In this document: positions 1 to 64,000 of the stretch, in pieces | Layout of the letters: every line of letters begins with the position of its first letter | How positions within the stretch are numbered: the first letter of the stretch is position 1 | Assembly (NCBI RefSeq): GCF_964355755.1 | Contig: NC_092674.1 | Location: 13,950,001-14,014,000, forward strand | Direction of reading: 5' to 3' | Source: Antedon mediterranea | Lineage: Eukaryota; Animalia; Echinodermata | Length of the DNA: 64,000 nucleotides | Notes under the pieces: generated by a model | Database searches by the model: none | Seen by the model: the letters and a program-made list of their open reading frames with translations, nothing else | Told to the model about the DNA's origin: nothing | Made by a program: the position numbers and the translations under genes

Positions 1-639
1 CTTTGAGTCGTTAATCTCAAACATTAATTAATTTATATACAAAAACAGGAGATTTTATTAGTAGGCCTACTTTTAAGTACAAAAGTCAAATTTGTCGACC
101 GATTGAAATCGTAATTACCTGTGAATATAAATGCTTAAATCGATAAAGTTGTGATGATAACGATATATTGTGGATAAGTTTGTGTCAATGGGGAACACAC
201 ATTTGTTTCTTTTAAAGTTTAAAGTGATTAAGTTTGATATTTTGAGTTAATTATTAATTTTAGGCTAATCAGCCACAGTTTCTTGAGTGTTATGTAATAA
301 TTTGATGATTTATGTTTGAAGGCCATTAGAACGCGATGAGTTGTCGCACGATTTGATGTATGTTCAATGTAACATACTATTTTAAAGTTTTGTATTGTAT
401 TTGTATTTTTCACCGATTTTTGTTTGATTTACTCGAATTTTATACCAATTTCATTTTAATTTCAATTTTTTTAAGAGAGAAAAGAGATAAGTGATAAGGT
501 TACACTTCATAGTCAATGGTTTTGGCTAACTCATTTGTTTTGCTTTTTTTTTCCTTTTATATAACTTTAATTTTGCATGCCACTATTATAACCATTTTTA
601 TATTTTAAATAGATTAGAAAAAAAAGGGAAACAGAGGGA

Positions 640-1253
640 TGTAATATAATGATATACTTTTTTAATTGAGAAATCAACCTTTGTATGAGATTTCAAATAA
701 GTTCACAAACTTCGCCCAGAAAGTCCAGAGGAGAAAATGTCCAGATGTTTAAAAAGTCCATTTAGTTATAATCGAATCTCTAAAGAAAACACTTAGCTTA
801 ACTTTGTGACCTCACCCATCGTTAAACCAGGAGAGATTGACACTATTTAAGTACAGATTTGACATTGTTATCCATCATTGAAATACCTTATTATACCGTT
901 AATCACTTCTACTTAAACACCCCTGGATCAACTTAGGACCAATCAGTAACTTCACAGTTGATGTAATGACATATGCAAATGAACTGAGCCAATATACCCC
1001 CAAGTTTCAGAAGAGCCCGGACACACCTTACAGCCACTTCACGGAGCACACACCTCACAGCCACTTCTCCAGAAGAACACCTACACTCACATCTCACCGA
1101 CAGCATCACTGATCCTCTGTTTCTTATTCTTAATTTATAGTTATACTTATACTTATAGTTGTATATTGTACTGATTATACTGAATAAACAGACAGTCAAG
1201 CGAGTAAAGAGTCTTTATTACAAGTCAGAAACCTTACACAACGTTATATTACA
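640..1253 (+). mobile_element. LTR of a Gypsy-type retrotransposon, probably a 3' LTR
   Basis: Termini TGTAATATAA...TTATATTACA. Preceded by a polypurine tract (616-639). Contains CCAAT, ATGCAAAT and AATAAA motifs. No TSD. Inverted homologue at 2794-3406. Confidence 0.75.
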
Positions 1254-1267
1254 TTAACGATCATCGG

Positions 1268-2415
1268 AATGGCTGAATCCAATCCACTGTTGAATTTCCC
1301 GCTACGGGTACGGTTACTAGGCATGCACAGGTGGTTAGGCAAATAGTGATCGAGTTATTTGAGAGTGATACACTAACTAGCATAGTTGAAAACGGCTTCT
1401 CAAAGATGCTTAATTCTACTAAAATACAAGATTCTCTCAATAAATCGATTACGACTATCATAGATGACAAACTTAGTCAGGTTGTTAATCAAACTAATAC
1501 GATAAACATTAAAGTTAACAGCCTTGAAGAAACGGTAAAAGAAATTGATCATAAAGTAAACAAGGACTTTAAATTGGTGTATGCTGATCACCGTGAGCCA
1601 CATTCCATTATGGATGAATTAGACCAGGCAGTAGAGAATTTAAATCAGCAAGCTCACGATCTCGAACAAGAAATTGTCTTCGTGTGTTCGGTGTGAAAGA
1701 GGAGGCTAACGAAAACACGGATAACATCATTATCGGCATAGTTGAAAATAAATTAGGGTTTAAGTTGGTTCCTGATAACATTGATCGTTCACACAGGGTT
1801 GGTAAAAGGAAAGAAAATCAAAACAAGCCTAGGCCGATCATTGTTAAGTTCGTCTCCTATCGATATCGTAGGATGGTGATTACGGCTCGGAGGAAGCTAA
1901 AGTGATCTAGCCTATCCATACAAGACTTAACCCGTAAACGCATCGATCTGTTACGCACAACAAGTTTGTTTGTTTGTTTGTTTGTTTTATCTTTATACTG
2001 GGTGACCTCTTCAGTCAAAGACTGATCTCCCTGAGGGCCCAGTTGGTGATCAGTGGCTGTGATGTACTAATACACCGGGGTAACCCCCTACTCGTCTCGA
2101 AAGATGTACTAGGTTCTTTAAAGTGCACACGAGCACGTTGTGTACACGGGACCTACGGTTTATAGTCTTTATCCGAGAAGACTCGTTCTACCACCAGAAC
2201 CATGGAGTGAGTGAGCCTCGAACCCCTGCCGATGTTATGGCTACGTGATTACGGTTCCACTGTCTTAACCGCTCGGCCACTCTCTAACTCTAAGTGAGCA
2301 TAGTAGGGTATGGTCAGCATGGTCGGTAGATGGAAGAGTGTTTGCATTGATCCAAGTTAAAGGCCGTGATGCTGTGAAGCCAATTCGTTCTTTTGCTGAT
2401 CTTGAAAACATTTAA
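1268..2415 (+). pseudogene. Disrupted non-LTR retrotransposon ORF1 (coiled coil + L1-ORF1-like RRM)
   Basis: ORFs 1331-1696 and 1684-1905 are frameshifted; motif IDRSHRVG..PRPIIVKF. Reading resumes after a SINE (VWSAWSVDGRVF, stop at 2415). No ORF2 follows. Confidence 0.75.
1966..2291 (-). mobile_element. tRNA-derived SINE (family 1)
   Basis: Minus-strand A box TGGCCGAGCGG, B box GGTTCGAGGC, (AAAC)n tail. Near-identical copy at 39511-39820. Confidence 0.85.
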
Positions 2416-2793
2416 CTCTTATTTTTCACATACATGGAACTGTTTAGATCCATTTGATTTTTTCAAGAAAATATTTTGTTTGGATAAACTTTTAATTTTT
2501 GAAATTATTATTAATTTATTTACCTTACATTTAAAGTGTTTCCTCAACTTGTTTATTCATAATTTCTTTTTCTGAATTTCCTAATTCATTATTGAAATAA
2601 TTGTTCTCTTTTATATTTCTACAACATTAATAAGACATTTTTTTTTTCAAGAAAAAAAAATGTGTAGGCACTTTTATCTCTATGGAGACTTATCTCTGGT
2701 ATTCCACTTGGTACATTTATTTTTCTTTTTAACCAAAATTGTACATCCAACGCCAGTTTTTTTTTTCAAGTGATACATTTAAAAAGTAGGTAT

Positions 2794-3406
2794 TGTAATA
2801 TAGTGTTGTGTTGTTGTACTGACTTGTAATGAAGACTCTTACTCGCTTAACTGTCGTAACATATATATTGTTTATTCAAAAATAATTGATGCAATAATAC
2901 TTCTGTACAATATACAACTATAACTAAGGATAAGGATAAGGATAAGGAACAGAGGATCAGTGATGCTGTCGGTGAGATGTGAAGTGTGTAGGTCTGCTTC
3001 TGAAGAAGTGGCTGTGAGGTGTGTCTGGGTTCTTCTGAAACTTGGGGGTATATTGGCTTCGGTTCATTTACATATGTCAATACGTAATTTTAGAGGTTAC
3101 TGATTGGTCCTAAGTTGATCCAGGGGTGTTTAAGTGGAAGTGATTAACGGTATAATAAGGTATTTATATGATGGATGACACTGTCAAATCTGTACTTAAA
3201 TAGTGTCAATCTCTCCTGGTTTAACAATGGGAGAGGTCACAAAATTAAGCTAAGTGTTTTCTTTAAGGATTCGATTATAACTAAATGGACTTTTAAAACA
3301 TCTGGACAAACTCTCCTCTGGACTTTCTGGGCCAAGTTCGTGAACTTATTTGAATTTTAATACAAAGGTTGATTTCTGAATTATAAAAGTATATCATTAT
3401 ATTACA
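2794..3406 (-). mobile_element. Solo LTR, same family as 640-1253
   Basis: TG...CA termini, 4-bp TSD GTAT (2790-2793 / 3407-3410), end-to-end inverted similarity to 640-1253. Confidence 0.85.
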
Positions 3407-4474
3407 GTATAAATGTTGTTTTCCATAACAGTTTAAAAATATTTGTTTCTGTTGAATTCTTTGATTTAGTTGGGATACTTTAGTTACCCTTGAATGTTTT
3501 AACAAGGTTCGTATTCATATAGCCTGGCTGGATTTTTTCCTATGCTAGCTTATAATAGGCTAGGTTCAGGCCCCCTTGCTTGGTTAAAACCAGCTGTGCA
3601 AGACTAATGGCGATTTATTTTTAACACGTAAATATGCCTGTTCGGGGGCCTGAGTGACAGCTGACCTGTTATAAAGCTGATTAATTATTTTTTCCTGTCC
3701 TAATTAAAGATAGGCCTAGCCTGGCCTAATATATTTTAATAATCATTCATTTTGGAAGGGGAAAAACAGAGTAGGCCAGGCTACAGGTCTAGCTAGGCCT
3801 ATATTATTTATAGGCTACATCATCAGCCTAGCAGCCTACCTAGCCTGCCTTATTCAAAGATCTGTAATATACTGTAATAATAGAAAGAAGCTATTATTGT
3901 CTGTGACATTAGATATTTAATTATAACAAATGTATATTTCTTTCATATTTGTATTGTATATTTATTATTATTTTGATATGCAATCCCAATCTGAATCAGC
4001 AAATAACATAAATTTCCGTTATCAATCAATAATTTATAATCCAAATTTAAAAAAATACCTTCCAAAAAAATCAATTCAATTACAATTCATATTCATTGTT
4101 CCTTTCTCACAGAACTGTGTTCTGAAAATGTATGAGGAATATATACTATATTTAGAAAAAGAAATAAATAAATTATTCATATTTTATTGCCTGGGTATAC
4201 CTCGACCCTATTTCACCGAATGATTCCTGGTATTATAGTCCAATGTGAATATTTGTAATATATGTTGGTAATAATTTTGCAAGCACGCCTGTCGGAAATG
4301 GGCTATGTGTCTTACACAGATATCTTGTGCTTACATACTCATAAAGAATGTTTAATTCAGGAATTATGATTTTAATTAAACCATATCTGTGTGATTAGTT
4401 TATAGTAAAAATATACAAACGAAATCAAGTACTAGTAGGAACTGTGTTTGTGAATAATTGAATTTGAATTGAAT

Positions 4475-4705
4475 TATACAACATTTAGACCAACAGGCGT
4501 TGATTCTTGTCCTTCATTCTTGCCAAGAACGTTAATGGGTTGTGGTCAGTTCAAACTACAATTGGAAACGGAGGAGATCCAAGATACACTACAAAGTGCT
4601 TTAACGCTGACATCAAAGCTAATGTCCCCTTCTCAACAGTAGAATAACGCTTCTCGTGCTGGTTGAATTTTCTCGAGTAGAAACACACAGGCTTGTCAAC
4701 ACCCG
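4475..4705 (-). pseudogene. Gypsy pol RNase H fragment
   Basis: GVDKPVCFYSRKFNQHEKRYSTVEK..LKHFVVYLGS..*TDHNPLTFLARMKDKNQRL, with internal stops. Confidence 0.85.
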
Positions 4706-6840
4706 TGTTGAACCCACAAATGTAAAAACGCCCACAAATGTGAAAACAACCACAAATGTGAAAACGCATCACCCACAAATGTGAAAACAACCACAAATGT
4801 GAAAACGCATCACCCACAAATGTGAAAACAACCACAAATGTGAAAACGCATCAACCACAAATGTAATAAACAGCGCCCACAAATGTGAAAACGATCATCG
4901 CCCACAAATGTGATAACGCCCACAAATGTAAAAAAAAATGAGAATTTTTCGGCCACAAATGTAAAAAAAAATATCAGATCAAATTTAATGCTAGACTCAA
5001 ACAATTTTGATCGAGGTACTAAATTATATCATGATTGTATTGAGTTGTTTCAATAATTGTTTGTTCACGATACGTCTGTTAGGGTCGTGGTTAACGCGTT
5101 GGATTATTATAATTTGCTGCTCATGCGCGCGATATTTGCACGTTAACTCGTTTGTTTAATGAACGTAATAGTTCAAGACAATATTTGTTATTTGCTGCGC
5201 GCGTGCACCATACTTCAAGGTCAAGGCCATGTTATATCATTGTTGCTTCTAGTGTGTGGTTGTTGGCTTACTATTATGTACGTATAGTTATAAGTCGATG
5301 TTCGATGTTTTTTTGCGCGTGTACACGATACTAAAAGGTCAAGGTTAAATTGCTACTTGTATGTAGTGTGTGGTTATTAACTCGTTGGCTTACTGTTATG
5401 TACGTATAGTTCAAGTCGATGCTCGATTCAATGTTTTTATGCGCGTACACGATACCACACGGTCAAGTTCATAATATACTATTGCTACTTGTGGTTGTTA
5501 ATTCGTTGGCTTATTGTTATGTTCGTAGGCTATAGTTCCAAGTCGATATTCGATTCGATGTTGTTTGTGCGCGTGCACGATATTACAACGGTCATGACTT
5601 GTATACCATTGCTACTTGTGGTGTGTGGTTGTTAACTCGTTGGCTTACTGATATGTACGTATAGTTTCAAGTCGAAGTTCGATGTTTTGCGCGCGTGCAC
5701 GATACTACAAGGTCAAGGTTATACAGTGTCGGTGGATGATGTATAACGAAAGTTCTGTGAAATTAGACATTTTGTTGGTAGACAATAATGACAATGTTGT
5801 AGTTTGTGTTTTTTTTATTATATTGTGTGCAGTATTAAATTTAAAAGAAGAAGAAGCTGTAAAACCCACAAATTATATAATTTATAATGTATAAGTTCTA
5901 TATATTAGGTTCTAACAATAACAAAATATCCTTTCAATATTATTGTAATGACATACCCTAGCTAGTATGTGTAGCCTATACTATGTATTGAAGATGCATA
6001 CGCGCTTTCTATTGTCTATAATCTGACATCGACTTGGAACTATACGTAGGCCTACATAACAATAAGCCAGCGAGTTAACAACCACAAGTAGCAATAGTAT
6101 ATATGACCTTGACCTTGTGGTATCGTGTACGCGCCCAAAAACATCGAATCGAGCATCGACTTGGAACTATACGTACATAACAGTAAGCCAACGAGTTAAT
6201 AACCACACACTACATAAAGTAGCAATTTAACCTTGACCTTGTTGTATCGTGTGCGCGCGCAAAAAAAAATAACGAACATCGACTTATAACTATACGTACA
6301 TAATAGTAAGCCAACAACCACACACTAGAAGCAAAAATGATATAACATGGCCTTGACCTTGAAGTATGGTGCACGCGCGCAGCAAATAACAAATATTGTC
6401 TTGAACTATTACGTTCATTAAACAAACGAGTTAACGTGCAAATATCGCGCGCACGAGCAGCAAATGATAATAATCCAACGTGTTAACGACGACCCTAACA
6501 GACGTATCGTGAACAAACAACTCAATACAATCATGATATAATGTTTGTCTGAATTTAGCATTAAATTTGATCTGATTTTTTTTCACATTTGTGGGCGAAA
6601 AAGTCTCTCTTTTTTTTACATTTGTGGGCGTTATCACATTTGTGGGCGATGATCGTTTTCACATTTGTGGGCGCTGTTTTCACATTTGTGGTTGATGCGT
6701 TTTCACATTTGTGGTTGTTTTCACATTTGTGGGTGATGCGTTTTCACATTTGTGGTTGTTTTCACATTTGTGGGTGATGCGTTTTCACATTTGTGGTTGT
6801 TTTCACATTTGTGGGCGTTTTCACATTTGTGGGTTCAACA
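4706..6840. mobile_element. Non-autonomous foldback DNA transposon (TGT..ACA ends, possibly Ginger-like)
   Basis: TIR TGTTGAACCCACAAATGT / ACATTTGTGGGTTCAACA, 5-bp TSD ACCCG. Long inverted arms made of CCACAAATGTGAAAAC units and ~124-bp inner repeats. No ORF. Confidence 0.85.
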
Positions 6841-6842
6841 AC

Positions 6843-9620
6843 CCGTGCAGTTCTCGACAATTTAGTTGCAACAAAAATGATCTATAATATGACCCGCGAT
6901 GTGGTTGCTTCATTTAGGTATGTTATTACTGGCACTCCCTTTAAATTGTAAAATTAAACACTTTTTAAATCACACTTAATTATATAGTAATATTATTATT
7001 AATGTAACACTTACATTGGCCTGAAGATCCAATTTAGCACCTTCCTTGAGCAAAATAGTGCAAACATCTGTGTGGCCGTTTTGTGCAGCCAAATTTAAAG
7101 GTGACCACCCATCCTGAAATATTACAAACATTATGTTATAGTAATTTTTCTCTAATCAAACTATTATAATATTGTCCTGATGTGATCAATTAAATATGAC
7201 GTTATAGATTTAAATAATGCTACATTATTAAATTAAATACGTATACATTTGTCTTTCTTGTATAATATTTTTTTATATAAGTGCTTTATAAATGTATAAA
7301 ACAAATAAGTGGGGTTTTTTTGCCTAAAAAGTAAACACTTCATCCGATAGTGAAGGGGCGTTTGAACTGGCAGTTACAGCTAAAATATCCAGACTTCAAA
7401 TTCTGTTCAGGTAACACATTTTGACTGATAAATTCTTACCATTCATGGTTTCATTTTACCGTTACTTGGAGGAGATATATGTATTTTTTAAATGTTTTAT
7501 AAAATCAAATACAAATCTCGATTTATATCCATTTATTGTATCATTTTGCATAAAATACAGTGTTGCTCTACACCACAATACAATGCAAAAACAGAAAACT
7601 AAAGAACCACGAAATATCATTTTCTAACATCCAGTGCCATAAAGGCATATGGTAACAATGATTACGGAATCTATTACGAGATGTGATGGACCTTTTCTTT
7701 GAACCTCAAAATAGTGCATTGGATATGTTGGGTCTTGCAAAATTGAAAGTGTTTCCTCAGTAAAGTCCCTTATAAAATGAATCAAATTGAGATCTGCTTA
7801 ATTATAAGTACTGTAGTCCTATACGTGAAGCATAACTAAAAATACGTTCCAGCTAATTCTTACATGTGGTCCCGGTAAACTATAAAACAATGAATAATTA
7901 AGAATACTCTCAATGACAGATTTATAACAAAAGACGCAGGCCTATGAGTTAACTCCAAAAGATTTGAGTCTACGCAAAAGTAAAGCCTATTTGATACTCT
8001 CAGTAATGAGGTCGTGCCATTTAAGATCACTAGTGATTTATTTGCAATCTCAGCTTCAGAGTGGGTACCGTACCGTAGTTCAATTTTTAAGTTATTTTCC
8101 TTTTTTTATGGGTTACTGTATGGGTTGAAAATACTGTATGGGTTGAAAAAGTCGTAAGAAATTAGTTTATTAGTATAGAGTACTGCAAACCATAATAGTA
8201 GGTAACATTTGTAATTGAGGGCGTTTTATTTAACACGACAAAGCATGCAGACGATTAAAAATGTACAGTATCATAATATAGTAGTATATTTTAAATGTTG
8301 GCATGACATAATACACATTGACAGTTCTTTCTAACAGAGTTTTTTCTCGGGTTACTCGGATGTTATACTTAATTCTTTTTTTATATATTGTAATGCGCCG
8401 TGTTCTTTACGGTATATCTTTACATCGATTGTATTTTATTTTTCAACAAGCCATGCGGAGGATTCATGCAATATCTCTTAGTATTAAAGGGTAACACCAC
8501 GGCTTTAAAATGTATATTGCTTATTATAAAATATAAACCTTTTAATCAACATTGGTAATAACTTTGCTTTATTTTAGACAGTACTCAGGCAAAAGCTAAG
8601 TAGCTTCTTTAAAAGACAATATTACAGTACGCGTGTGAAGTGAACTCATTCGCCTTAAAAATTCTAGTTTAAAAATATAATTAAACTCAACCTTTTAAAT
8701 GGCTGATGATTAGAGATGTGCGCGCATGCAAATTAGCAATATAAATTAATATTTATTTAGGCTAAAGCTAACATTATGTTTCCTATTCGAGAAACGTTGT
8801 TGTTATGGGAACACACTTCTAAGTTGTTGGTGTAACTTCACACTAACGATATATTGAAACATTGTATTAATTAGTCTCCTTTACATGAACCTTTGTCATG
8901 TGCGACGATTTGAAATTCAGATAGTTTTAGTATTGATATTATGTTACTGAGGTGTAGTAGTATGCTACATGCAATGTGGATTGTTGAACATTTTAATTTA
9001 TGATGATACAAAGTATATTATTATTGTAACCGAATTAGTCATGATATACGATGAATTTAAATCAGTTTTTGCATCATGTTATGAGGTACAGTAGTATTAT
9101 ATTATTATTGTAACCAAATTAAAATGTTTGTTGTTATAGAATAAAAATACTGGTACGTATTGGCCGACACTCCACACTAAACATAACTATGCATTTAATA
9201 CTAAACATTGTATTACATTGGCAAGTCAGAATGTTATAATGTACTTGGTATCGAAACTATACTAAATGACCAAAAGGTGACATACATTTTTGTCAAATCA
9301 TATCCTGTTTTGTATCGTTGGATAGATTTAAACTACGAAACAATAATATTGTTTGTACATTATACGTATGATGTAGTCATTATTTGTTTATCATTGAAAG
9401 TAATGGTAAATGTATAATTTGCATAGTGTCCCACATATTTTTAATTCGGTTCTAGTTCGCTATGTGTAAAAGTGAAGATCAAAATAATTAAAATGTTAGA
9501 CTTAATCGTGATCGTTTACCTATAATCATGAATATTATCTCAATGTTAATATTTAAAGTAATCCTTTCTTTATTTTATGTCATTTGACGCAAGCCTAAAT
9601 AATATGAAAGCAATCTTTAG
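6843..9620. repeat. Class-A ankyrin exon module (exon + flanking intron)
   Basis: Collinear with 53970-58490 and 58875-62230, and more distantly with 40060-42590. Confidence 0.85.
7015..7113 (-). CDS. Ankyrin-repeat exon E6: DGWSPLNLAAQNGHTDVCTILLKEGAKLDLQAN
   Basis: 99 bp, open, ATTTCAG| acceptor and |GTAAGT donor, phase 0-0, ankyrin consensus. Confidence 0.92.
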
Positions 9621-10399
9621 ATCTTGTAAAATCGAATGTGTTTTAAAGTATCTAATGATTCAAATTGAGATCTGCTTGAGACCTGCTCTGCTCGTTTGAG
9701 TTCAAACGTGTCCTTTTGTGCCATGTTTATACCCTTACCCTATATTGGTCGTGCCATTTAAGATCACTAGTGATTTATTTACAATCTTCAGATGAGTGGG
9801 TACCGTATTAATTTCATATTGTAGGTGATTTAACGTTATAAAATATCTTCATTGTTTTCAATTGTTTTCAATTGTTTTCACCTGCTTTGATAGAGACAAT
9901 ACTGTTAATAATTGTTTATTAGTAAACACATAGTGTACCCAAAACCAACCCAGTGTATTTGTGCACATAATAGTGTGTAACATTTGTAATTGAGATCGTT
10001 TTATTTGACACGACAAAGCATGTGAACTCCTGAAAACGTACAGAATCATAATAATGTAGTACATATTGTATTTTGACGTAATGATTGTTGTTGTTTTTTT
10101 AGACCACACTAAGTGGTTGGTGTAACTTCACAATAATGATATAATGAAACATCATAATGTTAGTCACCTTAATATGGTCATATGCCATATACGATGATTT
10201 AAAAATTCAGAGTTTTAATATTATAGTATTACAGTTGAACATTCGTGAGTGGTCACCTCCCGTAGTTTCAAAAGCCCGTTTGTTCTTCATCAAATTAGTG
10301 GACCTCCTGTAAGCAGCCATCTCATGTGTTTTTTTTCTCTTTTGTGAGGTTCACTCAACTTTACTTCATTTCAAAACATAAATAAACAATTTTATTATG

Positions 10400-11330
10400 T
10401 TTGTATATTATCTTTTTAAATATATACTATTTTCATTCATAGACATAAAGTTTCCTCTTACATCTAAAAAAAAAACTCTGCAAGTTATCATTTATACATT
10501 TACATTACATTTAAACTGAAAACAATATCAATGAATATGGAAAACCAAAAGCAACTCAATAACCGGTTGCTTGTAGAGTATATCATTTTCTATGCTTTTT
10601 TTTTTTACTCTTCTTTTTATTGTTTTCCCCTTTTTTTTATCTTTTTCTTTTTTATTTGCACTATTTACATTTTTGTACAAATTACTTTATTTACAGTAGG
10701 CTTAACCTTCAAAATAAAAATTAATAAAATACATTCATGGTATACTCTTGTGTAAGTATATTTTTAAACATTATCCATGAGTTTTTACAGACTGACTTAT
10801 TTAATTCTGAAAATATTTTTATTTTGTATATAGAATATAGAGCAATTGAGTATAACTTATTTTTTATGTTGCATTCAGACCCAAACATAAGTTTTTCAAA
10901 AGAACAGTTACTATTATCTAACTTTTTAAATATCTCATTGATTTTTTTCCATAATAAGACATTGCTTTTACATTGGAAAAACATGTGCTTTTCATCCTCA
11001 GTTACATCACATAACTCACATTTGTTTGTGTTCTTGATATTCCATTTATATAATTGTACATTTGTTGGTAAAATTCTAAGAAGCAATTTGTAATTTAGTG
11101 GTGCATATTTTTTGTTTTTCTCATTTTTTACTTTTCTTGACCAAATATCAAACCAGTTTGTCCTTTAAATTTCAATCTCTTTTTCCCATTTGGGAATAGT
11201 AATAGGAGCAACAAACATACCTTCTATAAAACTTGAATATATCTGTTTTGTTTTCATCTGAAATATCTTATTTATTTTATAATCATCTGAATTTAATTTA
11301 ACACTATCTCCATTATAATTTTTACGGAAA
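10400..11330 (-). mobile_element. 3' fragment of a Tx1/L1-clade LINE (zf-RVT region)
   Basis: ILPTNVQLYKW..CELCDVTEDEKHMFFQC zinc motif. Flanks align with uninterrupted module sequence near 42230-42350. Ends approximate. Confidence 0.75.
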
Positions 11331-11494
11331 ATTTGTTTACAACACATTAGATTGTTTGTATGGTAGATTACCTCCCTTAAGCGGCCACCCACAAAATTGG
11401 CTGCAGTCGCGTGCGCAAATTTTTCATATTTCTGTAAAGAACATTTCTGTGATTTTAGATGAGATGAGAAAACTACACAGATTTTGATTGACTG

Positions 11495-11734
11495 AAGAAA
11501 TGATTTGCACATTAATGTAGAATACCTTTTGCACATTTAACGTCAAAACTGATCGTTTTTACATTTAACGGCGAGATGTTCGCACATTTGCGGGTAATGA
11601 ATGTTTACAGATTTTCACATTTGAAGGTAAAATGTTTGCACAATTGTTGTTGTTTGCACATTTGAAGATAAAATGTTAGCACAAATGTGGTTGTTTGCAC
11701 AAACGTGACTTTTTGCACATTTAACGGCTCCACA
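11495..11734. mobile_element. Isolated terminus of a foldback-like element
   Basis: Repeated GCACATTT units ending in ...GGCTCCACA; architecture like the 4706-6840 arms. Confidence 0.45.
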
Positions 11735-12499
11735 CGGGCACTACACGAGAGAAGCCCTTGACCAATGTTAGGACCAATCAAGGTACTTTAAACAGTCATG
11801 GCTTATAGTCATCACTCAGATAAATGTAAGAATAAAATGACACTGCTGCCACTACAGACGTCGTATGCATAGTCTATTAAGACTGATGCAGGCCAAAACA
11901 ATAATAAAAAATGCTGTATAAATTTAGTTACACAAATAAAAATATGAAATCATGAGGAGAAACACTCGGGAATTTACCCTCTTAGAATTATATGCATGGC
12001 TAATGCCTCTATGTTAATATTTGAAGTAATCATCGGCTATCGCAGACGCCTACATCGGATGTAGGTATAGGTGTTTACACATGTGTTGGAAAATCAATAT
12101 TCCTTAATAGATCGTATAGATAGATCGTTGTTTCTTTGTTTTACTAAATAATGAAAATAAGGATTTAGTCGAGTCGTCTTTAGATTTGCAAGTAACAGAG
12201 CATTTATTGTGTCCGTTGTCAGATGGTTATTGGATCTGTGTTGTTGATTTCTCCTAATACTTATGTAATTAACCGCTTTAAGTCACCCTGCATAGTAGGT
12301 ATTAACAATGTATTAGAACTCTAGGAACTGCCATTTTCCGATATCTACTTTCGACTCAATGTATTTCATTTTTTTTGTATGAATATGAACAGTTTGTCTT
12401 AAATGAAAGTTGAATTGAATTTGAATTGCTTGTTTATTGTATTAACAATTGTCTGTAATTTTAGTATTAATTTGTTTAACATTTTCTTATGAGGGTTAG

Positions 12500-13305
12500 T
12501 TTTACAGGAACAACTTGGTACTTTTTTGAAATTTGTTTTGGAAATTAGTGCAATTAAAGCGTAATTTTAATTAATTAATTAATTAATTTAAAATTTAAAT
12601 TCAGCAATCGTCATATTCTATTTGGAATACTACGTCCTGTAAAATGACTAGAATTTACTCATGGTTGTATCATGGTGCCTTTCCACGTGTCATTTTATCG
12701 CATCCCATCCTATTACTATTGAAACCGAATTGAAACATTTTCAAAATGCTTTTTATGATGGTCACAAAATGCCAAGATACATTAAAGAAACGCTCATCGT
12801 TAGATCTATGTATAGTAAAGAGAAATATACAAACAATTATGTTGTTGTGATGTCGTGGGTGAGTGTCAGGTGAGGCGGAGTTCATTCGAGGGAGGCATTT
12901 GTTGGTAACATTTTATAAGAAAATAAATTCCCTTAGATATGAACAAGTACAATACCGTGTTTGATATTATCAAGAAGTGATAACAGTAAACAATTGAATG
13001 AAAATGCCTGGTAAACAAATAGATATAGCAGTAAATGAATTATTCAACAAGTATAAGTGTGTTTGTTTTATAATACAATATTGTGTGTATAAATTTACGT
13101 GGCGGGGTGTTTATTAGAGGGTGGAGGTTGGATATTCCAATGATGTTTTATTGGGGAGGAGGCGTTCATTCAAAACAAATGCGGTATGCCTAATTATTAT
13201 AATCACTACATTATTTAGTTTAAAACCAAATAATGAAAATTATCAGTGGGCTGTTTCGGTATAAATAAAACGTTTGAAACGGCTGGCAACATGTGCCAAA
13301 GCAAT
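12500..13305. repeat. Locus-dispersed intronic repeat R
   Basis: Homologous blocks at ~33930-35560, ~37440-38700, ~47510-50100 (split by a LINE) and inverted at ~51400-52170. Confidence 0.7.
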
Positions 13306-13333
13306 GGCGATACAGTAGGCCTAGGCCTACATG

Positions 13334-16300
13334 TCATAGCCGGGAGTGGTATTGGGGTTAAGCTCCCTTTACCTAAAAAATGCTCCCATACGGTGTGCGT
13401 CTCAAATAGCCTCTGACAACTAAAAGACCAACTCCTGGCCTGCACGAATGGCTTAGTTCTTTCTTTAAGCCTGGCGAAACCTGCTTCCTACTGACAGGAG
13501 AAGGGACGAAGGCGAGCCACTGGCGCCTCAAAACCAGAAGCTTACTTGGACAGGTGGAGTTCATCAGCCGTGACAGGCAGTTCACCTAGGAGAAGGAAAA
13601 CTCTGATTTTAAACCTCCGCTGCCTTGCGGCTATATCCATCCTGGAAAAGGCTTCAGGAGTAAACCTCAAGGACAAATCCGGAGTGAAGCCCCTAAGGCG
13701 GTTTGGAACATTGACTCAATCTCTTTCCGGCAGCTTCTGCAGCCAAACTGGTACCATACGTATTGCTCTGCTCTCCTATGGACTTTATCGGTAAAGGCCG
13801 AGAGGGGGATTCTGCTGACTGGGCATCGCAGGGTCCCCATATTTTTCTTCGCCCAGGCGTGCGCCATGGAGAGGTCACTTCAGTGCTGTTGTAAAAAACG
13901 GCTAAAATCAACACGGGAGACAGCAGTTTACGAGTGATAAGCCAAGACCAATTGGCGTAGGTCAAGGCGCTACGGGTTGTCTCCGACGGTGGGAGGGACC
14001 ATCGCAGTCCCACTGGTCAGCTATCGCCCGCCTCAAGCCGAGCAGCCCTCGGCCAGTAAGATGCTGACCCGCCACAGTCTGCCTGCTTCAATGGGTGCTT
14101 GGAGCTTAGGATTCTTCCGACAAGCGGACTGTAACTACTGCACCAGGCAAAAGATTAAAGAAAAGACTAAAGAATACTACCTTGCGATTTGCAAGCTGGA
14201 ATGTCAGGACCATGTGTCCTGGCTTTTCAAACGACCCACGAACGACCAATGACTTAAGAAAGACAGCTATCATCAACCGTGAGCTCAAGAGGCTCAACAT
14301 CGATATCGCTGCATTACAGGAGACAAGACTTCCCTCGGATGGCAGTATAAGAGAAAGGGACTACACGTTCTTTTGGCAGGGGTTGGAACCTGACCAACCA
14401 CGACTCCATGGAGTGGGGTTTGCTGTTAGAAACTCTCTTGTAGCATCAGTCGAACCACCATCCAAGGGCACCGCCCGAATCCTCTCACTCCGCCTATCAA
14501 CATCTTCGGGCACAGTAAACATCTTGAGCATCTATGCACCAACTCTTTGCTCAACACCCGAGTCTAAAGATGAGTTTTATGAAGAGCTGGACTCTGCCAT
14601 CAGAGGAATCACAGACACAGAACATCTGTATTTGCTTGGCGACTTCAACGCCCGTGTAGGATCTGACCATTATTCCTGGCCCAGGAGCATTGGACATTTT
14701 GGTGTAGGAAGACTAAATGAGAATGGCCAGAGGCTTCTGGAGCTCTGCAGTTATCATGACCTCTGCATTACCAACACATTCTTCTCCACCAAGCCTCAGC
14801 ACAAAGTGTCCTGGCGACATCCAAGATCTCACCACTGGCATCAACTAGATCTCGTCATCACTCGAAGATCTTACTTAAATTACGTAAACATCACTTGCAG
14901 TTACCATAGTGCATACTGCGATACTGATCACTCTATGGTGCGCACACAGTGTGTCTCAAACCAAAGCAAATTCATCGCTTCAGGCACATAGGATGCCCAC
15001 GCATCAACACAGCTAAGACCAATCTGCCAGACCTGTGCGCTCGTTTTGCCCAAACCATCGATAAAATGCTGAAAGACTGTCCAAAAGCCAACTCTGAAAT
15101 GAGATGGGCTCATATTCGTGATGCCATCTATACCTCTGCCAAAGACATCTTCGGCGTGAAAAAGAGGAAAACCCCTGATTGGTTTGAATCAGGAATTTCT
15201 GCGATGGAGCCAGCTTTAGAGGCAAAGCGTGCAGCGCTAATTGACTACAAAAGAGACCCTTCAGAAAGAACACTAGAGGCTCTTCGTAAAGCTAGAAATA
15301 ACTCTCAAAAAATAGCTCGACAGTGTGCCAACCAATACTGGTTGAACCTCTGTCAAGATATTCAACTTTCTGCTGATCATGGCAACACTGGCGCCATGTA
15401 CGCTGGTATAAAAAAGGCCTTTGGACCTAGTGCAACAAAGATCGCACCATTAAAGACCGCCTCTGGTACCATCATAACTGATCGTGGAAAGCAGATGGAG
15501 AGATGGGTAGATCATTACCAACAACTCTACTGGAGAGAAAACATTGTCACTGACTCAGCCATTGAGTGCATAGATTCTCTCCCCATAATGGAAGAGCTCG
15601 ACAATCCACCTACACTGGCGGAACTAAGCAAGGCCATTGATATCTTGGCTTGTGGTAAAGCCCCAGGAAAGGACGGTATCCCACCAGAGGTCCTCAAGGC
15701 TGGTAAACGCTCCACATTATTACTACAAAACCTACACGAGCTTCTGCTACAATGCTGGGAAGAAGGCTCAGTACCCCAGGATATGCGTGACGCAAACATC
15801 GTTACACTGTATAAGAACAAAGACGATCGCAGCGACTGCAACAACTATCGTGGAATATCCCTTCTTAGCATAGTGGGTAAAGTCTTCGCACGTGTTGTAC
15901 TAACTAGATTACAATCACTTGCAGAACGTGTCTATCCTGAAGCCCAGTGTGGCTTCAGAGCTGGAAGATCAACCATCGACATGATATTCTCAGTGAGACA
16001 ACTGCAAGAAAAATGCCGTGAGCAGAGGCAGCCCCTGTACATTGCCTTCATAGATCTAACGAAAGCCTTCGACCTTGTCAGTAGGAAAGGTCTCTTCTCC
16101 CTACTACAAAGGATCGGATGTCCTCCAAAGCTTCTGGGGATAATCACCTCCTTTCACAAAGACATGCACAGCGTTGTGCAGTATGATGGCTCATCTTCAG
16201 ATCCTTTTCCCATCAAGAGTGGAGTAAAGCAGGGGTGCGTTCTCGCGCCTACACTCTTCGGCATATTCTTTTCCCTGTTACTATCATATGCCTTTCGTCA

Positions 16301-17410
16301 GTCAAATGAAGGAGTCTACCTACATACTCGAAGTGACGGAAATCTCTTCAACCTTGCCCGCCTTCGCGCAAAGACCAAGGTGCGACGTCTACTTATTAGA
16401 GAGTTGCTCTTCGCTGATGACGCTGCCATCACAGCCCACAGTGTAGAAGCACTCCAGCGCCTCATTGACTGCTTCTCACATGCATGCGAGGAGTTTGGCC
16501 TTACCATCAGCCTTAAGAAAACGAACGTTCTAAGTCAAGACGCAGCCAATGCTCCTCCTAAGATCAAAATCGGCGATTATACTCTTGAGGTGGTGGAAAA
16601 GTTCATTTACCTTGGTTCCACTGTTTCCAGTAACCTCTCATTTGACGCCGAACTCAACATCAGGATTGGAAAAGCGACATCAGCCATGGCTCGCCTAACA
16701 GATAAGGTTTGGAAAAACCGCATGCTGACTATAAACACCAAGATGAAGATCTACCAGGCTTGTGTCCTAAGCACCTTATTGTACAGCAGTGAATCATGGT
16801 CTCTTTACACCCGCCAAGAGCGCAGATTGAGTTCATTTCATCTGCGCTGCCTGAGAAGGATACTCGGCATCAAATGGCAGGATCATGTCTCAAATAAAAC
16901 CGTTCTAACTCGGGCAAGTTTGCCCAGCATGTACTCACTACTTACCCAGAGACGCCTTCGATGGCTGGGCCATGGAAGGCGCATGGATGACGGAAGAATA
17001 CCAAAGGACTTACTCTATGGTGAGCTTGTCACTGGAACTAGACCTAAAGGAAGGCCCATGTTACGCTTTAAAGACGTATGCGAGCGTGATCTTAAGTCGG
17101 GCAACACAAACGTCACAAACTGGGAGGCTGTTGCCTCCGATCGCAGTATGTGGAGATCCACTATCAAGATGTGTGTCCAAACAAGCGAGAGTAGACGCGA
17201 CAAGAAACGGACGCTACTCAAGAAACGTAGAAAGGAGAGAGCATCCTCTGCTCCAACCGATCAGGAGCCAACGTACATCTGCCCAAAATGTGACAAATCA
17301 TGCCGCTCAAAAATTGGCCTTTTTAGTCACAGCAGGCGCTGTGACCCTGCACCGAATGACGGATAGAGGGCGCATACCTATTGTCTCTCGAGACAAACGG
17401 CTGCCAATTC
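13334..17410 (+). mobile_element. Full-length RTE-clade LINE
   Basis: 11-bp TSD AGGCCTACATG (13323-13333 / 17411-17421), long 5' UTR, APE + RT ORF, RTE-type 3' end. Confidence 0.95.
14182..17366 (+). pseudogene. RTE endonuclease-reverse transcriptase with one frameshift near 14948
   Basis: APE motifs SWNVRT, LQET, GDFNA, TDH. RT motifs FIDLTKAFD, GVKQGCVLAP, FADD. C-terminal CPKC..CRSKIGLFSH. Confidence 0.92.
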
Positions 17411-17838
17411 AGGCCTACATGCAGAGTACCAGAAGGTACCAGTTCCAGAAACGAATGAAATGACTTCCAATGGGTTTTTGGTGGAATTTGACAATTTCTT
17501 TTTTCATTTTATAAGAGAAAACCTTATTTTTGACGAAAGAGATTAACTTTATTAAAACTACAAAATAACCTATTTAAAGTCTCATTTAATTAATCTTCAT
17601 TTTTCATGTTTTTGGAGGACATAGGCCTACATCTTTAATATTAAGCATTTATTCGATTTTCTTATTACTTAATTAACCGCTTTACGTCATACTGCATAGT
17701 AGGTATTAACTGTCCTTTTTAAATATACATTTTCGACTTACATAGTGCAATGTACTTCATTTCTTGTGTTGTGTTAGGTAGCTAGAATTAAGGATAGTTT
17801 GTCTTGACTGAAAGTTTAATATATTTTGAATTGTATGT

Positions 17839-20197
17839 TTATCGTAGTAACATTTTTCTGTAATTGTAGTATTGATTTATTAAATTAATTCGCATCTCTA
17901 ACTTTGATTCAGAAATTGGCACAAAACTATGATGTGATCTCGTTCCAGCAATAGTTTTAGACAAAGCGTATCTTGTATCCAAGTCATACTTTTCTTTATT
18001 TAATTGAATTTGTTCATCTGTTACAAAGAAAAACTTTATTCCTTGAATATGGTCGCAAACCCATCTGTACATATCATCAGCTTTTAATATTTGGTTGGTC
18101 TCTGTCGCTTGCAAGCTTGCTCTTGCTACCAAACGCTTCGTGGTACCACCTATACCATCACAAGGGCTCTTCCCATGGCTTGTGGCAAAGAAATGCCATT
18201 CTGCATGCAAACCATGATCTTTTTTATGGAAACAAATATTTGTCCAATTTTTATAGTTCTTGTATTGGCTGGCTGCCCCATCGCTAAAATATACAATTTT
18301 CTTTATATGAGGCAAGACATCTTTTAAATGTGAAAGTAAAGTGGTAATGAAAGCATGTACAGTTGATGTTTCATGCTTCAATGAATCCGAGATGACGCAA
18401 GTACTCAGGGATTTTAATTCATCATTTTCTTTGTAATAGATTACAAATGGATGGAGGGTTGCTTGACTATTGTCCCAGTAAAACCCTTGTATGGCATCCT
18501 GAATTAAAAAACTATAATTTTCTGCAAAGTCTAACAAAGCAATGGCAGTGTCATCAGAAAGATCCTCCTTCAGTTTCCGAAGATAAGCAGATTGTGATTT
18601 TGTGATGTAATGATGTTGCCGAAGTCGGTCAAATGCATCAGCTACCTGCTCTATAAATTCAGGTAGTGGAAGTTGGAGCGTAGCAATAGTTGTTCTATCT
18701 GTATTTATCCATTGCTTAAATGTTATCGTTTCTTCGAAATCAATTTCATTTTCAGTAAATGTATTTGACAAATCCTCAACAAGAGCAGACTTTCCTGGAC
18801 ATTTTTCACACACTAGCATCATGCAATCTCTGTTGTCAACACTGCATACGATTTTTGACAGGAGATCTTGGTACTCTAATCGACCAGGAATTGCTGATAC
18901 TAAAAGTTTCACATTTTGATGAATTTGGCACACACATACAGAGTGCATACCTCTGCTATTTACCGATACACACCATTTTGGACGAAGGTCACAAAATTTT
19001 GAGAATCCAATTTTGTCATCTGGGTTTTTTATCTTATATAATTTATACAGTTCTTTTAAATTGATAAGAATCAAGCGTTTTTGCTTTTGCACTTTTACAT
19101 AATTGATTCTAACAGAAACAAATTCTTTTTGTCCTGGGCACATCCTTGAATACTCATCCGACTCATAAAACTCAACCACTCGCTGAACAACTTGTGGAGA
19201 AAGGACCTTTCCTTTTTTGGGTGCAGGTACCGCTAAGATCCCATTGGTCTTTTTTAGTTCCCTGGCGGTTCTAACTATGTAGTGAGACACTTGAAATTCC
19301 TGAACAGTCTTCTTGATGCTCCAACTTGGAGGAGCAAGAGTAAGTAGTATGATTTTTTCTTTTGTTGTTGTTGCTTTTGAACACTTCTCTTTTAGTAGGC
19401 CCACTAGTGTGTCCAAATCTTTGCATTTCTTACATGGCTTATCTTGATCAGATGAACTTAATTCTTCCTGAGGAATGTTAAGAACCTTGGAAACTTTAGC
19501 TTTGGATGCAGATTGAATATCACGCATCTTCCTTTTTCCATAGTCAACCTTCCCCTTTTCCCTAACACGCTTGAATGGTGAGCATCCAAGAGATGATACG
19601 CTAACATTGAGCAAGTCATGCTCATTGTCTGTGTCTACAAAGCTGTCGTCAGTTGTTGAATCTTCCTTACATTCTGATATCTTGATATTTCTGCATGTTG
19701 GGCATAGCTTCTGCCCAGGCTTCACATTAAGCAATTTTGCATCATTTTCTTCGATAACTCGTAGAGACTCTAATATAAAAATGAGATTGAAAATTAGACT
19801 ATTATTGTTAAACTATATTATGATAAAGTTTTAAGTCCTTTAAAAGCAGTGGTATATAATTTTAAAATACTGTACCAAAACTCAAACATTAAAAAAATCA
19901 ATAATAGAAATACTTACTTGTAATAGCTTTCTTGTGCCTTTTGAAAGGATCGCAGCATTGTCTTTGTAGACGTTCATAATATGATATGTACTTCTTCTCA
20001 TGATGATTACATATTGTGTTATCATCCGCAAATTCTACAGCAGTTCTCCACTCTAACAGCACCTTCTTCTCCTTTGACAAATCAGTAGCATTTATCAGAG
20101 CATGAGAACCTCTAAATATTGTATTCAAATGGCAGTCTTCATTTAAAGCTAAACCAATGCTACATGGATTTAAATTCTCACCAGTGTTGGATTCCAT
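17839..20197 (-). CDS. Sola2-like DDD transposase, two exons (20197-19918 and 19769-17839), ~736 aa
   Basis: GT-AG phase-1 intron joins the 99-aa and 631-aa ORFs in frame (..KAIT-K-SLRVIEENDAKLLNVK..). Motifs DFAENY, SDGAASQYKN, WHFFATSHGKSPCDGIGG. Confidence 0.8.
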
Positions 20198-21233
20198 TAT
20201 TGTACCACAATTAAAAAATTACTCTGTTCTGTTGTAGATGGTTGTACTTTGTAGTGTGCAATTAAGAATACTGTGATAATGTACATTCCTCTTACTCTAA
20301 GATTATCAAATTACTTAATCTCCATGGAAGGTCATGATAATATGTAGATGAGCTGATGAATTTATTACCCTGATAAGGAAGGTACAGTAATTTATGATGG
20401 AGATATATAGAATACCTTAAATACCTTTTCTCCACCCAAAGCCACAAAGGGGATGGAGTGTTCTCCGGGTCACACCACACCCATGTATGTGATTTGTGAA
20501 TCATGTGGCTAAATACCATACTTTCAAAAAGCTGCCACACCATGAAGAAGATGAGACACCAAAACAGAATTTAGTCCAGAAGTACATTAGACTTGCATTA
20601 CCAGATGGTGTAAGTTTCATGTCGGTGGGTATATGTTGCCAAGGTCAAAGGTCACTCCGAAAATCTTAGTTTTTTGCCTATTTTCTGTCTGTAACCAACT
20701 TTGGAGCTATGTCAAACATAAATTAAAAGGGTAAATTGTCTATCCTTGCTGTAAGATAACCACATGTGGCTCTACAATACATATGTGCAATATAAAGCTT
20801 TTCTGATTGTTCTTACTTACCATTAAGGGGGTCTAAAAATGAAAATTTATTTGACCGGTACAATAAATTGGGGTTTTCCATAACATATAAATAAAAAAGT
20901 GTATAAGATACAGTTATTTTGAGGCCAGATTTGCATTATATGGTGGGAATTGACCCTAGATACCAATTTTCAGCTTTGTATCTTGATTTTAAAGTGTTAT
21001 AAATCACATTACAAAACGCAAAATATTCAATTACTCAAATTATGTGAATTCTGACGATCATAGTACCCCGTCTTCAATAGGCTATATTTTCAAAACGACT
21101 TTGATTTAAGTGCTAAAACTTTGAATGTGTTCATTATATATATTGAGGTACCTTTAAAAAAAATTTCAGCCAAATCCATGACGTGACCCGTACCAATTTT
21201 TAGAAAATTTGATGATTTGACATGGAATGACCC
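17885..21233 (-). mobile_element. Sola2-like DNA transposon missing one end
   Basis: Terminus GGGTCATTCCATGTCAAA (minus strand, from 21233). No matching second terminus; the sequence runs into a repeat homologous to 12260-12480. Confidence 0.65.
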
Positions 21234-22959
21234 AATAGAGTTACTGTATATTATATGTTTCATACAAAGGGACACCACCAGACAAGTAAATCCTATCCCT
21301 AGCAAGTAACTTTGATTCAGATGTTGGTCCTTGCAACTTTTATACAGCCTAGATATCCACACGTGAACCGCACTGAAAATGAGTTCGTGAATTAGACGTT
21401 TTACTGTAATATTAAATATGTTTGTTACTAAAACAAGTTTGATCAAATAAATTCTACAATATTAGGGCCTAATAAATCATATTTTTCCTCAGAAATAAGG
21501 GGAATGGCGCTTCTGCACACGTGCCTGTTTGTGAGTGAGAATCAATAATACACTATGATTAATTTTGAGAGGTTCAGGGAAGTTACCATTTACATACTAA
21601 CAACTTGCGTAGGATTAGTGAGATAAGATTGGAACCAATCTCAGTACAAATCCTTTTTTTGTAAAACAATTGCCTTTTTTAAACATCTATAAGAATTATG
21701 GTTGATTGAGCTTATTGAAAACCGGATTGGTAAGTATGAATAATTTTATTTTTGGAAAGATACATTTCAACATTTCCTCATTTATGATGATAATTAGTGA
21801 ACAAGGTAAATAAGCCTATGCGTTTTTTTTAAGTATCTTGGCGGATGTTCGTAAAACACACATTAAAACGTGAGGCAACTTTTAAGACAGAATATTGTTC
21901 TGTTGATAACTATTTTATTATTTGTTTTATAATTATTCTTGTGTCCGAGATGTTTGAGGGGTTTTCATAATTATTAGGTTTGTCTTAATTTCCATCAATC
22001 TTATAAAGAAAGTAATTATATTTAGCTATTTTGATCAGCCTAAATCAGGCAAACTAGGATTTGTATATCTTTCTTAAAATTGAAAATAAACTCTTTTATT
22101 ATCATCCCAATTCAGAGAAAAATTAACAGTGCAAAATCACATTCTTCCACCTTTGTCGAGAAAAGTCGACACGCATACATACTTTTATATACAGATATTT
22201 CGATACCTTCAAAGCCTCTAACGATTTGAAAGACTATGAGGTCAAGGGGTAAATTTGCTTGTAACATATGGAAACCACGCGATTTTTAGCTGTTTGGAAA
22301 TATGTAATATTTTAATTTGTTGTAATTACGATTTGGTAGTAAGTACATATAACCCGTTAATTGATGCTCGAAGAATGTTCACTTTAATGATGATATATTT
22401 AATTTAAGAATTTATCACATGATATTAACATGTTATTACTAGTGACATTAGACAAATCGATATTATAAGTGTTTCAGAAAAGTTATTTATATTGTACTTT
22501 ATTTGTTTATTATTTTTACGCAGTTGTGTTCATTTTTATGAATAAGCAATTCAATGTTATTTTTCTAGTGCAATAAATGGTCACTAAGGCTAATATTAAT
22601 AACCCTAGCTTCTTTTACATTATTTTGTACATTAGTAACAATATCAAAGCAAAGCATGAGCTCTTTTCTTTCTATTAATATCAATAATAACTTGCTAAAC
22701 ACATTTCTTATATTTTTATTATACTCCCGCAGCGATAATAATAAGTAACAAAAAAGAAATTATATCCATGTCAGCATTTATGTGGTTGGGTAGTAGCACA
22801 GCTATCATTTTTATTCTGATGTTTAACGTTGGGAAACATGTAGTGTTAATTCTCACAAGAAGGCATAATAACATAAGACAATTTGGTATAATCATTGCCA
22901 TTATAAATAAACAATATGGTAGTTTACCTCCTAATCAATGATTGTTTTTCATCATGTGC

Positions 22960-24150
22960 GTCGCGTATTTGTCAGCCGATTGCAAATTCTCGCCAAAACG
23001 CAACGAACAAAATCAAATGAAAACGGGATAAAAACTGGATAAAAATATACCAAAACACACTGTACATATCCATTTAAAAAGTACTCATGAAGTCGTTTGG
23101 TGATCAATATTGCACATTTAAACATCCGTCAATTGAGTAATGATGCCTCACACAGTACCGTTTTACGGTCTCCGGAAAATCAAAGAATTTTCGATTCTAC
23201 ACTTTTTGTTATACTGCACATTTTAAATGTATAGTAACCAATACGTTCAATGGAGTCAACTAACTGTAAACATCAACAACGGTGTGTTTCTCACAACAAA
23301 ACCTACGTTTTGCATGGGATTGACAACGACGTTTTTTTAAGAGTGCTATTTTTATGCATATTTTAGGTATGTTATTACCGTCGGTTCGCCCTTTCAACTG
23401 AAAATTCATTTTTTTAAATCACACTGAATTATATAGCACCCCTTATTAATAATGTTTGTAACACTTACATTTACCTGAAGATCCAATTTAGAACCTGCCT
23501 TGAGCAAAATACTGCAAACATCTGTGTGGCCATTACATGCAGCAAAATGCAAAGGTGTCCAACCATCCTGAAATATTACAAATAATATTATTATGTTATA
23601 GTATTTTTCACTTTACAACAAACTATTTAATATTGTACTAAAATAAATTAGATGGGATCATGTATAATACTACTTCAATTAAATAATTAAATTTATATAT
23701 TTAAAGTATGATAAATTGTAAAACAATTGCTAACTATAGTTTATTAATATTTGATATTTTCGTAGTAAAGTGCATTACAAACGCATTTGCTTGCATGGTA
23801 TTCTTGTGGATGGTACAGTACGTTTTAAACACTTAATTACGAGATTAACACGGAAACGCTTTTATATCCGATAAGACGTATTTTATATACAATCTTCCAT
23901 TTTAAGATTGTATTGACTTCTGCATTACAAGGTAGTTATTTTATTGTAAGATAGTAAAACGTTAAACGTTGTATAAAGTACATATTTTGTTTCATTACTA
24001 CAATACTTATCAATATAAGTATATGCGAGTTACTTTTTGGTAACTTAAAACCAATTGCCATAAACAGGTTGTTAAATGATACTGGTATGTACTTCTAATT
24101 TATAAAAAAAAAATATTTTAGTTATAAACTGTTAATATTAACTGCCATCT
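22960..24150. repeat. Class-B ankyrin exon module
   Basis: Collinear with 46020-47460, which carries an extra L2 insert. Confidence 0.85.
23469..23567 (-). CDS. Ankyrin-repeat exon E5: DGWTPLHFAACNGHTDVCSILLKAGSKLDLQVN
   Basis: 99 bp, open, canonical AG / GTAAGT sites, phase 0-0. Confidence 0.92.
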
Positions 24151-24229
24151 TATTCTTAAATAAACGTTTAATAAGTTTATCCAGTAAGTTAAGATTTGCT
24201 GTCATCTTACTTATATCACTATGAACACA

Positions 24230-24740
24230 CTTATTAAGAAACCAGCAGCATTTCATCACATATGATTGATAATTGGATTGGTCTTTCTTAATGTTTTCCT
24301 TTCTTAATCAGGTGTAATCCCTATTGCAGCACAAGCGAATCCACATCGAAATTCGATGCAGTATAATCTGTATAATCCATGCTGTAACATCCATATTTCA
24401 ACCAGAACACTGGGATTACCACATATTAATCATTAAAGATGCCCTGGTATCGTTTAAATCAGATGCAATTGGAATTCCACGGACCTCAACAGCATCCTTG
24501 TATTCCACCCTACCACTGGATCGGTCACTTAGAATTATGCACCTCAACAGCATCCTTGCTCGATCGGTGCTATTAATACTTATTGGGGTATAGGCTGGTT
24601 TATTTTTTGCAGCAACCAGATATCCTCTAATTTGCATAAGTTTAAAATTTTTATCGTTTGACCAAAATCACAAAGTCATCAATATCATCTTGGAATTGAC
24701 TAATATCAGCATTAACCTTTAGTACTTCACCTGAAGTAAT
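24230..24740 (-). pseudogene. Highly decayed LINE RT C-terminal fragment
   Basis: Frame-broken ISQFQDDIDDFVI/WSNDKNFKL resembles the LQxDLD..W...N.MKLN RT motif. Confidence 0.35.
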
Positions 24741-25614
24741 CAACATAAAACATAGCGTGACGCACTTTTCAAATCGTGTTCCCAGGTTTCTGCACCGCGT
24801 TAAAATCGCCTAATCGACCAAATATATTGGGATATGCATACAGATATAGTTATGTCAGGAATAGACAATGTAAGTCGCTTATTACGAAGATGCACCTATT
24901 TCACCATGTACAGAACCAACACCTTCCACGCGAATCATTAAAAAAATATTACCAAACTGACAAGCACTCCCTTATTTTTTGTTTTCTGTTGGGTGTTGGG
25001 TGTTGTTGTACAGCAAAGGAAAGTAGTAATATTTAATAATTTAATTGTTTTTAATCTTTCGAGGAAAAAATTCAGTGCACTCATAATTTTTCTCGCGTGT
25101 AGGCCTACACCACGTAAAGTCACGTTATAGAGTATTTATTAACATTCTTCGATTGAGGTTAAATAAATATTATTTTTTATTTACTAATCTTTTAATATGA
25201 TATTTTATTGAATTTTACAATGTTCATACACAAAATATTTTACTAAAAAACGTGATTTTATGTAATTATTTTACCGAAAAATTGAGTAGGCCTAGTTCAT
25301 ACAACTGCCGACTGTGTGAGGGGCAACATGTTTACGTCATTTCTGGCTAAAAACGATCACTTTCGGTGATGTTTTATATTTTGGAATAATAGAATATTTA
25401 TATAATAATACAAGCAAGATTTTCATAATTATTTCTTTAATTATAATATTTAATAATATATATATACTAAAAACCATGATATATAAACTTTTGAATGTAC
25501 ATCGTTATCACTAATATAAATAGAACGAGCACCGGCGAAAGTTAGCATTTGGCGTTCGATAAAAAATAATGTTTTTCTGGTGGCGGCTCAACTTGTCGGC
25601 GGCTCAACTTGGCC

Positions 25615-26262
25615 TAATCCCCTAGGGCCTAGGCTAGGCCTTGGCCTATCCGGGCCTAGGCATATCTAATCGAGTATGAGATAGTACTACTGCAGTACCA
25701 TTTATTACAGGCCTATAATAAGAATACATTTAAAAAAACAATATAAATTATACAAAATCAAGCAAACATTTTTTTATAAAAGTTACATAATAATATTAAT
25801 TGCTTATGGGCTTTATATATCTTATCTTGTTGCAAATGTTCATTTTCGCGACGTTTCTACCGACAAATAGAACAGAAGAATGTCGGTTTCTTTGAAATGC
25901 TGATTGTTTATTGCACGTCCATAAATCAAAGTATTATATTTTGATATGAGTTGTAAACTCCCTGATTAGAACATTATGATATTGAAACTACTGTGCATTT
26001 GTAAAGTATGTACAACATCGTATTCGTAAAGTGGGCTAAAACACAGTAGTAAATACATACAAATGTTATTGTCCGGCTTTATTTCACTATACGGTTATAC
26101 ACATTATGTCATAACTCTTGTCGCTCATTGGTTGCTTGCGGATAAAAACGTCGTAACGCAACAATTGTTAGGTCATCGGTTTCATTAAAATCAGCCTTTC
26201 TTACGACAAATCGACGTAGTCGCAACAAAAGTGATGTTCTTACGTCGAAAGGAAACCAGGCT
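25615..26262 (-). mobile_element. Partial inverted copy of the Harbinger-type element at 35883-37230
   Basis: Reverse-complement similarity, including one TIR. Confidence 0.8.
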
Positions 26263-27333
26263 TAACATAAAAAAAAACTTTATTAACCACTAACGTAACC
26301 AAATTTAACCACTAGCGTAACAACAGTAGAAATGTTAAGACATTTTTGACAATTTTTGTTTGAAAGTTAGAAATCTAGGACTCACATCCAGTAAAATTTG
26401 TCTGTACCTCAACTATCAATTGTTGGTTAAACAATGGTGTTAAATTTAATTAGCTTAAAACATTTGTTTTCTGTCCTTCAAAATTTTATACTTGAAATGT
26501 AAATTCCAATCTTACAAATTCAGCCTATTTTTACTATTTTGAATCGTATGTTTGTCTGTGTGAGTGCACTTTCGGCTATCAATACTGTAACCGTAAGACA
26601 CACTAATTTCCGTATGAAAAAGCCGTGGCATTTCCATACTTGTCTGTCTGTTTTTCTAACAATACTCTTACTTTCAATGACGTAGGTAGACAAGTGTATG
26701 CTTTGATTATGCTTTTCTGTCAATTTATTTATATTCAACAATACATTTTATATTAAATTACTAGTCTAAAGGCTAAAAATGAGAAAATAACAAAAGGACA
26801 GATAATCATAGACACGAAAGAGGTTCAATATCAATAAATTTGAGGAAATAAATCATGTTGAAAGAAAAAATGAGAATTTACTGATTGACGGACACTAAGA
26901 CAATTTTTATAGGAAAATCAGGCTAAACTGTTTTATATATGTCAAAATATTGCTACTACTTATTGCGTTTGAGGTTAATGTTACATTAGTTGTTGATGTT
27001 TGTTACGTTAGTGGTTAATGTTACATTAGTGATTGATTGTTACGTTAGTGGGTGATGCAATACCAAGATGGTTAAAGTTTGCACAACACACAACCACACA
27101 GTTTTATTTGTCTTTAGTGTATATATGAATTTGTGTGCAAACAGTAAAATAGAATAATGTCTAATGGAGTCCATCACAAAATAACAAGTTAATACAGATG
27201 ATAACGAATGATTACGAACACAGAAACCTCAAAAACAGCGACGACGAGAGACCCGAAGCACAGGGTCTCTGTTTTCGAGATCTGTTTAAAACAGAGACCT
27301 CAACACAATCTTCTCAATATTAGGCTATAATAG

Positions 27334-30300
27334 TAGGCCTGTTAAGTGACCCAATCCTTCAAATTGTGATAACATTCTGAAACTTTGCACAGTTATCCAT
27401 TAGGGTGTCAAAAATATGGAATGGAAGGGTTGCACAAAATTTGGTCAGGGGAAAGCCGCCATTTTGGATTTCAAAATGGCGGACCCAAATTGTTCACTTT
27501 TCAGGTATATCTCTGCTAAATAGGCACCTAGAGTTCTGAATTTAGGTGCAAATTATATGGTAATGGGGTCACCCAACATATTGGTATAACTAACATTTTA
27601 ATTGCATGGCGGCCATTTTAGATTTCAAAATGGCGGACTTCAAATTTTCACTTTTTAGGTATATCTCTGCTAAAGAGGCACCTAGAGTTCTGATTTTAGG
27701 TGCAAATTATATGGTAGTGGGGTCACCAAACATACTGGTATAACTAACATTTTGATTCCATGGCGGCCATGTTGGATTTCAAAATGGCGGATTTCAAATT
27801 TCCATTTTTCAGGTATATCTCTGCGAAAAAGGCACCTAGAGTTCTGATTTTAGGTGCAAATTATATGTTAATGGGGTCACCAAACATATTGGTATAACTA
27901 ACATTTTGATTGCACGGCGGCAATTTTGGATTTCAAAATGGCGGACTTCAAATTTTCACTTTTCAGGTATCTCTGCTAAAAAGGTACAGAGTTCTGATTT
28001 TAGGTGCCAATTATATGGTAATGCGTAACCAAACATATTGGTATTTAACTGACATTTTTATTGCATGGCGGTCATTTTGAATTTCAAAATGGCGAACTCA
28101 AAATGTTTCAGTACGGTACCTACAGTTATAATTTTAGGTAAAAAGTATAATATAGTATTGAGGTCAACAAACATATTAGTATAACGTCATTGATTGCATG
28201 GCGGCCATTTTGAATGTAGCTCAACCCGTACTGGCTTTACAATATGTGTTTATGTTCATAATTACATGCATTTAACACGGACACTTATTGTAGGTCACAT
28301 TTTCCCTGGCAACCACACAGCTCTGTACATCGTAAATCACTCTTTCTGCATTTACAGCATCCAAGATCACAGTCGGTGTGTCCAAAGCGAATTAAAACAT
28401 TTGTGACATCTGAAAGTTCTCCAAGCAATGAACTCCAAGCTGGACTAAATTTGTTGCCGTCCTTCCTCTATCCCCAGTTCGCTGGGTCCTGTTCAACCCT
28501 GAATGCATCTAGACAGTCGTACCACTTCCTGGCTTCCGCTTCACATGTTCTCTTAATGCCGCAGATGTTGGGGGATATTTTCAATAGTCTTTCTCTTGTA
28601 AAAAGATATCGTCTTGCATCATTAAATGTTCTGCAGTAGACATAGTTACAACAAACTGTTCTAGATAATCTGTGTCTGTTTCAATAACATGCCCTACAGA
28701 CAATGACATCCTCTCAAAAACTGGAGTCATACATGGCATCTTTTTCAAAGTCTCGTTAAATGTAGCTTTACCTTTTCCTTAAACAGATGAAGTTCTATCA
28801 CAACCGCTAATGGTATGAAAGAACAAGTAAGCGGCTGATGCTTGTGATCCAAGAGAAGAAGCAATCTCGTGTATTGGGATGTACTTCAAGTACTTCCCCA
28901 CTCCAAACTCGATCAGAAGCTCGTGGATGCCAGGTATTCTGTGGAAAGCTGACAACAACATCACTGTGTACAGTCTTGACAATGCGTCGAAAATTTCAGC
29001 GGCAAGTTTAACGTGAACAAACATACGTTCATCTGCCTCTTCTATGTTACATGGCATCAGCGATTGTATATTTACTGGTTTGTTACAGCTCTGTCTCCCA
29101 AAGACCCTACAAACATTCCGTGATTTGTGCCAATGTTATCTACTACTTCAGTTACAATAAATGAAAACAACTCTGATTTGTTGTCATCAAATCTAAAAAA
29201 TGTGGTCCAATTGTTGGGCATGCTCCCGCTGGCTTTAAAGACCCTCCTTACACCAGAAACGCGGTTTGAACGCGTACCAGACTTTAAACTGTCATTAAAG
29301 TATCTATCGAAAAACAAATCTAGTCGTGTCACTGATCGAAGTTGACACAAATCACGGAATGTTTGTAGGGTCTCTAGGAGACAGAGCAGCAACAAACCAG
29401 TCTGTAAATATACAACTGCTGATGCCATGTAACATAGAGGCAGATGAATGTATGTTTGTTCATGTTAAACATGCCGCTGAAATTTTTCCGCGCATTCTTG
29501 TCAAGACTGTAGACAGTGATGTTATTGTTATTGCATTGTCAGCTTTCCACAGAATACCTAGGATCCGCAAGCTTTGAATCGAGTTTGGAGTGGGGAAGCA
29601 CATCCCAATACACGAGATTGTTTTTCTCTTGGACCACAAGCATCAGCCGCTTACTTGTTCTTTCATTTCTTTAGCAGTTGTGATACAACTTCATCTGTTT
29701 AAGGAAAAGATAAAGCTACATTTAACCCGACTTGGAAAAAGATGCCATTAATGACTTCAGTTTTCGATAGGATGTCATTGTCTGTAAGGTAAAGTGTCGA
29801 GACCTAAGCTAATGATAATGGCCGTGGTGCCCATCTCCATTTCTTTAGCGTTTGAGCCAGACTCCACTAAGTGTGTATGTTTGTGGAGGTACGCCACTCC
29901 TCCCGCACAAACGAGTCTGATTTACCTTCCCAGTACTTTTTACATACCGGTACCAATTTCTATCATCTGGGTGGGGAGGAACAATGTGGATAAAGAATCT
30001 TGATTAAGGACTCAACACTGCAGTGACCGACCGGGCTTGAACCAGCAACCTCTTGATTGCAAGTCCAATGCTCTAACCACTGCGCCACAGTGCTCCACAC
30101 TCTCAGATGTCAAAAAGGTTTTAATTCGCTGTGGACACACCGAATGTGATCTTGGACGCTGTAAATGCAGAAAGAGTGATTTACGATATACAGAGCTGTG
30201 TGGTTGCCAGGGAAAAGGTGACATACAATAAGTGTCCATGTTAAATGCATGTAACTATAAACATAAACAAATAGTGTAAAGCCAGTACAGTTGAGCTACG

Positions 30301-30910
30301 TTCAAAATGGCCGCCGGCGGCAATGCAATCAAAGACGTTATACCAATATGTTTGGTGACCCATTACCATATAATTTGCACCTAAAATCAGAACTCTGTGT
30401 ACCCTTTTAGCAGAGATATACCTGAAAAGTGAAAATTTGGGGTCCGCCATTTTGAAATCCAAAATGGCCACCATGCAATCAAAATGTTAGTTATACTAAT
30501 ATGTTTGGTGACCCCATTACCATATAATTTGCACCTAAAATCAGAACTCTAGGTGCCTTTTTAGCAGAGATATACCTGAAAAGTGAAAATTTGGGGTCCG
30601 CCATTTTGAAATCCAACATGGCCGCCATGCAATCAAAATGTTAGTTATACCAATATGTTTGGTGACCCCACTACCATATAATTTGCACCTAAAATCAGAA
30701 CTCTAGGTGCCTTTTTAGCAGAGATATACCTGAAAAGTGAAAATTTGGGGTCCGCCATTTTGAAATCCAAAATGGCGGCTTTCCCCTGACCAAATTTAGT
30801 GCAACCCTTCCATTTCATGTTTTTGACACCCTAATGAATAACTGTGCAAAGTTTCAAAATATTATCACAATTTGAAGGATTTGCCTAAAATATGCACCTT
30901 AACATGCCTA
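27334..30910. mobile_element. Palindromic Academ-derived element (two 3' halves head to head)
   Basis: TAG..CTA ends with AATCCTTCAAATTGTGA subterminal motif and ~154-bp tandem units in both arms. XPG-like (EEADERM..FHTISGCDRTS) and Cys-rich (RCKCRK..TELCGC) remnants on both strands. Confidence 0.8.
29789..30100 (-). mobile_element. tRNA-derived SINE (family 2)
   Basis: A box TGGCGCAGTGG, B box GGTTCAAGCCC. Absent from the mirror arm of the host element. Confidence 0.8.
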
Positions 30911-32049
30911 AAGGTTTTCGAAATTAAACTCACAATGCAATACATACATTAATTTTTATATTCAACCTAATGATTTTTTCGTAAACAGTGCCGATAATAG
31001 AACTTTTTACCCATGACTTCATTGTTATTTGGTTCATACCTTTACCTTTTTAAAGGGTGGTAGTACTGTACTAGATCTTCTAGATCTAGAAAACTATAAA
31101 GAAAGTATATATATACTCAATACGTAGAATTAGCGTTGAAAAATGCGGGAAGAAACACTTAATTCATTAACATCAAGGTGTTTGTTAGAAACGTAAAGAG
31201 GCAGACATAGTTAAATGAAAGAGAATCAATGAAATGCGCGTTGGTTTCTTTTAACGCGAATTCAAATTGCTATTTTCAACTTACTATTTATTTGATTTTA
31301 CAACGATTAAAAACATAGTCCAACATCGTTACAGGCGTTCTTGCGGTAAAGGTTCCTTAGAAATAATATTGCATTATAATCGATGTCTTCAGCCGTTTTA
31401 TATACAGTACGATGAAGTTTGCTGTTAGAAAAGTTTTTTTTACAACTTATTTTCGTCTTAACCTTAATGAAACATCTTTTCAAGCTTCTGTTGCATTCGT
31501 TGCAATAAACCTCAATAATAATTATGCATTCTCACTTCGTACATGCAATATTTAGAATTTATAGTTTATTAGACCGGCTTTAGATTGAGCTAGGTGCCAC
31601 CCGGAAAGGACACTAATGATACAATGTTTTCTTAGGTCCTTTCATGACTGTGTATGAACAGAAAGGTTACAGGTAAACGCACATTTCGGGGTGGGTTGGG
31701 GCGATTATCCAAAATGACGGGCAAAATGGTAAAAAAAAATACATTGTTGTCAGTAAGTATTGCCTTGAAACAGTAATGAGACCATTAATATGATCACATA
31801 CCCTCTATGGACTACCATCACGCATATTTGCATAATGATACCATGTTTAAATTTAGTATAGTGACCACCATGGAAGCAACATTAAACGAAGTGGTTTGTA
31901 ATAACACATATGACACTAAGTATTACCGTATTATGTAAATGACTTACGTGGTTTAAATGATTTACGTCTGCTCCAACTTTGATGAGATACGTACATGTAC
32001 GCACAAAGAAACGTAACAAACTAATTTTCAACACATTGAAGCCTTGTGG

Positions 32050-32920
32050 CATGAATATCAGAAATTGAATTAAAAATAACAGAGGATAATTCTAAATAAG
32101 GTCTAACAAGCGTTTTGAACAAATTAACAAGGGGTAGCCAATTCCCCTACAGTGTCTCCAAATGAAGCCAACCATTCTATTACTCTTATTAACAATTTGA
32201 TCAATATGCTTGGAAAATAAAAGTTTGGAATCGAAGAATATTCTCAGATCCTTATGGTATTGGACTTTGTCTAAGTTCTGATTATTAATTTGATAAATAA
32301 ACGAAATGTGTTTTGATTTAAGAGTAATAGTAATTGACTTACATTTGGAGGCATTGAGTTTCATACCACAAGAATTAGACCACTGTATTAGACCATCCAA
32401 ATCCTCCTGAAGTAATACTGCATCATCGTTAGAAGAAATAATGATATAACTTAATATCATCCACAAATAAAAGAAACTTGGAAAATTTAGGAGTTGTAAA
32501 ATCGTTGATAAAATGTTAACTAACAAAGGACCCAACAGTGAGCCCTGCGGAACACCAGAAAGAATAGGTAACCAATGACAATTGATCCTCAACAGAACTG
32601 TCTGCTGCCTTCCACTCACGTAAGATGATAGTAGTTGGTGTAGTTTGCAAATGATACCAAATCTGTTCAACTTGTAGAGAAGGAACTCAAGTGACACCCT
32701 GTCAAAAGCACATGAGAAATCTGAATAAACAACATCACATTGCTGTTTGTTGTCTATAGAAGAATACGGTGTACTTAATAAAGTATCCAGATTAGTTTGG
32801 CATGATCTCCCCGGAGTAAAGCCGTGTTGAGACTCACTCAAAAAGGGAAAAACATGCTGAGATATATGATTATACATCTCATTCTCACAAATACTTTGGA
32901 AATAGTACAAAGGATTCAAA
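32050..32920 (-). pseudogene. CR1/Jockey-group LINE RT fragment
   Basis: SQHGFTPGRSCQTNL, DVVYSDFSCAFDRV, SGVPQGSLLGPLL; catalytic region frameshifted. Confidence 0.88.
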
Positions 32921-35882
32921 CTGGTGTGTAGTTCTTTACATTACTCTGAGCACCTCCTTTAAATATCTGCACGTTTAAAACCGCCCAATATGACACCAAC
33001 GCCAGCATACGGTACATACCACAACATTTAATAAGTATGTCAGAAATAGACATTGTAGTCGCTTAGTACGTAGATGGATCAATTTCATCATGTAGCTGCT
33101 GTTTTCAGTAGTATGCTGTTATTTACAATAAACAGCAACGCTTTCCTCGCGATTATGTTTACGATACATGTATAATTAATGTTTAGCTATAAATTGCGTC
33201 ATAAGTGTTGTTATTAGATACCCAGTGCTGACCACTACATCTGAACTATACTAATTTTAAATCAATTGGAACTCATCAGTCGTATACATTATAGTGATTG
33301 CGGATTTTAAAAAAATAATCAAAACTGATTACATTCCAATTTTCAAGAAGCTTAAATGTTTCAATATTTACATCTCATTGAGACTGTGCCTGTGATTTAA
33401 AAGATACAAGATACAATAGTTCAGTTCAGTCAGCTCAGTACATAAACAATGGTACGAAGACGTACACTTACTGTGTGAGTTTTCATATAAATTATACTAG
33501 TAAGAGGCTAATTAGTCCTCTATCAGATAACATTCTGATTAGGCGGATTTCGTTTTGCAGGTTCGCCCTACAATCGCGAAATGTTATTTTAACTAGGGTT
33601 AGATAAAACATGTTACTGAGAAAAGGCCAATTTTCTAGTTCAAATTTAATTCAACAAATTGCACTATTTCTGTATCCTTTCGTATATTTGTTGAGAATAA
33701 ATAAATTCATATTCATATAAAATATTTTCAAAATAGTGGTACACAACAATGACACCAAAAAAGAGGTGAAAACAAACTCTATTTTACAGTCTTGTCACTA
33801 TAAATAGGAGCAAAGCTAAATAAAAAAAAAAAATTCGAAACCAGTGTTACACTGTAAAAAGGACTTCGGAAAATACATAGATAAAGCATAAATCAGCAAT
33901 TTTCACTGCCTACTCAAAACATGAATCTGACGAGGGTTAGTTTCACAGGAACAATAATACTTCCTACTACAAGTAGTAATTGTCGTGGTTACGCTAAACT
34001 TTCAACATATACACATGCAATGATTAATAGCCTACACATTTGTATAAGTTTTCTTTGTTGTTTATGTCAGTTTCATGTTTTTTGTCTTTTTTTGACAATT
34101 ATTGCAATTAAAACGCAATTAATTCATCAATCGTCATACTCCATTCTGATTAGGCCTACTACCGTACGTCCTGTAGTTAATGACTCTTGGTTGTATCGCG
34201 GCGCCTTTCCACTTATCATTTCATCATATCCCATAATATTACTATTGAAACCGAATTTAAAGATTTTTAAAAAGCTTTTTTGTGATAGTCTCAAAATGCC
34301 AGGATGCATTATGGAACCATCATCGTCAGATCTATGTATTGCAATTGGAAATAATCAAACAATGATGTTGTTTTGATGTCAGTGGTGGGTATTAATGGTG
34401 GCGGCTTTCATTCGAGGGAGGCGTTTGTTGGTAACATTTCATAATAAAATACATTCCCTAGATATGAACCAATACAACACCGTTATTTTTTATTACGAAC
34501 ACCTTTTTGGTGAACGAGTTTTTTTTCCGTTGCAAAAATAAAGATTTTATTATTATTTTAATATAGGCCTAATCAGAAGTGATAAATACAGTAAACAATT
34601 ATATGAAAATGCATGGTAAATTGTAGATATAGCAGTCAATGAATTATTCTACAAACACAATTATGTTTGTGTTATAATACAATATTGTGTGTAGAAATAA
34701 ATGTGGCGGGCCGTTTATTTGAGGGTGGAGGTTGAATATTCTAAAGATTTGTTATGGGGGAGGGGCGTTTATTCTAATAAATGCGGTAGACCTAATTGGT
34801 ATAATCAATACCTTAGTTAGTTTCAATCAAATACTAAACAATACAAATGACCATTGGTCTGTTTTGGAAAAAGAAATACGTTTTAAACGGCTTTCAACAT
34901 GGGCCAAAGCATCCCGGGTCTCAACGACGATACACGCAGATAGCGCGCAACCTGTTCAAACCTAACAGCCACTCGGCTACCATTCAGTTATATAGTGGTT
35001 TTACCTAATTTCAAGTAAATCTATGATGGCTATAATCAGTTCTCCTGATAATAGGCCTTATGTAATGTTTACCCAATATCTGATATTTAAAATTGTATAT
35101 ACTGATTTTACAATTTCACTCGCAATATACTTCGATGATGTTTTAATGTTATTTGATTTGATTCTGTACATTGAAAAAAGCAAAGTATGTATGTCGCCGC
35201 CAACGGAAAACATTGAACGGAAGCAAAAACTCGACAGGCAAGGCATTTCAGGGATTTAATTACATTACATTACGGAAATCACTTTTATCCCGCGGACGGT
35301 TGGAAATATACCAATGAAATCATAAATTTTGTTTTAAAATCCTTTATAATATCTTCCTAAGAAATATTGAACAATATCGTTATAGTGAACAGTAATGTAT
35401 TATTAAATCTAAGATAAATAAAATAGGTATCCAAGGGAAGATATCTTTACACACGTGTTTCCATTGTGCTCGCCTATGTCAGAATTATGCATAATTTGTA
35501 TATAGACACGCTAACATTAACCTCATGGAGCACATTCAGCTCGTAGTATCATGCACGTGAATTCATAAAGGTTAAGATATAATTAAATTAAACAAGATAA
35601 GGTATGTCGATGACTACTTCAATATTCTTTACAGGTAATTTCAAGGATGTCTTAGAATGAACTAGACGATCGCCCACGTGCGTAAAATCTTACAACAGGC
35701 ATAATGCCGACCCTAAATGAACATACACAGTAAATTAAATTACCGTGTTTAAAATGTTAATTTCATATAATTCTTAAAATGAACTTTGACATTGCATCTA
35801 CGAGAAAAACATCAACAGTTGGTTATCAACCAACACGTATACCTTTCTTTAGCGCAAAACCGAAAGAACGAGTGATTATTTA

Positions 35883-37230
35883 AGGCTGGTTTCCTGTCGA
35901 CGTAAGAACATCACTTTTGTTGCGACTACGTCGATTTGTCGTAAGAAATGCGTATTTTACAGGAAACCGATTACGATCGAAAATTTACAAAATCGACGCA
36001 ACGTAAGAAAAATGGTAACGACAAACGATTTTACAGGAAACCGATGACCTAACAATTGTTGCGTTACGACGTTTTCTTCCGATTTTATAGGAAACCGGGA
36101 TTTTTTATCTTACGCTTGAATGAACGCCCTTGCGTCACGTTTCTTACGTCTCTTACGAAAGTTGACTTGAAGTTAACTTTCGCAAGAGACGTAAGCGCAA
36201 TCGTAACAAGCAACCAATGAGCGACAAGAGTTATGACGTAATGTGTATGTCCTTATAGTGAAATAAAGCCGGACAATAACATTTGTATGTAATTACTACT
36301 ATAATTTTAGCCCACTTTACGATGTTGTACATACTTTACAAATGCACAGTAGTTTCTATAATATAGGCCTAATAATGTTCTAATCCGGGAGTTTACAACT
36401 CATCAAAATCTAATACTCTTATTTATGGACGTGCAATAAACAATCAGCATCGGTAGAAACGTCTCGAAAATGAACATTTGCAACAAGATAAGATATAGAA
36501 AGCCCCTTTTTAAGCAATATAATATTATTATGTAACTTTAAAAAAAAAATTGTTTGCTTGATTTTGTATAATTTATATTGTTTTGTTAAATTTATTCTTA
36601 TTATAGGCCTGTAAATAATGGGTATCTTACTGCGGTAGTACTATCTCATGCTCGATTAGATATGCTTATAGGCCCATAGGCCAATGCTTAGCCTAGGGCC
36701 TAGGTAGGTCTAATAATAATAGGCTAGGGGCCTAGGCTAGTTTGATTATTTGGTCAAATCAATTCCTATTAGTACAGTATTAATTAAGTATTTTACTAAT
36801 ACTAGGGCCTAGCCTATCTACTGAAAATAATATGTTGGTGTGCTGCACTGACACTGCTGCTGAGTAGCTACAGACAGGTACAATAACAACATTCAACATT
36901 TCGCGCGAAAAATGATAAAACCCGCTCTAAAAAGAAACACCAATCAGAGATGTTGTTTCAAATACGTCATAAATCCGACCGACGTAAGAAAAAAATTTAA
37001 ACTTTCGTAACAACACTAAAATCGACGTAAGCATACGACGTGTGTTTCACAGCCAAAATTTCAACTTTCGGGAGCAGCATAACTACAGATGTTTCTCTGC
37101 GGCCCGACACGATCTTGACTAAGGTCAACGACGTCAAGTTTTTCTCAACTTTCGTAAGAGACGTAAGAAACGTATGAAACGCAAGAATCGTTGCAAAATT
37201 CGACTTCTTACGTCGACAGGAAACCAGCCT
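35883..37230. mobile_element. Non-autonomous PIF/Harbinger element
   Basis: Perfect TIR AGGCTGGTTTCCTGTCGACGTAAGAA and 3-bp TSD TTA. Confidence 0.88.
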
Positions 37231-39510
37231 TTATACACAGATGGTGACCTCGCTTCGCTCGCTCCCAATCTAGGAAGTGTAGACGACGGTTCTCGGAATG
37301 ATAATGCCTCGGGTCAAAAGGTTTTAGAAGAACGTTCTGGCTTGGACGTTTTCGGTCGGTTACCATTATTGAAATACTTGATATTCGTAAAACCTACTCT
37401 GTTTCACAGTGCCTTAGATGATTAATAACATAGTATAGTGTTTATTGTTTGATAGGGCCCTTATAGAGTGGAGGTGGGAAGGCAGAGTTCATTTGAGGTA
37501 GGTCCTAATTCGAAGGATAAGTTTAATTTTTGGTAATAAAGAACAACAAATTAATGCTTGGTAAATTGTTGATAACAGTCCGATAAATTCTACTACAAAT
37601 AGTATAATTGTATTATAAATATAATACAATATTGTGTGTAAATGTGGATGGGCGTTTATTAGATTATTAGTCTATGTGATGTTTTATTGGGGAGGTGTTA
37701 GGCGTTTATTCAAGTAAATACCATCCTAATTGGTATAATTAATACATTTAATTTAAACATCTTTTGAAACTTCCGCGACACATTTGGCCGTTTCGGCCTA
37801 AAAAGGAAGACGTTTTAGAGAGGGGGACTAACAGGACACAGATAGCGCACAGCTATACAGACGTCCTGACAGCTTACACAACAACTCGGCTCTCGGGGTT
37901 TCACTCAATTACAGACAAAATGTCTTATCATCAGTTCTCCCAATGTAATGTTATATACTATTCCCTAAAATATACTCAGATGCTTTATGAATATGTTTAA
38001 TCTGATCTTTATTAATTTGCAGTATAATTTTTATTTTGATAACTACTACTACCTTCACACGTGCGCGGTCAGAAAATAAACAAAAACTAAAATGGCTATC
38101 GCCACCAACGGCCGACTTAGTTGAAACTTTGTTTTTCCCAAAGACTTTCTCTGAAAGATACGTGAAAGATAGCCGAACTACTTCCTAAATATAGCTAAAC
38201 CTAAACCTCTAAACAATCTCTCTGACTACAAAGCAACAATATACAATAAAGCAAGTTGGTCATGGTATTTGAACCCCATACATCGGCAATTCAAAGTCTA
38301 AAGTCAAATCCATCCGACTACACAGACGGCTCGAAGGAAATCCTATTAAAGTCCATTCAGAGGGCGAGCGCAGAGCAGATGAAACATGATGCATATTCAT
38401 AATAATGCTCCCTAGAATGGGACGCCCTTTCTCGGATTTTCAGAGAAAGTTTTTATTGGGAAAAACATTTTCACAACTCGGAACTAACTTTACTGCCGAC
38501 GCTTAAAAATTTAACGATGAAACCCAACATTTCGTTTTAAACCCTCCATGATATCTTTCTAAGAGAGAAATATGGAAAAATATCGTAATAGTGAGAACTA
38601 ATGTTATCAAAACTACGTTTCGCAGCCTTATGTTAATTATGGAATAGGTAGACACAATGTAAAACGCATATCACTAACTCCGTGTCGGTTCTCACTCTAG
38701 CTGTTCCATGAGGTAATGTCTTAGATAGATATTATAGGCCTAAAGGGTTTTAAAACAAGATTTCTGATGTAATGTTAATTCTGGATTCGTCATTCCTTTG
38801 CGATTTCCGGGTAGGTTGCAACTACACTGTAAAAAATAATTCGGCATGGGTAAAGTCCGACGGTTACACTACCAATTGCGCGAGAATTGTATTACCCTGG
38901 AAGTGCGGAGGAAACCATGCGATATGACGACTGTCGCGTGGAACAAGTCCATATTTTTAATAATTATTTTTATTTTGCATATAAGACCTATTTTTGTATC
39001 AGAAAATTCTACTGTTTAATATACAGCTGAAGTAGGTGTTATCAGTCACGGACTAAAAGATGAAAAAATAAGGTAAGCTTAAAAAGTAGGCCCTAGGCCT
39101 AGGGCCTAGTTAAGTTTAGTTCACTGCTCTGTATGTATGCGCCCAGTGCACGAGGATACTATGAAGTGTAATCAGCCTCGCCAAGTAGGCTTGGTCTAGG
39201 CCTGATGACATTGCTTAGTCTAAATTGCTTAGTCTCCGCTAGTGGCTGGAGTAACAATAAAATCTCTGTACAAAACGCGTGTTTCTCTCTTTAAACGACA
39301 ACATGAACTAATTATATAAATTATAATGCAGAAGGTTATGGTTTGGCTATTTAGTTATTATTATAATTATTGTGAATCAGACTGTTTAAAACTTAGTGCG
39401 ACAGACAGTTATTACAAAGTGCGACATCTCGATTACTACAAAGTAGGCCTATGACGATTATTACAAAGTGCGGCAGTACAAATAACGTGGTTTATAGATA
39501 GTAATTATAA

Positions 39511-39820
39511 TTTGTTTGTTTTATCTTTATACTGGGTAACCTCTTCAGTCAAAGACTGATCTCCCAGAGAGCCAAGTTGGTGATCAGTGGCTGTGATGTA
39601 CTAATACACGGGGGTAACCCCCTACTCGTCTCGAAATATGTACTAGGTTCTTTAAAGTGCACACAAGCAAGTTGTGTACACTGGACCTACGGTTTATAGT
39701 CCTTATCCGAGAAGACTCGTTCTACCACCAGAACCATGGGGTGAGTGAGCCTCGAACCCCTGCCGATGTTATGGCTACGTGATTAAGGTTCCATTGTCTT
39801 AACCGCTCGGCCTCTCACTC
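39511..39820 (-). mobile_element. tRNA-derived SINE (family 1)
   Basis: Near-identical to 1966-2291. Confidence 0.85.
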
Positions 39821-40100
39821 ACGAAGTGCGATGTGCTTTTTTTTCCAAGACAGTACCTATCAGGAAACAACCCTTATTTTAATGGCCTTACTTGAGTTTC
39901 GGGATCATATTTTTTTTTTAAATATTATTAAGTTCTTTAGTGAGATCTGGCTGGAAGGTATCCAGGTCCAGGGAGTTAAATGGCCGCGACTTATAAACTA
40001 TCTTTTGATTGATCTGACTTCCCAAAGTCAAGATTAACCTTGATGAAGGAGTAGTGCTCTGGGTACAATCGTGCAGTTCTCTACAATACAGTAATCCTCG

Positions 40101-41130
40101 CTAGGTTCTATTCTGGGTCCTCTTTTCTTTACCATGTTTATTAATGATTTTTCGTCTGTTCCACATCATTCTAATTTTTGTATTATTTGCTGATGACATT
40201 AAACTTTTTCGGACTATTACAACTGATAATGATATGTTGCTTCTGCAGGCAGATTTGGATGGTCTTGTTCACTAGTGTTACAACTGGGGTATGTATATAA
40301 TGTCTCCAAATGTAAATCTATGTCTGTTACTCTCAAGAAAAAACCCATTTAATTTGATTTCAAGATTAATAATATTGTTCTCGAAAAAGTTTCTGTTCAT
40401 AAGGATTTAGGCGTTCTTTAAATTTTTGTAAACATGTTTAATATGTTGTAGCTAAGAGTAACAAACTCCTGGGATTCATTTGCAGAAATTGCAGACATAT
40501 CAATGGTAGTAAGGCATTGATTCTTATGTATAAATCTTTAATTCGGTATAATCTTGAGTTTTGCTCTGTTATTTTAATTCAATTTCTTTTTCTCAGTCTA
40601 TTATGTTACAACGTCTTCAAAATAAGTTTTGTAGGTTTTATTTCCGTAAATTTGGTAAAAATCCCAAGTTAGTTCTACTTAAAGATAGAAGGAATGTATT
40701 TTATTTAATTTTCTTGTATAAATGTATGAACTCTGTTGTTGATGGTAACTTTATTTCTTATTTTCACCTTTCCGTTCCTGTTTATAGATTAAGAAATCCG
40801 GGGTTATTTTTTGTTCCACCGGGAAGGGTTAAAGTAACTAGGGATGGTTGGATCTGTCGTCTTCCTAGATTATTTAATTATATTGGCTATTGTAATCTGT
40901 TTTTTGATATTTTTTGTGATACAATTTATTGTTTTTGGTTGTAAGATTACTGTTGCTATTACTTCTATTTAATTACTTTCTTTATGATAATTTGCTATGG
41001 TATTGATTTACCTGTAATTTTAGCTAATTGTGTTGTTTAATTATCTATATAAATTACATTTATTGATTCAATCCTGTTATAGGCGACTTTGGTCGCTGTT
41101 GGATGAAGATGAAATAAAAAAAAATATAAA
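40101..41130 (+). mobile_element. 5'-truncated CR1/Jockey-group LINE
   Basis: GSILGP and LFADDIKLF remnants, A-rich tail. Interrupts class-A flank that is contiguous at ~58900. Confidence 0.8.
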
Positions 41131-41279
41131 GTAGGTCTTTTTGATCTATAATAATGACCCGCAATGTTAATTGGTTCATTTAGGTATGTTATTACCGGCA
41201 CGCCATTTAAATTAAAAACTTTTTAAAAATCAAACTGAATTATGTAGCACCCCTTATAATTAATGTTTGTAAAACTTAC

Positions 41280-41378
41280 ATTGTCTGGAAGATCCAATTT
41301 AGCACCTGCCTTGAGCAAAATAGTGCAAACATATGTGTGGCCGTAATATTCAGCCAAAAGTAAAGGTGTCGATCCATC
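41280..41378 (-). CDS. Ankyrin-repeat exon E4: DGSTPLLLAEYYGHTYVCTILLKAGAKLDLPDN
   Basis: 99 bp, open, CTTTCAG| acceptor and |GTAAGT donor, phase 0-0. Confidence 0.88.
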
Positions 41379-44300
41379 CTGAAAGATTACAAACATTATG
41401 GTATAGTACTTTTCACTCTACAACATATTTAATCTTTTACTAAAATCAATTCGGTATGATCAATTAAAAATAATTTTATGTAAATAAATAATGCCAAATA
41501 AGATTTTTCGGATGATGTATTGTGGCGTATACATCTATTTTGCTTGTATAATATTCTTTTTTTATAGTACTGTACAAAATAAATGTTTCTTAGCTTTGCC
41601 TGAAATGTAAACATTTCCAGTAGTGCTAATGTATCTGAATGTAAATTATGACACAGAGTGGTGTTTGCGTTTAAACAGGCAGTTACGACTGAAAACGTAT
41701 CCAGGCTCCAAAATGTTGACAATGAATGTTGGCATGACATGATAAACAATAAACACGTTACTTTTAACAGAGTTCAACTTAGATTTTTCTCGGGTTACTT
41801 AGATTTCGTTCTTAAATACGGTGTATTGTCGTATTTATTGTCATGCCAAGTGTTCTCTACATTGCGATATTACAAAAGTTTGGGTACGGACATTTCTCGA
41901 AGTATTATAGGGTAACACCGTGGCTTAAAAATATATTGTTTATTATAAAACATAGACCTTTGCAAAAACACTACTTAGTTTATTAATGAAAAATATCTTA
42001 ATTAAAATATACATTTGAATTAGCTGTACGTGAGTGCAAAACATCTAAATGAATATGTATTTACAAAAAGCTACAATTATGTTTCCGAAAATTGTTTTTT
42101 TAGACCACACTAAGTGGTTGGTGTAACTTCACATTAATGATAATTATATTGAAACATTATATGTTAATTAGTCACCTTAACCTTGCCATATACGATGATT
42201 TAAAATTCTGAGTTTAATATTATAGTATTACAGTTGAACCTCCGTAAGAGGCCGCCTCTTGAGCGGCCGCGGCAAATTTGTTTACAACACATTAGATTGT
42301 TTGTATGGTAAATTATCTCCCTGTAAGCGGTCACCCAAAAAAAAAAATCGTATTGACTTTTGAAAAAAAGACCATATACATGGCTGCATTCGCCCGCAAA
42401 ATTTTAGCTGACCGACCAACTGACCGACCGACATATTGAGCTGTAGAGTCGCGTTTTGCACGCGACTAAAAATACAATTTGATACTAATATTGTGCTTTA
42501 TATATTAGGTTTATTTCGAAGCGGTTTTAAAAATATTTCTGTGAAGAACATTCCTGTATTTTTTTTAGATGAGATGAGAAAACTACACAGATTTTTACCA
42601 ACCGATTGTCTGAAAATCATAAATAATTATAAACCATCTGTTTATAAATTAAATGGAGAATATAGAGGCTGGTTGCGTTCAGAAATCCGAAAAATATCGT
42701 GATTTTGGCCCTCTATCGGCAGAATCTCCCGTAATCGGCCACTTTTCAATTCCATAAAATAAGGCAATTAATAGTAGTTGATACCTTAGTGGTTATAACA
42801 GCCCAGGGCTGAACTTGAACTCATCAAGCCCAAAGTCGTTCATTTTTGTCGCAAATACTGTAATATGTAATATATAGAGTAAATGGAAGAGTAAGCAACT
42901 GAAGAAAAGATATTTAGGGCTAGCCAAGATATCATAAGGAAGCGCATTAATTACAATTGTCACGGCTGCTCTCTTCAGAAAAAAGCGAACCTACGAACCC
43001 CACTTGCTATGGGCTTGTCCTTCACCTTGACGAGTTCGAGTTATCCACGTTAACGCACACCCTGTAACTAACATTAAATATACATACTCTATGACCCGAA
43101 AAAAAAATATTTATAGTGTGCTGAATTGTGTCTATTCTGTGTTATACAATATTAAGTGCGAATAACCAATAAGTAAAGGTTAATATTCTATTCTATTCCG
43201 TTTATTCAGTAAAAAGGCCTAAATTGTACTCCGATATGTTACTTTTCACTATGATGACACGATTACGAAATCAGCAACAGTTGACTAGGTATCAAACGAA
43301 GTAGGAAAACATGGAGTAGGCCTAATCATGGTCATTGAAATATAGTTTAGACATGGTACATAATATAGGTCTCTCGTTGTAAAGATGGTGGGAAAAATCC
43401 AAAATGGCTGCCAGTAAACTAGGAAATCACATACAGTATCTGTGAACGGCAGAAGTATGTAAATGAAATAGCTGTAGATGGTAGAGGTAGTATGTAAATT
43501 ACAAGTAACTGTAAAAAAAATAAAAAAAAAAAGTTACAACCAGTTCAGTTTCTGAAACCACATAAAATGTGGTATTTTTGGGAAAATAAAGATTGAGGGC
43601 GCTGTTCACATAAGTAAAAGTACACTTTTTTACCTGTAACTAACTAAGTTTTTGTCAGAATATTTTTTAAATGGTCTTATTTGATAGATAATTACATTTT
43701 CTTTATATTAAAGATAACAAATTTTACATTAAATATCCATAGTTCAGATAAATTTACGTTAAGTGCCTAAAATAGGCAAATATAACACATTTTAATACAT
43801 AACAAATACTATTGGATGTTAACAAATTACAAATTTAGTTATCATAAATAGGATTCTTTTACATTTTCATATAAACTGTTTCATTATAAAACATATAAAT
43901 ATATATTTTTCTCACAATTTCTCATAAAAAAACTTTTACGACCACTAGTTTTCGAGATATAGAAATGTGTACTACCAGTACAGGTCAAAGGTCAATAACA
44001 AGAATCTGGGTCATTTTCTTGGAAAAGTTTGTATTAGACTGAATAGAAACATCAATCTTCTGATTAATTTGAGACCTATTCAAAGTTTGTCCAACTGTTA
44101 GTTACCAAGTTATATGACATGTAGGTCAAAGGTTTCAACTCCTAATAACTAATTGCCTTATTTTATGGAATTGGTATCTATTAATTACTTTGGTGTGACC
44201 TTAATGGATATACCAGCTCTTAGGAGGGGACAAGTAGAGTCACTGAACTGAAATGTCACCTCACTGGACTACTCCTTAAATAGTCATGTATATTCTGTAA

Positions 44301-46521
44301 TTATCACTTTTTGATTAACACACTTTGGAAATAACTTGAACTGATAGCTACAACTTAATCACTCTCTGTGTACATATAGTGTAAATACATACCGTTGAGA
44401 GAATTTAACAACAGTCTGTGTCATTGATATAAAGACTGCTACATAAGTTAGATGTTAACATTAATTCCTATTTTTTTATGAACGCAAACATTGTAACGAA
44501 CAATGAATCCTAATTATAGTTTTCCAATAAATGCTACATTGAACTCGTCAAGCCCGAACCAGAATTTATTTTCATTTGTTCGCAACTGAAGAAAATACAT
44601 TTAAGCCTATAGCCTAGATTTCAAAAGTTAATCCTTATTTATAACTTTCACTGCTGGTCTAAAAAGACGAACCATACGAACCCATAGGCTAGGGGCTTAC
44701 CGTCACCGTGACAATTATGGTTATCCGCGTTAACGAACACAGTGTACCAAACATATTGAAAACATGTTTTTAGTGTTCTGAATTGTGTCTTATAGTGCAT
44801 TGTATGTTACATTTTTCTTGATAGCATAATATTCAATTTGTTGGTGGATTGTACTTTTACGAGTCCAGTTAAGCATAATTGTGGCATTTATTGTCCAATT
44901 CCGAGCCTTTTATCGTCTGACTTGATTTGTAATACTGGTGTCCTTTTTCGTGACATGATCTCAAGCTAGTAGATCTCATTATCCAACTACTTATTTTCGG
45001 CCAATTGTTCTCTTCACCACAAAATCACATCCCTCTCCACTTCAAAATCCTGTCTACTGTACATTCTTGTTGTATTTTGACACCGTGATACCTTTATAAC
45101 ATTCAAGATGTCTGTGTCTCAACAACCTACGCCAACATCGGCAAATGGGGCATCACCTGTTTTGACTCTACTGCTATCCTCTGTTCTATTCTTATATAAG
45201 CGTTTACTAAGTTTATCCAGTAAGTTTAACTTAGCTTTCTTGGCATTACTTCTATTACTTATGAACGCAATTCAAATGAATATGATGACAATTTGTTTTT
45301 TTAGTGGGCTGAAATATTAACTTAAATTGACGTAAACGCTCATATACTGTCAGTATTTCTTTTATTTAAACCATTTCCCATTTGTACAGAGAACTTGAAA
45401 AGAAAACAACTTTTTTCATTTATCGCCAAACGCGAGTGTTGCCACACGAAAATAACACAGTCAATATCATCGTACTCTAGAACTTAGTGGATTTTATATG
45501 TTTAATGACAGGGACACGATAATGACGCAACAATTACTCAGTCAATATCATCGTACTTGAGGAAATATATACGATTTACGATCCTCGCAGAAGTATACTC
45601 ATGTGATGCAGTTTCAGCTAATCACGTTCACGTATTTACATATAACATTTAATAAAAAAATATTTTTTCAAGTTCAATTAGTTCCCCTTAATTTATAGTC
45701 CTTTAAATCTTTCTAATAATATTATTATTTTTTCCATCTTTTCTGAAAATTGATTACACCACATTCAATTGGGTTGATGTAGCCTACTTATTTGTCCATA
45801 ACATTGAACTGTTACATTCTATCACTTACACTATTAAGATTACACACATGTTCATGTGCGCCATAATATTGCTCAATATTCTATACCACAAATGATTGTG
45901 CAAGTACGCGTATGTATTGATTCAACATTACTTTATTTGGGGTTGGTACAGTATATTCATGTGAAGTATATCAATATGGTCAACATTCGGGACACCAAAG
46001 AGTTCAGGAGTTTACCGTGCTTGGCGTGTTTGTCAGCCGATTGCATATTCCTGCCAAAACGCAACGAACACACTCAAATGAAAACGAGATAAAAATATAC
46101 CAAAACACACTGTACATATCTATAATAAAAAGTATGGATGGAGTCGTTTAAGTGATACATATTGCACTTAGATGTTAAACAGATCACCAATTAAGTAACG
46201 ATTCCTCACACAGTACCGTTTTACGGCCTTTATAAAATCAAGGCATTATCGGTTCTACACCTTTGGTTATACTACACAGTTGTAATGTATAGTAACCAGT
46301 CCGTTCAATGGAGTCAGCTAACAGTGTAAATATCAACGATCGGTGTGTTTCTAACAACAAAGGCTAAGTTTTTCATGGGATTTACAACGACGTCTTAAGT
46401 GCTAGGCATATTTTAGGTATGTTATTACCGGTTCGCGCTTTAAATTTGAAAAATTAAATCATTTGTTTTAATCACACTGAATTATATAGCACCCCTTATT
46501 AACAATGTTTGTAAAACTTAC

Positions 46522-46620
46522 ATTGGTTGTAAGATCCAAATTAGCACCTGCCTTGAGCAAAATAGTGCAAACATCTGTGTGGCCATTACTTGCAGCAGAA
46601 TGCAAAGGTGTCCATCCGTC
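46522..46620 (-). CDS. Ankyrin-repeat exon E3: DGWTPLHSAASNGHTDVCTILLKAGANLDLTTN
   Basis: 99 bp, open, canonical splice sites, phase 0-0. Confidence 0.92.
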
Positions 46621-46857
46621 CTGAAATATTACAAACATTATGTTATAGTATTTTTCACTTCACATCAAACTATCTAATATTGCAATAAAATCAATTAGAT
46701 GTGATCATGTTTAATACAAATTTAATTAAATTTATATTATAATTTAAAGTATGTGTAATCAGTGCTACTAAGCGCCTTTGATGATTACATTGTTTACTTA
46801 ATTATGGCAACGCAAACACAATATAAGTATATTAAAGTTACTTTTTGAAACTTAAAA

Positions 46858-47360
46858 TTCAGCACCCGTATATTTACAGGAACTAATTCAGAAGTATAAC
46901 CCTGGTCGCCAGGAACTCAGATCTACATAAGATATTACTCGTCTTGTTGTTCCTAAAACTAATAGACTATTTAGTGATAAATCATTTTCTGTCATTGGAC
47001 CTAAGTTATGGAACAATTTACCTATTAATGTTCGTATTGCTCCAAGTGCACAATGTTTAAACAAATTGTTAAAGAGTTTTCTTAATTTAGATATGTACTC
47101 CTTTTTGATTTAGAGCGAACGCAAACAAGGATGAACTAACTCAGAACATAATCACTAACCGTTCAACACCAGGCAGGCTGCCCACGGCAGACCGGAATAC
47201 GTGAGGGTACGATCCTCCCTGCCTCTAAAAACTAAACACTTAACAAAAACGAGATGCGAGAAAACAGAAGTTTCTATATGTACTGCTCTAATTATTGTAC
47301 AGCGCTTTGGTCTTTTGGGAAAAGCGCTTTATAAATCTCTATCGCATAGTATAGTATAAC
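46858..47360 (+). mobile_element. L2-group LINE 3' end
   Basis: APVYLQELI..SFSVIGPKLWNNLP and an AGCGCTTT..AAAGCGCT stem-loop. Absent from the sister class-B module. Confidence 0.75.
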
Positions 47361-47583
47361 ATATATTGCCATAAATAGGTTGTTAAATGATACGGGTATG
47401 TACTTCTTGTATCTAATTTGTAAACAAAAATATTACTTTAATTATAAATTTGTAATATTAAACCATTGGACAGTGTGTGTGTGAAATATGTAATGTACTT
47501 CCTCTATCTAATTTGCGGTAGGCCTAATTGGTATAATCAATATATTATTTAGTTTAAATCAAACACCAAATAATGACAATCAT

Positions 47584-49588
47584 TACCCAAAAAGAAAATT
47601 AGAATATTTAATAATAATAATAAGCCTTGGCTCACAAAAGATGTAAGAAAGGAATTACTTAAGAAATATATTGCATCCAAAAACAAATGCAACGAGATGG
47701 AAAAGAAAAAGATTCAAAAATGTGTAAATAAGAAAATCAAAGCATGTAAATAAGAATATGGAGAAAAAATTGAGAACAAATTCAAGTGCCGGGACACCCG
47801 TCAGGCCTGGAATGGAGTTAGGAAAATTACAGGTATGGGGAAGAAAAATAATGAAATTGAACAAAGTTTTAAACCAAATGATTTTAATATTTTTTATTCT
47901 AGATTTGGTGAAATAAATTTTAAATGTGAAATGACTGCATCTGCTGAAGGGTTTAAAAATGAAATGTATGATAAAAGTGCAATAAAAATTGATGTAGATG
48001 ATGTTAAGAAATATATGGAAAGGGTAAATGTTATTAAAGCAAAGGGTCCGGACGGTGTATCAGGGCGTTTGATTAGATCATGTGCCTCTCAGCTTTCACC
48101 AATAATAAGCCAGCTTTTCCAGTGTTCACTGAACACGGGGGTGGTACCTGATCTATGGAAGGTCTCTGAGATTATACCTGTTCCGAAAATGTGTAACCCT
48201 AAAATCATTAACGACTTCAGACCAGTGGCATTATCATCTATTCTAATGAAGATTCTAATGAAGATCCTTGAGAAAATTGTTAGAAGTCAACTAATGTCTG
48301 AAATGTAGTGATTTTATGGATAATAACCAATTTGCATATCAATGTAATAGATGATGCTATTATAACCTTGTTAGACCTGGTGGTTTCACATTTAGATAAG
48401 AAGGGGACCTATGCTCGATCGAGGGCTATTCATAGACTTTTCATCTGCATTCAATTTGATGCAGCCTCATATTTTAATGAATAAAATGACTGAATGGAAG
48501 GTTAATCCTTACCTTGCTCTATGGGTTGGTGATTTTCTTACAAATCGGCAACAGTATGTTAAAGTTGGTAAATCTATCTCAGAGCTGAGATTAGAAGGAC
48601 CAACACTGGTGCACCCCAGGGGTGTTGTCTGTCACCAAGTTTATTTACAATATATACTAGTGAATGTCGATCTTCATGTAGCATTGTGTCATATAATCAA
48701 ATACGCAGATGACATGGTACTGATTGGTCTATTGAAAAATGCTGACGATCATGTGTATAAGGCTGAATATGTTAAAATAATGTCATGGTGTAATGACAAT
48801 TACCTTAAGATTAATTTTAATAAAACTAAAGAAATTATATGGGATTTTAGAAAAAAGAAAAATGAAAAAAGTTATCTGATAGTTAATTATCAGACAATTG
48901 AACGTGTTCATGAAACCAAATATCTTGGTACACATATTGATGATCAACTTAGTTTTGAAAAAAATACGGCCGAGATAATTAAGAAAGGTCACCAAAGGTT
49001 ATATTTCCTAAGAAAGCTAAATAAATGTAATGTTAGCTGTGGTACTCTAAAATTATTCTATGAAACAGTTATTCAATCAGTACTAGTTATCTCTTTTATT
49101 GCTTGGTTCGGTAATTTAAATGAAACACACAAGAAAGGTCTCATTATAATTACTAAGATAGCATCAAATATAATTGGTTGTACGGTTAATGATTTAAAAT
49201 ATCTTTATGAAAAACAGGTCCTAAGTAAATTAAGTAAAATTTTAGAAGGTAAGAAACATCTATTACATATGAGATTTTTTAAAAACAAGTCAGGCCGGTT
49301 ACGGGCTCCTAGAGCTGATACGTCAAGAAACCGACTGTCTTTTGTACGAAATTCAACTCATATTTTTAACTCAAAGATTGTTAGATCATAATAGCGCACA
49401 TGCAATATATATTTTAAAGTTTTACTGTTGATGGATGTTTTAATTAATGTTTTTAAATTGTAAATGTGTTCTATGTATAGTAATTATGAATGTTTTACCA
49501 TATTTTTCTGTCGAGGAAAACAATTTTTCCATGTACAATTTAGTATATATGGAACGAATAAAGATTTGATTTGTTTTGATTTGATGTG
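47584..49588 (+). mobile_element. 5'-truncated Rex1/Babar LINE, frameshifted RT
   Basis: KAKGPDGV, FRPVAL, FIDFSSAFN, KYADD, QRLYFLRKL; GATTT-repeat tail; 5-bp duplication ATCAT. Confidence 0.88.
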
Positions 49589-52170
49589 ATCATCAGTGGG
49601 CCGTTAATAAGAAACACGTTTTAAACGGCTTGCAACAGGAACCAAAGCATCCCTGGTCTCAATGACGATGCAGTACATAAAGATAGCGCGCAGTCTGTTC
49701 AAACATAACAGCAACTCAACAACTTTGCTACCATTCGGCTATATCGATTTCTGATATAATTTTATATACTGATTTTACAATTTTCCCTGCAAAATACCTC
49801 GATGATGTTTTAATATGCTGGACTTTTTTTTTTGCAGTATAATTTCATTTTGTTTAAACTACAGGCGTTGCCCGTGAAAAAAAAACCCTGCCGATGAAAT
49901 TAGAAATGTTGTTTTAAAACTGTCTATAATATCTGCCTAAGAGAGAAATATTATAAAATCTACGTTTCGCAGTACATCTGAAATAGGAAAGGTAGGTATG
50001 CAAGGTGGAAATCTCAGAAATAACCATACTTTATATATAGACACGCTAACATTGACCTCGTGGAGCACATTTAGCTCGTAGTATCATACACGTGCACATA
50101 TAGCTCATCGCGTTGGTAAGTCACAAACCTATTAGTGATTTTTTGTTATTATTATAGTATTATGTCAATGAGGCTTAGTAGTATTCCACATGCAATATGA
50201 ATTGAGAAAAAGAAAAATAACGACAATTGTATTATGACTGTGACCGAATTAACGCTTTAAAAAAGCATTATTAAATACATACCGATAGGTCTATGTGAAC
50301 GGCCGATACTAACCACGATGCATTGCTTTTAATTACTCTTTGTAGGCCTACATTTAGTCTTTGATCACTACATTGGATGCGTTATTATGTTTCTTGTAAA
50401 CAGTCATTCTACATGCTTTAGATCATAGAAATAATTACTTTGTTAGGAGTATCTGTACATTTAATGTACGATGATACTAAACGATCGCAATTGACATACT
50501 AAAAATAATGTAAACCAATATTGCTAGAGTTCAATTAAAGCAAAGGTTTCTTTTATGTTTGAATGCAATTATATTTAGCTAAACTTATTGTTGTATTAAT
50601 TTAGATACACAAATAAAAATATGAAATCATAAGAAGAAACATTCGGGAATTACCAATCGTGATCTTAGAAATTATATTCATGACTAATGTGTCTATTTTA
50701 ATATTTGAAGTAATCTTTTCTTTATATTATGTCATTTGAACAATTGAATAGAACATGAACTCAGTACTTATGGATTTTAACCCACGAAGCCTCAACCTTT
50801 GCAATCGAACATTTTACCGGCACAAACGAAGCAAATTGAAAAAGTCAACATGTTGCTGATCTGGTAGATACCATTGAAATGTTAGCGAATCAATACGCCA
50901 TGTGTCTTAGAAAAGATAGTATTAAGGTTTTTTTTATTTTCTGATGTCATCGGTAGACTTTTAATGGCGGTAAAGTTACTTCCGAGTTCGTTATCACTTT
51001 GCGATGTCCGGGTTGCAACTACTGTACAACTTCGCTGTAGTCACAATAAAACCTCTGTACGAAACTCGTGCAGCTGTCCCACATGTGAACTGACATGTAC
51101 ATTTGATATACATTTGAGTCAAAATATTCTATATTTCTCTCTTTAAACAAACTAAAAAAAATGAACTAATTTATATTAATTATACTGTATATGGTTTGGC
51201 TATTTAATATTATTGTACTGTAACTCAGACTGTTTAAAACTTAATGAAGAAATAGCTCATAATGTTTAATATGTTATAAATTGTGCATACACTACGATAC
51301 GACGTGACGTTATTATTACAGTAGTAGACAATGTATAAATATTATAATGTACCGATGATAAGCCGACTCGCAATAAAATTAATAATATTACAAGTAATCT
51401 ATATATAAATTATGGTTAATTCTGACATAGGCGAGCACAATGCAAACACTTCGGTACAAATCTCCGCCTTGGAGACCTACCTTATCTATCTCAGATGTAC
51501 CGCGAAACGTAGATTTGATAACATTAGTTTTCACATCGACGCTATTGTTCCATATTTCAATCTTAGGAATATATTATAAAGGGTTTTATAAGAAATTTTC
51601 TGATTTCAATCGTTAAATTTTAACTCTGCGCGCGGTAGAAGTAATTTCCGGGTTCACGGTAAGGTGTTGGTTTCAACCAGGGAGTTGTAAAACAACTACC
51701 TGTTTCAAGTGCTTGGTGGCGATAGCCATTTTGTGTTTTTTGTTTATTTTCGGACCACGCGTGTGAAGGTATATAATAGTAGTACATAAACCCCGATAGC
51801 CGAGTTGTTGAGTAAGCTGCCAAGACTTTATGTATAATGTGCGCTATCTGTGTCCTGTCAGGACCCTGGGATACTTCTGCCCATGTTGCAAGCCATCTAA
51901 AACGTCTTTTTTCTTAGGCCACTGTGTCGCGGAATAATGTATTAATTATACCAATTAGGATGGTATTTATTTGAATAAACGCCCGGAACACCTCCCCAAT
52001 AAAACATCAATTAAAATAATTATCTCGCTACCAACCCCACCCCAAATACATCTATTAAACGCCCATCCACAATATTATATTTATAACCCAATTATACTAT
52101 TTTAGTAGATTTCTTCGGACTATTATCTACAATTTACCAAGCATTTGTTATTCTTTCTTACCAATTTTCA

Positions 52171-53632
52171 TCTATATATAAATTTACGTAAGGGCAACAT
52201 TCGATAAATCGCAGTTTATTTCTAGAATTTTTACTCGATGGTATGTAAAGTTGGTTCGTACTTTCGGTACTGATTTTAACCATCTGATGTAACCATTGTT
52301 TACTAATTAAATTGAGTTAGATAATTAGTTATTGACGATTAAAACGAATTTAGGTTCAACGATTTGCCCCAAATAGGGGTGTTTCGTGGTCGTGGTATAC
52401 ACTGTCTAATGGATGTCCAACTTGAAAAATACCCGCAGACAATAGTGCGAGGATGCTTCGCATTTTCCTATCTCCTCCTACGATAATTGTTTTTAATAGC
52501 TGAAAACCGGTTGAACACCTCGAGTACAGCATCATAATGTTGAAGACAGGCCGATTTTCTTTAAAAAATACTATTTTGATAGATTTAATATACGTTTTTA
52601 CAAATGTTTTGATCTGCGATAAATGGAACATTCCAATCTCTGTTCCACAAGTGTCTATTCCCTCAGGCGTCGTAAAGACACGTACTGTACAGTCATAACA
52701 GAAATTCGATACATTTTTTTCCAATCTGTGGAATCCTTTTTTTTAACGCATAATGAGCTACCCTTTCCAGTCGCCGTCTATTATGTACAATCAACTTTAT
52801 TATTGCAGCTAAACCACCACCAACACCACCACCCTCCCCTCACTGGCATGAGTAGCGTTGTAAAGCCAGTAGAGGACAGGCCTACAGTACGAATGATCAG
52901 TACATGCCCTAAACGCAGAACAACTTTGGTGGTTGGGAAACAACTTAATTTTCAATACAAGTTGGGTAGTGGGTAGCATAATTGGCTCTATGAAACACTT
53001 GACCATTAGGCCTACTAATTAAGTTGAGTTAGATAATTATTTATTGACGATTAAAGCGAATTTACGATTTGCCCCGAATAGAGGTGTTTAATATATTACT
53101 GACAGTTCCTTCTGAACGTTTGTAATCATGTAACTTCAAAAAAATATAAACGTCGTATTAGTGATGTATCGTTACATGTACTGTACTATTTCACTCGACT
53201 ATGACGGTGACAGTTTCAACAAAGTATTAAATCGCAATGTTTTACTGTGTTTACTGGTATATTATTTGTAAAACATGAAAACAATTCATATTTCGTTACT
53301 AAATCGATAAAGAATATATTTAAAAATTGTTCGTCTTTGCATCCATCCTCTTCCCCATCCCTCAACCCAAATGTTACATACAAAACACAAATTCAGTTTG
53401 TTTCTTATTTTGTGACAAACTTCTTTTTCGGAAGTAATTCCCGGAGTGCTAATTTTAGTTGAGTACATAAATCACCGTGTCTATTTATTCGTTCCTGTAA
53501 ACAACATGTATTATTGTCCTGCATGTGCATTTGAAGTCGCCAGTTTTTTAAACGCTGAAATTACTATGTATTCGAGAACCATCTGTGGGCACGACCTAGA
53601 TGGTACGCGAGCGAAGCGAGCGTACCATCTAG
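52171..53632 (+). mobile_element. Non-autonomous Helitron
   Basis: A|TCTATATA...CTAG|T boundaries; 13-bp stem at 53596-53632 with GCGAGCGAAGCGAGC core; flanks join up as one repeat. Confidence 0.8.
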
Positions 53633-54145
53633 TATCTACAATAAACACTATACGCCTAAAACGCTATTAATCATCTAAGACACTTAGGTTAGTGAGTACG
53701 TTTAGTTTTACGAATATCAAAAGCATAGTAACCGACCGAAATTGTCCAGGCCAGAATGTCCTTTTAAAACTGTTTACGACCCGAGACATTATCATTCCGA
53801 GAACCATCGTCTACACTTCTTCAGTAATTATTATTAATATTTATAAAGATTAAACAAGTTATTACAAAGTGTGACACCAGTTGTTACAAAACCTTGGTTA
53901 ATCTGACTTTCAAATTTCAAGATTAACCTTGACGAGGCAGCGGTGTTCCGAACCATGTGAGGGGTACAACCGTGCAGTTCTCGACAATTTAGTTGCAACA
54001 AAAATGATCTGTAATATGACCCGCGATGTGGTTGCTTCATTTAGGTATGTTATTACTGGCACACCCTTTAAATTGTAAAATTAAACACTTTTTAAATCAC
54101 ACTTAATTATATAGTAATATTATTATTAATGTGTGTAACACTTAC

Positions 54146-54244
54146 TTTGGCCTGAAGATCCAATTTAGCACCTTCCTTGAGTAAAATAGTGCAAACACCT
54201 GTGTGGCCGTTTTGTGCAGCCAAATGTAAAGGTGACCACCCATC
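54146..54244 (-). CDS. Ankyrin-repeat exon E2: DGWSPLHLAAQNGHTGVCTILLKEGAKLDLQAK
   Basis: 99 bp, open, canonical splice sites, phase 0-0. Confidence 0.92.
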
Positions 54245-54632
54245 CTGAAATATTACAAACATTATGTTATAGTAATTTTTCTCTAAACAAACTATTATAA
54301 TATTGTCCTGAAATCAATACGATGTGATCAATTGAAAATGACGTTATAGATTTAAATAATGCTACATTATTAAATTAAATACGTATACATTTGTCTTTCT
54401 TGTATAATATTTTTATATAAGTGCTTTGTAAATGTATAAAAACAAATAAGTGGGCTTTTTTGCCTAAAAAGTAAACACTTCATCCGATAGTACTAACTAG
54501 TCTGAGTGTAAATTATGATAAAGGGGCGTTTGAACTGGCAGTTACAGCTAAAATATCCAGGATTCAAATTTTGTTCAGGTAACACATTTTGACTGCTAAA
54601 TTCTTACCATTCATGGTTTCATTTTACCGTTA

Positions 54633-55138
54633 TAATAATAATATAATAATACCACATTTATATAGCGCTGTAGTGAATATTTTAGTTGGTTCCGACCTTT
54701 CTCAGGCGTATATATAACTCCACGCGACGTACACTGTCACTGAATGATAACTCATACAAAAAGTATATTTAACTCAACTAGAACTTTTATTCCTTGTAAC
54801 TCGATTAATACATCTTACTACCAGTCAAGTCTTATTTTCTTTATCATCTTTCCGTTTATCTACTCTGATCTTTATTCTCTCTTTTCCCCCCTAATATCTA
54901 TTACATTCCACTTTTATACTGGACATGCAAATTTTAGGCTTCAGAGGAGGATAACATTTTCCCTCCAAAAATTATACAATTTTGATTGGCTAATAATATT
55001 TGGCGGACCTGGTCTAAAGCATCCTTATCTAAATATAGGGAATCAGAACATAAATAATATGACAAGCGCCCTTTTCATGAGTAATCATGCTCAAAGGCGC
55101 TTTACAAGCATTATTACCCCAGTATTTGTTGGGATCAA
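54633..55138 (-). mobile_element. Retroposed insert (LINE/SINE 3' ends)
   Basis: 7-bp TSD ACCGTTA, (TTA)n tail, GCGCTATATAAAT 3' motif. Absent from other class-A modules. Confidence 0.65.
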
Positions 55139-55167
55139 ACCGTTACTTGGAGGGGATATGTTTTTAC

Positions 55168-56870
55168 GGTTCTAGGACACCTACCCCCTAGACAGTTACC
55201 CCCCGGATGTTTACCACCCGGACAACTACCCCCTTAGGACAACTACCCCCCGGACAACTACCCCCCGGACAACTACCCCCTTAGGACAATTACCCCCTTA
55301 GGATAACAACCCCCCGGACAACTACCCCCCGGACAACCACCCCCTTAGGACAACTACCCCCTTAGGATAACTACCCCCCGGTCAACTACCCCCCGGTCAA
55401 CTACCCCCCGGTCAACTACCCCCCGGTCAACTACCCCCCCCCCCAATCCAAAAGTAGACAAATATATAGGACCGGTTTCTGTAAAAATGAAATCATCTGT
55501 TTTTAACGGGTGTTTCGAAACTAGAGACCGGAGACCAGAGACCTGACACGAGACCCAATACGAAAAGGGAGATCTATATTTGGGTCTCCCTTTTCGTATA
55601 TTAGGGTCTCCCTTTTCGTATAGTGTGGTCTCTCTTTTCGTATAGTGGGGTCTCCCTTTTCTTATAGTGGGTCTCCCTTTTCGTATATTTAGGTCTCCCA
55701 TTTCGTATATTTGGGTCTCCCTTTTCGTATATTTGGTCTCCATTTTCGTATATTTAGGTCTCCCTTTTCGTATATTAGGGTCTCCCTTTTCGTATAGTGG
55801 GGTCTCCCTTTTCGTATAGTGGGGTCTCCCTTTTCGTACGTGGGTCTCCCTTTTCGTATATTTAGGTCTCCCTTTTCGTATTGGGTCTCGGGTCTCTGGT
55901 CTCTGGTCTCGGGTCTCTAGTTTCGAAACACCCGTTTTTAACCGATTATTCTGTTTAACAGCACGCTAGACCCTAGATGTGCTAGATTTAAAGTACCGTA
56001 TTTATTGAAAAAACGGCCTGGGCTGTTTATTGTTTATGTGGTTTTTAGGTGGACATTTATTGGAAGAAAGTTGTTTATTCAATGGGAGGGGGTATAATCT
56101 AATGGAAATAGACGCCGATTATTCCATATGATGTTTCATGGGAGTGACATGGTCACCGTTTATTTGAGGGGAATTTATTTAAAGATCGACGTTTATTCGG
56201 TGAGTGAACATTGAGGTCAAATATCAAAAGTGATATTATTCTTCAAGTTTACAAAAATACATATATGACAAATTTGAGACAAAAATTAATTCTTTTAAGA
56301 CCAGTGGTTATCGAAGCATTGTCCTGACGCAAAAATTATTATTATTATTAGCGAACCCAGTCTTTACAGTAAATACATGGAGTACTATATAATACGTTCG
56401 ACTATCCTATGATCATGTGTGACAATCTTCAGTTTATACCACCAGGCTATATTTATGTTCAATCTTTTACTTTTGTTTACAATAATGAATAGTAATTCGT
56501 CAAAGTAACGAATTAAAATATAGTTATTAATTAATAGTTGCAGAGTCAGGTTGTTGAATGGTCTGGGTGGTTAGGGTGTTCTAAAGGGATAGTTTTCTGG
56601 GTGGTAATTGTCCGGGGGGTAATTGTCCGGGAGGTAATTGTCCGGGGGGTAATTGTTCCTAGGGGGTAATTGTCCGGGGGGTAGTTGTCCAGGGGGTAGT
56701 TGTCCTAAGGGGGTTGTTGTCCTAAGGGGGTAGTTGTCCGGGGGGTATTTGTCCGGGGGGTAGTTGTCCTAAAGGGGTAGTTGTCCTAAGGGGGTAGTGG
56801 TCCAGGTGGTGGTTGTCCGGGGGGTAGTTGTCCGGGGGGTAAATGTCCAGGGGGTGAATATCCGGATACG
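55168..56870. mobile_element. MITE with GGACAACTACCCCC-repeat arms (MULE- or hAT-like)
   Basis: Inverted tandem arrays at 55170-55440 and 56590-56870; 8-bp TSD GTTTTTAC. Confidence 0.75.
55508..55933. mobile_element. Nested MULE-like MITE
   Basis: TIR GGGTGTTTCGAAACTAGAGACC, 9-bp TSD GTTTTTAAC, internal ~22-23-bp GGGTCTCCCTTTTCGTATA tandem array. Confidence 0.85.
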
Positions 56871-57138
56871 GTTTTTACTCGGGGTACCCGAGTCTAGTAC
56901 TTACTCATTTTCTCCTCCACCATCTGGACACTATTGAGTAAAAAGTGCGATTTTTAAAGTACTACTCCTCCCTTATTAGTTGTAGTATTGAGCTGGGATT
57001 TGGCATGAACATACTACAGGGACATGTCCTCAAAGCTATAGAGCCGGATTTTTAATTTTTTGTTAATTAATTTGTTTAATTAAGAATCCACAATGTGTGA
57101 CACACACCACAGCGTTATGTAGTTATATGGTTATATGC

Positions 57139-57210
57139 GGCTTCTTGGCGTAGTGGTTATCACGTTTGCTCAATACGCAGAAGGTACCTGGTTCGAGCCC
57201 GGGCTAAACC
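57139..57210 (+). pseudogene. Degenerate tRNA-Val-like copy
   Basis: TAGTGGTTATCACG..GCAGAAGGT..GGTTCGAGCCC followed by a T-run; mismatched acceptor stem. Confidence 0.7.
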
Positions 57211-57420
57211 TTTTTTTTTAAACTTTATGGTGAAAAGTACTGTATACGCAATATGATAATTATACACAGTATATCTTATTATTATTTTTTTAAATACTTA
57301 TTTTGTGAAATCGGTAATTATCACTTTTACACATGTTTATTTTGCTTTGTGCTTATTACCATTTATTTGTAATTTAAATGGATTAAAAAACTTTCTGTAA
57401 CCCACAATTTCAATGTAAGA

Positions 57421-57492
57421 GGTTTCGTAGTGTAGTGGTTGTCAAGTCTGCTTAACACGCAGAAGGTCCCGGTTCGAGCCCTGGCGAAATCT
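57421..57492 (+). pseudogene. tRNA-Val(AAC)-like, probably a pseudogene
   Basis: Acceptor GGTTTCG/CGAAATC; anticodon arm TCTGC-TTAACAC-GCAGA; mismatches in D and T stems; downstream T-run. Confidence 0.72.
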
Positions 57493-58489
57493 ATTTTTCT
57501 TTAACTTTCTAACTGTATACGTCTGTATACAGCTTCTTTCGCTGTACCCCGAGTATTGCACATTCGTGCTTGTTTTAAATGTTTTATAAAATCAAATAAA
57601 AATCTCGATTCATATCTATTTATTGTATCATTTTGCATAAAATACAGTGTTGCTCTACAGTACCATCCAAAAACTGAAAAAAAAACACGAAATATCATTC
57701 TCTAACATTCAGTGCCCTAAAGGCATATGGTAACAATGATTACAGAATCTATTACGAGAGGTGATGGACCTTTTCTTTGAACGTCAAATAGTACATTGGA
57801 AGGTCGGGTCCTCAGTAAAGTATCTTATAAAAATGAGTACTGTAGTCCTATATGTGATGCATAACTAAAAATACGTTACAGCTAATTCCTGCATGTGGTC
57901 TCGGTAAACTATAAAACAAGGAATAATGAGAATACTTTCAATGACAGATTTATAAAAAAAGATGTATGCCTAATGTGACTTGTTTTATTGTTAAATAACT
58001 ATGTAACTATGCATTTTTTGATAGGGATGTAATGGGATAAAACGATCATCATTACATTCCCTTTCCGATGGATGGATGGTTCAGTGTGGAATGTCGGCCA
58101 TTTAAAAATACAAATGGCACCTAACTCTTTTGAATTCAGCAACTCAAGAATAACAAAGTTAGCCAATAAAATCTATTTTGGCACACATATCGAGCTGGAG
58201 CTAGTTTTCCTTACATATATGTGACTGTATTATACCGTATCATAATGTAGTATATTTTAAATTTTGACATGACATAATAAACATTGAAAGTTCTTTCTAA
58301 CAGATTTTTCTCCGGGTACGCGCCGCCGTCTTCTTTATATCTTTACATAGATTGTATATTGCTGCAGCTTTCAATAAGCCGTGCGGAGGATTCATGTAAT
58401 GTCTCTTAGTATTAACAGGGAAGAGTTAAATTACGTAAATTAACTCTTCCCTGGTATTAAAGGGTAACACCGCGGCTTTAAAATGTATA

Positions 58490-58640
58490 TTATGAATATA
58501 CATTGCTGAACCACCACTCATTCGTCCAAGACGGGAATCATTTATTAAGTTGTAATTTTCAAGATCTATTATATTCGGATTATTGTCGTCAAACCATGTC
58601 TCTGACATTACAATTACTGTAAATGTATGTTTTAATGACG
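58490..58640 (-). pseudogene. LINE apurinic endonuclease fragment
   Basis: FTVIVMSETWF..R..GGSAMYI motif, at the junction of two class-A modules. Confidence 0.7.
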
Positions 58641-59056
58641 TTATTATTACAGTTGTAGACTATGTATAAATATTATAATGTACCGCGATGGTAAGCCGAC
58701 TTGCAAAAAAATTAATAATATTACAAGTAATATGTATTATTAATTTATAAAGATTAAACAAGTTATTACAAAGTGTGACATCAGTTGTTCCAAAACCTTG
58801 ATTAATCTGACTTTACAATGTCAAGATTAACCTTGACGAGGCAGCGGTGTTCCGAACCATGTGAGGGGTACAACCGTGCAGTTCTCAACAATTTAGTCAT
58901 CCTCGCAAAAAAAAATGATCTGTAATATGACCCGCGATGTTGTTGCTTCATTTAGGTATGTTATTACTGGCACGCCCTTTAAATTGTAAAATTAAACACT
59001 CTTTTAATCACACTTAATTATTTAGTAATATTATTATTAATTTTTGTAACACTTAC

Positions 59057-59155
59057 TTTGCCATAAAGATCCAATTTAGCACCTGCCTTGAGCAAAATAG
59101 TGCAAACATCTGTGTGGCCGTTTTCTGCAGCCACATATAAAGGTGACACTCCATC
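59057..59155 (-). CDS. Ankyrin-repeat exon E1: DGVSPLYVAAENGHTDVCTILLKAGAKLDLYGK
   Basis: 99 bp, open, canonical splice sites, phase 0-0; lies within ORF 59018-59230. Confidence 0.92.
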
Positions 59156-60386
59156 CTGAAATATTACAAACATTATGTTATAGTATTTTCTCTCTCTAAA
59201 CAAAGAATTATAATTTTGTCCTAAAATCAATACGATGTGATCAATTAAAAATGACGTTATAGATTTAAATAATGCTACATTGTTAAATTTAATAAAGAGT
59301 ATTAAGCCTTTTCTTTAAGATAATGTATTGTATACGTATACATTTTTCTTTCTTGTATAACAATGTTTTATAGTGCTTTATAAATGTATAAAAAAATTAT
59401 AAATAAGTGTGTTTTTTTTGCCTGAAAAGTAAACACTTCATCCGGTATTGCTAACTAGTCCGAGTGTAAATTATGATAACGTGACCTTTGAACTGGCAGT
59501 TACAGTTTAAAATCTAGGCTCCAAATTCTGTTCAGGTAACACATTTTGACTGATAACTTCTTACTATTGGTTTAATGTTACCGTTACTCTTGGAGGAGAT
59601 ATATGTCTTTTTTAAATGTTTTATAAAATAAAAAAAATCTCGATTTATATCCATTTATTGTATCATTTTGCATAAAATACAGTGTTGCCCTACAACACAA
59701 TACAATGCAAAAACAAAAAACTGAAAAAACAACGACACGTCATTCTCTAACATCCAGTGCCCTAAAGGCATATTGTATTACAATGATTACGGAATCTATT
59801 ACGAGAGGTGATGGACCTTTTCTTTGAACGTTAAAATAGTGCATTGGATATGTTGGGTCTTGCAAAATTGAAAGTGTTTCCTCAGTAAAGTCTCTTATAA
59901 AAATGAATCAAATTGAGATCTGCCTAATTATAAGTACTGTAGTCATATACGTGAAGCATAACTAAAAATACGTTCCAACTAATTCTTACATGTGGTCCGG
60001 GTAAACTATAAAACAATGAATAATGAGATTTCTTTCAAGGACAGATTTATACAAAAAAAAAAGACGTAATGCCTAATGGGAGGGTTAACTCCAAAATATT
60101 TGGATTTTTTACGCAAAGGTAAAGCCTATTTGATATTAGGTTATTTTCCTTTTTTTCTGGGTTACTGTATGTGTTGAAAATACTGTATGGGTTGAAAATA
60201 CTGTATGGGTTAAAAAGGTCGTAAGATGTTAGTTTATTAGTATAGAGTACTGAAAACCATAATAGTAGGTAACATTTGTAATTGAGGGCGTTTTATTTGA
60301 CACGACAGAGCATGTGAACTCCCCAAAAACGTACCGTATCATAATGTAGTATTATTTTAAATTTTGAAATGACATAATAAACATTG

Positions 60387-61395
60387 GTAATTGGCAATGG
60401 TATCCTATCCAACAAAGAATCTACGAGTGTTGGAGCTCCTCAAGGATGTGTTATCTCTCCAATTTTGTTCTCTTTTTATTCTAGTAGTTTTAATATTTTA
60501 AGTAAAGATTGCAATATTGTAAAATACGCTGACGATACTGTAATTAGTGGTTATCTTTGCGATAGTAAGCATAATGTAAATGAATTTGTTAATGAAGTTG
60601 GAAGATTTGTTAATTGGTGTGAAGATATGAACTTAATACTTAATATTACTAAAACCAAAGAGATGATAAAAGATTTTCGTAAAACCGCAGTTGAACATAA
60701 TGTAATAACTATTAAAGAAACCGAGGTTGAAAGAGTAATCCAATACAAATACTTAGGTACTATAATTGACAACAAATTAAAATGGGAGTCAAACTCTCTC
60801 ATGATTTCCAAGAAGGCATCTCAAAGGCTCTACTTTCTCAGAAAACTCAAGCAAATTAGAGTTGATAACACTATTTTAATTCTATTTTATCAAAGTATTA
60901 TTCAAAGTATTTTATCTTTTAGCATTGGATGTTTTTATGGTAACTTTACTGAAAATGATAAGAAAAATATTGAGAGACCACGTAAAATTGCACAACGTAT
61001 TATTAAAGCTGATCTAACGCCTTGTTCATTTATCTATGAAAAGAGTATTCTAAAAAAAGTTAACAATATTATGAAAGACCCCACTCATCCGTTACATTAC
61101 TGTTATAACTTAAATAGATCAGGCATTAGGCTACGACCTCCAAGAGCAAATCTTTGTAGAACTAGAAAATCATTCGTTGTAAATAGCATTCATATTTTTA
61201 ATTCTAATGTAAGACGTTAATGCAATTTTTAATAGTTTTACATTTTTAACAGTATTTTTAACTTTTTATCTTGTATTTTTAATCTGTTATAATACTGCAC
61301 GTTTTTAAATTGTTGCAATACTGTTGTTTTAATCTACCAAGCAAAGTGAATTTCCATTTTATGGACAAATAAAATTTCTTGAATCTTGAATCTTG
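60387..61395 (+). mobile_element. 5'-truncated Rex1/Babar LINE with uninterrupted RT C-terminus
   Basis: GAPQGCVISP, KYADD, QRLYFLRKL; (TCTTGAA)n tail; empty site ACATTG|AAAG seen at ~58285. Confidence 0.88.
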
Positions 61396-62279
61396 AAAGG
61401 TCTTTCTAACATATTTTATTCTCGGGGTACTCGGATGTTGTACTTAATTATTGTTTTATTTATTGTAATGCGCCGTGTTCTTTATATCTTTACATAGATT
61501 GTATATTGTTTTTTAATAAGCCGTGCGGAGGATTGTAGTAGTATGCTACATACAATGTGGATTGTTGAACATTTTAAGTTATTGATGATGAAAATTATAT
61601 TATTATTGTAACCGAATTTGTCATGATATACGATGAATTTAAATCAGTTTTTGCATCATAGTATAGTAGTATTGTATTATTATTGTAACTGAATTAACAT
61701 TGTTAAAGTTTTATAGAATACTGGTAAAATACTGGTAAGTAATGTACCACACTCCACCCTAAACTTGGCAATGTATTTAGTACTGAACATTGTATTACAT
61801 TGACAAGTCAGAATGTTATAATGTACTTGGTATGGAAACTATACTAAATGACCAAAAGGTGACATACACTTTTGTCAAATCATTTTCCTGTTTTGAATCG
61901 TTGGATAGATTTAAACTATGAAACTATTTTAACAATAATATTGTTTTTACATTATACGTATGATGTAGTAATTCTTTGTTTGTCAAGTAATGGTAAATGT
62001 ATAATTTGTATAGTGTCCCATATCGTATCTTTATGAACGCGTTATAATTTTTATTCTGTTCTGGTTCACTATGTGTAAAAGTGAAGATCAAAATAATTAA
62101 AATGTTTGACTTAATCGTGATCTTTAAAATTATAATCATGAATACATTGTCTCAATGTTAATATTTAAAGTAATTTTTTCTTTATTTTATATGTCATTTG
62201 ACCCAAGCCTAAATATGAAAGCATTCTTTAGAAAATAAATAGTAGGCCTACATAATCAGAATGTGGATATTGGTATAAT

Positions 62280-63326
62280 AGGAATAATTAATGACTTTTT
62301 CTCTTTAAACTGTGGTCATAAATTGCCTATTCTAACAGTGGCGTGTGGAAATAAAGTGGATTTGCCTGTGTGGAAAGGTTTAGTAGAAAATAATATTAAG
62401 TTTTGCGTGACTCTGGGTGTAGTAGTGTCGTGGTGAAACGATCCTTTGTGAAATCGGAACAACTAGCGGGAGAATTTAGTACGTGTGTATTGATAGATGG
62501 AACTGTAAGGCGTTTTCCTATAGCTAATATTAATATTAATACTCCATTTTTGTCAGGACCGGTAAAGGCGAGTTGTATGGAAAACCCTGTGTTTGGATTA
62601 ATTATTGGAAACGTTACAGGGGTAAGGGATCCGAATGATCCTGAAGAAAATTGGGCCCTTAATAACGGTATAATAAAAGAGAATAAAATGTCGTTAATCA
62701 ATATCGAAAATGCAGAACCATCCGGTGCCATGATGACTAGAAGTCAGCACAATTCCGTGAGAAAACCCCTTAAACAATTAAAAGTAGCTACTCCTATACC
62801 AATTGATTTGATTCATGAAAGATTAATCGAAGACCAGTATAATGATTTTACATTGGGGAAAGTTAGAGATTTGGCCAAAAAGGGGAGATAAATAAATGAC
62901 TAGAAATGGAAATTACTTTTAATACATATTTAGTGACGGAATTTCGTGGAGAGAGTTTTTGTCTCCTAAGGTGGAATTCGGTAATTTAGTAAGACAAGTA
63001 GTTGTTCCTAAAACTCTTAGAGGGGTAGTTTTGCAGTTGGTCCATGAATCTGTATTAGGTGGTCACCTCGGTGTTAAGAAAATAACTGACAACATTTTAA
63101 CAATTTTGTTTTGGCCTGGGTTGCAATCCGATGTACGTAGATTTTGCCAGTTGTGCGACATATGACAGCAAACCGTATCTAAAGGAAGGGTCCTTAAAGT
63201 ACCATTGGGTAAAATACCTACAATCGAGGAACCGTTCGAAAGAGTAGGTGTAGATTTAGTAGGGCCAATTAAACCCATGACAAAAAGGGGACATCGATAT
63301 ATTTTGGTGTTGATAGATTATGCGAC
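62280..63326 (+). pseudogene. Gypsy (Gmr1-like) protease + integrase fragment
   Basis: LRDSGC aspartic protease, then H..H..C..C integrase zinc finger and FERVGVDLVGP..YILVLIDYAT; contains stops. Confidence 0.85.
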
Positions 63327-64000
63327 AAAAAAAAAACCAAACAAAAACAGCTATTTTGTGGAGGTTTTTTCAATGTAACTTTCTTATAAATTGACCAATT
63401 TTTATGGCTGTTTCGACATTGTAATGCCTAATTGAGTACCTACAATGTCATGTTATTTTTAATTGTTAACTTTTAAAGTTAGACGATTTGAAAATTGTGT
63501 TAAAGAATAGGCTTGTTTTGTCAATTTTTACATAAACGTTTATAACGTTTGACTGATAACGTTTAATGATATTGGCTGTTCCACCATGCAAAAGCTAAAC
63601 AATCAAGCTTTAAATGACCTAAAGTAAAATGTGATTGGTTCAGATACTTCGTCGGAACAGCTCCTTTTTTGAAGCAGTGTTTTGGTTTATCAGTGACCGG
63701 CTAGTGTTAAAGGAGAGGGGAAAATGTTCGAAGTCACCAAACCTTTCCTTAGCAGTCAGAACGTAACGTTAAAACTAAAATTACAGTTGCTGAAAAACTA
63801 CTTATCCAAAACGCTTTATTTTTCACGAAATGTAAGAGTTATTATCCCTTATTTTTAATATGTTAAATGTATTTAAGATTAAGATACAGGATTCTTTATA
63901 TAAGTAATTTTAAAACACTTGGTTTATTTGAAAACCACCAGCGTGGCTTTGCCGTAATGGTGGACTCGTCCATTTTACTAATAGGAATAGGATTGTAGCA

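Follow-up and report, generated by a model that had tools for sequence, protein, structure and literature searches.

Six single-repeat ankyrin exons with fast-changing binding-face codons in a feather star: a gene that likely yields varied binding proteins by splicing

Introduction

Receptor repertoires generated by splicing are established chiefly among arthropods (Dscam); they have also been proposed in brown algae, where ROCO and TPR genes contain arrays of frame-preserving exons that each encode one repeat. In these brown-algal arrays the binding-face sites are under positive selection, and an immune role has been proposed for them, as it is for the feather-star array described below. Ordinary ankyrin genes also have a one-repeat-per-exon layout, on which we found no paper, and DARPins are designed ankyrin libraries with a fixed scaffold and variable positions. 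Among echinoderms, the sea-urchin SpTransformer (Sp185/333) genes reportedly form a multigene family rather than an array of single-repeat exons. They resemble the present system in being echinoderm genes with diverse, modular, immunity-linked products (PMC8634487, available part), but their sequence is unrelated to it. In fungi, the available portion of PMC13449251 describes NLRs with high internal conservation (HIC), such as the WD40 protein HNWD and NACHT-ANK proteins, whose repeats are 80–100% identical except that diversifying selection acts on a small number of hypervariable sites. In the designed library ANK-N5C, six ankyrin positions are randomised on a fixed scaffold (PMC4308713, available part).

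Here we describe six ankyrin exons in a 64-kb stretch of DNA (the window) from the feather star Antedon mediterranea, a crinoid. A literature search of titles and abstract beginnings, covering a minority of subscription journals, found no report of this system. We regard the array as a variation on the known single-repeat-exon and hypervariable-repeat systems, with ankyrin as the repeat and a crinoid as the host.

Results

All six exons lie on the minus strand of the window, and each is 99 bp long, open and in phase 0, as the original prediction had stated. They are listed in transcription order, with positions given in the window.

59057..59155, minus strand: ankyrin exon 1, flank type A; AG/GT ends, open frame, Pfam match
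54146..54244, minus strand: ankyrin exon 2, flank type A; AG/GT ends, open frame, Pfam match
46522..46620, minus strand: ankyrin exon 3, flank type B; AG/GT ends, open frame, Pfam match
41280..41378, minus strand: ankyrin exon 4, distal flanks akin to type A at ~17–19% mismatch; AG/GT ends, open frame, Pfam match
23469..23567, minus strand: ankyrin exon 5, flank type B; AG/GT ends, open frame, Pfam match
7015..7113, minus strand: ankyrin exon 6, flank type A; AG/GT ends, open frame, Pfam match

Every exon has TTTCAG before it and GTAAGT after it, and all six exceed the cut-off of the 33-residue Pfam Ank repeat (PF00023), with 28.5–44.2 bits against 21.1. A nhmmer search recovered them at E values of 1e-27 or better; the next match had an E value of 5.3, and the plus strand gave none. 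Pairwise identity, calculated from segment identities, is ~80–96%, and introns of 4.8–17.7 kb separate the exons. The repeat is ankyrin rather than the LRR or TPR of brown algae, and the exons are 99 nt in phase 0 as against 72 nt in phase 2; intron length (~5–18 kb) is a further difference. The array also belongs to an animal and, unlike brown-algal introns, the 64-kb window contains no inactivated or opposite-strand copies by nhmmer, tblastn or hmmsearch. No cap or constant-repeat exon is present among the six. The exons contain no indels, as against 11 distinct gap intervals in the ~193 nt of common flank, and the probability that all six would be stop-free under intron-rate neutrality is 0.02–0.06. 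Further exon candidates near 31995–31950 (ORF 31885–32091) and 61553 (ORF 61485–61643), both ORFs being without a Pfam match, and near 61675 were rejected at E values of 0.14–1.9 against the six-exon profile. The stretch at 31995 sits just beyond a LINE fragment.

Intact exons, strong canonical splice sites and the lack of dead copies also fit a reading with the same selection and no splicing library, in which all cassettes would be joined in order in one long ankyrin protein or a few paralogues, and diversity would come solely from duplications, losses and point mutations in the germ line, as it does in the HIC NLRs of fungi. We consider this rather unlikely. The exons resemble HIC repeats in combining high identity with hypervariable sites, but each feather-star repeat is its own exon, so that the array could vary by splicing.

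The six copies share more than the exon. A common unit of ~300 nt and an invariant intron motif were delimited as follows.

58951..59243, minus strand: example of the ~300-nt unit common to all six copies (~87 nt upstream, the exon and ~106 nt downstream)
58951..58967, minus strand: invariant 17-nt intron motif (other copies at 54040–54056, 46412–46428, 41179–41195, 23362–23378 and 6913–6929)

The nearest copy of exon 2 (54244) is exon 6 (7113), with 2.6% mismatch over 671 aligned nt, and that of exon 3 (46620) is exon 5 (23567); nearest copies are thus not neighbours in the array. The exon has been copied together with its flanks, sometimes to far places in the array. A PHI-like test with low power (n = 6) detected no mosaicism among the six copies (p = 0.72–0.90), and this lack of a repeat-exchange signal differs from fungal HIC repeats.

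Like arthropod Dscam1, the array has tandem near-identical exons whose flanking introns are alike and contain a conserved motif, and tandem duplication of exon plus intron is the proposed origin of selector arrays (PMC6071210, available part). Dscam1-type regulation would here involve two or more mutually exclusive cassette clusters, with the 17-nt motif acting as the selector and its docking site lying beyond the window. The motif is exact in 6/6 units, 85–94 nt past each donor (six exact matches versus 0.09 expected from shuffles), and marks the point where the likeness of types A and B stops. However, an invariant run of at least 17 columns occurs in 4.4% of flank-column permutations, which makes the motif only marginal. 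Its pairing with donors or upstream flanks (−5.1 to −9.6 kcal/mol) is no better than the background means of −5.2 and −8.8, and local RNA folds around it are ordinary (z = 0.1–1.4), and folding of the motif back on the donor was not supported. No docking partner was found in the window, and the flanking constant exons lie outside it; the repeats are moreover of the cytoplasmic ankyrin type, unlike the Ig domains of Dscam1. We judge Dscam1-type regulation improbable.

The residues predicted at six variable codons proved exactly correct: V/W/S at codon 3, Y/H/L/N at 7, V/L/S/F at 8, E/Q/S/Y/C at 11, Y/Q/T/P at 31 and G/A/T/D/V at 32. Codons 4, 10, 12 and 33 vary as well and were missing from that list. 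Codons 13–30 had been called nearly invariant with one synonymous change; the single synonymous change (codon 21) was found, but five codons also carried nonsynonymous alleles, six in all (16 D/G/Y, 19 T/S, 24 A/E, 26 A/S and 27 K/N), which leaves the amino acid invariant at 13/18 codons and the wording overstated. The assignment of the variable codons to the ankyrin binding face is supported: 5/6 positions randomised in ANK-N5C vary among the six exons: positions 2, 5, 10, 13 and 33 correspond to exon codons 33, 3, 8, 11 and 31 (PMC4308713, available part). Position 1, at which designed ankyrins fix Asp, corresponds to codon 32, which is among the most variable in the feather star, and position 9 (codon 7) likewise varies strongly beyond the designed sets. 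The designed libraries are artificial, whereas this array is natural and has no known C-cap.

Selection was gauged by neutral simulation with branch lengths taken from the flanking introns, under two calibrations of 3000 runs each. The six ANK-N5C positions showed 21 steps versus 7.1 or 9.5 expected, a number reached in 0/3000 runs under either calibration; without codon 31, 14 steps were counted versus 5.8 or 7.8 (P = 0.0003 and 0.012). Taken singly, only codon 31 survived Bonferroni correction (0.016), and codons 11 and 32 did not. Codons 13–30 showed 7 steps versus 21.8 or 29.3 expected under neutrality. Site models favoured M2a over M1a (p = 0.002 with F1x4 and 0.0005 with F3x4), with omega ~10 at codons 11, 31 and 32, values that come from six sequences and may be inflated by multi-letter mutations. 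The scaffold is under purifying selection, there is excess change at codons 3, 7, 8, 11, 31 and 32, and the binding-face codons outpace the flanking introns; the expectation of site-specific rates above neutral is thus supported by both approaches. These patterns could also come from recent duplicates without adaptive diversification, the core being constrained or gene-converted and the repeat ends relaxed or mutation-prone. Whole-exon pN/pS is ~1 (0.149/0.153), several synonymous changes sit in codons 1–12, and third positions of codons 13–30 are nearly frozen (2 steps versus 7.1–9.5; P = 0.017–0.003), which points to a nucleotide-level process lowering dS in the core. The excess, however, is measured against intron rates rather than exon dS, holds with splice signals dropped from the calibration, and falls on positions set beforehand by a published library (PMC4308713, available part), and we regard a non-adaptive origin as very improbable.

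The only close proteins found were two predicted isoforms from A. mediterranea itself, P0121 (XP_071950137/8) and P0122 (XP_071950139). Their first 110 residues are identical and are followed by different family repeats, such that different third exons follow the same second exon and one slot differs. Together they contain three family repeats, none of which equals a window exon (best match 28/33), so the repeat pool probably exceeds six exons. A single N-terminal region was recovered (2 matches among 5 candidates). Both models begin with 44 residues and pass at once into ankyrin repeats, all Pfam families listed being ankyrin ones, and by eye the start of P0121 has no signal-peptide-like look. 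Many PDB chains of DARPins match P0121, a result to be expected of any consensus-like ankyrin. Neither the 29 window ORFs scanned nor the two models contained a Death, NACHT, ROC-COR or TIR domain, and no result supported the predicted reading as a receptor with a possible immune function. The ROC-COR/NB-ARC of brown algae was likewise not found in these ORFs and models, which may not reach the real 3′ end of the gene, and the models show neither the NACHT, NB-ARC or other ATPase nor the N-terminal effector of fungal HIC proteins.

Both models have odd ends, and isoform X1 runs into an intron: read-through of the exon 5 intron gives a 20-residue tail identical to that of X1. The isoform difference stems from automatic annotation across near-identical exons and may be due to misplaced short reads. 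If one long protein were made, annotation across long introns between near-identical exons, which often fails, would explain the short models. Against a long protein stand the different third exons of the isoforms and the result of a profile search for long relatives, in which the 7989 candidates with most words in common were scored. One family repeat scores 57–69 bits, so a protein with at least five would clear the cut of 254 bits; among the 120 matches listed there was none, and the best identity to a family repeat was 21/33. This search and the Atlas search returned generic ankyrins only, and exact-pattern scans of JGI metagenome contigs gave 0 matches.

None of the runs listed as carrying the sequence is on record as RNA. 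Run X5 was labelled RNA by guess and, covering 30/30 bins of a mostly intronic stretch, is mixed; it is taken as RNA because of its exact exon–exon joints. In 3/3 rows of its joint table, the last base of an exon is placed onto the first base of another family exon, exactly in frame, whereas the DNA-like runs X1, X6 and X7 show 0 such joints. The predicted transcription and head-to-tail splicing are thereby supported at the level of the exon family: family exons are spliced to each other in frame in an RNA-like run. None of the X5 joints fits an adjacent pair of the six exons, and since the upstream partner of each was not identified, they do not show one exon with different partners. An RNA-like contig (record 11) matches 46507–46619, at exon 3, with 4 differences. 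Read depth hints at 10–40 copies, which is not a copy number. A C-terminal cap exon suggested by the loose-end consensus of X5 (5 contigs, agreement 0.71) was rejected: it looks like the start of a family exon, and the one match in the window, with 2 mismatches, is no better than chance.

Head-to-tail joints are equally compatible with constitutive splicing in one long protein. Their bearing on Dscam1-type regulation is more direct: family exon joins family exon in X5 and in both Antedon models, contrary to the one-exon-per-mRNA rule of Dscam1, so that a single-slot cluster is excluded but several separate clusters would still fit; the difference of the isoforms at one slot agrees with such regulation. 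Brown-algal isoforms carry different repeat sets; here the two predicted isoforms differ by a single exon, and the X5 joints do not name both partners. The cassettes had been predicted to be freely skipped, duplicated or shuffled. Duplication is borne out by the exon-plus-flank units, skipping in part by the divergence of the two RefSeq isoforms, and shuffling in part, for array order only and without mosaicism.

Discussion

The six exons are likely part of a feather-star gene not described before, which would join different repeats by splicing into a variety of binding proteins. Our preferred explanation, to which we give a probability of about 0.5, is that intact single-repeat cassettes with fast-changing binding-face codons are used by what is likely one crinoid gene, in whose transcripts a constant N-terminal part would be followed by varying selections of them, and which would so produce small intracellular binders, most likely against fast-changing foreign proteins. 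The subset would be picked by exon skipping from a pool of more than six cassettes in a single gene, and the products would be cytoplasmic, as the start of P0121 suggests, with a putative immune role. A bolder version is possible but doubtful: a deuterostome with its own natural DARPin library. The gene would have a constant N-terminal cap and first repeat, followed by several dozen single-repeat exons, all intact and under positive selection, a few of which would enter each mRNA by regulated splicing. An animal that lacks adaptive immunity would thereby gain intracellular binders in combinatorial numbers on the scale of Dscam.

The public models contain three family repeats and the window six more, a sign that arrays of this kind may escape automatic annotation. 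To our knowledge, crinoid immunity is almost unstudied. In this feather-star array of single-repeat exons, the ankyrin positions that have changed in evolution are those that protein engineers choose to randomise, and codons 7 and 32 represent natural diversity beyond the designed sets. Two questions become testable: whether an echinoderm generates its repertoire of binders through the choice of exons, and at which positions of the ankyrin scaffold natural diversification occurs.

The ankyrin exon array of the window

The window is AT-rich (GC about 35%) and mobile-element remains are abundant throughout it. The six open 99-bp phase-0 exons of the original prediction were all present, each preceded by TTTCAG, followed by GTAAGT and passing the Pfam Ank cut-off, and we consider the array a real feature.

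Features of the window (coordinates; strand where assigned; description)
59155, 54244, 46620, 41378, 23567, 7113 (first bases); minus; family exons, 99 bp each
14110-17366; plus; long LINE, its two overlapping frames carrying endonuclease (PF03372) and reverse transcriptase (PF00078)
17839-19812 and 19898-20218; minus; 657-aa open frame, no Pfam family above cut-off
27353-30881, 4706-6840, 55173-56855, 640-3406, and 25621-26265 with 35880-36704; fold-back elements with long inverted arms
57421-57492; plus; tRNA match, Rfam, 44 bits
30026-30091; minus; tRNA match, Rfam, 34 bits
32092-32940, 47754-49391, 60381-61220, 10721-11164; retroelement fragments with reverse-transcriptase-related Pfam matches
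62400-62891; retroelement fragment, no Pfam match, protease-like region by eye

Joined in order, the exons would be separated by introns of 4812, 7525, 5143, 17712 and 16355 nt. DNA and protein profile searches of the window detected no seventh, broken or inverted copy. The residue sets predicted for the binding-face codons (3, 7, 8, 11, 31 and 32) matched exactly; the near-invariance claimed for the core (codons 13-30) held for its single synonymous change, but six nonsynonymous alleles at five codons have to be added.

The LINE lies antisense to the array inside the last intron, and its GC content, which is above that of its surroundings, indicates a probably recent insertion. By eye, the 657-aa frame resembles a DNA transposase. 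The fold-back arms consist of 154-, 41/18- or 15-nt subrepeats, with one arm pair spanning about 11 kb, and the two tRNA matches are possibly SINE heads.

Duplication of the exons with their flanks

Common to all six copies is a unit of about 300 nt made up of the exon, some 87 nt before it and some 106 nt after it, which ends downstream in an invariant 17-nt motif. Within flank types similarity extends further: exons 59155 and 7113 have common pieces as far as 3 kb upstream; for 46620 and 23567, 772 nt could be aligned. The tree (59155,(54244,7113),((46620,23567),41378)) was a best tree for each of the two flanks and for codons 1-12, and a PHI-like test found no mosaicism among the six copies (40 informative sites, p 0.72-0.90), indicating that exon and flanks were copied as a whole. 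Nearest relatives are not adjacent (54244 and 7113 lie 47 kb apart with 2.6% mismatch), which suggests copying to non-adjacent positions or repeated gain and loss.

Opposed selection on core and predicted binding positions

Across all 33 codons pN (0.149) and pS (0.153) were equal, which masks two opposed signals. Neutral exons were simulated on branch lengths fitted to flanking intron columns, of which 165 were used, or 107 without the splice signals and the 17-nt motif; hence expectations are paired. For codons 13-30 the expectation was 21.8 or 29.3 steps, and 7 were counted. The variable codons, as predicted, overlap library-randomised positions: those of the published ankyrin library ANK-N5C, given in the excerpted text of PMC4308713 as 2, 3, 5, 10, 13 and 33 (Asp 1, Gly 4), correspond to exon codons 33, 1, 3, 8, 11 and 31. 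These codons carried 21 steps against 7.1 or 9.5 expected, a number reached in 0 of 3000 neutral runs, and without codon 31 still 14 against 5.8 or 7.8 (P 0.0003, 0.012). For the original DARPin set, 20 steps were counted against 7.1 or 9.6. Codon 31 was the only single codon to pass Bonferroni correction (0.016); codon 11 singly gave 0.09 or 0.33 and codon 32 0.28 or 0.87. The site-wise dN/dS analysis proposed with the original prediction assigned codons 11, 31 and 32 to a class with omega near 10, M2a being preferred over M1a (p 0.002, 0.0005; our own codon-model code), a test limited by six short sequences and multi-letter changes. Indels were absent from the exons but formed 11 gap intervals in the flanks, and all six exons stayed stop-free in only 2-6% of neutral runs. 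That the divergence is non-adaptive, as equal pN and pS alone might suggest, is very improbable in our judgement.

Third positions of the core were frozen (2 steps against 7.1-9.5 expected), for which gene conversion of the core and a splicing element are candidates. Core synonymous sites were likewise near-frozen in variant rows from a second organism, in which the family was also found.

Head-to-tail splicing and copy number

Twelve sequencing runs contain part of the locus, none recorded as RNA, and five were examined (X1, X5, X6, X7, X11). In the RNA-like run X5, coverage at 46440-46680 was highest over the exon, and all three rows of the joint table (table 5c) came from this run, linking the final base of the exon (46522) to a family-exon start. 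At these joints exactly 36, 23 or 1 letters supply the missing codons; read by hand, they give KGSSPLYLAAQE, KGYTPLCV and a start with N or K; an X5 loose end encodes LDLQGN followed by DGA. In the same interval no exon-to-exon joint rows came from the DNA-like runs X1, X6 and X7, and loose ends of X6 and X7 at 46531 showed the exon end continuing into the donor site. One X5 contig, 4 letters off the 46620 exon region, was spliced on its 5' side and ran 15 nt into the downstream intron. The X5 joints indicate that the exon family is spliced head to tail; none joins an adjacent pair of window exons, and they do not demonstrate that a single exon takes more than one partner.

In X5 the intron just after the donor (46458-46502) was about 170-480 deep and the intron before the acceptor about 125-165, the opposite order to X1, X6 and X7. 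Nascent RNA could produce this pattern, as could read-through ends of the isoform X1 kind (below), contigs being unable to show level.

Four runs contained 173, 88, 89 and 97 distinct contigs at 46440-46680. One X1 contig reached a depth of 5291, whereas most unique-looking pieces lay at 175-480. These figures hint at roughly 10-40 copies, depth itself being no copy number. Among 40 of the 62 variant rows there, 29 were exonic: 24 in codons 1-12 and 31-32, and five, all nonsynonymous, in the core.

Family-exon-to-family-exon joints rule out a single-slot Dscam cluster as outlined in PMC6071210. Dscam-type clusters in which the 17-nt motif would act as selector are quite unlikely, since the motif is of marginal significance (P 0.044) and no partner for it was found inside the 300-nt units.

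Related Antedon proteins

A one-exon query matched two proteins, of two candidates sized 53-170 residues, both predicted in Antedon mediterranea:
P0121; XP_071950137/8; isoform X1
P0122; XP_071950139; isoform X2

Each starts with 44 N-terminal residues, followed by a divergent ankyrin repeat and a family repeat; the two are identical over 110 residues, beyond which they carry differing family repeats. Isoform X1 ends in 20 residues of intron read-through, identical to the read-through after window exon 23567, so that the window probably comes from Antedon or a nearby crinoid. The three annotated family repeats all differ from the window exons (best 28/33), and neither the N-terminal part nor the divergent repeat had a window match. 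Among five candidates sized 110-2000 residues, an N-terminal-part query matched only these two isoforms. A profile search for longer proteins scored 7989 candidates; among the best 120 of 5820 matches the highest 33-residue identity was 21, and none had five family repeats, although such a protein would have scored into them. A constitutive long ankyrin array, its diversity arising solely in the germ line, seems rather unlikely. No effector domain was found among the 29 window ORFs scanned or in the two isoforms.

A possible repertoire of binders

The array resembles in its mode of working the LRR-ROCO and NB-ARC-TPR exon arrays of brown algae (PMC3341825, PMC11378527) and fungal HIC repeats, ankyrin types included (PMC13449251), as far as the excerpted texts describe them. 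The signalling domains of those systems were not found for the Antedon family, and the window, unlike brown-algal arrays, lacks dead or inverted exons; the array was therefore classed with neither. The titles and abstract openings searched mentioned no crinoid gene of this kind. The array appears to be an ankyrin variation, in a crinoid, on known themes of repeat exons and repeat diversification.

Building on the anatomy, duplication, selection and family-level splicing, we propose, at about even odds, that a single gene would join a fixed N-terminal part to a changing subset of selected ankyrin cassettes. Such combinations may yield small intracellular binders, probably directed against foreign proteins, in a putative immune role. 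A bolder and less probable reading is that this family represents a natural DARPin repertoire built by splicing in an echinoderm.

Follow-up and report, generated by a model that had tools for sequence, protein, structure and literature searches.

A short inverted repeat around each of six duplicated ankyrin exons in Antedon mediterranea, probably inherited passively with the exons

Results

Six one-repeat ankyrin exons in a repeat-crowded window

The window, i.e. the whole stretch of DNA analysed here, comprises 64,000 nucleotides of contig NC_092674.1 of the echinoderm Antedon mediterranea. It is AT-rich (GC 28-47% per 2 kb) and crowded with fragments of retroelements and other repeats, among which lie six intact ankyrin exons, all on the minus strand: E1 (59057-59155), E2 (54146-54244), E3 (46522-46620), E4 (41280-41378), E5 (23469-23567) and E6 (7015-7113). 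Each is 99 nt long, in phase 0 and devoid of stops or indels, with junctions of the form CAG|GAY...AAW|GTAAGT, and the GT-AG introns between them measure 4.8-17.7 kb. The two exons scanned against Pfam, E3 and E4, match the Ank model PF00023 end to end (positions 1-33), and a profile built from all six exons recovers ankyrins and DARPins in the PDB. They thus show the layout of a symmetric-phase exon that encodes one ankyrin repeat and is tandemly duplicated, and presumably belong to a single transcript. A profile search recovered no seventh ankyrin module in the 64-kb window.

Amino-acid variation across the six exons clusters in codons 3, 7, 8, 11, 12 and 31-33. The ratio pN/pS is ~0.94 over whole exons and 0.48 at DARPin-type positions, which we take to be the binding residues; across these six exons it thus lends no support to diversifying or positive selection. 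Protein searches added little: the search against longer proteins gave 4490 generic ankyrin matches, the best 120 of which are 39-68% identical to the array and contain no instance of the word VCTILL, while the search against proteins of near length yielded two candidates and one match, unrelated to the array. The exon pattern had no matches in the metagenome scans, and the single metagenome match to a gapped arm-exon-arm pattern was rejected as chance, with no ankyrin-like reading between its arms.

Several other elements populate the window. A near-complete non-LTR retroelement (14110-17366, plus strand) encodes an endonuclease of 293 aa and a reverse transcriptase of 812 aa in different frames. 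A 657-aa stop-free frame lies at 17839-19812 on the minus strand and has no Pfam match above the cut-off; we take it to resemble a transposase-derived ORF. Inverted structures are frequent: an element of ~3.5 kb at 27353-30881 has long inverted arms in which the tandem unit is 154 nt, and encloses a second inverted pair (28692-29133 / 29342-29789), and an inverted pair at 4706-5555 / 6020-6840, 91% identical and with tandem units of 18/41 nt and ~122 nt, lies ~180 nt downstream of E6. The E1-E2 intron contains a nested inverted structure at 55173-56865, with 15-17-nt tandem arrays as its outer arms and a 22-nt array inside, which is a candidate foldback or MITE-like element. E3 and E4 together lie between long copies of a repeat in inverted orientation, at 37274-38623 and 51398-53819 (in pieces of 61-415 nt with 70-87% identity); far larger than the 12-mer described below, they could loop out or circularise that block if transcribed together. 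The Rfam scan of the window gave two matches overall, none at an ankyrin exon; both are tRNA-like and intronic (57421-57492, plus strand; 30026-30091, minus strand), and are possibly heads of tRNA-derived SINEs.

A 12-bp inverted repeat flanks each exon

Every ankyrin exon is accompanied by a 12-bp inverted repeat, with an upstream arm at -20..-9 of the acceptor and a downstream arm at +8..+19 of the donor. The downstream arm thus starts 7 nt past the donor and the upstream arm stops 8 nt short of the acceptor, in agreement with the offset of 7-8 nt given by the sequence-only reading. The repeat is perfect in E4, where TAATGTTTGTAA at 41261 (downstream arm, 41261-41272) and TTACAAACATTA at 41387 (upstream arm, 41387-41398) match over all 12 bp, lie 114 nt apart and carry a terminal TA at both ends. 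E3 retains 11 perfect bp followed by a U-G pair (downstream 46504-46514, upstream 46629-46639). E1 and E2 each match at 11 of 12 positions, with C>A at +15 in the downstream arm of E1 (59038-59049; upstream arm 59164-59175) and A>C at +13 in that of E2 (54127-54138; upstream arm 54253-54264). In the remaining two copies indels have broken the repeat: the upstream arm of E5 (23576-23593) has received a 6-nt insertion and a G>A change that leave 7 bp perfect, its downstream 12-mer (23450-23461) being intact, and the downstream arm of E6 (7000-7007) has lost 4 nt, its upstream 12-mer (7122-7133) being intact. All arms lie on the minus strand. The arm coordinates and match counts reported earlier for E1-E4 are all reproduced on the sequence, and what had been described as a weaker repeat at E5 and a partly deleted one at E6 corresponds to these indels.

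At the RNA level the register runs further inward through two G-U pairs, giving up to 18 pairs between -21..-4 and +3..+20. The resulting consensus stem covers donor positions +3..+6 and the acceptor tract, so that its loop consists of CAG-exon-GT alone. The earlier proposal that a stem would mask splice signals therefore has its geometry borne out, the predicted stem spanning the signals on both sides and reaching further than claimed.

Complementary arms in both flanking introns exceed chance expectation for one exon. Among 8582 overlapping pseudo-exon positions taken across the window, 3 have a perfect inverted repeat of at least 12 bp within 15 nt of both borders; the analytic chance is 1.6e-4, and overall we arrive at ~2-4 x 10^-4 per exon. 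Shuffling the downstream +7..+40 segment gives p=0.001-0.04 per copy, and the duplex energies are ordinary when set against random pairs of 40-nt windows 99 nt apart (p=0.04-0.34). As the six copies go back to a single ancestral event, this low per-exon chance counts only once, and one event of ~10^-4 would be expected to recur often once large numbers of genomes are scanned.

The modules are related far beyond the arms

The exons and their flanks form modules that are homologous in all 15 pairwise comparisons over at least 61 nt upstream and at least 101 nt downstream of the exon. The six modules are common by descent, and the earlier statement that the copies amount to one observation is accordingly right. 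They fall into two groups, E1/E2/E6 and E3/E5, with E4 intermediate. Within these clades the homology reaches 980 nt, with further homologous intron blocks interrupted by insertions; across groups the modules have in common a core of about -90..+105, and an invariant 17-mer in the intron (transcript strand GTAATAACATACCTAAA) marks the precise downstream end of this cross-clade homology.

This 17-mer lies on the minus strand 85-94 nt past each donor and is identical in all six modules: 58951-58967 (E1), 54040-54056 (E2), 46412-46428 (E3), 41179-41195 (E4), 23362-23378 (E5) and 6913-6929 (E6). No change has accumulated in it where 7.4 would be expected (P=0.0006, for a single window out of about 70), and it is better conserved than the downstream arm. 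On the plus strand it reads TTTAG|GTATGT, resembling a splice junction. It is a candidate regulatory element or, alternatively, a candidate conversion or crossover boundary. The idea that it competes for pairing with the donor was considered and set aside, the predicted duplexes (-5.0 to -5.9 kcal/mol) being weaker than those of other nearby 21-mers.

Within the exons, codons 13-30 (window 41289-41342 in E4) are near-invariant even at silent sites (pS 0.026), as compared to a pS of 0.33 with multi-base codon changes in codons 1-12 and 31-33. Patchy gene conversion and constraint at the DNA or RNA level are both candidate explanations of this pattern. Taken as a whole, the patchwork of the modules suggests unequal crossing-over together with gene conversion, processes under which even an unselected repeat can stay recognisable.

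Reads from four of nine sequencing runs were compared with the window. For run X1 (DNA) the summed contig depth in exon-containing bins was 692, 834 and 1324 versus 38-350 in several other bins, a quantity that is distinct from copy number, and the read-based contig table includes contigs that join the flanks of different modules. These data hint at an ankyrin module family larger than six. Run X5, whose RNA nature is a guess, has coverage in each of the 30 bins of a stretch that is largely intron, just as the three other runs do, and is therefore uninformative on splicing.

Conservation and covariation of the arms

Both kinds of test described here draw on six related copies and a handful of events, and their power is low. 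When the six copies are aligned, 90.4% of the 104 cells are paired (10 of the 104 are unpaired and four more are gapped) versus 36-53% in slid controls, although the structure was derived from the same six sequences. Nine differences fall within the 18-bp register: a single one, U-A to U-G, keeps the pair, and the other eight, two of them indels, break or interrupt it. The two register differences that are shared between copies (+7 and +20) are unpolarised. None of the 18 pairs shows a change on both sides among these related copies, and RNAalifold finds none of 42 pairs compensated, its covariation term being unfavourable (+2.33). The E5 copy, after acquiring its insertion, has gained five A-U pairs in register, at +18..+22.

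The downstream arm is the sole part of the repeat that is free of splice-signal constraint. Its identity is 0.82, and 40 of the 80 overlapping 12-nt windows in +20..+110 are equally or better conserved. With the E6 deletion excluded, parsimony assigns it three substitutions versus 5.2 expected (P=0.24), and assigns six versus 6.1 expected to +7..+20. No excess conservation of this arm over the adjacent intron is detectable in the six copies (P=0.24-0.59; Fisher p=0.53): it changes at a rate indistinguishable from that of its flank, and without compensation. Positions +8..+11 are invariant in all six copies. The three substitutions in +8..+19 are all singletons, i.e. none is at clade level as compared to 17 of 91 flank columns (p=0.21), which is the direction expected under purifying selection but is non-significant. 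The upstream arm has an identity of 0.97 versus 0.92 in the neighbouring unpaired -33..-21 block (p=1.0) and is conserved above the distal intron (p=0.01), probably because it falls within the branch-point and acceptor zone.

The sequence-only reading had named three observations that would count against its stem: a lack of covariation, a repeat no better conserved than the adjacent intron, and constitutive inclusion whatever the stem. The first two are what we observe in the six copies, the second for the downstream arm, and the reading is thus supported in part; the compensatory changes that it had suggested looking for among the paralogous exons number zero by either count.

Predicted folding

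Minimum-energy folds with 25-nt flanks close the exon by the stem in all six copies (z -0.1 to -2.6). Partition-function folds with 40-nt flanks, the context proposed earlier for a check, give the stem a probability of at least 0.5 in four of the six. With 150-nt flanks this falls to three (E3, E4 and E5) at 37 C and to two at 20 C, the pairing probability in E1, E2 and E6 being ~0. The expected fold is thus recovered in some of the copies, and in fewer of them in the wider context. Cognate arms form duplexes of -7.5 to -13.9 kcal/mol. The downstream arm of E5 reaches -17.8 kcal/mol when matched to the upstream arm of E1, E2, E3 or E6, and in general cross-exon duplexes, whose arms lie kilobases apart, are as stable as the cognate ones or stronger. 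The suggestion that arms of different exons could pair is therefore upheld as far as predicted energies go. An effect of the stem on splicing is possible, since short complementary matches act in C. elegans zip-2 and in Drosophila minigenes.

Discussion

A single ancestral accident as the probable origin

The repeat is a real feature of these exons, and we consider it probable that it was inherited by exon duplication and is passive. The following history would account for it: a single ancestral accident would have placed, immediately past an exon's donor, an inverted copy (12-13 nt) of the intron adjoining that exon's acceptor; replication template switching is the presumed source of this copy, with plain chance as an alternative. 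Duplication of the exon together with its flanks would then have multiplied the repeat passively, and unequal crossing-over with patchy gene conversion may have spread it. The predicted RNA stem would be a by-product, which may permit leaky in-frame skipping of E3-E5 rather than act as a maintained switch.

The inverted copies that template switching produces measure 12 nt at the median, and in most cases a single inverted repeat is left behind (PMC7954356). The ankyrin repeat conforms to this picture in being a short perfect inverted copy near its template (a 12-bp core with arms 114 nt apart), much as the copies described there are single, short, perfect inverted repeats of ~12 nt placed tens to hundreds of nt from the template. 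It differs from them in its location, next to the acceptor and the donor of a single exon, and in having been multiplied at least sixfold, and its origin is deduced after the fact. Several points weigh against a passive origin: the register reaches exactly to both splice dinucleotides, with G-U pairs; the substitutions in +8..+19 are all singletons, +8..+11 is invariant and E5 has gained in-register pairs; a 13-nt match suffices for skipping in zip-2 (PMC8330042); and the conservation tests have low power with six related copies.

A possible selected stem that ties acceptor to donor

The strongest competitor, which we nevertheless regard as rather unlikely, is a selected RNA clamp. Here a stem of up to 18 bp would tie the acceptor tract of an exon to its own donor and lower inclusion, cross-pairing arms would drop blocks of exons, and stem strength would tune an in-frame repertoire; as every exon is 99 nt long and in phase 0, each skipped product would stay in frame. 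The pairing excess over slid controls (with its structure taken from the same sequences), the closure of all six exons in minimum-energy folds with 25-nt flanks, and the cognate and E5 cross-exon duplex energies all speak for such a clamp, as do precedents. In zip-2 a 13-nt reverse-complementary match promotes skipping and circles (PMC8330042), in Drosophila minigenes intronic stems of at least 9 nt act, with compensatory rescue (PMC2724269), and alternative splicing of one-repeat exons has been reported in brown algae (PMC11378527). The zip-2 and Drosophila stems resemble the present case in having short complementary arms of similar length in both flanking introns, which could loop an exon out. 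They are, however, conserved across species and tested by deletion or compensatory mutation (PMC8330042 and PMC2724269), whereas the arms here overlap the splice signals of a single 99-nt exon, lack covariation and have been disrupted by indels in two of six copies.

Against the clamp stand the absence of both covariation and excess conservation in the six copies and the pairing probability of ~0 in E1, E2 and E6 with 150-nt flanks. Further, the stem is AU-rich and closes a loop of at least 104 nt, as opposed to a co-transcriptional window of ~60 nt cited in PMC2724269, and the conserved Drosophila boxes lie on average 60-80 nt from splice sites. Part of the inner pairing (AAGU/AUUU) would in any case be expected from the splice consensus alone.

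A broader form of this idea is somewhat less probable still: each exon would carry its own acceptor-donor clamp with interchangeable arms, so that stochastic folding would drop repeats or blocks in frame. One gene would then yield a combinatorial repertoire of receptors, in which mutations in the arms would tune how often each repeat is included. The closest parallel in architecture is presented by the ROCO-LRR and NB-ARC-TPR arrays of brown algae, which likewise consist of symmetric-phase one-repeat exons that are duplicated, recombined and variable at some codons (PMC3341825 and PMC11378527). In contrast to those arrays the repeat here is ankyrin rather than LRR or TPR, and here no exon lies on the opposite strand. 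The strings 'inverted', 'palindrom' and 'secondary structure' do not occur in the main texts of these two papers. A literature search at the level of titles and abstracts, with most subscription journals outside its coverage, found no paper on inverted repeats around ankyrin-repeat exons.

Transposon or cassette origins as improbable alternatives

An origin of the arms as terminal inverted repeats (TIRs) of an ancestral intron derived from a small DNA transposon (5' end GTAAGTGTTACAAACATTA, 3' end TAATGTTTGTAATATTTCAG), which was subsequently copied along with the exon, appears improbable. Counted from the intron ends, the arms do sit at +3 and -4, which is within the 20 nt where the TIRs of Introners were sought. 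Complementary sequence at either end of the intron, no more than 20 nt from the splice site, is a feature shared with TIR-bearing Introners; in a tandem array, moreover, the repeat brackets each intron and not just each exon. Such TIRs are found in 72 of 177 Introner families, some of which have no target-site duplication (10.1101/2022.06.06.494994). However, a target-site duplication is absent at AAT/AAA|GT...AG|GAT, both flank profiles match the six modules alone at significant E-values in the 64-kb window, with no copies at unrelated positions, and the spread here was by exon duplication. The kilobase introns (4.8-17.7 kb) also contrast with family medians of 30-654 nt, and among animals and plants Introners are present in just two groups (same source). 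An extended but decayed inverted match further out in the flanks was rejected: one of the six copies gives p=0.004, and the pooled value is non-significant (p=0.06-0.09).

The sequence-only reading had also raised a recombination cassette at the DNA level. In such a cassette the arms, as sites of recombination or ends of a transposon, would let individual ankyrin exons be excised, inverted or moved, which is very improbable. The perfect E4 repeat with its terminal TA, the mosaic modules (E4 groups differently in +21..+60 and in +104..+140) and the contigs that link flanks of different modules would fit it, but flank homology continues far beyond the arms in all 15 pairs, so that the arms are not mobility boundaries. 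Inverted recombination sites should yield inversions, yet all six exons share one strand, and neither an empty nor an inverted module is present in the window. The exon borders lack a heptamer/nonamer layout, and exon removal at the arms is not seen among the best 15 of 364 joints.

Implications

The reading that we favour, of a repeat inherited passively with its exon, would make this locus an illustration of how one short inverted copy turns into a convincing motif through exon duplication, and hence a warning against taking motifs shared by paralogous exons at face value. Should the stem be functional, the six copies would constitute a natural titration series, one scaffold with six stem strengths and in-frame products, for a minimal stem that covers the splice sites. 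Were the array of clamps real, it would offer an explanation in cis for the diverse splicing of repeat exons in brown algal receptors, which has so far been described without a mechanism. For the animal itself, a working stem would be a candidate mechanism for combinatorial diversity of repeat domains.
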